The notes beneath the pieces were generated by a model. It was given only the letters and a program-made list of their open reading frames with translations, was not told the DNA's origin and ran no database searches. A program made the position numbers and the translations under genes. This document shows, in pieces, positions 1-64,000 of a stretch of DNA of 64,000 bases. Source of the stretch: an uncultured virus (IMG/VR IMGVR_UViG_3300035395_000183) (Duplodnaviria; Heunggongvirae; Uroviricota; Caudoviricetes); the IMG/VR virus record IMGVR_UViG_3300035395_000183. One strand, given 5' to 3'. Each line of letters starts with the position of its first letter. Within the stretch, counting starts at the first letter, position 1.

Positions 1-3000
1 AAAATCGTTGGAGGTTTAGTCTTTTTACTTAAAGCTTCTTTAGCAGCTTGGTGCCAATCATCAATATTAATTGGTGTATTTGCTAATAAATAATTACTTG
101 GTGATGAAATAACTTGTTTAATTGTGGACGCTGTAAGATTTTTTAATGATTCATTATTATATAAATGTTTTTTATTTTTATTAAAATTGTTTAATATAAC
201 AACAAATCCTTTTAATAACTCTTCATTGCCATTAATTGAAATTCCTGTAGTAATAGGAGGATGATTTTTTTCTGATAATTGTTTAACATTTACATTATTA
301 ATTTTTCGCAAAATTGTATTCAAAACTTTTAATTGTTCTGCTGAAAATTCATTAAATGCTAATGAAGGATTAGCATAAAATTTAATAAAATCCTCTGTTA
401 AATCTAGCCCTCCTTCAACTAATTCTACAATTGTAGCATTTGGTAAAGGTAGTTTTTCTAACTCATGTAATTGTTCAATAGATGAATAATTATCAATAGA
501 TCCTCAGGTATTAAATTGTCCATTACCTGAGAAACTACTTCCTAAAATATATGCTTTATCAATATCAAAGTCAGAACCTTGTAATCAAATTTGTCAGATA
601 GATACATAAGCATCATTTGATTTCGTTTTAAGGTATGCTACATTTTTCATTTCCATAAACGATTGCATAGATTGTGATGGAATACGAGCAGCTACAAATT
701 CATGAGATTTTTCTCAAGAGGCATACATTTTTTTACCTAATTGAGAAATAATACTATTTTTATTTAACAAAAATCATTTATCCTTTATAGATTTATCTCC
801 AATAGAATAACCAGAAAACTTTGAAAACTCCTGTAAAGTTAAACTATTAAAACTAATTCGTCTAGATTTAAATGATGGGGCAGCTACTTTTTCAGTTTTT
901 CTTTCTGCTATTTTTGCAGCTGTTTCTGTATCCTCTACTTCTTCAAACAAATCAAATTTGTTATTCATTAAAGGAATAAAACTTCTAATATTTCCTTTAA
1001 ATGATTTAATTAAATCTTTTAAATTTTGATCAAAATCTTTAACTTTATTAGTATGAGTTTCTTTTCCTAATTTAAATGATGCAACTGCTTTAATATAAAT
1101 AACTTCTTTTCCATTTTCCATCCTTATACTTACATTTTTAGTATCAGGGATTGTATATAGAATCTCTCCTTTTTGATTTCTTCTAACAAAACGTTGATTA
1201 ACTCCATCCTCTTCCATTGGATGTTCTAGAGTAATATTTAAACTATAATCATTTCCAGGAAGATTATCAGTGTATTTAACATATATTGGAGAATCATAAT
1301 TGTTTAAATATAATTTAATATCAGCAACTGTACTATCATCATGAAAATCTTTTTCTAATAATTTCTCAAAATATGCAGAACCTTGCTGTTTAATTTCATA
1401 CATTGAATCCTCAAAGTTACGATTAAATTTAGATTGATAAATATCTCCTAAAATTAATTCAGCTGCATTAAATTTATAATTTGTAATTAATGAACTATTA
1501 GAATCATCATATAATTGTTGCACATCAGAAAATATTGCATTGAAATTATCAGTTTTAAATAAACCTACTTTATTATTAAATTTGGTTGTAATATCAACAG
1601 GATTCATTACTCTATTAGTTTCTAATAACTCTAAGTTTCTTTGAGTCCATTTATTTAATAAAGTGTTTAATAATTTAGCTGTTTCTTCTAATTTAGTAGT
1701 TAAACTAATAAATAAATCAAATCCTGTAAAATCTTTAAAGAAATTAGATAAAATAATATAATCTGTAGATGTTTGATCAATTACTTTTCTATTTTTTAAA
1801 TCATCAATAATTTCATTTAATTTATATCTTAAACGTACAGAATCAAAGTCAAATACATTTTTTTGAATTCCATTAACTACATATGTAATTTCAGAAGGTT
1901 TTAAATCTCTTGGTTTATTTATAATTTTAGTTATTGGTTCACTAGTTTTAGTTCCTTTATATTTATAATATAATCCAGGATTAAATAATGTTTTAATCAT
2001 TACACGATCTACAATTGAATTCATCATGTCCTTACTTTGTTCTGCAGTCATATAATCTCATGCTTCTCCTAATTTTTCTTGCTCAACTTCAATTTCTGCT
2101 TGTAATTCCGGAGTCATTTCTAATTGAATAGTATCTCCTAATTGAATTTTATCTCAAGTAGTAGGTAAAGGTTGTAATAAATTACTAATATAATTAGTAA
2201 TAATATCATCATTTGTTGTTAATCCTAAAGTTTTATCATAGTTATTAAGTGCTTCTTTAGCTAAATCTCCTTGTGTAACAATTCTTGTTGTTCCATCAGC
2301 TTGAGGAATATCATATAATTGAATAATTCCATGTGAAGGAATAAGTACGGCTCCAGTACCTGAATAGTAACGAGTTATAAATTCATTATTCATTCGAGTA
2401 ATTACATCACGTACAAAAGCGACAAAGAAATTTTGATTACTAAATGGAATATTTACATCATCTTTAAATGATTCTACTAATATCTTAGCAATTGTATCTC
2501 CTTTAGAATTAGAAATTGTTTTCACAAACTTATCAGAAAGATACTTGTACAAATCGGAATTATTTATATTTTCAGAATTTGCTAAGTATTTTAGATATGG
2601 ACGCATTGCGTTTTCAATTACATTTGCAATGTTTTGATATGCTTCTAAAGCTAAATAAGATGTAGATGCATTTTGTGCTAATGCCGAAATTACCTGAGTA
2701 ACCTCCTTAATTTGAGACTCATTTGCTTCATGGGTTGCATCTAACTGTGGACCCATCATTCTATTTTCAAATGTAAAATAAGCTAAATTCTTATCATTGG
2801 TTCATGAATCTTTACTATTTACATTAGTTCCTCCAGCTTTTAATGCAGAAAGATTAGAAATAATATGAATCATTTTATCTTTTAAAGAATAGGCTCCACT
2901 GTTATCTTTAGTAGTTATAAGTTTATATAATAAATCATTTGAACCTTCATTAAAATCTCCATGTTCATTTGTAGAATGTTGTGCTCCAAATAGTTTTCAC

Positions 3001-6000
3001 AAATCGAAGAGTGTTTCAAAATTTCCCCTAATAATATTAGGTTCTAATAATCATTGATTGTTAACTTTTTTAGAAACAATCATTTCATAAGAATTATTCT
3101 TTATAGTTAATTTATTAATTTTAAATAAATCTCCTAAATGATTATAATAAAAATCATCTAATGATTGTTCAAAAGAAAATTTTAAATCCTTTATGAGTAT
3201 ACTTCCTAAAACTTGTTTTTGTTTATTATAAAAATTAATATTTGAACGTCTAGAATTTAATATATTTGCATTATTAATTTCACTTTCAGCATCTTTTTTA
3301 ACAACAACTCCATGTTTTGTAATTAATGATCCAAACTGTTTTTTAGTTCCTTCATATCCTTTGGCAGGAAATGAATTATCTAACATTAAGTTATAAATAT
3401 AAGGAATAAAAGTAGAACCATCATGTACGTCTTGTTTATGAGTATCTCCTGATAAATTATACAGCATATCTTGATGATCATCAATTGCAGCCATATTTAC
3501 ATTCTCGGGAATACCCATTGCTGATTTTCTTACAGGAACTTCAATTGTAGCAGTATATAAAACATTACGCTTAGCCATACTAATCATACGACCACTCATT
3601 TCTTTTTCATAATCGACCCAATTTACTTCCTTTGAATCACCTCTATATAATAGATTTTCTTTTAATTTATGAGGATGCATATATTCACCTTTTGCAGAAA
3701 TAAACATATATTCATTTCTCATTAAAGCGTTTAATCACATCCATTTTTTTAAAAGTGGATTAATTCCATTAGCTCCTAATAAATCTCGATAATTAGTTTC
3801 AGTACCTTTTTTTGTAAATTCTTCTTTAGAAATTCCTAATTTCTTAATTATTTCTTCAAACTTTGGACTGCCCGCAAAAGTAATTTCTTTCCCTCCATTA
3901 ACATTCTTATTAAATTCTTTAAACTTATTAATCATGTTTTCTTCCTGCAATTTAACAAATTCCCCAAATAATTTAGGATTATTAAATATCCTAAAGTTAT
4001 CTACAAGTAATTGATTTAATCCATAGATTTGTTTAAATTTACCAGTTGTTTCGTCTTTTATAAAGTATTTAGAATAATGAAGTTCTTCGGTTAAATTAAT
4101 TCCTAATTGAGAAGCTTTTTGAGATAAACTACGCACATTAATTTTATTAAGTGCTTCATTAATTTTTTTAATATTCTCTTCAGGTACCGTTTTCATAGAC
4201 AATTTTATACCTAACAATTTTTCATAATCGTCAAATACTTTAAATAAAGTATCTTTGTAATATGTTTGACCTTGATCTTGTACATATTTTAATATTTTTG
4301 TAACAGGCATTTGAATTAATGGCGTATTTCCATCTAATTTAATTAATCCATTAATAATCTTTGTAAGAATAGTATTTTTATCAGAATAGTTTCCTAACAT
4401 TATAGAAAATCTATTATTGTCTAAAATATTCTGTAAGAAATCAAATTGAAAATCCGATGTAAAGTTTTCAGAAACATTAAATTTAGTTGCACTTTTACCT
4501 CCATCTTCATTTGTTAATTCTAATTTAGTACCAGTTCCAAGAATTACACATGGAAATAAATTATTTTGCGAAGTGTTTTTCTCTAATGAGTATTGTTTTG
4601 TTAAAAGACTTCTAAAAGAAGTATTCTTAGCATTATCTAATTCAAAATTTCTTTGTAATTCAAATAATTCTGAATCTTTTTGAGTTAGTGTTGCAACTTT
4701 AAAAGTGGGAAGTTTTTTATTATCATAAGTAGTAATATTCATTACTGGTTTCATGATATAATTTAATAAATATGCATCAGTTACAGTTTTATAAACTGCA
4801 TCATCTAATATATTTGGCATATATTTCGTAATAGATGCATCTCCTGAGATATTTTTAGTTGTCTCATCATCTAGTGCTTGAATAATACTATGATCTTTAC
4901 CTAATTTATCAGTAAAGCTAATTAATCAATTCTCAAATTCTTTTTTACTTGTTGGTTTTAAAACTTGAATTAATTTGTCAAATCCTAAATATGAAATTTT
5001 AATTCCAGATTTTGATTTTATATAATTAACAATATTTACTTTATCTTTGATATTAATTTTACTTAAATCATTTTCATTAAAAGCATTTAATATATCCGAT
5101 AATTCTTTTTTATAAATTTTTTCTTCAAATCTACTTGATTTAACTAATTTTGATAAATAGTTAAATGTTGTATTTTGTACAGCAATATTATTAAAGTTTT
5201 GACTATACATTTGATTAATAGTATATTCTCCTGTAAAATCATATCGTGAGTAAGAAGCACCAAAGTTATTATTAATAATTTGTGCAAACATTGTAATTAA
5301 TGATTCCTTTGAATTTTTCTCTTTTTCTAAAATATTTAATTTATCAGAATTAATATACTTTTTTAAAGATAATGCAAATTCAAAATTCTTTTGAAATACA
5401 TTTTCAAGAGGACCTATTGCATTTGGCTTATGTTGAATTGCTTTTTCAATTTCATCTAAATATCATAAAAGAACTTCCTTTGGATTTTCATTTAAATATC
5501 TAAACTTTAAAGATTTATCATGTTTTAAATGTACGCCATATATAGTTTCAAAATCACTTATCATAGCTGCAAATAGATAAAAATCTTTCATTTCCATTTG
5601 TATTCCAACATCTTTTCCCTCTTTATTTAAATAAGGAATAGTTGAAACTAACAATTTAACTAATTTACTTTCTGAATTTTCAGAACCTTCATCTTCATGA
5701 CTATCGTTTTGCCAATATTCAGTTTTTAATCCTTGAATTTTTAAAGTATATTTATCTTCTTTATCTATACTACTTCTTAAATTATTAAATAAATTATAGT
5801 TGATATTAATAATTCCGGAAAATTGTTCCGCTAATACTGTGTCAAAATTAGACAGTAATATCCCGGCATTATAAGCATCAAAAATTTCTTCATTACTAAT
5901 TGTATTTAAAGATAAATTAGGAATACCTCGTTTATTCGAGTAAGTCTTAATCAATTTAAATATCTTGCCTGAGAAAAAATACGCATCTAATAGGCCCATA

Positions 6001-6572
6001 ACTCTTTGATAATAAGCATAATCTACAACATCATAGTGACTATTATACAAAGGTTTAACTTCTCCAACTAATACATTATTTTTAATTAAAAATTTCTGAA
6101 TATCTTCAAATAACTCAGATTTTAATTTTGAAATATTATTTGTTATTTCACTATTATTTTGAACAAAGTTTATATCATCTTTACTTCCAATAAAAATAGA
6201 ATTAAGGATTTTTTCAGTAGATATTCTTTCAAAATTTGATCGTACTAATGGTAAAGTATGAAATAGACTTGCTATATTTCCAGAAGAAAAATTCTGAGTA
6301 ATATTACTTTTTGTATGTACTTCTTTTGAATCTAAATCTTTTACAAAACTAGATAATACTAATCCATAGGATTTAAGAACTGTATTAAACTGATTTTTAA
6401 ATTCTTGTGAATTTACAAAGTATGTATCAAGAGAAAAGTCCCCCTCTAATCGGGGGACTTCTTCTTTCACATACAATTCTAAATTCTCTAAATTTCCGTC
6501 TTTGTTTTCGGAAAAATAGTCGTCAATAGCATTTATTATTTGACTGATGTAATCTATATTACATTTACTCAT
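1..6572 (-). CDS. Virion-packaged single-chain two-barrel RNA polymerase (crAss-type), >2190 aa, truncated at window edge
   Basis: Six track ORFs (5463, 4926, 3735, 3051, 2154, 774) share one frame, joined by TGA. Contains QDVHDGSTF, ARIPSQSMQS and the catalytic WLQGSDFDIDKAY (DFDID at 558-572). Frame stays open to position 3. Confidence 0.93.
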
Positions 6573-6587
6573 TGTAGTTTGTATTTA

Positions 6588-9500
6588 TTAACATTTTTTT
6601 AGTAATTCTTGAATATCATTTCTAATAGATTTTAACTGTTTAGCTTCAGTAATTCCTGTAACTTGTTGTATATTATCACGAGTAATTACATTGTTTTCAA
6701 TAGTAAATCCAAAACTATTAATAATGGCTTTTAATTTATTCTTTTCATCTGATTTTATAAAACTTTCAGATTCTAATAAAATCAATGAATCTGCAAAAAT
6801 ATCTTGAACTAAATCCTTTTTTAAATGTAATAAATTAGTTATAGCTGTTTTTATTACATCAGAAGAGTTTTTAAAATTACTTAACATAAAGTTATTAATA
6901 ATTTCTTCAGTAGATATATCAATGATTGGAATATCTTCATCTATAGTGGAAACTACAACTTCTTCAGGAACTATAACTTCTTCTACTTCAGTTTCTTCAG
7001 TTTCTTCAGTTGGAGTTGTTTTAACTACTGGACCTGGAGTATTTTTAATAAGTTGAATAATATTTGATTTTAAAAATTCTTGTAAATCAAATAAAAGTCT
7101 CCCACTTTCAGGAGTAATTCCAATAAAAAACTTATCTCCAAAATTGTCTTCATTTCAACCATTTTCTCCACTAATAAAAGAATTTGCTTGAACTGGACCT
7201 CCAACAACTGCCGCAGGTTTAATTGGAATAGAATAATAGAATTTTTTAGATTTAATATGATTTAATAATTTTTCAATAATTCTAATCATTTCATTTCGAC
7301 CTTCAGAAGCATTAAATTTTTCAAGCAATTCATCAGTAGAAAGATTCTTTGCAACCATTTGTGCCAATTCATTTGTAGCAGCTTCATCAATGATTTTTTC
7401 ATACCCAAATAAATTAAAAAATGTTCAATGCCATCCTTTAATACCCTTTATATTTGCAAGTAATTCTTTCTTTGCATTTATAAAATCAAGTTTACCATCT
7501 TTAGTATGATTTTTAACAGATTTTTTAACTTCTGTTATAACACGACTAAATTCTGAATCTAAGCCTTTATCAGTTTTAAATCTACTAAACACTTCAAATA
7601 CCGATGTGGTATTACCTGATACTTGATTTTCTAAACTAAATTCTATTTTTTTATTAAATAAATCTAATAAAGAACCTCCTTCTGCCTCTCCTGAGTCTTT
7701 AGTTTCTCAAAAGATTAAAGTATCTAAAATATCCGATCTATTTAAAAGAATTTCTGCTTTTGCATTTAAATCGTTGTCAAATACTTGACTTCCTTTTTTA
7801 CCTTCCTTTGAAGCAACACTAATTTTATTAGCTCTTTCGTCTAAAATTTTGTCTACCTCTTTAGTTAAAGTAGTAATACTGCGTTTATTAGAGGTTATCG
7901 GAATTAATTTTGCATGAATAATATTTTCAGAACCTCCATCTAAATCATCTTTAAATGAAACAATAATATATGGTTTATTTTTTAGACCTGAATATGTAGT
8001 TTTCTTTCCTTTTTTATCCTCTTCTGTATATCCATAAAACATTCGACTCATAGTTTCTTCAGAACGTTCTGGCCCAAAAGTATATTTACTTAGTAAATTT
8101 TTAAAATCATTGTAATCATTTGGATAAAATTTGATATTGCTTACATGTAATCCAGGAAATTTTTCTTTTAAAGAAGCTAATGTATGAGGTGATGCAGTTT
8201 CAGGTAACTTTTCTAATCGAGTTCCTGTTATAAAACTTATGCTATTCGGATCTTCAATTTTAAGTTCAATAAAATTATTATCAGACTTTTCTAATTGGCT
8301 TTCTAATTCTATCCATCGTTTTTCAACCTCTTTAATATCAACATTATATTCTTTAGCTTTTTTGGCTATTTCTTCAAGAGTTGCAAAACTAGCTAAGGTA
8401 ATATAATGTATTTTATTTCCATAAGTTAATTTAGCAGAAATATTAATAAATAAATCTCCATTTTTTAAAGTTTTTGTTTTATCAAATCCAATTTTACTAT
8501 GAGTATTATTAATAGTTTCTTTATAAGTAGAAACAGTGATTACTCGTTCAACTTCAATATTCTCAAGTGAAGATGTATTAGGAAAAGCATATTTTATAAA
8601 TTCATCAAATTCATTTGGAAGAATATATTCAACATTTTTATGCAAAAGATGATTTTTTAATTTTCCTCAACCATTTACAACTTCTTTTACTTCATCACCA
8701 GCTAATGATTTACTTACATTTAAATCAAATGGAGTATCACCAGGATTAACAATTAAAGAAGATTTATCATCAGATAATTCAGCTCCTGGATTATTATAAA
8801 AGCTATGAGCCATTATTTTAAATCCATCTTTTAAAGCATCGTTTTCTAATTTATTTTCTTCCGTGGAATTTTTATAAACTGTTCCTTTATCATAAGTTGG
8901 GTCAGGTGTTACATATCGTCCACCAATAACAACTTCTTCACCAAGTTCTTCTTTTTTAGTAATGCCTATTTTTCATTTAAAATTATCATCAGAAGATGGA
9001 GTTGGATTTTCTCCTAATAATTTAACAATATCTTCTATTTTTTGTTTTTTAGCTGTGTCAATTACTGATTTAGTTAAAAATTCAAATGGCACTGAATATG
9101 CATCCATTGGTCCATTTTCAATATGTCATTTTTTCAGTAACTCTTCATTATCAACAATAATTGAAGCAACTTTAGAACGGGATATATAAGTATAAAAAGC
9201 TTTTAAATTGTCTCTAAGTTTGTCGTAAGGTTTTATTAACGATGCATCAAAAATAAAATAATCTACTTCACTTCCTTGAATATTTTCTGGAGTAAAAAAC
9301 TTTACTTTAGACATATCAGATGGAGTAATTATTCCTGTTTCAGTAAATAATTTATTTCAATCTTCAGGAAGTTTACCATTGGAAGTTAATATTCCAAGTG
9401 TTTTAGTAGAATCTTCTTTAAGTTTTGCAGCTATTACAGCAACAGTATCTTTATCTAAAGACGTCATTATTTTATCACCAGTAATAATATTTGATTTTTG

Positions 9501-12500
9501 ATGATATGCTAATAAATTTTCTCGCTTTGTGTTATTTAAATAAGTAAGAGCATCAAGTTTAGCCTTATCATAATCAGGAATTCTATTATCATTTTCCTTA
9601 TCATAAATACTTTCTACTTCACGATTTATTCTTTTATATTTATCATCATTTAGTCTTTTCTGATTATTAGAACTTCTTACACTTAATCATAGTCTTGGAG
9701 TAAATATTGCATTATATGTATTTATATTATATTGAACATATTGATCTCCAATTTTAGCTAAATAACCTAATTGGGTAGTATCACCTGCTCCTATAATTTT
9801 CATAAAATTCAATGAATCATTATTATAGGAATATTCAGAAATCGCATTTAATAAATACATTTCAAAAGCTGAAAAGTGTGTAACCTCATCAATTAATAAT
9901 AAATTTGGAAGATTTTTTAAAATTTCTTCTGGAATTGATTCTAATCATTTTTTATTAGTAATTTGTTCTCCTAATAAAATACTTCCATCATCAAGTTTAA
10001 TATATTTTTTCTCAATCTTATTATCATTAATAGCTGTAATCTCTTTATTAATTTCTGAAATTAATTTAGTAAGTCCTAACTTTTCAAAAATTTCAAATTT
10101 ATTTCCTTTTACTAAAGCAAGCTTTTCATTTCCCGTAGATTCTTTAATAGCTTTTTCTAAATTATTTACTTGAGTATCATCCGGAGCAGAAATTCAAACA
10201 TTAGATATATCGTTAGTTTGTTTAAAATTATCCAATGCTAAACCTAATGTAGCTGATGTTTTTCCAGTACCAGAACCACCTAATAAAATTGTGATAAAAG
10301 AACAATCAAATTTAGACGCATTTTGCTTAGTTTTAAAGATATTAGCAAATAATGTAGGATTAGCTGTACTTGCTTTAATTATTCGAGAGACAAACTCTTG
10401 AGTAAAGAAAGGAGCTTTTGCAAAAGTTCCTGCTATTGATTTATAATTCCTAGCCTGAAAATCAGATGCTTTAGAACTTAAAGTAGTTGCAGCATAAAGT
10501 GCTAATTCTCATGATTTAATTTCTTTTAAATCTTTATCAATTTGTGAGAAGTTATCAGGATTAACATTTGTTAAATGTTTTAAAAATTCTTCTAAAGCTT
10601 CAGCTTCCTTACCTTTATTATGTTCAAAAATTGCTGTCTCAATATCTAAAATTTTCTTTTCATTTGAATTAGATGAATTTATAATTTGATTTAATTTATC
10701 AAGGGGTAAAAATGAAGGATTCATCTTAACTAATCATTGTTTCCAATTAGCTAATAATATTTCATTAACTTTTATTCTAATGATTTCTTGTTCATTAAAC
10801 ATTTTTCCTGCATTGAATGATGCAAGATCTTTTAAAAAATTAATTTTAGTTATTAGAAGATCTAAATCTTTAATCATTAATGTTGCAACATCAGAAGTTA
10901 TAGTTTTTAAATTTATAACGTCATCCTCTTGATTATATTTCTTTGCATAATTAATTCTACTTTGAATATATCCATAAGGATCTCCAAAATCAACTGTTGT
11001 TGTAGACATTGCATAGATAACTGCTTTCATCATTTCTAAATGATTAACAGCCTGATTTAAATCTTGTTCTCTAATATTATCAGATGTAAAATTAGTTACA
11101 TTTGATGATGCTTTTAAATTTGTCTCTTCACGCTTTAATAATTCAAAGATTTTATTAATTTTACTTTCTGGATTTGAGTCCAAAGTTAGTTCAAAATTTC
11201 TAATAAAATCATAAAGACTATTTGATTTTAAATTTAAACCTTTTTTAACTAATTCAAAGAATTTATTTATTTTATCAATATTTTTTTTCTCTAATTTAAC
11301 TAAATTAAGTAAGTCTAATAATGCTCCATTAAATTGCTCTAAATTTAATTTTAAATCAAAGTTATTCTTAATAACATTTAAAAAATCCTGATTTGGAAAG
11401 AGCCCTTTATACATTGCATCTGCTTTGTAGGCTTCTTCTTCCATAGTAATTATATGTTCTAAAGAGTCTGATGATAAATAAATATCTTCAATACCATTAT
11501 TTAATTCCAAATCAATTATTTCATTTATCATTTCAGAAAATCCTACCATTTCTTCCATTGTTTGGATAAAACTGGTATATGATAAACTTTTTGTATTTGG
11601 AAATATTTTAGATATAACCTTTATAATTTCAGTATTAACTAATTCTTCAGCTTCATAAAAAACTTCTTTATCAGCCGTACCGGATTCTAAAGCTTTAACT
11701 AATAAATCTAAAGCATAATTATGAATTTTTAAAATATCGGGCTTTTTCTCATTAATTTCAGCATCACGTTCTTTTTCAATTTCAGTAATTTTTTTATCAA
11801 GATTAATTAAATCTGAATTATTTAAAGTATTAAAACTTTTATTAATTAAATTTGAAGTAAAAGTCATAAACTCTTCTAATGAATCTTGTATTTGTATAAA
11901 TTCTTCTGGCGTTAACGTTTCAGATTGTAATTGCACGATTGCTTTTTCAATAGCCATTTCAGAATTAGGAGAAACTATATTTAGTTCTCTTAAACTTTCA
12001 GTTAAAAATCCTAACTCAGTTAATTTACTTAAAAAATCATTTAGTTCTAATCTATCTAAATCTTTTCATGAATCTTTACCAAATTCTTTTAAGACCGAGT
12101 TAAAATCTCTTACATAAAAATCTTTATTTTGTTGAATTTTTTTGAAAGAATCATATTCTTTTCGTGTAATATTACTATTTGTAAATTCCGTATTAATTTT
12201 CATTTCAAATCCATCAAAAATAACTTTAATGCTATTTATATTTGAGAAATCGTCAATTTTAAAATTAATAAGAGAATTTTCTAGTTCTTGTAATTCTGCA
12301 GTTTGTTCATCAGAAAGTATCGGAAGATTTTGTAATTCAGCAATTTTATCAAATTTCTTTTTATTTAATTCAAGAATTTGAGTGTTTAAATGCGAAATAA
12401 CCATTTCAGCATTCATAGGATTAAAATTATATGATTTAAAGAAATTTGATACTATTCTTTTCATATCATCTTTCGTTGTAATATCACCTTTTTTACTATT

Positions 12501-15500
12501 TAATTCTTGTTGAGAAAAATTAGAAACAACTTCTTTTTTATTTACTAAATCATACTCAACTTTTTTAATTAGTCCTAAGGTATCTAGTTGATCAAATATA
12601 TCATCATGTAATACAGTTCAAGGAGTAATAATACCTTGTCCCATACTTTCTAAAGCATTATTTAATGAAACAAACCGATTTAAAACTTCTTCTTTTGCTT
12701 TTGGATCAACTGTAGTATTAAATAATTCAATTGTCTTTTTTAAATCAATAATAGTTTCAAAAGTCTGCTTTCTAACTTGATCATATCCATCCTTAGTAAA
12801 ATCTTCTATTGGTTTATTAATTAATTGTTCTAAATTTTTATATACTTGATATGCAGATTTTAAATTATTTCTTAAATCTTTTGATTCAATAAATTCATTT
12901 CATTCTTTATCAATTCTTTCACGAGTTAGTCCTATTCCAGTTTCAGGTAAATCATAATAATTTTGTTTATATGTTTCTTTAGTAAAATCAAATTTACTGA
13001 TCTTTAGAAATGCCGAATTAATTTTTTTGTTTAAATAAAAACTAGCCTCTCCAAAATATTCATGTCCTTTTTTACCTTCCATGATATCATTAATATCATT
13101 AACATACAATTTTAATTCTTCTTTATAACGTTTAATGCCATCTTTATTTTCGTCTGTTTCAGCTAGATTTTTTAACGTAGCTTCGAGTTCTCCAATTTTT
13201 AACATTTTTCTTTTATAATCTTCTAGAACTAATCCTTCTATTCCAATCGAACTTCCTTCCTGTATAGTTTTTTTCATATCATTAATGATAATATGATCCA
13301 TAATAGCTTTAGATACAATTTCTTCATCAGAATGTATTAAATTGTTACTATTTAAAATTCCATCAATAACATTAACCATATCAATAGCTTTGTCAGCAAT
13401 TAAATCAGCTTGTGATTTGTTCGTTTCAGAAGCTTCTTGAAAATGTCCATCTTGATCCATTACAGTAATATATTTATTACCTAACATTGAACGTTTGGCA
13501 TTAATCATATTAATTAATTCATCTTTATGACCACCTGCTACTAATTCATACATTGATTTTTGTACATCAGGAGAAACCATAGATGGATCTAATCATGGAG
13601 CTATTCGCGATCTATGAAATTCAAACATTCCTCCACCAATAATACCTCCAACAAAATTAGCCAAGTAAGTTTCAAATCCTTCTTTACTAAATGCAGTATT
13701 TCATCCACCTAAACTTCCTTGTTTCTTTGTTAATCCTAAATAACTCATAGTATCAACAACACCCTTTGAAGCATCTAATACCATTTGTTCAGTAACTTCT
13801 TCAATACCCTCCACTAAAGAATTTTTTCACATAGCTTCAGCAATTGTAGATGGTGTGGTAAATATTTCTGTAAGCGAATTTTTAAACTTTGAAAAAGTTC
13901 CTCCTAACATTTGTTTTCCTTTACCTAAATCTTTTCCTGCTGTTTTAAAACCATCTGCAATTTCATCAAATCATGGTGTGAGAGTTTTACGCATTAAAGC
14001 TTTATTACTCTCTAAAGAATAACCAGTAGTTTTATCTAAGAATCAATCCCCCATTCGATTATTCATCATAATTCCATATTGTCCAGAAGCAGCTAATAAA
14101 GCCGCAAATCCAGCAGTACGTCTATCATAACCTCCTTGAAGTGCTTGACCATAAATATCAGCAGTTGAAGTAAGAGCCATATATCCTAATGAAAATGCTT
14201 TAGACATTTTACTTTGTCTATCAATAACAGATTTTAATGATGGAATTTTTTCCATAGCAGCTTTTGATAATGCTCCCATATCATTATAATCTATTTTACC
14301 CTCTAATACTTCAGATAATATTTTTTGATTAATGTTATCAGCCATTTTTTTAGTTTCAGCTGTCATTAAACTATCACCTCTATTTATTAATTTAGATAAA
14401 CTAGCAGCTGCTCGTTGTTCGTAAATTTGAGAGAAAATACTTCCAACCATTTCACTCATTTGTTCTACTCCAAATAAAGATTGTCCTCCTGCATCAGAAA
14501 CACTTGATTGGGTCATTTTTGCAAAATAACTTTCTAATTGAGTTGCTCCTTTTGTTAATGAAGTATTTGTATCACCTAAAAGTAAACCTTCTAATGCTTT
14601 ATAAAATGTCGGAAGAGATGAAGCTAATCCAATTGTAGCTTTTAAGCCACCATATAATGATGGAATAGAGGTCATACCCTTAAATATTCCAAATTCTGGA
14701 ATAATAAATGGAGCAATATTAGCAGCAAGTTTAAAAACTGTACCAGTAATAGATTTTTCTCGTCCATCCGAATCTAAAAAATCAAACTTATTTATTAAAG
14801 AGCCATCAGTAGTAAGAGTATCCATAGAATTAACTATTTGTTTTCCATAGATTTCTCTATTTCCTAACTTCTCTATAAATAGATTTCCATCTTCATTTAC
14901 TTTTCAATCTCCTTTTTTATGATCTACAAAGAATCCATTAGAATCTACGTGTTGACCATCTTCATCAAATTGTGCATAAACTAAAGTATCTCCAAATACT
15001 TTATCAAGTAAACTTAAATCATTTAAAGATTTTTCACTTCAAGTTTTATTAATAGGATCAAATATTTTTCCTTGCTGGGCTAATTCTCGTAAAGATAAAT
15101 TACTAGCATCAGTCGAATTTATTCCTGTCCATCCTTTCTTTTCTTCAAATGGATTATATTCTTTTTCTAAAGTTGCGGATACATTAATAGTTTTAGCAAA
15201 TTTAGGACGAGTAATATCAAATGGACTGTATTCTATTTGATCTAATTCTTTTAAATATTCATTATTAGTTAATTGATAGTAATTATTTTGAGCTAATTTA
15301 TAAGCTTTGTCAAAAGCTAAATCATCAAATTTTCCATCACTTCCTGTAAATGTATTTTTAATATATTCTGATTGTTTATATTCATCTTTAGAGAAAAGTG
15401 ATGTATTAGATCCATTAATATTACTCGAAAGTAAATCATAAGGAGTAGCTTCGGGTTTATTTAACGTAGCTATTAATATATCATTTGGTTTTAATATTTC

Positions 15501-15503
15501 CAT
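6588..15503 (-). CDS. Giant virion cargo/ejection protein (~2971 aa) with SF1 helicase domain
   Basis: Ten in-frame track ORFs joined by TGA, ending TAA at 6588. Motifs: GGSGTGKT (10257-10280), LLIDE, GAGDTTQL, QGSEVD, YTYISRSK. The N-terminal part has VEGIEEVTEQ and Gly-rich hydrophobic segments. Confidence 0.85.
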
Positions 15504-15510
15504 ATTTTTA

Positions 15511-17424
15511 TTATTTTAAAACTGCTGCAGATCCTTGGATACCTATTGGATTATTACCTGTAACACTATAGTTTAAATTTCTATATATATCTGTTTCATT
15601 TGGGGCTTTGCCAGAAACATGTCCATACATAGAACTTAATATACCACTAGATTCTGGACGATATGCTACAAACATCACGCCTTTATAAGGAGTTTCTAAA
15701 GAAAGGTACCCTCAAGGACTTGTATTTATTGTTTTTGGTTTACTTGGAGTTCCTCCTAAAACAGAGAACGCTTGATTCATTACCATTTTAGCAGAATCTT
15801 TTTGATTACCTACTTGTTCAACCATTCATGGATTATTAGATAAATCTGAAGCAGAATTAGTAATAATCGGAACCGCTAAGAAAGGCTTAACATTTCCATT
15901 TTCTCCAATTACTTTAGTAATACTTCCATCCGAAGTTTTACTTTCTTTTATTTGGATTCCAGGAAATCCTGCTTTTCTAAAATATTCTTGAATTTGTTGA
16001 GTAGTTCACGTATCTTTGTTAATATTAAATACTTGGTAAGCATTATTAAATCTTTCCATTTGTCCTAAATCAGGAGTACCATCAGATTTAACAGGTAAAT
16101 AAACTTTTCCAACATCTTCTCCTGTAAATGCAACTTCTGAAAGTAATAAAGGATCAATTTTAGTATCACCTATAAAAACTTTTGATTTGTCCAAAATAGA
16201 AGAATAATTATTTTTATCAAAAATACTAGATACTACTGCAGCTTCTAATACTTCTCCTGGTTTTGTTAAACTATATAAAGGTCCAATACCTGTAGCTGTA
16301 GCTCTTAAACTTACTTTTGCTTTTGGATTATTAATTTCATAAGTCATTCCCGGCTGGTATAATCTATCATTATGAAATAATTCTGAAGGAGTCAAGGCGA
16401 TTTTTTTAGAATTATCATCTGTTGTATCTTTTCCTGTTGCTTTTGCTGTTGTTTCAGGAGAAACTTCAATACTTCGACTTTCATCCGTATTTGTTTCTAA
16501 TATATCTAAAATAAATTGTTCAGGTCTAGCTACCCCATTTAAAGCAGCAGTTGCTCTAAGTTTCTGTTGAGCAGGATTTCCTAAAGTATTTCATATATAT
16601 CCTAATGCTTTTTCTATATGTGCTCTTTCAGTTGAATTTTTAGTTTTAACTTGAGAGTACTCAGATGGACTATTAATAACTCTATTAAGAATGGACAGTG
16701 AATATGCTTGTTCCTTAGTAGGTTGTTTACCTCCAAAAGACGCTGCTAATTCTTGAGATTTAGACTTAGAATAAATTCCTGAATCTTCTGTACTATCAGT
16801 TCCTAAAGCAGATACTAAGGATTTTATATGTTCTGTAATTTTATTTAATCCAATTGCATTATCGGCAATAGTAAATACTCCATTTTGTCCTGTCAAAGAT
16901 TTATTATATTGTCTTTCATATAATAATTCTTGAACACTTAAAAGTTTAGTAGATTCTCTATTTTCAGAATAATCAGCTAAAGATATAGCTTGTATTTTAT
17001 TATCTTTAGTCTTAGTATAAACTCTTCCATCAGTATCTACTGCAACTTCACCTAAACCTCCTGCTTCTTTTGAACGAGTAATAGCGTCTTTTCAGTAGTC
17101 TTTGTTTTGACTAATTTCATTAATTTTAGCCGCAATTTGTAATGTTCTACCTCTATTAATATTACTTAAGAAAGGATTTGTAGAACTCTGTTCTATTTGT
17201 ACCAATTCAGATACTAATTGATTTACATCATTTACTAATCCCCCTGATTTATATAGCTGCTCTATCATTTTAGAATCTATAACAGACGAAGATTCCGGAG
17301 ATTTTTCATCACTATTTGAATGTCTATCATCTGAAGATCTTGATGCTGGAGCAGTTTTAACAATGGGAGTGAATGTTGCAAATCCACTCCCCTGTTCCAT
17401 TTTTCTTATTTTTCTATATTCCAT
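15511..17424 (-). CDS. Putative virion cargo protein (~637 aa)
   Basis: ORFs 17092, 16591 and 16006 are in frame via TGA and end TAA at 15511. Start overlaps the upstream stop (TAATG). Lies in the cargo cluster before the RNAP. Confidence 0.7.
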
Positions 17425-20400
17425 TATTTAAACACTTTAATTAAAGCTTTTTGTAACATTTCATTATTATGCATTATTGCTTTATAAGTTAATTCAGTTT
17501 CCTTTAATCGCTTAACATTATTGAATTTATTATTATCAATATCAATTTTCTCTTTCTTTGTCATTTTTCCGCCCTCTTTTCTCCAATACAACATTTGTTG
17601 ATCAAGATTTAATTTTTGTTGAGCTAATTCTAAAGGTTTCATTTGCAATTTAAGATAATCTAATTTTTTAGTAATATCAGTTTGCCATTGTTTATATTCA
17701 TCCGATTCTTCAAAAGGTTTGTATTGAGTTCCTCCATTAACACCTCCAGGCATATGAGTTTTATCATAATTCGCCTTATTAGCATTATATGTCGCAAGTG
17801 CAGATGCCTTTCCTTTCTCTCCTGCAAAGTCTGTGTATTCATCAGATAAAGATTTTAATTTAGGGTCGTTAGTCATATCAAAATATTTTGCCATATTTTG
17901 TTTATATTGATTTAAACCATAATTTTTATCCCAAGCAGTTAATCAATTATTAGTTGCTGTATTTTGAGCATTACGTTGATTTGCATTAGTTAAATGTATT
18001 TTTTGCATTGCTTCTGCCGTAAGACCTCTATTTTTACCAAGAGTTTGAGTATTATATGAATCAACAGAAGCATTGTTTTTTAATTGCATTTCTCTAACTT
18101 TATCCAATCGTTCCCAATCAAGTGCTTGTCCTTTTTCAATTATTCCGCTTGCTTGTTTTAAAGCTTGTAATCTAATAGCATTTCCTTGATTTAAATCCGA
18201 TGTTGATGCTGCTATTTTTTTACCTTGAGAATTTACGTCAGCCGCTTGTTTATTTGCAGCTAATGAATAAGGTTTATCAGCTCTTATATATTGATGTGGC
18301 ATATAAGGAAGTTGAAAAAGTCCGGATGAAATAGCTTTTCTTTGTTCATTTCCTATTCATGCATTTGCACCTAAAGTATTTAAATACATTAAACCATTAG
18401 CAATACCTGTAGAATCAAGAGTTCCTTTTAAAGAATCTCATATTCCAGGTTTTTGAATTACATTACTATTAATATTAGTAGTTGGCCCAGTTGCAGGAAT
18501 TACTATAGGTTTAGTTTCTGCAGCAGGAGTTCCTGTTGGAGTAGTTGTTGTAGTTTGAGTAGATGGAGTTTCTGATTTTAATCCTGTATAATATCAATCC
18601 ATACCAAATTTATTATGTGAAGGACTTGTTTGATCTTTTAATTGACTAATTAATTCAGGTCTAGTTTCAATATATTTTTGTAATAATTGAGGAGTATTAG
18701 AAGGTCATGTACTTACATTAGTTGGGTCTAAACCAGCAGCTTTTAAAATTTCAGGATTCCAATTCTTTTGAATTAATTCATTTGTAACTCCTCCATAATA
18801 ATTTCCGGTTCTAGGTTGTGACGGAACTGTAAATTGTTGTGTCGCTTTAAGACTCAATCCTGTACCATAATCAACACCTGTATTTTGTAAAGTATTAGTG
18901 TATCCTTTTTTTCATGTAGGATTATTTAATGGACCCATTGATGATTGTGCGGCATTTTGATATTTTAAAATTCCACCTTCTAACATTCAATGAGTTTCTC
19001 CTGTTCAACCTTTTTTAGATTTATCTCTTGGGGTTGCTTTTTTATTAACCTTATTAATTAATTGTTCATTAACTTTAACTACAGAGGGTTTTTTAAAAGA
19101 TGGAGGCGGTATAACTACTCCTGACTTAGTAGGGGGTGGCAAGAATTGTTTTGGTTTTTCAGAAGATTTTGTTACTTCTGCTGGTTTAGAAGTTTTTTTC
19201 TTAGCTTCAAACTTTTTAGTTCCTCAAGGACTAGCATTTAATCTTCCAACACTTTTAATATCACGCTCAATTATTTTTTTAGCTAATTCATATTCTTTTA
19301 TACTCCTTGCTTGGTCTTTAAATCTATTATTAACAAATTCTCTAAGTACTAATTCTCCTTCCTCTCTTGGTTCAAGACTATTTTTAAGATCAGATATTTT
19401 CTTATCTTTAAAAAAATCATTTATAACTTTTTCTTTTTCGGTAGGATCAGAGATTTTAAGTTTTTCAGATAATTCTTTCTTTACACGTTCAATATGTGTT
19501 GTTTCTGCTGCTTTTGTTTCTCAAACTTTACTTTTAAAATTTTTAGGAAGGGATGTTAAAGGACTTGAAAGTTCATGTGTAGTTTCGCCTAACGTAATTT
19601 TATGAACAGCTTCTTTTACTGTACTAGGCTCTGTTTGATTTTCTAGCGCTCTTTTATATCTATTTCCTTTAAGAGTATTTCTAGCTGTAGATGCCCCCAT
19701 TAATAAATTACTTCAGTCAGATGTTTGAGTTCTTCCTAATTTTTCATTTCAAGAAAGATTTTCAGGGGCGGAATTATAATCTTTAATAATACCATAACCT
19801 CCAGTTCCAGCAGTCCCTCCGATAAAAGCAGTTCTAGCTATTCCACTAACAGTTTTATTATTTAATAATTTAGAACTTTTATCTATAACAGCTTTTCCTG
19901 TAGTTTCTATTGGTTCTTTAATTCAATTATTTGCTATTCTAGATACTTTTGTTATATTTTGATTTTGAATACCATGAGCAATTCCTAAATCAGCTTGAAT
20001 TAATTTAGTTCCTTCTTTTTTAAGAACATTTCCAGCATCATCAATATAGCCAGCATTTTTTAAGATTAATTTTGTAGGTTCATCTAATGATGCAACATTA
20101 TCCGCATTGGCTACTGCTTTTAATATTTTACTACCTTCTCCTCCTAAACTTTTAGAAATATTTGATACTTTTAAAGTAGATTCTAAAAGAGCTTTTGTTC
20201 CTAAATCTACAGAAGATTCAGACTTTTTCGCTAATTTTATTAATGCTTCCGCTTTTTTACCTGCTGTAGTAAGATCAACAGCAAAATCTGCAGCTTTGCC
20301 TATTTTAGCAGCTTCTACTCCTACTTTTAAGGCTTTTAATCCTCCCGCACCAAAAAAAGCTAATGCTGTAAAACCTAAATTCATTCCTAAATTTACGGAA

Positions 20401-22331
20401 GTTTCTCCAAAACTTTTACCTTTATTAATATCGTTTACTAAATCAGCCACAGTACTAACTGCTCCTCCAATAACACCTATTCCAGGAATAAATGAAGCTG
20501 TTGTTCCGGCTAAAGATATAGCATCCAAAGTGTTCATATTTTTAAGCATCCCTTCCGCACTTACAGCCGGTTTATTACCTGGAGCAGTAGTTTGAGTAGT
20601 ATTTGGTTTTGGAGAATATTTTGCATTATATTCTGCAAAAGACATTCCTTTTTGTGCTTTAATTACTCCGCCCAATTTATTAGTAGGAATATTATTATTT
20701 TTAAAAATTTCTCTTAATTCAGCATAAGTTGCTAAGGCTTTTCTTTTATCTTCTCCAGGTTTAGCTGTGGCTATAATATGTTTCATATATCCTGCCAACT
20801 TTTGCATTTCTCCCACAGAAGAATAAGTACCATCTTTAATAATAGCTTGTTTTTGTTCAGCTAAAGATGTTAAAGCATCAGTTAAACTACCATAATCATT
20901 ATTTGTAGGTATAGAAGATAAAGGATTGTCAACATCGTTTAAAATTGCATCATAATTTTCTATATTAACATCATAATCAGGTTTATATCCTTTAATTCAT
21001 AATTTAGGATATGTTTCACCCGTAGAGGAAGTATATACTCCTTTGTCATCTTTAGTTAAAGTGATTTTTCCTTTAGGAGTGTTAAATTCAATATATTTTG
21101 TATAATCTCTATTTTCTCCTAATTTTGCATGAGCTACATCTTTACTATTTCTTGAATAACCTGTTGCTCTACCTCAACCTTGTAATTGAGGAATATCTAA
21201 ACCTCTACCTCTATCATTTTCGTCATTATCTTCATCGGAAGCTTTATATTTTCCTTCGCCATATTGAAATCCAGTTGTATAATCTCCTCCTCAAGCTTTA
21301 CCTGTTAAAGGATTAAATTGATCAAATTCTGAACCATTAGATTGAATAGGATTTCCTTGAATGTCAATAGCAATTTGTTGTCCTCCGGGAGCTTGAAACA
21401 TAAATCCTTTTTTATTAAGAATATAATTATTAAAAGCTTCTATTTGATCATTAGAATATCCTGCAGGATTTAGTCTTTCTACAGGGACATAGCCTGCATT
21501 AAGTAATGGATTGGATATGTTTGGTAAAAGTCCTTTTCCTTGTAAATCTGTTGAATATTTATTAGCTTGCGCAACATCGTTAGTTTGTTTTGTTTTAGCA
21601 TCTTCTTCTGCATAAGTTGCCAAATCTACATCATTTACTAGAATATGATTAGGATTTCATCCTAATTTACGAGCTATAGGAACTACTTTATCTCAATTAG
21701 CAATATTTCCATCACCAAGAGCTGCACGTAATTCATTTATTTTGTCTTTATCAGCATAATCATATTTATCTATATCTTTATCCCAACCTAATTGATATTT
21801 ATCAATATAGTCTTTCATATTAGTTAAATACTCTTTTTGCCTTAAATCATTTGTTTTAAGTTTTCTAAAATCTTGTCTGAAAACATCAGGTCCTCCATAA
21901 ATATCATCTACAAGATATTTATCATAATCTCCGATATTTATTGAAGTTTTTGTTGGAGTAGTAGAAGTAGTAGAACTACTTCCTTGTATATTTTTATGTG
22001 CCCCTGCATAGATAGCAGCAGCAACTGACATTGCATCTTGATCATCATTAATTTTAAGTTTTCCTGTAAATCAATTTGATTTTACATCATCAGGACTTCC
22101 TTGAAATTGATTGCTACCAGGTCCTGTGATTATAAATTTTTGAGCAACTTGGTCTGCGGTAAAAGAATTACCAGAAGTTGCACTAAAATCTCTTAGTCTA
22201 GTTAATGCATCTCTAACTTTTCTTTCGTCTTTGCTCTTTAGGTTATAAGACCCCAATTCTGTATTCAATGCTTCATTTAATGCAGTTTGGTCTATATTAC
22301 CTCCAGGCTGTAATTTTTTTACTAGTGCCAT
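17424..22331 (-). CDS. Large virion cargo/ejection protein (~1635 aa) with Gly/Ala-rich putative membrane segments
   Basis: Six track ORFs in frame. I read 18302-19923 and found only TGA interruptions. Hydrophobic segments include SLAGTTASFIPGIGVIGG and LGMNLGFTALAFFGAGG. Confidence 0.78.
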
Positions 22332-22354
22332 ATATTTGTGTTTTTATTATTTAA

Positions 22355-22391
22355 AGAAATAAAGGGAAGACAGATAATTCTGCTTCCCTTT
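22355..22391 (-). terminator. Rho-independent terminator
   Basis: Inverted repeat aaagggaag...cttcccttt directly after the 22402 stop, with a U-rich tail on the minus strand. Confidence 0.7.
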
Positions 22392-22401
22392 AGAGGTAGG
22401 C

Positions 22402-22692
22402 TTATTTTCTGCCTATTAAAACTAATTTTCCGCCTTTTTTAGCGTATACAGGTTCGCCTTGTGAAGCTTCTTCTCCACCTCCTGCGGCGCCTTGTAACAT
22501 CTGCATTATAATCTGAGCTAGCATTGCTGCTGCTTCAGGACCTAATTGTTGAATAATCTGTTGTGCCATTGCAGCAATTTGTTCTTCTGGTCCACCACCT
22601 TGAGGTTGTCCGCCTTGTTCAGGTGCAGGTGCACCACCTTGAGGTGCCGCTTCAGGAGCTGGTCCACCCATTTGTAATTTTTTTACAATCAT
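22402..22692 (-). CDS. Small Gln/Gly/Ala-rich putative head cargo protein (96 aa)
   Basis: Intact track ORF, starting MIVKKLQMGG and ending YAKKGGKLVLIGRK, followed by a terminator. Confidence 0.75.
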   Translation of the reverse strand: MIVKKLQMGGPAPEAAPQGGAPAPEQGGQPQGGGPEEQIAAMAQQIIQQLGPEAAAMLAQIIMQMLQGAAGGGEEASQGEPVYAKKGGKLVLIGRK

Positions 22693-22700
22693 TGTTTTAA

Positions 22701-23282
22701 TTAATTTTTGGATTCTACATACTCTGCAGGAGTTTCTGATTGTACCTGCAAAAATTTAAACATTCTTTTTCCTAATGCTTTATAATCATTCTCCTTTTCT
22801 GTTGTTGCTGCTTTCTTAGCGAATTTAATTAATGTTTTAGTATTCTTGCGAGAAAAAATTCTCTCACCGCCATCTAATTCCATCTGTGTTTCTCCACTAG
22901 AATCTAACACTAACATCTTATCTGTCTTTTTTATTTGTTTATTATCAGGTTCAAAGTCTAACTCATCGCCTTCTTTAATACCTGATTTTTGATTTACTTC
23001 TAATACATAAGTACATTCAGCTTCTAATAAAGTAATATCATTTGGTTTTCCTTCGTAAACTGCTGTTACTTCTAATTCATCATCTATAAAGATAATATCT
23101 AAAGGAATTTCTGTATCTTTCATTCAGAATCCTCGAACTTCATTTTTATCAAACATAAATAACATTCCTGTTCCTTCTTGTAATTCAATTCGTCCTTGTA
23201 ATCCTTCTTCTTGTTCTTCCTCAGATTCAGCTAATTCAACCGTGTATTGCTTATCAGCTATTTGTATTTTTATTTTTTTCAT
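22701..23282 (-). CDS. DUF192-family protein with extra C-terminal domain (193 aa)
   Basis: Code-4 translation gives MKKIKIQIADKQYTVELAES...GMLFMF...RGF(W=TGA)MKDTEIPLDIIF...YVLEVN, matching the DUF192 signature. Confidence 0.85.
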
Positions 23283-25519
23283 TGAGCAAGTATATTAGTT
23301 ATATCGGGTAATTTCCCTCCTATTTGTTTTTTAACAATTAAGTCAGAAGATTTTCTTTTAATAGATTTTATTTTATCAGAACTGCCATCATCATAAGTAT
23401 TAATAGTGTACATTCCTTCTCCTTGATGATTAGCATCATTATTTCCCGCATTTATATATACTCCTCTCGAACTAAGTAATTTTTTATCAATAGGATAAGA
23501 TAATTCAGGAGTTTGTCTTGGTTGTAAAAGATTGGTATTAGAAGATTGATTAAGTTTAGGTTGTAACTTTGGTACTTGTGCTAATGTAATAGGATTAGTA
23601 GGCTTTTTATATATAGCTCCAACATGACTAAAATTAGGGTCTGCCATCACACCTATAGGTTTATTCTTATTTCTTATAAAATTATTTTTAATAATTGATG
23701 GAATATAAGGATTATTAAGATATTCATTAATTGAATATCTATCAAAGTCAGGATTATCTTGTTGAAATTTCACACCATAATTATATTCAGATAAACTATC
23801 CTGATATGCTTTATAAGCAGGGTCATTTCTACTATATACTGTTGGTCCAGATATTACTTTTAAGCCAGTTTGACCTTTTTTAATCAGTCTTTTATTCTTA
23901 ATAGCATCATTATATTGAACTTGTGCTCCATCTTGGAGTTTTTGTTTCTTTGTTTTAGATTTTATTTGATATTTCATATTTCCTCCACATTTAAATTGTT
24001 TAATTATGTTTCCAGTCTTATCAAATTCAAATCCAACTCTTACATCTAAGGGTTTTCCTATACCTAACAGTTTTCCTACTTCAATTTTTTGTACTAATGG
24101 TTCAATTTTATTCTTAATTACTTGAGGAACTCATTTTTGTTTAATTTTAAATTGCTGATAAGGATTTAAATCTCATATATCATTTGCAATTGCTTGTACA
24201 TTTCCATTTTCTAAAGGTTTAAATTTTCAGTTAAATCCACCCATAGTGCCAAAATAAGATGCATCTGAATCTAATAATGTATAGTCCTTAGTTCTATTAT
24301 CAGTTAATATATTTCATCTCCCTAAATTAGAATCTTTATTGGCAACTAAATTAATATTTTCTTTTAATTCTCTTTCAATTGCAGCTTTATTTGTAAATTC
24401 TGGTTTAATTGTATAAACAGTTTTCTTATTAGTACTTAAAGGACTTACGGTATACATTGGGTGTTTAATTTGAGGTTTTCCCAAATACATATCTCAAGTT
24501 GTATACCTATTATTTAATTTTATGGGAGAGGTATTAGAAAATTCCTTGGGAGCCAAAGGATCAATTGGTCGTATTCTTAATTTATCCCTATTATTTAAAG
24601 CCTTTTTAATATTTGGCTCACTAATTACTGATGATCTTCTTTGTCCAGTACTTTCTATTAAATTATTTATAGCATCTTCGTATTCAGTTCCTGATAATTT
24701 CTTTTGTCTTAAGTTTTTAAAAGCCACTGCTATATCATCATCATATCCACTAAGAATTTTTAATCATTCCTTAGAACTGACATAACTTGGATTTTTTCCT
24801 CCAAAGATGGCTCCCTTTAAATCACTAAATTTACCACCAGTAATTGTCATGCCACCTTGAGCACTGCCATAACCAAAGGGTTCTATTGCTTTTCTTATTG
24901 GTTCTTTTCATGGTCAATTAAAAGTTTTCTGTTGTGGAAGAATGCCTTTTTTGTCTAATGTTTGATTTAATTTTAGTAACTCCTGTTCAGTTAATAAACG
25001 TTCGGCGGGATTAACTAAATTTTTTCCTGCTGCTAATGTTGAGTTTATAACTTTATCAGTTATTCCTGGCAATTTTCCCACTTTATTAATTAATAGGATT
25101 GGAAGAGCAGCACCTATAACTTCATTAGAAAAATTTGTAGCCTGTCTATTAGATTCTCCAGTTAAGTTAGGATACATTCACATATTTGCAGGATTAACAA
25201 CATCTTTTCTTCTTAAATCAGAAGATGGTAAATCTATTGCTCCATTTTCTTTTGCTGATACTTTTCCTTGCTTATCAGTTTGTGCTTTATATTGAGGGTC
25301 TGTATCATATTTATACCTATGAGGTGATTGTTTATACTTTTCCTTAAAAGCAACTTCAGATTTAGTTTTTATTGCTGTTTGATAATCCTGCTCTTTTTGA
25401 TTATCCCTAAGTCCTTGTTGTAATTGTATTAAAGCTTGTTGTGGATATACCGTTCTTGTATTATCTTGAATTGTAACTAAAGGAGAAAAAGGTCTTTGAT
25501 ATTTAGGTATATATTTCAT
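23270..25519 (-). CDS. Putative multidomain virion cargo protein (~749 aa)
   Basis: ORFs 25178, 24914, 24494 and 23279 share one frame, with only TGA between 24494 and 23977. Ends ...AQWKK-TAA. Internal MGGFNW...DIWDLNP segment. Confidence 0.65.
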
Positions 25520-26748
25520 TAGTTAACTTCCTCCAAAAGTCCAGTCTTGTCTAAAGTATTCTCTAAAATTTCTTCAACTAAAAATTTACCACATTCTATT
25601 TCTAATTCTGCTTTCTTTTTAGTATCTTCTGTATCATTATATTCTTTAAATCATTCTTCTAATTGCTTAGTAGTGTCTATATGAAATATAACTTCATTTC
25701 TTTCTATTTCTGCATGTTGAACGATTTTATCGCCTTCTTCATAAGTAATAACAGGAATACCTTTTGATGTAACTTGTTCTGCAAGGTCACCTTCATAATG
25801 ATTTTTATGTGCATGTAAAGCGCCTTCAGGAATTATATTAACTTTACCACCTAAAGCTAAAGTTGTAGTATTTATTGCCATACTTCCTTCTTGGGCTTTC
25901 TTAACATTTCTTAAAGCTTTTTTCTTTATATTAGAAAGTTTTGCAGGATTAATAGTTCCTCCTTTTTTAGCGGAAAGGACATTAGGATTAATTCCTCCTT
26001 GTAATTGTTGATAGTTTTTAGTAGCAATATCACCATAACTATTTGAAGCAGCCAGCTGATTTTGTGAATCTCCATAAGAAGCATTACCTTTTAATAAATT
26101 AGTATTTGCTATATTCTTATTCTGTTTTGCATATCTATCATATTTCTTTCCACTTCCTGTTATTGCAAATTTACCTGCTGTTTCCATTCCAGGAGTATAA
26201 CCTTTCATATTAATAGCATCGGTTCCAGAACTCTTAAGAGTTTTTCCACCATACATATTAATTTTACTTAATCCTGCAACAATTCCTGTTGCTGCAATTG
26301 CTCAAGGATTTCCTGTTTTCATAGCAACTTTAAATGCTGTACTAGCACCTTTATCAAAACCTGCTGCACCACGTGCTAAATTAGCGTCTGCTCTCTTTAC
26401 TCCTAAAGCACCTAATCCGGCGTCTATTAATTCAGGAGCACTTCCTGCAATCTCTGTTCCCATACCTTTTAAGCTATCTAAAAATCCAGTTCCTTTTCCT
26501 GAAAGATTTCCACCTCCAGGTTGAAACATTTTAGCTGTATCACTTAATTGTTTAGGAAACATTGAAGAAACAACAGGATTGGTAGATTTTGGTTGCATTA
26601 ATGATACTGTACTCCTCTGTTGAGGAACAGAAGATGTAACATTCTTATTAAAGAAATTTGTTATATCTTCTATTCCTGTTAAAAGGTTTTGTTGAGGAGC
26701 TCATATATTATCTCCTCGTTGATGTTTTTTAATTAATTTTTTCTTCAT
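25519..26748 (-). CDS. Putative virion cargo protein (~409 aa)
   Basis: Starts MKKKLIKKHQRGDNIW. ORFs 26302 and 25651 joined by TGA. C-terminal EGALHAH...KGIPV...AEIERNEVIF. TAATG overlap at 25519. Confidence 0.72.
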
Positions 26749-26749
26749 A

Positions 26750-29700
26750 TTATGCAAAACTTACCGCAAAATTAGAACGAATAGCATTTACTATTGCGTA
26801 TTTGCTACCATCATATTTGACTCTTATTTTAATATATTTGTCCCTTATTCTCATTTCCTTATTAGGAAGAAACATTAATGTAGAAGCACTAATATAACAA
26901 TAAGGGAAACTTATTGGCTGTATTTGTACATCTCACGCATCTTCTAAATATTGCATATTACCTTTCATTCTTCCATACTTCTTTATGTCCATACCCATTT
27001 GATAACTATCTACTAATTTTTCTTTAGTTTTGTTATGTTCTCTAATAGTTAAATCTCTTAAAGTAGACATATTATAAGCTGTTCCTGGAGTTGGTTTAGT
27101 TCTTGTTTTAAAGAATGATAATGGATTATTAACATCAAATGATTGTAAGAAAATATAAGGAAGTTTTTTAACATCAGTTTTATCAGTTAAATATTCTTTA
27201 TATCTTAACTTAACATTGTCTTCAGTAGCTACTGTTGTGTAAGTTGTTAATGTTACCCCATCAATTGTTGCTAAAGTTACATCATTTAATTTAACAATTA
27301 AGTCTTTGTAACTGAATCAATCAAATCCTTCACCAACTATTTCGTAATAGAATGAATCGGGTTCAACTAAGTTAGATATAATCTTTAAATTATTAAAGAT
27401 TTTTTGTACTCCTGGAATAGTAGCTACAACAAATTCATATTCAAATGGATGTTGTTCATCATATCAGTAAGCAGGAAGAATATTTCCGGCTTCTTCTACT
27501 ACTCCAGCGAACCCATGCTTATACAATTTATTACTTGCGGAAGTATGTTTAGTTTGATTTGCAAAGGTATAAAAAAGATTATTAATATTTTCTGAAAACT
27601 CCGGAATTCATGTATACTGAGTTGTTCACTTTTGTAAAAGCTCATTTCAACATAAATTTCATACTTTATCATTATATCTAAACACAAACATAATATCATG
27701 TTTAAAAGCATTATAATGTGTTTTTATAAAATTAACATTAACACTTCTATCTTTATCAGATTCTCGTAAATTAATATTATCATTTAAAAACTTTTGAACT
27801 TTTAAATCAGATATATTTTCAAAAGTTTCTCCGTCAGTTCTTCATATTTTTTTACCAACAGAATCAATTCCATAAATAAATCTTGATGTTTTAGTAATGG
27901 ATTCTGGTCATAAACTTCCAAATGTATTAGATAGTACTTTCGGATTTTGAGGAAGTACAGTTGCAGTATTAATGTAAACATTCTCACCTTGTGCATTAGT
28001 CATCATTGCTCTTTCATTAACAGGAATTAGTAAAACTCCATGTTCCATAACAGCAATTAGTTTTCCATATCATTCTACTAATTTTACTAAACTTCCATAT
28101 TCTCTTGTATAATCTAAATAATTTTTAGATTCAAACACTCTATTTCCATTAGTAAATATAGAGTTTTGTAATACATTAGAATAGAAAATACGTGTGGCAA
28201 AATTTGTTTTAATGAATGGTACATCAGGAATTTCAAAATAGTATTTATCTCCTAATGTTTTACTTATTCCATTGTTAATTACATTTGATTCAGGTAAGTG
28301 ATTGTTTTTATCCATAGATTGTAAAGGATAGAATCCTCTTTTTTGTCTATGTAGAGCTTCTTCCATTGGTCGTGAGAAATCTAAATCTCTCATTGCTAAA
28401 TTTACATTACTGCAAATTTTAAATGTTGCCCAATGTCCTAAACCTACTGCATTTATATCAGGTTTGTTAATTTTTTCAGCTCCAAATAATCCATTTCTTT
28501 CTGAATATTTTTTAAACTTCTTTTGATCGGATTCTAATATACCTGTATATGAAGCTGTATCTGTTCCAGTACCAAGATCGTCTTTTCACTCAGGCTCAAA
28601 TACATTTTTATATGTAAATAAAAGTAGAAGTTTATGGTAAGTTAAGGCAACTGCAGTAGCTAACTCTTGTGGATTTCCATTATTATCAATTACTTGAACC
28701 GATGCTTTACTTTTAATTTTGAAATGTTTTGCCCATGTATAAGGGTCAACAATTCTTTTATTAGTAGGAAGTTCAGTATCTATGAAATTCCAATGCATTC
28801 TATGTGTATAAGTATTTATATAACAGTCTCCTCTGAATATGTAATCCGAAGAATATTCTGTTCCATCAATATTTATATCAGTTCAGCTTGTTCTATCACT
28901 TATAGGTAAGAAAGGACTTGCATCATTATATCTTAATAAGAAATATTCTTTTCAATAATTTTCAAAATTATAATCTTTTTGAAATATATTATAATATAAT
29001 CCTGCAGTAATATTGTTAGTACTACATCCTATAAAGGTATTAAATTCACCTCTTACTTTAGAAGTAGTTCCATTTCAATCAGTTGTACTTGAAGTAGTTA
29101 AATCTTCATAATTACCAAGATTTGGATCAACATGCTTATAAGCAATGATTGCATCACCTGCTTTAGAACAGAAATCATAGGTATTATTTCTAATTAATTC
29201 AATTCCTGGTTCAACTAAAGTTAATTCCGAATTAAATGATTGTAAATTAGTTACATTTGACTGTAAATTTTTAAGTGCAAAACTATCTCTATCCGATTCA
29301 TAGTTATTAAAAACATCAGATGTAGGTCTATATTTAAATTGTTTTAGGAAATATTCAGAAGAATTAAAGAATGTATTAAAAGTTGTAGTTTTAACACAGG
29401 CCTCAGGACATAGTAAAGCATTTTGCCATACATCTGCATTTTCTACTTTAAATAAATCGCCACCTAATATTTGACTTGCTCCACTTGGTTTTATAAATGA
29501 TTCTGCAAAATAATTATAACTTAAAGACTTACTAGATTTAGTACCTTTAAGTAAAGGGATGTTAGCTTTCTTACTTGTTCCTATACCAACTCCTTGAGCT
29601 AATATTGTAGGAATACGTTTCTGTCTAACAAAGAAAAATCCTTTAGTTAAATCTTGTAATCCATCTATAAACTTTCCATCTCCAGGAATTACATTATCAT

Positions 29701-31033
29701 TAAATAAGAATTGTAATCCTAAAGGTTTTATAGTATCTGTTCGATTGAACATATTATATGTGTTACAATCAATCTTGAATACTCCTTTAGCATTTTCCGG
29801 ATTTAATGGATCATCAGTTGTTTCAAAGATATAATCTTCTCCATAATTAATTGGAGCATTTAATGCAAATGAAGTAAACATAGTAGCAGTATCAAGAGAT
29901 TTAATACCTCTAATATTAAATACAGGAGATAAAGTATAATTATTAAGAATATAAACTACTCCAACTCTATATATTTCTTCATCTCAATATCCTAATTTAT
30001 AATAAATATTTTTAGCATTAAAATATTCATATCCATTATTTAAATAAGCTTCATTATATAAGTTATCAAGATTGCCAATTCCTTCTGTATCGTATACTAC
30101 TTTTGGAGTAATATGTAAACTATATTTTTCAAGAGTTTTAAATAGTTCATAATCATTTGTAACATTACCTGCAAAAGTAATATTTTGACAATTAGGTAAA
30201 GTTTTAACTGAATCAAAATTAGCATATTGAACATTAATATCATCTATTGATATTTCTTCGTGGTTTTCGTATCCTGTAATAGTTAAATCAATATCTCTAT
30301 TAGTTATTTTAAACTTATCATTGATTTTATAAGCTTTTACTATTTCTTGATCTCCATCACCTGTTGATCTTGTATAATAAACATTTACATAATCATAAGC
30401 TAAGTCTAAATTATTAATTTTAAATTTAATAAGTTTATAACTAATTTCATCTTGTTGTCCACCACGAATAGCTCTTGGAGTATTAATTGAACCTATATGA
30501 CAAACTACTTTTCCTGATTCAGCAATAAAATCTGATTCATTTCCATCAGAATCTGCTAATCTAAAATAGAATGTATAGTTTCCTATTTTCATAAGACCTC
30601 CATCTTTTATTCCTAAGAAGTCTATTGTAGAAATAGTTCTAATTGATTTTACTAATCCAGCTTCTATTTTAAAATTCTCTTCTGAATAAATATTAGTATC
30701 AAGATTACCTTTTCTATCTGCAACTGAATAAGTCATAGTATTAGTTTGGTAAAATCTTGAATTAACTATTTTAGGAGGATTTACTTGATCTGTTATAATC
30801 AAATTTATAGAATCATCATAAGATACTTCAGTTTCTATTGTAACTGGTTCAGTAATATTAATTCCTGCTTTTTGACTATTTATACTTAATGCAACTAATC
30901 CTGATGAATTATCTTCACTTGGATTAGGATTTTGTAAGTTTTGGAATGGATTATACTGATATACGAGATTCCCTTCAAGAGGGAATCCGTACATTGCATT
31001 ATCCAAATGTATTGTTATTAAGGGTAAAGGCAT
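26750..31033 (-). CDS. Tail stabilisation/muzzle protein, main part (~1427 aa)
   Basis: ORFs 29984, 29075, 28586 and 28070 in frame via TGA. Motifs FGSLWPES...IYGIDSVGKKIWR and C-terminal MRIRDKYIKIRVKYDG resemble crAss tail-stabilisation proteins. Confidence 0.8.
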
Positions 31034-31044
31034 CAGTATAATTA

Positions 31045-33288
31045 TTAAAGTGTATAAGTTTCTAAGAGTATTGCATCACCTATAAGTACTACAGAATCTG
31101 CTATATTAATATAAGTTGTTTGAACTGCAGCAGATGAAAACGTTACTAAATAAGTTGGATCTCCTAAAGTTGAATCATAACTAAATACAACATCACTTTC
31201 TCCTCCAACTATATTAACATTTTCTGTAGTTGGGGAAAATGTTACATTAGTTTGTTCATTTGTAAAATTAGTAAAACTAATATTTAAAGAACCTATTGGA
31301 ACATTTACAGTAAAGAAATCTTCATAATCTGTACCACCAGGTACTATAGGATTTCCAATCATATGTAAATCAATTACAAATCCATAAGTAATTTCTTCAT
31401 CAACTAAAGTATTACCTATATAATCATAAGCATCAATTATTCCATTCATAGACGAACTAGGACTAATAGTGTAATTTACTCCTGGAAGTATAGGGAATGT
31501 AAAGGTAGTAGGTCCTGTTGCAGTTCCTACTATTGAAGTAGCTCCTTGCATTACAGTAATTGGTATTGTTGCTCCATAAGTAGCATTAACATTTACAGTT
31601 AAAATTACAGTTGTACAAGTAACATCATAAACTTTAACAAGAGTTGCTTCTAATAAGCTAATAACATAATCTCGAATATTAGAGTTTAACATTATTGGAC
31701 CTTCAGAGGCTAATTCAGCCAAACCAGTTAATCCTATTGTATAACTTCCTAAATAATTTCCTCCTACATTAGGAGTAATATTATCATTATAAAATTGATA
31801 AACGTCAGTTCCTGCAGGATCTAAATTACTATCAAGATTTTCATCATTGTTATTAACTAAATCAAGATAATCAGCAATTCTATATCCTGTATTTCCTACT
31901 TCACATAAATTAGTAGCAGGTTGAGTAATAAATTTAACTCCTGCCATTTCACTTGTAATTAATTGACTTCCTACAATTGTATGTAAATCAAGAAATTGTT
32001 GTGGAATATCAACTTTATCAATTTCTACTCCATCAAAATAAAAATCAGGAATAATTTTATATCTCATAGTTTTTCCATTGTAAGTTCCAGGAATAGTATC
32101 ATCAAAACTTATTATAAATGATGTTACATCTTGATTAGTTAATACTGTTGTAGTTAAAACAACTTCTTGTGTATTAGGTTCACTGCCGTCAGAAGTATAA
32201 TAAATTGTACAAGTATTCGGAGAAATTCCTTGATTTCATTGTGCAGTTTCTGTATATGTTAAACCAAAATTAACTTCATAATTAGGATCGGTATAATCAA
32301 CTCTTATTGAAGATAATTTAAATACATCTAATTCTTCTAATTCAACAGACGTAACTAATTTACCTTTAAAATTATGAGGACAATGGTAATTAAAATTATT
32401 ATCATTAAATCAAAATCGTGGAGGTCCAGTCATGTTTAAATCTTCTGCATCATTTTGACCAACATATTTAGCATATTGTTCCCAAACATTGTCTGTTAAA
32501 TCTATATATCCATTTGTTAATTGATGATATAATTTAACTTTATAAATATTTTTATAACTTGCTGGATTCTTAGTAGCTACTTTATTTGTGACATCGTATG
32601 TAAACGCATCATAAGAAATATTATCAGTAACTAATGTACTTCCTATAACTTTATGAAAATTAACATAAACACCGGCTCTAAATATAGATCTATTTATTAT
32701 TTTAGGTTTGTATAATTCTAATTTAAATTCTTCTCCAGGAGTAGCAATTTCGTTTACTAAATCAAAATCTACTGAGGTATCAAATATATCAGCATTAATT
32801 ATTTCAGGACTTGGATAACTTCCAAATTCTACACTTCCATATTTATTAATAAAATCTTTTTCAATTCCTATATATAACCAATTTTCATCACTTATTGTAG
32901 AAGTTGGAAGATTATTTCCTCCTGCAGTTAAACATTCAAAATAATAATCAACATCTAAAATTGTATTATAAACAATATCTCCTACTGCATAAGGTACTTC
33001 TGTATCATATAAAGAGGTTGTATTAGTAGGGTGTTTTCCTGATATAATATACAATACTCCGCCATATTCTTTAATTCCTAAAGGATAAAATCCTTGTGTT
33101 AAATGTACATCAGTTTCTAAATATTTTATTGTAGTATTACCTGCATCTGTTTGTAAAGCTAGTTCATCTCCATTAAAAGTGATAAATCCACTATTTATAG
33201 CATCTGTAAGTATATTAGCCGGAGTTGTTAAAGGATTAAGGTCGTAATTAACCCCACCTTCAAAAGTATTAACTGCTTCTTGTCTCAT
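31045..33288 (-). CDS. Tail protein carrying the tail-stabilisation/muzzle-type N-terminus (~747 aa)
   Basis: ORFs 32410 and 31045 joined by TGA. N-terminus NTFEGGVNYDLNPLTTPANILTDAIN is typical of crAss stabilisation proteins. Confidence 0.7.
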
Positions 33289-34300
33289 ATTCTTTTATTA
33301 ATTGTTTTCATGTGATAGTAGAAGCAGTAAATTGTCTGTCTAAAGCCTCTCCAATATATTCTACATCTCTTAATTTAAGCTGCTCAGCTCAATAAGATCA
33401 TCCTTTAAAATCTTTTCTTTTAAATCTAAATACATATAAATGCTTTGCTTTATAATATATTTCTTCTTTAATTCTTCTTGGTATTATGTTGGTAAAATGT
33501 AAAATAGTTCTTGCTTTTTTATTAGCTTCTGCCCATCTTTCAAATGCAACATCATTTAATCCGATATAATAATAACCATCAAATGGTGGTCGTTTTCATC
33601 CTTCTATCTTTCGTAATTTTTTATCACGACGAATACTATACTCTTTAATCTGCTTATCAGGTTTTAAATATATTGCTCCAATATGAGCCACGCAGTTAAT
33701 TTTTTTTTTCGTTTGGATAGATATTGCACATCCATATTTTATTGCGCTGTGCATGCGTCTAAATCCGTGTAGCACTAATTTTTTGACTTCAATCTTGGAT
33801 AATTCTGAAAATTTTTCATGAATTTTTGGCAAAAAATCATTAATTGTTACATCTTTAATACTGTAATATTTGACTCCAGAATTAATCCCTGTTAAAAATT
33901 TTTGCTTTAATTCACCGCCCATATAGATTGGATAAGCCTTTTGATATGCCTTAGTCTTAAAATAATATCTTAGTGCATATCCTGTAAAATCTGATTCTAT
34001 AAAATCAATCTCTCCGAATCGTCCATTCTGTCTTTGTTCCTCAAACATATCTCCTGTAACAATTTCAAAATCAATGTAAGATTCTGAAACACAAGGAATT
34101 ACAAATCGAGTTCTATTGTCAAGAACATAATGTAATATTAATCCTATTGCATATTTAAAAGGATCGGAAATTGCATCTTCATAACTGTTAGTACTTCCAT
34201 ACCTAGTAATAAATCATCTTCATTTTCTATCAACTACCGACTTAGGAGTGTTCGTAAACAACTCCTCAGTCGTTAGTCCATGATTAAATAACATTCTCAT
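33269..34300 (-). CDS. Basic protein, possibly IHF/HU-like DNA-binding (~343 aa)
   Basis: Code-4 ORF from ATG 34300 through track ORF 33596 to TAA 33269. Lys/Arg-rich and at the position where crAss phages carry IHF-like genes. The function rests on synteny only. Confidence 0.5.
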
Positions 34301-34312
34301 GTATAATGTTTC

Positions 34313-35017
34313 TTAGCGAATTGGTTTAAATGATTTACCAAATCTTTTTCTATCTCAAGATACAGATACATTTAAGATTTCATCCATTTCATTTTGATTA
34401 ATATATTCAGGAACTCTTGCTTGTGTACATAAACTTTTTCATTTTTGTTCCATAACTTGAGACATTTGAAATGTATTAGCATCTCTAGTTAATCTAGCTG
34501 CTTTAAAATCACTTACATATGCACAGAAAGCTGCTATTGCATCTACTTCTTTTGCAGATAAGTAAGGTAATCCATCTTCATCAGCAACAAAACCTTTATA
34601 TAGTATATTAACTTTATTAAATTTGTCTGAAAGTTTTAATTGATTTCCTTCTTGTCTATATTTAATAAATTTACCACCTGAATACAATGTTCCTGTATTA
34701 TATTTTCTTGATTCAATATAACCTTCAATCCATCCATTTTGTGTATGTCCGGCTAAATGTTGATTAGAAGTTTTTTGATAATCTTCATAATCTGCAGTAA
34801 CTGCCTCAATAATATCTACATTACAAGGAAGGTCAACATACCATTCATTTAAATCATTTTGGGTAGGTTCTACTTGATATTTATATAATTTATATTGTTT
34901 GTTTCCAATTTTATCTCATGCTATTACTCCTAATGTTTCAAATTCATCAGGATTAAGCTCCAAGCCATATAATTCACGGGCTTGTGTGTATGCAGTGTGA
35001 AAAGAGTATTGTGCCAT
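34313..35017 (-). CDS. Tail ring/tubular protein (~234 aa)
   Basis: MAQYSFHTAY...AWDKIGNK...DEDGLPYL...SWDRKRFGKSFKP. TAATG overlap at 35017. Typical crAss ring-gene position. Confidence 0.7.
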
Positions 35018-35685
35018 TATCGTGGAGCTTGAGTATTAGGTTGAGGTGGTTGTAAAAGTTGTCTGTAATATCTAATTTTCTTCTCTGTAAGTCTTTTCTT
35101 GATTTCAGCAGATAAAAATGAATAATTATCTATTTCATCTCCAGCACAACAATCATATTGTAATAATTGTCTTGGATCTTTAAAAATAGCAATTACGGAT
35201 ATTTTTTTAAGTAATGGTGCATTATAAATTCATGCATCATACATATTATTTTCATTCGGAGTAGGCTCAATATAAACAAATGGTTTCTCACTCCCTCTTC
35301 TTAAATATTTATGATACTGTCATGCTGTATTTGTATATACTTTAAATTGCACATTTCGATCAATACTTCCACAAAATTCTACAGATTCTTGAGCTAAATC
35401 ATTTACAATTTGAGGAAGTTCAAAATGAGCTATTGGAGGAGAATAAATTATACCACTACAAGGACATTTATCTAATGATTTACAATCAACATCAATACAA
35501 TGTATTCCCATTAATAAATCATTTCTAGGTACTAAATTCTTCATAGAGTATTCTTTTATAATCTGAAGTCTTTCATCCAGGACATCATCTATAAGTTGCT
35601 CTATTGATATAGTGGGAGTACTTGTAAATCCAACTAATCCGCTAACTATATCATTATATATTGCTGAGGCTAATTTTTCTATCAT
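35017..35685 (-). CDS. Tail ring/adaptor protein (~222 aa)
   Basis: Track ORF 35320 extended through two TGA (…DAWIYNAP…AIFKDPR…QPNTQAPR) to TAA. Confidence 0.7.
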
Positions 35686-35696
35686 ATAGGTAAAAT

Positions 35697-35730
35697 AAAA
35701 AAGGGGAAGGCAGTGAATGCCGCCCCCTTT
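35697..35730 (-). terminator. Rho-independent terminator
   Basis: aaagggg-aa-ggca...tgcc-gc-ccccttt stem, with an A-run on + (U-tail on -), after the 35750 gene. Confidence 0.7.
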
Positions 35731-35749
35731 AGGTTTTGATTAATTTAAA

Positions 35750-36919
35750 TTAAGCTGTCATTACAACAGTAGTATCTTTTACTAATCCGTCAACACTTAC
35801 TGTTAAACCAATTGTATCAGTTGCTACAATACCGTGACCAGAGGCAAAAGTTAATATTCCACCAGGTGTAATTGTTACTTTTGTAAAATCAGCTCCACTT
35901 CCACTTGCATCAACATTACCTGCAGAACGTAGTGCATAAACCACATTCGTTAGACCACTCGGAGTAGTCGTAGCTACTAATTGTACTCCATTTGCGCCAG
36001 CTGCTGTAGTTACTGAAGCAGTTGCAATAGTTACATTGGTTGCTACTAAAGCAACTGTGTCAACTGCAATACTTGCAGCTGTTATAGCAGCTTCAAATCC
36101 TGAAACTAAGTCAGATTTAACATAGAATACATGAGTAGTAACAGATGTTCCACCTGAAACAATACCATCAGTTCCATCTTTAGTTACATTGTAACGAAGG
36201 ACATACTCTGAATAATTTCCACCAAGAATAGGTCTTTCTTCTTTAGAAATACCAAATGGTCTAGCGTTATCAAGAGTTTGAAGCATAACACTTCTTTGCA
36301 TCCAAGCATCGTCTCCGAATCCAACTTTACCAGCAGTTGTTACACTGAAAGTAGTTGAAGATACATTTTCATATTCAGGTTGAATAAGACTGTTAGGTGA
36401 AGCAACTTCTTTAGAGATAACCATTGATTGAACTCTTTGGAAATTATCTTTACAAGTAATAACAACGTCTGCTCCACTAGCTGCGGCAGTTATATAACTT
36501 TGTCCAAATCTATTTTTCAGAGAATTTAATTGAGCAACTAAAGCAGTTGCATCAGTTGCTGCAGTATTAGTTGCAATAACTTCTACTGAAATTGGTTTCA
36601 AAAAATCTAACGTATAGTTAGTATATTCTGATTGGGTTGATTGAGAAAGTTTCAATACGATATCTAATCTTGCTACTAATCCAGCTGCAATTTGTGGAAT
36701 GGTAACTTGTGCTACTTCTTTAACGCCAGCAGCATATGGACGTTTGTAAATACTTACAATGTTGGCTTTTTTGAAATTTCCAACTTTTCTTACATCTAAA
36801 CCGGCTGTAGATCCTACATATTTTGCAATTGCTGAACCTGCACTATCTAACATTTGATTTCCATCGTAATCTAGGACATACGCCGAATTAATAACATTTG
36901 TTGTCGTGAATTGATACAT
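35750..36919 (-). CDS. Abundant structural protein, probable auxiliary capsid protein with C-terminal Ig-like region (389 aa)
   Basis: Intact ORF, Ala/Thr/Val-rich, located in the capsid module and followed by a terminator. Confidence 0.65.
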   Translation of the reverse strand: MYQFTTTNVINSAYVLDYDGNQMLDSAGSAIAKYVGSTAGLDVRKVGNFKKANIVSIYKRPYAAGVKEVAQVTIPQIAAGLVARLDIVLKLSQSTQSEYTNYTLDFLKPISVEVIATNTAATDATALVAQLNSLKNRFGQSYITAAASGADVVITCKDNFQRVQSMVISKEVASPNSLIQPEYENVSSTTFSVTTAGKVGFGDDAWMQRSVMLQTLDNARPFGISKEERPILGGNYSEYVLRYNVTKDGTDGIVSGGTSVTTHVFYVKSDLVSGFEAAITAASIAVDTVALVATNVTIATASVTTAAGANGVQLVATTTPSGLTNVVYALRSAGNVDASGSGADFTKVTITPGGILTFASGHGIVATDTIGLTVSVDGLVKDTTVVMTA

Positions 36920-36949
36920 GTTATAATAAATTTATTTTTTTATAAAGGG

Positions 36950-38080
36950 TTATCTAGTTTGTTGTTGCAATCCAATGGACTGATTAACTGGAATATTTGT
37001 TTGTAATCTTGGGTCACTTCCGTTTTCCATTAAGTATTTTACTAATTCATTAACTATTTCTTGACAAATATAATCAGGAAATTCTAATAATTGTGATATA
37101 TCTTCTACTGAATCTAATTCTTCTTGAGTTAAAATAATATATTGTGGCGCCTTAAAATAATCTATATATACTTTTGATAAAGTAAAATATCTATCATCTG
37201 TCCCATATCTTATTTCCATTCGAGGTTTAGTAATATTTCCATATCTATATTTGGGTACTTTAGTTATTAAAGTAGACATATCTTGTGTTGAAGTAGAGGT
37301 TACAGTTACGAAACTTCCTGTTTCTGTAATTGAACTTACTCCTTCTACATAAGCATTAGTTGTAGCTAAATAACTATAACTAGTTTCATCATTTGTTATA
37401 ATTTCAGTAGAAATACCTAAATGAGTTAATCCTGCTCTAAGTGTTGTTAAATCCTTAAATTCCGATCAAATTGATGGAACCGCAGCATAAGTAAAAGTAG
37501 TTGTTATTCCATTTTTAATAACAATTAAAGTTGAGCTGCCCGGAGTTCCAAATAAGATTGAAAATGTTGGATATTCAGGAATTACAGAAGTTCATTCTTC
37601 AGTAATCGGATAGGAATTATCAGTATTTACATTATTAATATAGAAATATGGATTTTTATATGAGGGTCTCATATAATAATTTGTAATTAAATGGGGAAAC
37701 ATATCAGCTGTTAACCTTTTTGTTCCATAATTTAACTTACTTCCTACATTATAACATTTATATTTTGCTTTAAGTGTATATTCTACAATACAATTGCGTA
37801 TATGTACATAATCGTCTGGTAAATTTACTTCATATACATTTCCATATAGATTAGAAGTTCCAAAATCAGTAGTTAATATTGGCGTTAAGACAGCTGTCGA
37901 TTTTAGAACCCTAAGATCATCTGATTTTTGTTGGTTAGTATCATATAAATTATATAATTTATTAAAATATTGTCCAACTGTTTTGTTTCCAAAATAAATA
38001 AAATCTTCTAAAAGTAGACTAGGAGCCTTAACCTTATTTAATTCTATTAATAAGTATTCATACAACTGTCTTGATGTCAT
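36950..38080 (-). CDS. Head-tail ring/adaptor protein (~376 aa)
   Basis: ORFs 37592 and 36950 joined by TGA. Motifs ELNKVKAPSLLLEDF, LPDDY, IDYFKAP, EFPDYICQEIVN. Confidence 0.72.
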
Positions 38081-38086
38081 GTGTTA

Positions 38087-38980
38087 TTATTTTTTAGTTG
38101 CTTTAGTTTTAGGTTCAACTACAGTGGGTTCATCGTAATGAGGAATACCTGTTGTAATATCTGCTTCTATTTCAGCAATTTCAGTTTTTGTTAATAAATT
38201 AGGATATGTTTCTCTTTTTATAGAGTCAACTAATTTTTTAAAACGAATATCTCGTAAAAATGTAATGGTAGCTTCAATCGAACCTCCAAGCATTTTATCA
38301 TCATATTTATAGATACCTTCTGATTTACGGATTACTCCTCTATCAACAGCGTCTAATATGAATAAATGCATTTTCCAATCTTCTCCTTCGTATAGGTCAA
38401 TAATTTTCTTTGGGGTTTTTTCTGCAATCTCGACTAGGTAATCAAGAATGTCAGCAGGAATAGCTGTATTTAGGTTTCGACCTAATACTCTACATTTTTT
38501 AATTCTTTCAGATTCAGAATCTTCATAGATATATGATAAAGCACGATAAACATATTGTTTCTTATCAACTCTTGCTTTGGTGACCTCTCCAGGACGTTCT
38601 ACATAAAGATCGGCAACACCATAACGTTTTGCTCCACCATCTATAATAAGTTCTCCTTGTTCATTGCGTTGATAACGATCTTTGGCTATCCAATTACAAT
38701 GTTCAATAGCTTCTCAATTAGCTTTATCTACAACATCATTTAAATCAAATGTTGTACCATCTACAATTTCAAATACTTTGTTAGCAGGTACAAAATGTAC
38801 CACTCCAGTATTCATTCTTTTTATTTCATCTTCTGAAAGTATCATATCGTCATGTGAATCAACTGTTTTAACACATGATGGCAATTTTCCTGTTTTTGGA
38901 TTTGGACAAGGTTGGATAAAATAGATTTGATTTACTTTTCCATATACACTTCTAAGAATTATTTCATTACTCATATTCAT
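38087..38980 (-). CDS. Conserved crAss-type protein downstream of MCP (~297 aa)
   Basis: ORFs 38714 and 38087 in frame via one TGA (DKANWEAI). Position immediately after MCP. Confidence 0.72.
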
Positions 38981-39024
38981 TATTTTTTATATTTTTGTTA
39001 TATTATCTCTTTAGTAAAATATCT

Positions 39025-39055
39025 AAAAGAAAAGGAAGAGTATTTCATCTTCCTT
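39025..39055 (-). terminator. Rho-independent terminator after MCP
   Basis: aaggaaga-gtatttca-tcttcctt hairpin, with U-rich tail on the minus strand. Confidence 0.7.
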
Positions 39056-39076
39056 ATCTTTGAGACGTTGTTGAGA

Positions 39077-40507
39077 TTATATCTCTTCAACGATAAATGA
39101 TTTATACGGAGCAAATGCAGCGATTCCACTGTAACCTGCAACGATTAATTTTGATCCAGCTACAGGTGAGCTAACGATACCGCTAGTAACACCATCTACA
39201 CCACCAACACCAGGATATTTGCTAGTTACGAATTCAGCACCTTGAAGTGTGAATGCAGCAATAGCAGGCTGATTAGTTGACATATCAGGAGTCATGTCTA
39301 AACAAATACCATAACCTTTGTTTCCATACTCTTTTGATAAAGCACGGTCTACCATGAAAGATACTGTGTTACCAGAAATTTCATAACTAACAAAAGTTCC
39401 ACCAACTTTCATTGGATTGTCAGCTTTAACTAAACTTTGTGAAGCTTTTGAATAAAGCATTGTTGGAGTTGAACCCCATAATTTTAACCAGTCACCAAGA
39501 GTGGTATTAATTTGGCTCCATAGTCTATCATTAACAACAAATGTGTAATGATTACCAGTTGCATTGATTGCTTTTTGATTCATTTGCTCCATTACAGTGT
39601 TAATCAAGTTAACATTTAATTTAGCATATTTAAATTTAGAAGCAAATCTTTCAATTTGTGGGATAAGACCATCACCAGCTACTAATGGACGACCATCTTC
39701 TGTAAGAACAGTTGATTTTCCGTTAACATCCATAGTGGTTTTTTGCCATAGAAGAGCATTGTTTTTAACAGTTTGGAAAGCATCTAAAAGATCTTTTTCC
39801 ATTTTGTTTAATTTGAAGATTTTTTCTTTTAATTCACCAGTGCCTTCGCCTTGTGCGATTTTAATGAATTGATCTTCCATTTGAGCATAACGTGCAGAAT
39901 AGCTGATGTCATTTCTGTGTTCAGTAATCCATTGACGATGTTTCTCAATGTTTGATTGATATTTGGTGAATCCTTCTTCGTGGTATTCTGGCATAATGTT
40001 AGCTAAGAAACGAGTTGTCATTCCTAACTGACATGCTGAAGAATCTAATACTGAAGAATAATCAGCATCAATTAATTGAACTGTATATTCCCAAAAATTA
40101 TCTGCTTTTCTTTGTGGTGTTGTTTTTACAATTAATTGCTGACGCGAAGCATCAATTTTAATTGTATCGTATTTTTCATAATATCTTTCTTTGAAATATA
40201 CAATAATATCTGAACCGATTGCTCCAGTTCCTACTGGTGCTGCGGCAAATTCTACTTTTTTAACGAACTCAACGTCAATTTCTCATTCAATCATTAAAGA
40301 ATTGATAGGTTGAAATTTGTTGGCTGTTTTAGAATTGTAATAGATGTTCATTAAAGCTTCTGTTAAGAAGGTGGCAGTGTTCTGAGTGTTCATTCTTGCC
40401 ATAACTCCCATCATTTTTGGTCTTGTTCCCAAAAATTTATAGAAATCTTCATATGTTCTACTGTGTGCCATTTCTGGCTTTACGTTGACGTAACTTGCTA
40501 CTATCAT
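39077..40507 (-). CDS. Major capsid protein (476 aa)
   Basis: ORFs 40283 and 39077 joined by a single TGA (SLMIEWEID). Motifs FKERYY, PEYHEEG, GDGLIPQIE are typical of crAss MCP. Confidence 0.88.
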
Positions 40508-40525
40508 TGTTAGTTGTTTATTTGA

Positions 40526-41494
40526 CTATTGTAAGTCGTAAATACTATTTGATTTAGGTTTGGAGTTTTGCACAACTACACGTGGCTTATCTATTTTTTT
40601 TAATTTCGCTATCTCTGCCTCATAGGCGTTTTCCAAAGCTTTAAAAGCTTCTGCTCCATAACGTAAGTACCAAGCGGCTTCATAAAGTTTTTGAGGATTA
40701 TTCAAATCTTTCGAAAATTGGCTAACTCCAGTAGCATCTAAATCTAATAAGTAAGATAATGTTTCTGTTTTTTCATTACCATCTAAAAATACCCCATGAA
40801 AATCTTCAATTTTTTCTGCAACGCCACTCATAGTATTTACAAAATTTGTATATTCTTCTTGGCGTTTATTTTCAAATTCAGCTTGTTGACTGGCTTTGTA
40901 TTGATCTTCTAATTGTTTATATTCAGAACGTAATTTTGTTACTTTCTTATTAAACAATTCCTGGTTTTCTAGTTCTTTTTCTAATTCTTTCTGTAGTTCC
41001 TCATCTGTCAAATCATATTTTTGTTTTAAATCTAAAATATACAATTCTTCATCTCCGTATGCGTCAATATCATAAGATGGTTCTACTTGTTGCTGAACTT
41101 CAGCTAAAATTGCCTCTTTATATTGAGTTAAAAAATCTTCAACACTTAAGTTATTTGTTCTCAAATGATTTATTAAATCAATTTCGGTATCTTCCAAATC
41201 ATTTGACTCTGGAGTTTCCACTGAATTTAATATTTCTAATTGTTCTTCTCTACTTAAATCATAAAAATTAAGTTCTTTTGCTTCTTCGTTTTCATCTAGT
41301 ATTGTTATTTTTGCATCTTTAATACCTTTAGCTTCTAAAAAAGTATCTAAAAGAGATAATTCTTTTTTATTGTCATTACTAGGTTCATCAAAAAAAGAAT
41401 CTGGTGATTCAGTTTGATCAAGAGGTCTTGTATCCTCAAATACAGGAGTCTCCAATACTACTTCATTATCGAAAATGTCTTCTAATTCGTCCAT
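40526..41494 (-). CDS. Acidic coiled-coil protein, probable capsid scaffolding protein (322 aa)
   Basis: Intact, very Glu/Asp-rich helical ORF directly upstream of MCP. Confidence 0.65.
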   Translation of the reverse strand: MDELEDIFDNEVVLETPVFEDTRPLDQTESPDSFFDEPSNDNKKELSLLDTFLEAKGIKDAKITILDENEEAKELNFYDLSREEQLEILNSVETPESNDLEDTEIDLINHLRTNNLSVEDFLTQYKEAILAEVQQQVEPSYDIDAYGDEELYILDLKQKYDLTDEELQKELEKELENQELFNKKVTKLRSEYKQLEDQYKASQQAEFENKRQEEYTNFVNTMSGVAEKIEDFHGVFLDGNEKTETLSYLLDLDATGVSQFSKDLNNPQKLYEAAWYLRYGAEAFKALENAYEAEIAKLKKIDKPRVVVQNSKPKSNSIYDLQ

Positions 41495-41544
41495 TTACAT
41501 AATCATTTACATTGTTTATTTATTTACTATCTATTAATATCATA

Positions 41545-41552
41545 CAAAAGTA
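41545..41552 (-). promoter_or_regulatory. Bacteroidota-type -7 promoter box (TACTTTTG) for the capsid operon
   Basis: Matches TAnnTTTG about 50 nt upstream of the 41494 start, in an AT-rich intergenic gap. Confidence 0.65.
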
Positions 41553-41648
41553 GAAAATATTTCTGATATAAAAATTACACATTACTCTTTTTATTAAGTT
41601 TAATAATTTAAAATATTCTAATCTTTCTATTAGAAATATTTTCTACTT
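41548..41648. repeat. Perfect 17-bp inverted repeat with 67-nt spacer
   Basis: aagtagaaaatatttct (41548-41564) and agaaatattttctactt (41632-41648). Confidence 0.85.
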
Positions 41649-41657
41649 ATATATTAA

Positions 41658-42041
41658 TTATACGATTTCTATTGTAATATGATCATCTAATTTTAACATT
41701 GAAAATAATTTATCAAAGGTAATTTTACTATTAATAACTCTTCCTTTTTCTTTATTTTCTCCTACTAAAATACAACCACTTGTATCATCTTTGTCGTTCC
41801 CCGGATGAATTAATATTCCATCAAATCCAGGAACATTTAGTAATCTTGGCAATATTCGTTTAAATCTTGTAGATAAATTTAAAATTACATCATAAGTACC
41901 TGCAGGAATCGCAGTTTCATGTTTGATTTTAACTTCTCTAACTTTATCTTCTAGAGTATCACAAACATAAACTCCATCTACATATAGTTTTCCTATTGTA
42001 TATGTTTCTCCTTTAAAGATTCGTTTAAGTAATAATTTCAT
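41658..42041 (-). CDS. DUF5675-family protein, putative endolysin (127 aa)
   Basis: TIGKLY...CDTLED...AIPAGTY...ILIHPGN...DTSGCILVG signature, next to a holin-like gene. Confidence 0.8.
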   Translation of the reverse strand: MKLLLKRIFKGETYTIGKLYVDGVYVCDTLEDKVREVKIKHETAIPAGTYDVILNLSTRFKRILPRLLNVPGFDGILIHPGNDKDDTSGCILVGENKEKGRVINSKITFDKLFSMLKLDDHITIEIV

Positions 42042-42265
42042 TATTTTTCTATTTGTGATTTAATAATTTCATTTTTATCTGCACTACCTTTACTACTTCC
42101 ATAGAAATAACCATAAACAGCAGAAAAAGCTGCTATTAATGCTCCAACCATTAAGGAAATCGTATTACTATCTCCTTTTTGAATTATTAAAATTGCTAAT
42201 GTAGTAAAATACGCGAGAGTTATAAGTGCTCCCAACACATACATATATATTTCTTTTACTTTCAT
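42041..42265 (-). CDS. Putative holin (two TM helices)
   Basis: Two hydrophobic helices followed by YGYFYGSSKGSADK. TAATG overlap with DUF5675. Confidence 0.7.
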   Translation of the reverse strand: MKVKEIYMYVLGALITLAYFTTLAILIIQKGDSNTISLMVGALIAAFSAVYGYFYGSSKGSADKNEIIKSQIEK

Positions 42266-42266
42266 A

Positions 42267-45038
42267 TTAGTCTTTATCAACTTCACTGTTAGAACCCATA
42301 CTATCTACTTCACCATGTAAATCAAAACTATAAGCGTTTACTCCACCTGTACCTGTTTGTGAATATAAATATACTTGAGCTTGAAGTATTGCACTTACTC
42401 CATTACCAGTAGCAGGTATTCCAATCGTACTATAATTAAGTTGTAAAGTACCATCAGTTGTACCTGTGGTATTATTCATCTTACACCAATTCCATGCACT
42501 AGGAGCACTACCTATATTCTTCCATCTATATTTAACTATAAATGTGGGGGTGCCATTAGTAGTTGTATGTTTATAATGAACATGAGGATAAAGAGTTGCT
42601 CCAAGTTTAAACTCGTGGTTAATTTGAATAGCAGGAAAATATTGTTTACAAATAGTAGGAGCAGTAGTATCAACTGTAAATGTATAGTAACCACTATCAA
42701 CTACATAAGTAGGATATGAACTACCACCACTTAAACCTGTACTAAAAGCACCTTCAATATCCTTCCAAACTGTTGTATTACCTGTAAGTCTTATAGCACT
42801 AACTGTATCTAATGAAAGTTTGGCTATTGTTCCGGTTTTTATTGTACCTATAACGTCAAGTTTAGTAGTTGGGTTTCCATTGTTTATGCCAACATTACCA
42901 GTATTTGTTATTTGCATGGCTGCTACTGGAACTCCTGTTGCATAAGACATTAAACCATAACCATATCCTAAAGATGATAAATTGGTTATTGTATCTCCCG
43001 AATAAGTAAAATTAGTAGTAATAGGCATTATATATGCAGCATTACCTAATATACCCTTAACCTTACTTCTATTCAAATTAATCGTAGTAAGTGATGGTGG
43101 ATGAAGTACCATTTGTTGTATAAACCAAGGTTCAAATGGAGTAATTCTACCAGTGGCAAAAACATCGGCTCTTGCATATTGCGCAGGTGTTAATGTACCA
43201 CTAATAGCAAGTTTAGCGTATAAAGCATCTACTGCACTATAAGCCCCATTTCCATTTACATCACCATTACCGCCTTTTATGTAATAATCACCATCAACAT
43301 ACAGGCTTGTAAGTGTTGTATCAGGTGTACCAATACTAATTCTTGCATTTGGGTCTGCTGCTTTAATCATATCGCCAACCTGTATCCAAAGTACAGGTGG
43401 TGTTGTAACCCGTTTTACTATACCAGTTATAGTATCTTGTAATAACATTTTATCAGGTGATATATTTGAAATTGTACCCGTTTGTACTTTTTTAAGTATT
43501 AACTTATTAGTTATTACTTCTTGTGATTTAACAGATGTAAGAGTATCATTAATAGTAGGATTATTAGTATAAGAATTAAAACAATCTGTAATATAAACAC
43601 TATCTTTTTGTGTAGATGTACCACTTATAGTAAGATAATAGTTACTAGAATTTACTTTCGATATATAATTTTTACCTAGTAGTGTCCCAGTTAGAATAAT
43701 ATCTGATGTAACAATAGGAGCATATATCATACCTCCATATATGTTAACGCCTTTGCATCCATCCAATTCTACATTGGCATCGTTAGCAATAATATGATTA
43801 TTAGCTACAGTCATGCCATAAGGAGTTGCTAATATTTTTACACCTATAACCTTATTATGATTTATTTCATTGTCTGATATAATACCATGCGCACTATTAT
43901 AACCATTACCGATATATATACCACCTGTTTGATTCATTGTTATAATATTTTTAGATACTATACAATTACCTCCCATTATATATACTGCAAATGAATTATT
44001 AGAGTATATATGATTATTTGAAATTATATTATAATGAGCAGCATAAGCAGCAGAAGGACTATCAAAGTATATACCAAAATTATTAGTATAAATATTACAA
44101 TTACTAATTATACCACCTTTATCATAAGGATAGCTGCCTGATTGAGCATTAGAAAAAATAGCGCATCCTTTAAAATTGGTAATGTTTAATCCTGAAATAT
44201 TCCAATTTTGACAATTACCTGTAATGTAAATACCTTTTTCATCAGTATATACACCACCTGATGCAGCACCAGCACCTGTTAATATACCATTACCTGTAAT
44301 CTCCCAATTATTAATACCATTAACAGTAAATATACTAATAGTATTAGTAGATGAAGTTATATTAGCACCTTGAAGGATAATAGTTTGTGATGCCTTTAAC
44401 GATAGAGTAGAAGAAATAGTATAATTACCACTACCTATTATAATACAATCACCAGCCAATGAAGAATTGAAAGCATTAAGTAATGCAGTACCTCTAGCAG
44501 AATTACTATTAGTTGCTTCTCTAAAACTATATTGTTTCTTACCTCTTTGTATAATAACATTACCGACATCATTTATACCAGTAGCAGATATAGTATCTAA
44601 TTGTAAATTCCATATTGCTGAATTATCAGTAATAGTAGTAATTACACCGTTAACTAATTTAGCAATACCACTAAGAGTTGTTTTTAAAGTATCTTGTGTA
44701 CTCCAAGGTCTACTATTATAAAAAGTTGTACCATTTAGACCTAATCCAAAACCAGCACTGTATGTATTAATACCAGAACTACCTGAAAAATATCCAACTG
44801 TATCACACCAACCATTTCTTAAAGCATAACCAACTGTTTTCATAGCAGTAACACTATGATTAAGTTTAAATATATAAGTAGGATAAGTCTTTACATCAAT
44901 AAAGTCGCCTGCTTGTTTATTAGTTCCAAAATACTTACTAGTATCAGTTACTTGTAGTATTTGTTTATTTACTTGTGCTTGTGTTATGATTGAAATCACC
45001 ACAAACAATATAATCAATAATTTTTTCATGTTTTTCAT
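42267..45038 (-). CDS. Right-handed beta-helix (pectate-lyase-like) protein with signal-peptide-like N-terminus and dockerin-like motif (923 aa)
   Basis: MKKLLIILFVVISIITQA|Q. Beta-helix repeats (NIISNNHIYSN, IISDNEINHN). GDVNGNGAYSAVDAL...ADV motif. No TGA. Confidence 0.7.
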   Translation of the reverse strand: MKNMKKLLIILFVVISIITQAQVNKQILQVTDTSKYFGTNKQAGDFIDVKTYPTYIFKLNHSVTAMKTVGYALRNGWCDTVGYFSGSSGINTYSAGFGLGLNGTTFYNSRPWSTQDTLKTTLSGIAKLVNGVITTITDNSAIWNLQLDTISATGINDVGNVIIQRGKKQYSFREATNSNSARGTALLNAFNSSLAGDCIIIGSGNYTISSTLSLKASQTIILQGANITSSTNTISIFTVNGINNWEITGNGILTGAGAASGGVYTDEKGIYITGNCQNWNISGLNITNFKGCAIFSNAQSGSYPYDKGGIISNCNIYTNNFGIYFDSPSAAYAAHYNIISNNHIYSNNSFAVYIMGGNCIVSKNIITMNQTGGIYIGNGYNSAHGIISDNEINHNKVIGVKILATPYGMTVANNHIIANDANVELDGCKGVNIYGGMIYAPIVTSDIILTGTLLGKNYISKVNSSNYYLTISGTSTQKDSVYITDCFNSYTNNPTINDTLTSVKSQEVITNKLILKKVQTGTISNISPDKMLLQDTITGIVKRVTTPPVLWIQVGDMIKAADPNARISIGTPDTTLTSLYVDGDYYIKGGNGDVNGNGAYSAVDALYAKLAISGTLTPAQYARADVFATGRITPFEPWFIQQMVLHPPSLTTINLNRSKVKGILGNAAYIMPITTNFTYSGDTITNLSSLGYGYGLMSYATGVPVAAMQITNTGNVGINNGNPTTKLDVIGTIKTGTIAKLSLDTVSAIRLTGNTTVWKDIEGAFSTGLSGGSSYPTYVVDSGYYTFTVDTTAPTICKQYFPAIQINHEFKLGATLYPHVHYKHTTTNGTPTFIVKYRWKNIGSAPSAWNWCKMNNTTGTTDGTLQLNYSTIGIPATGNGVSAILQAQVYLYSQTGTGGVNAYSFDLHGEVDSMGSNSEVDKD

Positions 45039-45042
45039 TTTG

Positions 45043-47064
45043 TTAAGTTGTTACGTTAAGTACTTTAATTATTTCACCACCATCAGGTCCAAACCCTAAT
45101 GTTATATCTTGACCACTAACAGTTACATCTTGTAATACATTATTTACATATACTAAACAATCTTCATGTGGTATAAAGCTAGTAATTGTATATGTTGCTT
45201 GATCTGTTATTGCTGTAAACTTTTGTAGTTTAGGAGCACCACTTCCCCTAATAGTAACTGTTTTTGCAGTATTATAATCAATTGTTATTCCATCTTCTCC
45301 TTTGAAAAACATCGCTTCATTGTTTCTAACTGTGAACCCACCAGTATTTTCACAAAATCTAAAATGCACTAAACTTCTAAATTGTGTATCTTCTCCACCA
45401 TACGAATTTCTCCAGCAAGTATAATAAGTTTCACCTTCGGATGATACAAATAATTCATTTGCACGTTCATTATTAGGAGTAGTTTTAATAGTTACTATGC
45501 TAGGGTCTGCTATATTATGACGAGCAATACTTGTTTTACCTGCATATATATAATCACCAACACGTTTACAAAAGAAACCAGTTACAGAAGGATAATTAAT
45601 ATATGTCATAGTTTCTGTATTCACAACAGACAATAGCAAGCTACCTTCACTTATTAAATACGCTTTACCTCCTAAATCATTTGTATAAATAAATTCAAAA
45701 TCATCAGATGGTGTTTTTAGTTCAGGTATATCTAAAACAGAATAAGATAAATCTGCACAATTTAATTTAATAAATTTTGTATCATCACTAGGATATGCAG
45801 TTCCTACTTTTTTACGAGCAGTTACATATAATTCATTTCTATCAGAATATTTTTGAAGCATAGAAGCATGAATAAATCCAATATTAGGTATAGTAACTCT
45901 ACTAACTTCTGTACTACTTGCTATATTTATTTTAATAATTTTACAATTTGCATCCAAATAAGTACCAATATAATAATGTTCTCCATCAGTACTTATTGTA
46001 GGACTAACCCCAACCATAGTAAAAGGGTCACTATAAGCTACATTATAATCTGAAATATCATCAGGGTTTATAGATATTATTTTTAATGCTTGTACACTAC
46101 CATTAGTTACTGTATAAGATGCATTATAATACATAGTTGCATATATAATATTATTCACATCATCATAACACATACTATCAATCAAGTTATCCAGTCCTAT
46201 ACCAGTTGGACTAAATTCTGTAAATGGAATAACAACTTTTGTATAATTAGTTAAATCTTTAGGGTCATTAAATACTGTAAGAGATGTGGGATATTGTCTT
46301 TCTCCTATATAAAACTTATCTCCTATTTGACAAGTACCATGTGCAGCATAAAAAGCATAAGAATCAGCGTGTGCGACAGTTACTATTTCTGTTGATGTTT
46401 CAGATGCTTCTTTGAAATCACCGATTATAAGTTTTTGAAAATCAGAAGGTATCCATTTACTTTTATCACTATTAAGTATATATAATGTACCATCATAAAC
46501 AAACTTTTGACCAGCAGTAAATCTTGTAGGATAATTAATTACCCTACGTTGCATAATTTGGGCAGATGTTTCTACTTCTTGTAATTTCCATTCAAGACCT
46601 AATACTGTACCCGAAGTATTTATTTTAGTTGCTATAGAATAATAAGGGTTAGTATTAGTGCCTGGACTATGGTCAAGAGCAGAAGTCATTTCATGTTGTC
46701 TATTGTGATAACCTGCTTCTAAATACAAAGTGGTTACACCTGTAACTTCATCTTCACTAACTATAGCTAAAATATTAGTAGTATCAATTTGTAACTTTTT
46801 AAATTTAGTTATATTACTACTGTCTTCTCCAGATTGAATAGTCCAATAATCAGATACTCCATTAGCTAACCATTCATCTTTTGTTTCATTAAGAATATAA
46901 ATAATACCTTCTCTATCTTTACAAGTAGCAATTTGACCTGAATATCTAGCATTATTAGAAAGATAAGCATTCATCGCGTCATATGTTTCAAAAGATGAAG
47001 AATTATCTAGACTATCAGCAAACTGTCTTTGAAATTGTTTATAAAATTCTATATATTCTGCCAT
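45043..47064 (-). CDS. Fibre/receptor-binding protein with probable beta-propeller (673 aa)
   Basis: Intact ORF. N-terminus is homologous to that of 47068-49152. Beta-rich central region. Confidence 0.6.
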   Translation of the reverse strand: MAEYIEFYKQFQRQFADSLDNSSSFETYDAMNAYLSNNARYSGQIATCKDREGIIYILNETKDEWLANGVSDYWTIQSGEDSSNITKFKKLQIDTTNILAIVSEDEVTGVTTLYLEAGYHNRQHEMTSALDHSPGTNTNPYYSIATKINTSGTVLGLEWKLQEVETSAQIMQRRVINYPTRFTAGQKFVYDGTLYILNSDKSKWIPSDFQKLIIGDFKEASETSTEIVTVAHADSYAFYAAHGTCQIGDKFYIGERQYPTSLTVFNDPKDLTNYTKVVIPFTEFSPTGIGLDNLIDSMCYDDVNNIIYATMYYNASYTVTNGSVQALKIISINPDDISDYNVAYSDPFTMVGVSPTISTDGEHYYIGTYLDANCKIIKINIASSTEVSRVTIPNIGFIHASMLQKYSDRNELYVTARKKVGTAYPSDDTKFIKLNCADLSYSVLDIPELKTPSDDFEFIYTNDLGGKAYLISEGSLLLSVVNTETMTYINYPSVTGFFCKRVGDYIYAGKTSIARHNIADPSIVTIKTTPNNERANELFVSSEGETYYTCWRNSYGGEDTQFRSLVHFRFCENTGGFTVRNNEAMFFKGEDGITIDYNTAKTVTIRGSGAPKLQKFTAITDQATYTITSFIPHEDCLVYVNNVLQDVTVSGQDITLGFGPDGGEIIKVLNVTT

Positions 47065-47067
47065 AGA

Positions 47068-49152
47068 TTAAATAGTTACAATAAAGGTAACTGCTTGTGA
47101 AAAAGGATTGATTGGAGAATATGTATAAACTCTATAATTAGTACTAATAAAACCATTAATTCCTTCAACAGCTACTACTGTTTCAGTAAATAAATCAGTA
47201 ATTGGAGTATTCATACCTTCAACATAAATAACTGAAGTTACTGCACGAAGATTACTTGGATAGGCAAATATTGCATTTAAACTTCCTATACCGATAGTAA
47301 TTGTAAATGTGCTTCCATTAGCCAATCCAAGAGAACTTCCTGATAATGCTCTAATAATAGCACTTGTTGTTGGCATTACTGAATTTGAGCCATAAAAAGT
47401 TTTACGTTTTCCTTGAATTGAAGTTGTTACAGTTACTGTTGCAGCTGGATAAGGCACATCATAATTTACACCTTCACTATTTAAAGGTTGAGGACCAATT
47501 GCGTGTTGAATACTTCCTGTAAACAAATTAGTTCCATCTATAATCTGAGTATTTTCAACTGTACCTGTATTTACTATACCTGTATCTACACTATTAATAA
47601 TATATTTAATTATAGAACCTGCTCTATAATCTACAAAATAATTTTCAGTTCATATACCTCCAACTATTTGAGAAAGTCTTATAGCACCTTTATTAAAATT
47701 AGCAGTTAATATTACATTAATAATACTTCCACTCTCAAAAGAAGAAGCTTGATTATGAGTAAGACTAAATGTTGGAACAATAAAAGTAGGATTATAAGTA
47801 GTTAATAGAAGTTTTTCTACAAATCCCTGAAAGGATAATCCTATAGGAAGAGTATCAGCAATTTCAATATTACCAGCTGCTACTTCAGCTATTACTTCAC
47901 TGATTAATTCCGCTGCTGGTGAATCAATAAATTCAATAACTCCAGTAACTGGATTAGCTGCAACAATTTTTCCATAATCTTCAACACGTGCAGGAGTATG
48001 GTCTTGTGAACTAGTTATATAATGTTGTCTAGGATGCACTGCAGTATCTACATATCTCTTAGTTGCTATGTCTAAATCAAGAACTGGAGTATAATCTTCT
48101 GGTATTGATTCTATTTTTACAACTGTAGATGGACTAAATAAATTAGTAAGAATATCACCATTGTAATAAATTGTAAAAGTATTCGTGCCAGATGCATATT
48201 CAGTTGAAGTAATTAATCTATAATGTGTTAGTCCATTTGCATCTATAATCTGTATACTATCTCCGTTTAAAAAAATTAAACTTTGATCACCTAAAATTCC
48301 AAATAAATTTTCATGAGTATCAAATGTTGTTATGTTAAAACTTGCTGAAAGAGGGGTTGCTGTACCATAATCCATCGGAATGGAACCATCTGATCTAAGA
48401 TTTCCAAAATTTGTTGGATCCAGTTGTTCAATAAATTCAATATTTCCTGTTGTTGGGTTTGCTGCAACAATTTTTCCATAGTCTGCAATTGCTGCAGGTG
48501 AATGACTTAGTACATCATCAATTGCATGAAGTTTTTCATGTGTATTTTCATCCACATACCTCTTCGTTGAAATATCTTGATCATTTAATGGAATATAATA
48601 AGAAGGAAGTGTATCAACCGTGGCTATGTATCCAGGATATAGCAATCAATTTATTGCAGCACCTGAATAATTTATTTTTGTTTTAGTTACTGTATAAACA
48701 GATGAACTCTCTACTGTCCTAAAATATTCAATACCAGTTTGGTCAGTTAATTTAATTAATTGTCCTGGAGTAAATATATCAGTATGTAGTCCGTCAATAA
48801 TAATATTAGGATTAGGTTCAACTAGATTACTGATCACGTAATTAAATCTTGCAGATAATTCAGTAGGAATATGTGTATCCATTGGAATAGAACCATCAGA
48901 TTTAAGGTTGCCAAAATCTGCAGGATCTATTGGTACTCCAGTTACATTAATCCATGCAGTTCTTGCATTATTAAGTACAAATATTTGCCCATCAAATTGT
49001 TCACAGGTAACTATTTGACCTGCGTATCTAATATCATTTGATAAAAAAGCTTCCATTTCAGCTAAATTTAAAAATGTTGTATTAGCTTCTAAAGGGCCTC
49101 GAAAGTTTCTTTTAAATTGTTTATAAAATTCTATGTAAGGAGGATTGTCCAT
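47068..49152 (-). CDS. Fibre protein with internal duplications (~694 aa)
   Basis: ORFs 48646, 47650 and 47068 joined by TGA. Duplicated FGNLxSDGSIPMD and TKRYVD...DYGKIVAANP. Confidence 0.72.
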
Positions 49153-49153
49153 T

Positions 49154-50401
49154 TTATATCGTTATTAAAAATGTTTGAAATTGTGTTATTGGGTTAACTG
49201 GTTGGAAATTATAAAGATAATATTGAGCGGGTTCATAGTCATTAGCTCCTGCGACATATACCATAGTTACTTGAAATATATCTATTATTTCGGTATTCAT
49301 TGCCTCTACATAAATTATAGAAGATATAAGACCTATACTTGTTGGAATAGCAATATTAATATTAGTTGCACCTATTGGAACATTAATAGTTAAAACTGTT
49401 CCTTGATTTGGATTTAAATAAGACAAAGGTAAATTTCTAATAGTAGTATTAGTAGGTGTTAAACTAGAAACACCGTAAAATGCTTTTCTTTTACCTTGAA
49501 TCGTAAGTGTTGGAGCAACAATTGCTGCAGGTTCACGTGTAGAATAATGATTTCCAGCACTATCTAATGGTTGTGGACCTGTTGCATATGTAATTGTTGA
49601 CGTATAAGTATTACTACCATCAACTATTTGATTGGCATAAATTGTATGCGTAGTATTTGTATTTTTATCTATTTCATCTATAATAATATTTGTAACTTCC
49701 CCACTTCTATAATTTTGAAATAAGGAAGGATTTCAGATTCCATTATTAAGATTTCCATTAATACTTCCTCTATTAAAATTCACAGTTAATAATAAGTCTG
49801 AAGTAGTTCCAGATTCTACTATATTTGCACTATTAGAAGTTAAAGAATATGTTAATGGAGTAAATGTTGGATAAAAAGTAGTAAGAACTAATTGTTTAAT
49901 AAAATCATCTAATGTACTACCTCTAGGAATTACTTCTTGTGCTGAAATTGCCCCAACTGGAAGCATAGATGTAATATCTTCTGCAGTAGATATTCCTCCT
50001 TCTACAGTTATATTTGTAATAATTGTTCATAAATCTGATATTTCTTGCGTATGATTTTCTATTTGATCATAAAGAAAAATTAAAGATTTAATCAACATTT
50101 TAATTAAAAATGCATAATCTTCTTTTTGATAATGTTTTGGGTCAGCATCAAATCGGATTAATACCTCACATAAATAGAGAAATAATTCATCTTTTGTAGT
50201 GATAAGTACTTCATCTCCCATTTCTTCAAAACAGGTTCCTTTAATATAAAAAGGCGGAGGAAGAGTCTCAATTGTATCTAAATTATAAGTTTCTAATAAA
50301 TCATTATTACTTGGAGAAGAAGTACTTAAACTTCTTACTGTTCAAAGTCCATTATTTGTTGGGACTTCTGTTTGATATAATCTTAATAATTCATTATTCA
50401 T
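49154..50401 (-). CDS. Fibre/fibre-anchor protein (~415 aa)
   Basis: ATG 50401 through ORFs 50027, 49733 and 49154 in frame via TGA. C-terminal half is paralogous to that of 47068-49152. Confidence 0.7.
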
Positions 50402-50742
50402 TATGGTAAAGTTTCATGTGTTCTAACGTTTAAATTATCATATACTCTTTGTCATGTTCAGATAGTTTGTGGACTACTTACATTAGAATAATAAGTTCCT
50501 GGTATAATAGAAGGAAGAACTAAATCTGAGTTTCTCATTATGATACAATCCATAAACTTTTTTAATTTATTTTTGTATGTTTCTGCAATTTCAAATCAAT
50601 CTGCCCAATTATAAACATTACTTATTATTCCTAGCGTATGTATATCTCTAAGAGTTTTCTTATTATCACTACCTAAATATTGAAGTGCATACAAATAATT
50701 AATTGTTGAATCTATTACACTATTTGTATATTTTTCGTCCAT
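50401..50742 (-). CDS. Hypothetical structural protein (113 aa)
   Basis: Code-4 ORF with three TGA, and TAATG overlaps at both ends. Confidence 0.7.
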
Positions 50743-51293
50743 TAGTTACTACAATTACAAGGTTTATTAATTATATTACTTTGTCTTACTGTCGGTCCAC
50801 AACTTACAAATAGATTTCAGATAATACTATAAAAATATTTAGCATCATTATATCTTTCTAATCTCATTGCTTCTTGGTGTGCATATAAAATCATATAATT
50901 TCTATCTAAGTTATCATATTGAGTATCAGAAATACAACAATTTGTAAAACTCATAATTAAGTCTAATAGATTAGCATATACAAAATTAATGTTTGAACAT
51001 ACTCCTGTAGCATTTTCAATCGGCGGATCTTCTCCGTTAATTGGTGCGACTCCAAATTCTACTTCATACATTGTAACATCAGGATCGATTGCAGAAGTAG
51101 CAATTCTCATAATTTCTTTAGTGGTAGTTCCTTGTAAAAGTCCGCTTAAATCTAAGGAAGCATCAACTGTTCCTGTAACAGGTTCATATCTAATAACATT
51201 TAATGTATTAAACCTGTAACCTGTTGGACATTCTACACTAAATTCCAAATATTGACTATCTGGAGATACTCTTAATAAGTTTATTTGTATCAT
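50742..51293 (-). CDS. Structural protein downstream of portal (183 aa), Cys-rich C-terminus
   Basis: Track ORF 50817 extended past TGA to ...KPCNCSN-TAA. TAATG overlaps at both ends. Confidence 0.7.
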
Positions 51294-53512
51294 TAATTAT
51301 TTTTTATTTCGTCGTTATTATGATTATCATCTAAAAGTTGTGCAGCTTCTAACTGTACCCTTTTCTTTTCTCATTCTATTTTAGCTTCATCAAACATAAC
51401 CTTATTTTTAGCTGTGTACCAACCAAGTTCTTTGTCAAATGCTAATCTTCCAGCCTCAATTTGTATTTTTTCAGAGTTTAATCTCTCAACTTCTTTCTGT
51501 AATTTCTGAGCTTCTGATTGAGCTTGTTTTAATTGTTTATCAAGCTCTTGTAATTGTTGATTTAATTGTCCAACTTGATTATTTTCTGCTCTTTTCTTAG
51601 TCATTGCAATCCCAACATCAGCTTTCATTTTTGTGAGACCAGTTGCTGTAATAGCTTCTAATATAACTTCAGGATCAACAATTCCACCTTTAATAAATTC
51701 CATTGTAATTTGTTTAATGGTTTCTTGTTCTTTAATTATATCTGCACTATCTGTAATATGAATATCATAATCAGTTGCAGTATAATGTTCAGGGAGAGCG
51801 GTAAATACTTTATTTAATCTTTCTCCAAGAATCAATGTTCCTGTAATACCTTTTTTATATATGGTTTTAGTAAGATTAAGAATATCTAATAACATTTCTC
51901 TTGTCATTAAATCAAGGGTTTGATAAAATTGTTTAGTAATATAAGATGATTGCCTAACTCCAACTTGTACATTACTTACTGCATCTCTTTGTTCTATGCC
52001 TCCAAGCTTTTCTCTGAATACACCAGTTATTGTTGAACAAGCTTCTTCTACTCTTTGAATAGCTAAATCAATTGCTTGAATAGTCTGCAATTTAATAGTA
52101 TCATCAAAACCTCCAAATGTTGTATTCATTGGTGATAAACCTTCTTGTGAAGAATCAATGATAGCTAATCCTTGTTTTTTATAGGCTTTTCATTTCATTA
52201 ATCTTTCTGTTAAATCGGAACCTAATACTTTAGGAAGATACGCTATATCAATTCAATCTCCAACTGTACCTGATTCAGAGATTACATTATCTCTATAGAA
52301 ACAAAGCATATCATATTTATCCTGTAAATTTGCAGTTGCAAGCATTAAAGAATAAGGATCTCCATTTCTATCGCCATAGAATATACCATTAACTGATAAT
52401 GTACATTCATTTGGAGAATCATGATTTCGAGGAACATCTTCTACTTTACCTGTTGGTATATAAATATGTGTTCCAATTCTTATTCCTGAGTATCTGTTTG
52501 TAACAAATGTGCCATCTTCCTTTTCTGTTTTAAGTCACTCAACTTCATAAACAGGATATACTCTAAAATATTTTGAAGTATTTCTTTCAAATGGAAGAAG
52601 TGGTGTTACTTCAAATCCTCCAAGAATACCATCTGACATTGTATTACCTGTTACTGTATCATAACTTCTAAGATATGTTGTAGTTGAACTATCAATACTA
52701 AAATCTTCTAAACTTTCTAATTCGTCTAAATCATCTTTAGTTAAAACTTCACCATATCTAGCAAGAATTTGATCTTTAGTTAAATATTCTCTACATACAC
52801 TTCGCATAGATTTATTTAAATAAACACTTTCAGGATTTCGATCAATAAAAGTATTTACAGGATTAAGAATTTTTAAAGATATATTCTCTTTTGATTGAGA
52901 AGGTAATACTTTATAATAACATGTACCGGTTGCTAATAAATCAATTGCAAGAGTTTTTCTTTGATTTAAAAAATCAATATGTCTAGCTTGTGTTGCATAA
53001 TCTACAATATTTTGTGCTGCTATTTCATAATCTGAAATAAAATTTCTTTCAATTGATTCTTGTAGATTTTGTAATGATAACTCGATTTCTTTATCTTGTA
53101 AAGGTTTTTGAGGTTCTTGTCCTTCTGTTTTATAAATTGCATTATAAATAGAATTATTTAAATGCTTTTTTAACTCAGTAGCTATTTCATTATTTATTTG
53201 GAGTTGTTTATCTCTATGTATATTAGATAAAGTTGATTTATCCTTGCAAGATATTTTCGGAAGTAATGGAATTGATAAGTATTCTCCAATTAATACATCA
53301 ACGTGCTTACGAACCAAAGGTACAAATTCAACAGAAGTAGGAGTTCCAATTCCATAGTTTTCTTCTAAATGCCTAAATTGCTCTGGATCTCTTTTTCCAT
53401 GATAATAATTATAGGCTTTAATGAGTTGGGTCTTTTCATACACCAACTCATTAATAGCTCTATTTATATTATTAATTATATCTTGTTCTTTTTCACTATT
53501 TCTTTGATTCAT
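51293..53512 (-). CDS. Portal protein (~739 aa)
   Basis: ORFs 52535 and 51371 in frame via TGA. Motifs KAYNYYHG, PLVRKHVDVLIGE, ITGVFREKLGGIEQRDAVSNV. Confidence 0.88.
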
Positions 53513-53555
53513 TTAAAATTCTTAAAATGTTAATTAATTATCATAATATAGATGA

Positions 53556-54179
53556 TTAAGCATTTCTAACAAAAGTTCAACTTATTGCACCATTTCCTGT
53601 AAGCGATGGTTGAATCCAAGTATGTGTAACGGTTTTTACCTTTCAAATCTTACCACTATCCAACACTTCGTAATTCAACACATACTGCCCCCAATTAGCA
53701 CTAACCCATTGTGGAGGGTTTGCAGGTGGTGTAACAACTACTTCCCAAAGAACACCAACTGTTAATGAAGGGTTCCAAGTTAATTGTGTTTGATGTGGTT
53801 GTATAACATTGTATTTAACACCGTTATAAATACGCTTAGCTCCTATTGCAACTGCTTCCCCTTCTATCCATTGAAGATTTCCTGTATCTTCACGGTAAAA
53901 TGAAAACAATGCAGGTGTTTGCTCAGGTGGGTAAATAGTACGGTTATGTGGTTGAATACAGCAAACTGTTTTATTGTTATAATTGTACATTTTCTTTTCA
54001 ATCCAACCACTATTAGGAAGTGCTGGAAAATATGCAGGCGGAACAGTGTTAAGGGTTGTATGCTTTTCAATCTGTTGCATTGTTTCAACCCTTGCTGTAA
54101 GAAGTTCATCTATTATTATTGCATTGGTACTGTTTTCACGTACTATACAAAATTCATTATTATAAGTTATATCGCTCAT
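53556..54179 (-). CDS. Tandem carbohydrate-binding (CBM5/12-like) protein (207 aa)
   Basis: Trp-rich repeats: WIEGEAVAIG...YNGVKYNVIQPHQTQLTWNP...LW and WVSANWGQY...GKIWKV...TWIQP...SW. Confidence 0.7.
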
Positions 54180-54180
54180 A

Positions 54181-55962
54181 TTATGCAGTTGTTGTTACTG
54201 TTACAGATTTGTTTGTTGTAAGGGAAGTTACTGCTGCATTGCTTGCTGCTGTCCTTGCTGCATTAGTGCCTATTAATGATAATGTTCTTGAAGTACCTGC
54301 CCATGCACTACCATTTAAGTCAATAATAAGATTATCAACTTCTGTTGAGGAAAGTCCACCTCCAGCAACAGGTGTAATTCTAAAGAAATTAATATTATTG
54401 TTCCACGTTTTACCAGACGTATAGTCACTTATTGTATTGTTACCATAAAAATTAATATAGATAAGTAATGATGACAAACTACTTAAATTACCTGAAACTG
54501 TATTACTTCCACCGATTTGTAACCGATTAAGTGTTAATGGTAATCCATTCAAATTACCTGTAATGGTATTATTACCAACTATTTGAAATGCCAATAAATT
54601 CATACTCGACAAACTACTCAAATTACCTGTAATGGTATTACTACCAAGCACAAGTATAAGAAGTAAACTTGATGGCAAACTACTCAAATTACCTGCAATG
54701 GTATTGCTTCCTTGAAAATTTAGTACCGTTAATGGTAAACTTGCAATACTGCTTAAATCACCTGAAATTGTATTTGAACCTGATACCCTTATAAATGTTA
54801 AACCAGATGGTAAACTACTTAGATTACCAGTGATTGTATTACCTGTACCACAATTAAAGGAAGTGAGACCAGTAGGTAAACTACTCAAATTACCTGTAAT
54901 ACTGTTTGTTCCTACCCCAACATTAAATGATGTAAGGTTTGAGCGCAAACTACTTAGATTGCCTGTAATAGTATTATTACCAATAACATATACAGACACC
55001 CCAATAATATAGTTATCAAAAAACACAGTCATATTAGCAGGAATATTAGCAATATCAAAAGCATTTATGCTTGCTGCATTTGTGCTGCTATCCCATGTGT
55101 TTAGTTGTGTAACCTTTAACTTTTCAGTAGTTAAATTACTACTTCCAGAAAGTACTTTCAAATAAAATGTACTTGTTGCACCACTTGTTATTGTACGAGA
55201 TTGATTAGCATTTGTTGTACCTGCTGCATCATCGTAAAAATAAGCATTACCAGTCAAAGTAATTATACTATCAGCACTAACTGTTAATCCAAGAGTAGAT
55301 ACACCTGCACCTGTTCCAGTAGTAGTAAGGGGTAATATAAACCCTTCCGTAACAGTTATTGTAAAAGCTTTTTCAAAATATAATCCACCAGCATCAGTAG
55401 TCCTAATCCTTACTGAATAACTTGATTTTGTTTCATAATCAAACACTGCATTAGTAACTAAATTACTTCCAGATATAGCAAATGAAGCGTTATCTGTTGA
55501 ACCTGTGCCACTGACCAATGAATAAGTGAATGTATCACCTACATCAACATCGGTTGTTGATAAAGCACCTACAACTGTACCAATAATATTGTTTTCTCCT
55601 ACTGATGAAGCAGATAAAGTTATATCAGTTGGAACTTCATTAACATTAGTTATATTAACACTAATAGATTGTTCAAAGTCCTTAGCTAGTACTGTATAAA
55701 TAATAGTGAGTGAATAAGAACTTTTAACTTCATAATTGAAGTTACTATTTCCAGTTAATGCTCCAGTACTACCATTAATAGTAAATAAAGCACCATCACC
55801 ACCTGCTTTTATTGAATATGCACCTCCTAATGGTAATGCTAATGCAGTTCCAACAACATTTTGATTCTCTGCAGCATTAAAAATATTAGACGAAATAAAT
55901 CTACCAGGAATACGTTTACTTTGTTTTAATATTGGAGAGATTCCTATTCCTAGTCCTGGCAT
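54181..55962 (-). CDS. Cadherin-domain + leucine-rich-repeat protein, putative head fibre (593 aa)
   Basis: Two cadherin-like domains (NVNEVPTDITLS...FDYETKSSYSVRIRTTD) and about nine 22-23-aa GxNTITGNLSSL repeats. No TGA. Confidence 0.75.
   Translation of the reverse strand: MPGLGIGISPILKQSKRIPGRFISSNIFNAAENQNVVGTALALPLGGAYSIKAGGDGALFTINGSTGALTGNSNFNYEVKSSYSLTIIYTVLAKDFEQSISVNITNVNEVPTDITLSASSVGENNIIGTVVGALSTTDVDVGDTFTYSLVSGTGSTDNASFAISGSNLVTNAVFDYETKSSYSVRIRTTDAGGLYFEKAFTITVTEGFILPLTTTGTGAGVSTLGLTVSADSIITLTGNAYFYDDAAGTTNANQSRTITSGATSTFYLKVLSGSSNLTTEKLKVTQLNTWDSSTNAASINAFDIANIPANMTVFFDNYIIGVSVYVIGNNTITGNLSSLRSNLTSFNVGVGTNSITGNLSSLPTGLTSFNCGTGNTITGNLSSLPSGLTFIRVSGSNTISGDLSSIASLPLTVLNFQGSNTIAGNLSSLPSSLLLILVLGSNTITGNLSSLSSMNLLAFQIVGNNTITGNLNGLPLTLNRLQIGGSNTVSGNLSSLSSLLIYINFYGNNTISDYTSGKTWNNNINFFRITPVAGGGLSSTEVDNLIIDLNGSAWAGTSRTLSLIGTNAARTAASNAAVTSLTTNKSVTVTTTA
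54420..54990 (-). repeat. Tandem ~66-69-nt coding repeats (LRR units)
   Basis: Recurrent aaactactcaaattacctgtaat-like units on the + strand. Confidence 0.85.
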
Positions 55963-56240
55963 TACAATCTAAATATTTGACCAAGACCTCCTGATGTTAC
56001 AGTAAAATCTTTGATATTTGTTGAAAAGAATATAGTCTTTCCTTCTTTTATTGTAATAGTTTCCCAACCGGTAACTATTGTTGCCCCATAATTATCTCTA
56101 AATGAAGCAATTACTGTATCTTCTCATGCTTCAAAAGCATAGCAATTTACAACTTTTACTCCTGCTCCTGTTGTTACTGGATATGAGCCTCCAGCGCATT
56201 GTATATAATTTAATGCGTCATTATCAGTTCTTCTTGACAT
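55962..56240 (-). CDS. Small beta-rich protein (92 aa), possible head-spike base
   Basis: Code-4 ORF MSRRTDND...FEAWEDT...QIFRL, TAATG-coupled to the cadherin-LRR gene. Confidence 0.6.
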
Positions 56241-56255
56241 GTTATTTATTTAATA

Positions 56256-56603
56256 TTATAAAAATCCATTGTAATCTGTATAGTTTGGATCACATGTTAC
56301 TGTATCAGTAGATACTTGATCACTTGTTGGTCCTTCTTCATTAACGCTTGGAGTTCTTACTACTTTGTAGAAATAAACTCTCATATAATTTCTTATTCTT
56401 AAATCTTCATAGATATAATTTAAAAATTCATCATCCGTTTCTCAATCTCCAGCTGTTGTAGTTGGAAACATATAACTTGGAATCCCTATTGTTAATTTAT
56501 ATCCTGGATTTAATTTTTCGACTTGTAATCAACCATTATAGCAAGCTTTATATAAGCTCATTATGTAATCACGTATCGCTTGCTCTAATTCTGTTTCTGT
56601 CAT
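56256..56603 (-). CDS. Hypothetical protein downstream of terminase (115 aa)
   Basis: Code-4 ORF MTETELEQAIRDYI... with two TGA. TAATG overlap with terL. Confidence 0.7.
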
Positions 56604-58801
56604 TATTTAGGTTCTTTTAATGCGTTATAAGTTGCTCATTCTTCTTGTGAAAATTTTCTATAATGAGGTGTATTTTCCCAAAATTCAGATTTAGGTTCAT
56701 TATTAATTCATGTTTCATCCCTATTTTTTCTAGTCATATCATTTTTCTCTTCTCTTGTTTGCGGAATTACTCCATAATGTTTGTATCCCTTATTATCAGT
56801 TCATCATCCAATATCTTGGAATTTTTTACCTTGTGGTTCTCTTGCTTCTGGTTTTTTAACTGATAATTCCTCATCTGCTAATTCACACATTCCCATAGCT
56901 GCAACAATATCAAATTTCTTTTTGTCTTCATCAGAGTAGTTTAGTAATTGATCTAATATTTCTCTAAACGATATTGTATAACAATAATCTAAACAAAAAT
57001 CATAGATTAATTCTCTATAATGTTCAATTACTTTAACAGTAGCAGGAGTACCATACATATTTGAATTACCTTTTGAAATATCAGGCATAGTTGCTCTTGG
57101 ACGTTTCATTAATAAAGATAAATATTTATGATCTCTAAAATAAGTAGTAATAGTAGTTCTTGTAGATTCTAAGACAGCTTTCGCATAATAATAAGTAAGT
57201 AGTTTTGCTGCATTTTCATAAGCTTCTCTAGGGTCTCTAGGTCTGTCTTTATACATTGCAACATATTTTGGATCTTGTAATCCTAAAATTCTTTTCTTAA
57301 TAACAATACAAAATTCTGAAGATACAGTTTCATTTGCTTTTTTAGATTGTGCAGAGTCTGTTGCTCCAATATCAATTGAGTCAATTCCTCCAACATATAA
57401 ATTGTTATAATCCGTGCCTTCTTCAGACATTATAGGATGTTCTGCTATTAATATATTTCCATCAGGATCTTCACGTCATTTTACTTTTCCATTCCTCATT
57501 TTAGTATTTTCATCAATTGCTCATGTTAAAAATCCAGCTTTAGGTAATGGAATATCTTTATAAATATCAATATGTGCTAATTGTTCTGCTATTTCCTCGA
57601 CCGGAAATAAATTGTCTGAATGTTGAATTAAAGCCTCTTCAATTGTAAAACAATATTCAGATTTATATTCTAATAAATCTTTTGGTTCATCAATTAATTT
57701 TGATCGTTCTTTTAAATAATATTCTTTAGCTTTTCCAACATTACATCATCCTCGACTATCAATAAGCTCATAAACAATTCTATAAGCAGGAATAAATAAT
57801 CCAGAGATAATATATTTTCCATCTTGAGTAAAATTATGTCTAACAGGTAAAATATTATATGCTTGTGGATTTAAGGTCATTTTCTTTAATCCTTGCATTG
57901 AACTTGCTTTAGAGGAACCTCCAGTTCCAAAAGCAATACGTCGTCCAACTCTTTTACCTCCAAGTACAGAAATTAAAGCTTCGCCTTTAACTCATTTCTT
58001 TAATAAAACTGTATCCGCACCTGCTTCTTCGTAGATTAAAATTTGAGTTCTATCTCCCCTAAGTTTATCAACTTCATCGCAAACAAGTCCTTCAACTTCT
58101 GAACGATGTCCTGATTCACTTCCATCTTTATCTTTTTTAGATGCTCTTTTATGTGTAGCCGTATTTATATTCATGCGAACTCTTCGCAAAGCTCCTTCTG
58201 TGTTTTCATTTAATCAATCCATTTGTAACCAAATCTTACTAAGAGTTGGAGTTAAATGGTTTTTTGAAAAAGCAGAAACAACAGATCTAAAGTTTGGAAT
58301 AGTTGTATATGGTCTTACTATAAATGAAGAAGCCATTTCAGAAAATCCAATACCACGAGATTTTAATACAGATGTATCTTTCTTTAATTTTTCACACATT
58401 TCCAAATAATGAAAATATTCATATTGAAAAACTAAAAATTCTGGAAATCCATAAGTTTGATTTATAGTCTCAAAATCCGAAGATTTAAGATTATAGAAAT
58501 TAAGAAAGAAATAATTATCTCCTGTTATTCTATATCCATTTACAGTATATCCATTATTACATCTATCAATTCTTTCTCTTCATCAATCTACATGAGTCTT
58601 TGAACCTATAGGAATAGACGATGGACTATATCGGCCTGTTTTTAATTTATTAAGAGCGTCTTCTCTAAATCAATTTGGATTAAAATCTAATCCTTGAGTA
58701 TCATTTATTGGTCTAAACCCAGTTAATTCAAAAGATTGTTCAATATCAAAATACTCAATAGGTTGTCCCAAAGGAACATCTCAAGTAAAAGTATTAGCCA
58801 T
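56603..58801 (-). CDS. terL: Terminase large subunit (732 aa)
   Basis: ORFs 58214, 57992 and 56804 in frame via TGA. Walker A VLKSRGIGFSE, Walker B LIYEEAG, FGTGG, nuclease YVGGIDSID and KFDIVAAMG. Confidence 0.93.
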
Positions 58802-58803
58802 AA

Positions 58804-59379
58804 TTAATCAAATATTCCAAGTTCAGTATTTCCTCTAAGCGTACTTTCAGTTTGCATTCCTTTTTTAACTTGATATTCTAACTCTTTAAGAGTTGAGATT
58901 AAATCTCTACAACCTTTAATTTCTGCAATTAAATCTTTGCTTTTAAAAATAGGTTTGCCACTAATGGGATCTCTTTCTTGTAAATCTACATGGTCCAAAT
59001 AAAATATTTGTTTCTCAACTGCTCCCATTGCAGATTTTAATAATCTTAAATCAAGGGACGAGTTTTGTAGTGAATCATATTTTTTACAAGCTGCACGAAA
59101 TAATGGGTCATCAAATTCTGCTTGTGTTAAACGAGAATCTTTTAATGCTTCATTATGTTTATCTTGTTCCGAAAATTGGAAATAAGGACTAGCTCAATCA
59201 AAGAATAAATATATATATTTTAATTCTCTAAAAGCTCTAAGTTTTTGTTTTCCAGTTTTATCAGTAGAAGTTTTATTTCTATCTAAACTTAATAATGCAT
59301 CAAATTCTTCAACTAATAAAAGTCCTTCTTCATCTAAAGATATATTACCATTAACATTATCATATACAAATCATTTCAT
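58804..59379 (-). CDS. Protein upstream of terL, possible terminase small subunit (191 aa)
   Basis: MKWFVYD...AFRELKYIYLFFDWASPY..., in frame with track ORF 58804. Helical, directly upstream of terL. Confidence 0.6.
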
Positions 59380-59381
59380 AT

Positions 59382-59963
59382 TTATTTCTTTTTCTTTAAT
59401 TTACCGCCACATTTACAAGAACAAGTTTCCATAACTTTTCCTCCTGCGGCTTTAGTAAGAATCATATCGCATCCACAAGAACATTTCTTTTTCTTTTTAG
59501 TAGTTCCACCTTTAGCTTTAGTGATAACTGGATTTGATGCAGACTCTGCAACTGTTTCTTTCTTTGTAATTGGTGCTGCTTTCTTAACTAAATTTAATTT
59601 CTTAAGTTTAGCACCTTTAGCTGCAAATTGCGCACTATCTAAAGAATTAGTTTTATGATCTGCAATGTATTGAGTTTGATAAGCTTCTAATTGAGCTAAA
59701 TTTTCTTCAGATAATTGTTTATATTGTTCAACAGCTTTATTAACAGTGTCGTCATCTACTGAAATTGTAGAACTTCATTCTTCTCCTGGTATGGTATCTT
59801 TAAATTTACCATACTTTTCAGGATTTATTTCTTGCGATACTAAGAAGACAAAGAAAGGAAGTAATTCTTTCTTTTTATCTTCTGTAATACTTCCACCTAT
59901 TTGGAATGATTTTAATTTATCATATCCATAAGGATTTTTAAGTTTATTTAATTCTTGTATCAT
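59382..59963 (-). CDS. Basic protein with GG motifs and Cys-rich tail (193 aa)
   Basis: Track ORF 59775 extended past TGA to ...KCSCGC...CSCKCGGKLKKKK-TAA. Confidence 0.68.
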
Positions 59964-59965
59964 AA

Positions 59966-60190
59966 TTATAATTTCTGTAAATCTTTAGTATTATATAAAG
60001 CTTCCTGTAGTTGTCCTTGTGTTGTAAATCATCGACATAAAATTCCTTGAAAAAAATCTCCTCGTAATGATTCTGTCTTAATTGATTTAGTTACTTTTTT
60101 AACTACAATCATTATAGGTTTATTTGGTATATCTTGTCTAATGGTTACTACATCACCAGGAAGAAAAAATTGTTTTAATTCATTTTCCAT
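59966..60190 (-). CDS. DUF2158/YodC-like small protein (74 aa)
   Basis: FLPGDVVTIR...PIMIV...ILCR(W=TGA)F...EALYNTKDL matches the family pattern. Missing from the track. Confidence 0.75.
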
Positions 60191-60191
60191 A

Positions 60192-60731
60192 TTATTCCAT
60201 TTTAAAACGTGCTTTTAATCCTTCATTAATTACTGCTATTATAGATGGCTCTACTGTAACTTTATATCCTTGCTGCATAAATGGAAGAGGATATACTGTA
60301 CGTGTATCATAGAATACATCGTCGCCATTTTTTATATATTTTACTTCAGGTCCAACTTCTATAACTTGTGCACATCCAACAAAGACATCCAATTTATCTT
60401 TTTCACCTGAATCAGGATTATTAAAATCTCCTGTATATTCTACTATAATTTTTCCCTCCATTACTTTTCTGTAAGGATTTAAAGCATAAGGTAAAATAAT
60501 TATCTTTCCTCCCATTGGAATTAGTTCCAAGCGTTCTAGTTTTTCATCAAGTTCTTTTTGTTTCTTCTCTTGTGCTAATAAAAATAATTTATTAGCTTCT
60601 TCAAGTTCTTTCTGCTCTCTTAATTTTTGAGCATCTCTTAGTATTTGATTCTCTGGTAGAAAAATATCCTCGTTGGCTCCTATTCTATTAGCCATATAAA
60701 ATTTCCCTGTTTGTTCTTCTTTTAAACTCAT
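60192..60731 (-). CDS. groES: GroES-like co-chaperonin with N-terminal extension (179 aa)
   Basis: LIPMGGKIII...AQVIEVGPEVKYIKNGDDVFY...IIAVI. Confidence 0.75.
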   Translation of the reverse strand: MSLKEEQTGKFYMANRIGANEDIFLPENQILRDAQKLREQKELEEANKLFLLAQEKKQKELDEKLERLELIPMGGKIIILPYALNPYRKVMEGKIIVEYTGDFNNPDSGEKDKLDVFVGCAQVIEVGPEVKYIKNGDDVFYDTRTVYPLPFMQQGYKVTVEPSIIAVINEGLKARFKME

Positions 60732-60758
60732 AATTCATTATCATTTTTTAATTAATAT

Positions 60759-61031
60759 TTACCACTTTCCTAGTGGACATTCTGTATCTTCTACTCTTGT
60801 TTTTGATCCTAACACGCAGCCACATCCATGTCTAAAACCTGGTTTAGCTGTTTTTGAGATTTCATTTGTTGCTGGATTTAGATATAATGTTGAATTACAT
60901 ACTTCTCCAAATATTTTATCTTTTTTTAACAATTTACATTTATGACAAATGGCTATTCTTTCTTTATACAATTCTTCGTCTTTATTTAAAAGATTTTTGT
61001 ATGTGCCATTAATTATTTGACTGATAGACAT
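60759..61031 (-). CDS. Small Cys-rich zinc-binding protein (90 aa)
   Basis: RIAICHKC...C...GCGC...CPLGKW. Likely start MSISQ at 61031. Confidence 0.72.
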   Translation of the reverse strand: MSISQIINGTYKNLLNKDEELYKERIAICHKCKLLKKDKIFGEVCNSTLYLNPATNEISKTAKPGFRHGCGCVLGSKTRVEDTECPLGKW

Positions 61032-61726
61032 AATATAACTCCTCCTAATATTCCTCCTCCTAACCAATAAGGCCAACGACCTGCTCGTTTTTGAGATTTG
61101 TTTAATTGTTGTATTAATTTCTCATTGGATTGTTTATATATCGTTATAGCATCTTCATTTAGTTTTACAATATCTTTACAGTTTTCGGATACTTCTTTAA
61201 AAATATCAATTTCTAACTGTTGTTTATGTATAATTACTTCATCAATTTTATAAAGGTCTTTATATTTATATAGACTATTTACTTTAAGTCTTAATTTAAT
61301 TACTCCTTCTTTAGTAAATTGATATTTAATAAGTGTGTCATTTTGAGTATCTTTAATAATTGCCCATGTTGGCATTTGTTCTGTTAAAGAGTCAATTGCT
61401 TTTGCGTGGTCTGCTGCACTAGCATCCTTAATTATATTATCTTTTTTAGTTGTTTCAATATAAACAATTTCTTTTGTGCCTTTAACTTCTTTTATTTCTT
61501 TCTCAAGACTATCTACTTGTGATAATAAAATTGTATTTACTATATTAATAGAATCAACTTTTGCTTCATACTTAGCAGCTATCATTTGGTGTTCTACAAT
61601 ATTACTATGTTTATAATCATTTACTCATTTAATAGCCATTCAATAAAATGCTGCCACTACTATCAAACTAGTAATAGCAATTCCTACTCTAAAAAATAAT
61701 TTTTTCTCTTGATTGCTTAAATTCAT
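61013..61726 (-). CDS. Membrane-anchored coiled-coil protein, spanin-like (237 aa)
   Basis: Code 4 adds an N-terminal TM helix (FFRVGIAITSLIVVAAFYWMAIKW) to track ORF 61013. Coiled coil plus C-terminal hydrophobic segment. Confidence 0.55.
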
Positions 61727-62615
61727 TGTGTTCAATTTGTTGTTTATGAAAAGTTAGCATTCTTTCTACTTCAGTTTTTAAATACTCACATTCATAAGTT
61801 GCATTATTTCCATCATGATCATAATGTAATAAAATAAGCGCTTTAATATTGAATCTAGGATCAATCTTTTGAATCATCCATGCGTAAGTAGATAACTGTA
61901 TGCTATAATGCCAAAAATTAGTATCTTGTATATTGTTAAGAGGATACTTCATCATAGAATGTTTTTTAGTTTTTCTATCGAAATATGCTTTCATATCAAT
62001 CTTTTTATTAGTTTTATAGTCTAGAATGTATACATCAAATCCATCTATGATAACTAAATCAGCTTGTCCTGCCAATCTAAGTTTTCCATCAGGTGATATT
62101 CTAGATAAAAGTAATTCAGGATATATTCCACGTCCTGGTTCTATTTTATTTGAAGTCTTGGTAGAAAATGAACCACCTAAACCTAAATGTTGTAATTCTT
62201 TTGTTTTACCAGCAAGATGTTCTAACTCATGCTGTCTATGAATTGCAGTTCCTCTAATACAAGAAGCTTCTCGCTTTTCTCGTCAGTCCTCAAGGATTTC
62301 CTGCTTCCTTGTAGAAAAGGCGTCTAAAGCAACGCCTGTTCTATCAAGGTAAGTTTGGTTGAATTGTTTAAAATTTAACAAATCGGGTTTTACACTTTTA
62401 AAATTATCTTCACCTATTAAACTTTCTAATGCTTTATAGGAAGACCAAAAATCTTCATCAAATACAGTAAACTGATGAATAAGAGTTGTAACCGAAATGC
62501 AGGATTGATTAGATTCTTTAACCCAGTATTTATGGAGTTCATCATTATATTTAACTACTTCATTTTCTTTATCTACTAGGAGTTGATCATAATCAATTAC
62601 ATTTGTCACCATCAT
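61689..62615 (-). CDS. PD-(D/E)xK nuclease, exonuclease-like (308 aa)
   Basis: ORFs 62283 and 61689 joined by TGA. Motifs SVTT, RGTAIH, PELL, AGQADL, DYKT, YSIQLSTYA. Ends TAG. Confidence 0.85.
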
Positions 62616-63340
62616 TTAAATTTTTTCTTTTCTTTTTCTCTTTCATCTATCTCATCATAATTGATCATTGAACCAATTCTTTGTGCTGCCCTACTTACTA
62701 ATGGTAAAATTGCTGGATATTCTAAAATATTATAGGATGATCGGGTTGTTACAATAGCTAAAAATCCAATGGCTTCGTCAACACCCTGAATTGAATAGAA
62801 TAAAACACTTTCAATATCTGCTCGTTCCATTACTTGTTCCAATACTCTGCAATCTGGGGGTATTGGCCCAGTGCGGTCAATAAAAATGAATCCATCTCTT
62901 TCTAACCTTGTTAAAAATGGAGCCACCATTGCAGTATTTAAACGTTCATGTCTTTGACTCATTAAAGGTAATCCTGGAGTTGCAACTTCATTAGTTGCAG
63001 TCATAAACAAAAATGGAAGTCCTACGAGATTTGTAGTTCCGTTAGAAAACTCAAAAATAATTGCTCTATTAGCTTTTGTTTCTTCAGCTAAATTACTAAG
63101 TATTTCCTGCACTTCTTCAGTAAATTGTTTTCTAAGTCTGTTACCATGTTTATGATTAGCTTTTTCTTCTTCTTCTTTTTCAGAAAACTTTCTATCAATA
63201 ATTTTACTTAATACATTCTTAGAAGATAATAAGTAAGCCCCAGCCAGAAGTGGGATCGAACTAACTGATACAAAGGCAAATGCCGCTCAATATCCATGAT
63301 TAACAATAATATAAGTTATTAATTTTAATACATCTGCCAT
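62597..63340 (-). CDS. Single-TM protein with GAF-like domain, T4-holin-T-like (~247 aa)
   Basis: MADVLK...GYWAAFAFVSVSSIPLLAGAYLL (TM), then ANRAIIFEFSNG...GLPF...IGFLAI. Confidence 0.6.
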
Positions 63341-63383
63341 ACTGATTTAAACTTTTTAATTTTAGGTTTGTTTTAAATTTTTA

Positions 63384-63391
63384 CAAAGGTA
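63384..63391 (-). promoter_or_regulatory. Bacteroidota-type -7 promoter box (TACCTTTG)
   Basis: TAnnTTTG 44 nt upstream of ATG 63340, in an AT-rich gap. Confidence 0.65.
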
Positions 63392-63514
63392 TTTATAAAT
63401 TTTGGAATAAAACACAATTTTTATAAAATATCTTAATTTTTAAATTCATTATTAATTATATTTGCTAAATTATTATACATTTGAATTGGGAAGTAAAATA
63501 CCAATTCTTTATAA

Positions 63515-64000
63515 CTAAATGTTATTACTTCTTAATTTTGCTAATATCTTTGGAATAATAGGATTTCTTACACAGTCTTCGTCTGTAAATTCTATAGTTC
63601 CAATTAAGTCTGAATCTGAAAATATTTCTAAAACAGTTGCTAAACATGATTCGGTTTTATGTTTCCTATCTATTTGCTCAGTATCACCTAAGAAAATATA
63701 TTTGGAGTTTTCTCCGATTCTTGTCATTATTGTTTTAAACGTATGGTTATCTATATTTTGTGCTTCGTCAATAATTACTATTGAATTATCAATAGATAAT
63801 CCTCTTATAAAAGCTAACGGTAATATCTCTATCATTTTCTTATTAAGCAAATCTTTTGATGAATCTGGTCCGCAGATTTTATCTATATTCCACATGTAGG
63901 ACATTACGAACGGTTCCATTTTTTGTTCCATTCCTCCTTTAAGAAATCCTATCTCTTCACCAGGAATAGGAGTTACAGATTTTACTAATATTACTTTTCT
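63515..64000 (-). CDS. phoH: PhoH-family ATPase, 5'-truncated
   Basis: EEIGFLKG, LAFIRGLS, IIDEAQN, MTRIGENSK, GDTEQID, VRNPII. Ends TAG. Confidence 0.92.
   Translation of the reverse strand, partial: RKVILVKSVTPIPGEEIGFLKGGMEQKMEPFVMSYMWNIDKICGPDSSKDLLNKKMIEILPLAFIRGLSIDNSIVIIDEAQNIDNHTFKTIMTRIGENSKYIFLGDTEQIDRKHKTESCLATVLEIFSDSDLIGTIEFTDEDCVRNPIIPKILAKLRSNNI

Follow-up and report, generated by a model that had tools for sequence, protein, structure and literature searches.

Evidence for two genetic codes in a divergent crAss-like phage, with TGA read as tryptophan in the late block

Gene content of the window

The window analysed here is the whole 64,000-nt stretch of the uncultured virus record IMGVR_UViG_3300035395_000183 (IMG/VR). 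Every gene lies on the minus strand, to which all window coordinates below refer. The window is poor in GC (about 29%, with a GC3 of about 0.1), and its 41 rebuilt genes take up 98.8% of the length. Positions 1..63340 hold a late block of virion, packaging and presumed cargo genes in which TGA is read as tryptophan and no gene stops at TGA.

The large terminase subunit (TerL, 732 aa, 56603..58801) was matched to phrog_6681 (5.7e-63) and contains 13 TGA and 2 TGG codons, while the portal (739 aa, 51293..53512) was matched to phrog_6547 (8.6e-43) and contains 4 TGA. The major capsid protein (MCP, 476 aa, 39077..40507) was recognised by Pfam Crass_capsid (52.7 bits, cut-off 27) and has 1 TGA and 6 TGG codons; a sequence search of it against solved structures gave no match. 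The Crassvirus muzzle protein (1427 aa, 26750..31033; Pfam crAss_MUZ, 83.5 bits, cut-off 27) has 15 TGA. Family matches for these four proteins were obtained only with the complete code-4 open reading frames (ORFs). A DUF192 protein is encoded at 22701..23282 (Pfam DUF192, 9.3e-25), with a single TGA at codon 53.

Positions 3..22331 are occupied by four ORFs presumed to encode giant cargo or ejected proteins, for which no Pfam or PHROG family match was obtained. They lie at 3..6572 (part of a 2958-aa ORF, the full size being taken from a near-identical contig), 6588..15503 (2971 aa, 22 TGA), 15511..17424 and 17424..22331 (1635 aa, 19 TGA). At the other end of the window, a PhoH-like gene (63515..64000, its 5' end cut by the window; Pfam PhoH, 8.1e-42) is free of TGA and is the last standard-code gene ahead of the recoded genes.

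An island within the recoded block (40526..47064, 6.5 kb) holds five genes with 0 TGA and 17 TGG codons, among them a DUF5675 gene and one for a 923-aa beta-helix tail protein. In its two large genes none of 16 Trp codons is TGA (P=3.6e-8 at the overall TGA share of the block), and the GC3 of the island equals that of the neighbouring genes. The beta-helix protein had no match in the phage collection and only two partial homologues among database proteins.

The initial annotation had placed the element among the crAss-like phages, and the Crass_capsid, crAss_MUZ, portal and TerL matches bear this out. TerL matches crAss-like records at 27–31% identity, its best identity to deposited phage records is 44.6%, and a nucleotide search of the phage collection gave no match. 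By these comparisons the element is classed as a divergent, large crAss-like phage. Wherever the phage collection names a host for a TerL relative, that host belongs to the Bacteroidota, and a Bacteroidota host is likely on grounds of kinship only.

Coding capacity under alternative codes

Coverage by ORFs of at least 100 aa was determined under table 11 and with TGA, TAG or TAA read as sense. The initial annotation had proposed that coding density be compared between tables 4 and 11; on the minus strand it rose from 62% under table 11 to 97% once TGA was taken as sense, against 64% with TAG and 68% with TAA as sense in the control codes. Plus-strand coverage stayed between 2% and 14% across codes. 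When table 11 was applied to 1..63340, most minus-strand ORFs ended in TGA, as had been stated: 54 of the 80 that reach 60 aa, 38 of the 54 that reach 100 aa and 26 of the 37 that reach 150 aa. The rebuilt genes had been said to end in TAA or TAG; the 40 that end inside the window use TAA (37) and TAG (3), with 0 TGA. All eight TAATG overlaps listed in the initial annotation were found on the minus strand (17424, 25519, 35017, 50401, 50742, 51293, 55962 and 56603).

In-frame TGA is present in 30 of the 41 genes, and the window contains 146 such codons against 76 TGG. The tryptophan content of the recoded genes is 1.05% when TGA is counted and 0.36% from TGG alone, compared with 1.43% in the standard-code block. 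The nucleotide following the codon is no different for TGA than for TGG (p=0.70), and a special read-through context is thus not indicated. The four motifs quoted in the initial annotation do contain TGA (F-TGA-M-K in the DUF192 protein, C-R-TGA-F in the gene at 59966..60190, I-E-TGA-E-I in MCP and I-G-TGA-TGA-T-D in TerL), although the DUF2158 label given to the gene at 59966..60190 was not upheld, as no Pfam match was obtained for it at E<=0.001 with W placed at the TGA site or at E<=0.01 with X placed there. A scan of 59000..64000 for sigma-70 promoters gave 30 sites, with 28.6 expected, and is uninformative.

Genome beyond the window and tRNA(UCA)

IMG/VR contigs 99.9% identical to the window lengthen it on both sides, to about 146 kb. 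Among contigs on record that carry one of the phage's proteins, the longest measures 168,911 bp, and CheckV estimates imply a genome of about 175–185 kb. The standard-code blocks and the tRNA genes described below come from the near-identical contigs and not from the window's own record. In these contigs the recoded late block amounts to about 74 kb and is flanked by the replication and early blocks; it reaches about 10.4 kb further left than the window, with ORFs of 2958, 1150 and 1554 aa that contain 17, 7 and 21 TGA.

In the plus-strand replication block the two codes give equal coverage. Of its 103 ORFs, 78 stop at TAA, 12 at TAG and 13 at TGA, and its tryptophan is encoded as TGG (235 codons). 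Several of the TGA stops form 4-nt overlaps with the next ATG, for example at 8282-8285, 20419-20422, 25474-25477 and 38453-38456 (working coordinates). The standard code suits both the replication and the early block, in which TGA remains a stop. The reassignment had been described as phage-wide; this was too broad, given the replication block and the 11 of 41 window genes, those of the 6.5-kb island included, that lack TGA. The two codes do not separate neatly: some genes of the replication block contain TGA, at codon 14 in a ResIII helicase and 2–5 times each in a glucosaminidase (lysin) and three homing-type endonucleases.

A tRNA(UCA) gene was located about 0.8 kb past the window end, at positions 3963..4035 of contig L002 (position 4802 of which corresponds to window position 64000, at 99.97% identity). 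It heads the late block, on the late strand, with PhoH and the first TGA-bearing gene following shortly downstream, and forms a 73-nt cloverleaf with A37-A38 and G73 (Rfam tRNA, 63 bits). Contig G002 carries two tRNA(UCA) genes, the second of which lies in the divergent early block and departs from the usual form in its G37 and its C discriminator. The window itself contains no tRNA, and no tRNA(CUA) was found within the approximately 146 kb seen. A relative whose TerL is 63% identical has a homologue of the tRNA(UCA) 5.4 kb upstream of TerL, with compensatory changes in the acceptor stem and G73 kept. When a version with a CCA anticodon was sought in viral contigs, only UCA copies were recovered, in four stretches.

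A search for a tRNA, a release factor or an aminoacyl-tRNA synthetase had also been suggested by the initial annotation; its first part yielded the two tRNA(UCA) genes, in a near-identical contig, and the remainder yielded neither RF-1 nor TrpRS. RF-1 (PF00472) and TrpRS (PF00579) had no match in contigs G002, G004 and G005, at least some 23 kb of the genome lying outside this search, and neither domain was found in four relatives that are 93–100% complete.

Table 4, in which TGA encodes tryptophan, occurs in Mollicutes and in some reduced symbionts. A host that itself reads TGA as tryptophan, with a phage that matches it and switches no code, would agree with the GC content and GC3 given above, which are as in table-4 organisms, and with the complete relative G009, in which TGA is used in the replication block as well as the late block and ARAGORN found no tRNA(UCA). 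The recoding of both blocks in G009 means that an early/late rule is not general in the clade. For the phage described here a table-4 host is nevertheless improbable: with GC3 near 0.1, TGA would be expected to spread into the replication block too, whereas that block retains its TGG codons and its TGA stops, several of them overlapping the next ATG. The phage also has its own tRNA(UCA), and the Bacteroidota hosts named for its TerL relatives speak against such a host. From the last of these points and the TGA stops of the early genes, we infer a host that uses the standard code.

Residue encoded by TGA

In an alignment of TerL with 119 homologues, Trp led, or shared the lead, at 11 of the 13 TGA columns (background W, 1.8%); of the other two, one is led by F and one is filled by gaps. 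At the codon level, the 208 cells at these columns in 16 relatives comprised 47 TGA, 38 TGG, 47 Tyr or Phe codons, 31 others and 45 gaps, with TGA and TGG interchanging at the same columns. Across 31 HSPs of relatives, the portal TGA sites were aligned with 35 stop symbols (TGA) and 24 W. Both solved bacterial homologues of the DUF192 protein (3m7a and 3pjy) have W opposite its TGA. For the 17 window genes with HSPs, 490 cells opposite TGA held 125 W, 107 stop symbols, 79 Y, 46 F, 2 G and 2 C. The initial annotation had taken TGA to stand for Trp, and the Trp-rich homologue columns and the DUF192 structures agree with it. TGA in the late block is accordingly read, from these alignments, as an ordinary tryptophan codon about twice as frequent as TGG.

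Table 25, in which TGA encodes glycine, occurs in phages of Gracilibacteria and Absconditabacteria. Glycine might be considered, as might Cys, Arg, selenocysteine or some other residue, since the isotype of a suppressor is not fixed by sequence alone, the UCA anticodon was labelled tRNA-SeC by the ARAGORN default and the second tRNA(UCA) is atypical. Such an assignment is very improbable in view of the 490 cells, where G and C are found twice each, R not at all, and W, TGA, Y and F together 357 times. Glycine is absent from the six commonest residues listed at each of the 13 TerL columns, the 73-nt tRNA with its short variable arm is unlike tRNA-Sec, and the 146 TGA sites are spread across 30 genes. 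That the TGA codons are real stops, in genes that are decayed, mis-assembled or expressed by leaky read-through, has nothing in its favour beyond the table-11 reading and is hardly credible, since the same codons occur in independent contigs at 99.9% identity, all 30 related TerL loci contain in-frame TGA and neither TAA nor TAG interrupts any of the 22 that can be read in one frame, TGA falls at conserved aromatic columns, and leaky read-through cannot give ORFs with 22 TGA codons.

Discussion

The reading preferred here, to which a probability of roughly 0.88 is assigned, is that of a two-code phage in which the late block reads TGA as Trp, the replication and early blocks use the standard code, and a tRNA(UCA) of the phage enables the switch. 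The meaning of TGA, the division into blocks and the presence of tRNA genes are shown by the sequences. As the replication and early blocks fit the standard code, the host ribosome can read them unaided, and early in infection it would do so. The suppressor tRNA(UCA) would then be made and charged with Trp, presumably by the host TrpRS, and would have to outcompete RF2. Once charged, it would allow TGA to be decoded as Trp, and the terminase, portal, capsid, muzzle, giant cargo proteins and a lysin could be completed. The initial annotation had proposed that the late genes can be translated only after such a switch, and this dependence on a switch is supported by the first in-frame TGA codons (TerL codon 7, MCP codon 75, portal codon 326) and by the tRNA(UCA) that heads the block.

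Late-gene recoding of TGA, as found here, matches published patterns (Yutin 2021; Borges 2021). In the crAss-like phages described in PMC7886860, TerL, MCP and portal genes contain in-frame TGA, the reassignment concerns mostly late genes, and suppressor tRNAs are present, all of which is shared by the phage described here; the Zeta group genomes of that account measure 145–192 kb. Introns or inteins interrupt TerL among those relatives, as they do here in loci L009, L021-L024, L026, L027 and L030. The present lineage differs from the phages of that account in being distant from deposited phage records.

In the Zeta crAss-like phage Lera, as described in PMC12386605, the recoding of TGA to Trp mainly concerns TerL and the structural block. 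Lera resembles the present phage in having a tRNA block at one genome end, a tRNA-SUP(TCA) and recoded lysin and holin genes. It is also described as having an unused amber suppressor and a recoded RNA polymerase and helicase, whereas two tRNA(UCA) and no tRNA(CUA) were found in the 146 kb seen here.

For Agate, Jade and other phages, stop-codon recoding has been presented as a timer of late genes and lysis (Borges et al., bioRxiv 10.1101/2021.08.26.457843). Features common to the phages of that report and to ours are a recoded homing endonuclease in the early region and a low GC content with rare TGA stops. In Jade phages the code-change module is given there as a tRNA with TrpRS and RF1, whereas no RF-1 or TrpRS domain was found in our searches.

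A speculative extension, which we consider improbable, is that the lineage may hold an undescribed way to silence host RF2, given that it reads giant ORFs with 17–22 TGA codons each without RF1 or TrpRS of its own, and that the TGA-free island may be a code-neutral cassette. If it were, the island could be made before the switch, or exchanged between phages of differing codes.

For annotation, the consequence is that table 11 fragments the late block, with the loss of TerL, the portal and the giant proteins. The phage joins the published cases, with which it shares the need to overcome RF2, as a member of a divergent crAss-like lineage of very large size, whose genome is sharply laid out in two codes and has a suppressor tRNA heading the late block.

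Coding structure of the window

All convincing open reading frames of the window (GC about 29%) lie on the minus strand. Coverage of this strand by ORFs of at least 100 aa was 62% under the standard code (table 11) and 97% with TGA as a sense codon, and this comparison of coding densities bore out the stop-codon reassignment proposed in the initial annotation. In control reassignments coverage was 64% (TAG as sense) and 68% (TAA as sense), and the plus strand reached only 2% to 14% in these comparisons. Under table 11, the minus strand of 1..63340 holds 80 ORFs of 60 aa or longer, of which 54 end in TGA. When TGA was read as Trp (table 4) the fragments merged into 41 genes occupying 98.8% of the window; 30 of these contain in-frame TGA, with totals of 146 TGA vs. 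76 TGG, and the 40 gene stops inside the window are TAA (37) or TAG (3) and never TGA. Eight TAATG overlaps and four TGA-containing motifs recorded earlier were all located in the DNA.

Meaning of TGA

The large terminase (TerL) query was written with X at every TGA, so that it was not biased towards Trp. Of the 120 proteins that the database search listed, one was the window's own; the remaining 119 were aligned. Trp was the top or joint top residue in 11 of the 13 TGA columns (one of them a 58/58 tie of Trp and Tyr), the background Trp frequency being 1.8%; the expected enrichment was found. One column was led by Phe (88 F, 24 W) and one consisted almost entirely of gaps, and Gly was outside the six commonest residues listed in all 13. 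Because table 4 may have been used to call some of these homologues in the first place, the codons of IMG/VR relatives were also examined.

Sixteen single-frame TerL loci were used of 30 related. The 14 dropped were L001-L003 (same phage as the window), L009, L021-L024, L026, L027 and L030 (TerL interrupted by TAA- or TAG-containing stretches), and L011, L012 and L015 (length and codon counts equal to those of L010 and L014). At the 13 TGA columns the resulting 208 cells held 47 TGA, 38 TGG, 27 Tyr and 20 Phe codons, 31 others and 45 gaps. All window proteins, with X at TGA, were then compared with 28 related loci using tblastn, giving HSPs for 17 genes. The 490 cells opposite TGA comprised 125 W, 107 stop symbols, 79 Y, 46 F, 27 V, 20 P, 2 G and 2 C, plus smaller counts of others; opposite window TGG codons the pattern was alike (61 W and 22 stop symbols). 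Trp stands opposite the DUF192 TGA in both solved bacterial DUF192 structures, and the Trp share of residues is 1.05% counting TGA vs. 0.36% by TGG alone. The homologue columns, the relatives' codons, the DUF192 structures and the Trp share together show that TGA codes for Trp, as originally read. Gly, Cys, Arg and selenocysteine were excluded as its general meaning.

Two-code layout

The window was extended using four IMG/VR contigs, each at least 99.9% identical to it in the overlap. Loci L001, L002 and L003 cover window 46.6-64 kb and reach beyond its end by 1.5-4.8 kb, while contig G005 (83,099 bp) shares window 1..13160 and extends 69.9 kb leftward; an extra 7.6 kb from contig G002 brought the working coordinates to 146.3 kb. 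The CheckV completeness of these contigs implies a genome of about 175-185 kb, and a 168,911 bp contig on record carries one window protein.

The layout is sharply divided. The replication block occupies the first 59.5 kb of the working coordinates, on the strand opposite to the late block, and its coverage is equal under both codes. A Pfam search that took in 72 of its 103 ORFs identified DNA polymerase A, helicases of the DnaB-like and ResIII types, a Toprim protein, ribonucleotide reductase, dUTPase, DNA ligase, RNase H and ClpP. The 103 table-11 ORFs stop at TAA (78), TAG (12) or TGA (13), four of the TGA stops having a 4-base overlap with the next ATG, and Trp is encoded by 235 TGG codons (1.43% of residues). 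The late block, about 74 kb between working coordinate 59,513 and window 63340, requires table 4 throughout and includes ORFs of 2958, 1150 and 1554 aa lying partly or wholly left of the window. To its right is an early block with PhoH, small genes that lack TGA, and further small early genes in divergent orientation; 3 of the block's 29 table-11 ORFs stop at TGA. Between the convergent ends of the replication and late blocks (G005 ~59,450..59,513) a GC-rich hairpin is followed by a T run, which looks like a two-way terminator.

The initial annotation had described the reassignment as phage-wide. Its observation and its Trp reading stand, but given the TGG and TGA usage of the replication block the recoding is throughout the late block and not phage-wide.

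Exceptions and uneven use of TGA

Five replication-block genes carry TGA: a GIY-YIG endonuclease (5 TGA; L038 9893..10549), a PD-(D/E)XK endonuclease (2; L038 11921..12316), an HNH endonuclease (3; L038 14053..14490), a glucosaminidase that is the last gene of the block and probably a lysin (2; L040 18741..19451), and a ResIII helicase (at codon 14). The three homing-type endonucleases, which sit among tRNA genes, and the glucosaminidase have no TGG. Borges et al. (bioRxiv 10.1101/2021.08.26.457843) describe recoded homing endonucleases and lysis genes inside standard-code regions.

Inside the late block, a TGA-free island at 40526..47064 contains five genes, including DUF5675 and two large tail proteins, with 0 TGA vs. 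17 TGG. For the two tail genes TGA accounts for 0 of 16 Trp codons (P=3.6e-8 at the block's overall TGA share); for the major capsid protein (MCP) it is 1 of 7 (P=0.008) and for gene 53556..54179, 2 of 9 (P=0.01). GC3 does not distinguish the TGA-poor genes, that of the island equalling its neighbours. For the island's 923-aa beta-helix protein the protein database yielded just two homologues, both partial.

tRNA genes

No tRNA gene was found in the window itself. The search beyond it that had been suggested for a tRNA(UCA) located two genes in near-identical contigs. The first, present in L001-L003, is a 73-nt tRNA with anticodon UCA on the late strand, about 6 kb upstream of TerL and upstream of a 73-aa ORF and PhoH; since window 64000 corresponds to L002 position 4802, it lies about 770-840 bases past the window end. 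Its fold is a clean cloverleaf whose acceptor stem has 7 bp. It carries A37-A38, with G73 as the discriminator, and scores 63 bits against Rfam tRNA. G73 is a mark of bacterial tRNA-Trp. Short AT-rich tandem repeats flank the gene (L002 3920..4075); their units are 5 bases long on the upstream side and 6 on the downstream side. The relative G006, whose TerL is 63% identical to that of the window and contains 11 TGA, has a homologous tRNA(UCA) 5.4 kb upstream of TerL; the acceptor stem of this tRNA is altered on both sides with pairing and G73 kept.

About 8.5 kb past the window end, on the minus strand of locus L035 (3850..3925), the divergent early block of G002 carries the second tRNA(UCA). 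It is 76 nt long, with 58% GC vs. 29% for the phage, G37, a C discriminator, a weak D stem and a score of 37.9 bits. The replication-block tRNA array (L038 95..16371) has 14 genes by ARAGORN and 17 Rfam matches, 15 over the cut-off, with anticodon UCA absent; it is interspersed with a YqeY-like protein and a cREC_REC (cyclic-phosphate processing receiver) protein.

Mechanism

This analysis establishes what TGA encodes, how the two codes are arranged and which tRNA genes are present. In the mechanism proposed, the host ribosome would read the standard-code genes first, tRNA(UCA) would then be produced, the host enzyme would charge it with Trp, and late proteins would be completed only once this had occurred. 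Unsuppressed, translation would stop at codon 7 of TerL, codon 75 of MCP and codon 326 of portal. The 17-22 TGA codons per giant ORF call for near-complete reassignment. By arithmetic, 90% read-through per codon would take only about 10% of chains past 22 sites. A search for a release factor or aminoacyl-tRNA synthetase had also been suggested; three contigs of this phage, four relatives (93-100% complete) and one partial relative showed no match to an RF-1 or class Ib synthetase domain, the controls matching in 10 and 14 of 14 genomes.

Identity of the phage and its relatives

Families were searched using table-4 translations of window genes. Matches were obtained to the Crassvirus major capsid protein (52.7 bits, cut-off 27) and muzzle protein (83.5 bits, cut-off 27), to the PHROG families of portal (8.6e-43) and TerL (5.7e-63), and to DUF192, DUF5675, a beta-helix protein, a cadherin-domain protein, a PD-(D/E)XK nuclease and PhoH. 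TerL matched 115 records of the phage collection, every one below 60% identity; the closest was an unclassified gut phage (44.6%), crAss-like phages ranked next (27-31%), and the named hosts among the matches listed were all Bacteroidota (Bacteroides, Flavobacterium or Azobacteroides). A nucleotide search of the same collection with the window gave no matches. By the family matches, the low TerL identities and the lack of a nucleotide match, the window is a divergent crAss-like phage. The giant ORFs at window 3..22331 and G005 59513..69939 (1554, 1150, 2958, 2971, 637 and 1635 aa) matched no Pfam or PHROG family, and are presumably crAss-type cargo proteins and the virion RNA polymerase.

In-frame TGA occurs in all 30 related TerL loci, down to 40-45% identity. 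In G009 (L047..L055), a complete relative of 176,910 bp that has terminal repeats, the replication block uses TGA as well (73 TGA vs. 212 TGG), and therefore the early/late code rule is valid for this phage and not for the whole clade. ARAGORN found eight tRNAs in G009, tRNA(UCA) not among them. TerL of G009 and several other relatives is interrupted by TAA- or TAG-containing insertions.

Yutin et al. 2021 (PMC7886860) report 243 crAss-like phages in which TAG stands for Gln or TGA for Trp, chiefly in the late genes; they also describe suppressor tRNAs, and a Zeta group with genomes of 145-192 kb in which introns and inteins are plentiful. The Lera paper (PMC12386605) reports a Zeta phage that has a tRNA-SUP(TCA) and opal recoding in the structural block. 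A two-code layout of the same sort is described by Borges et al., who propose that it times late-gene expression and lysis. The window phage fits this published recoded crAss-like kind in every feature tested; the mechanism is not new, and the phage is a new divergent member.
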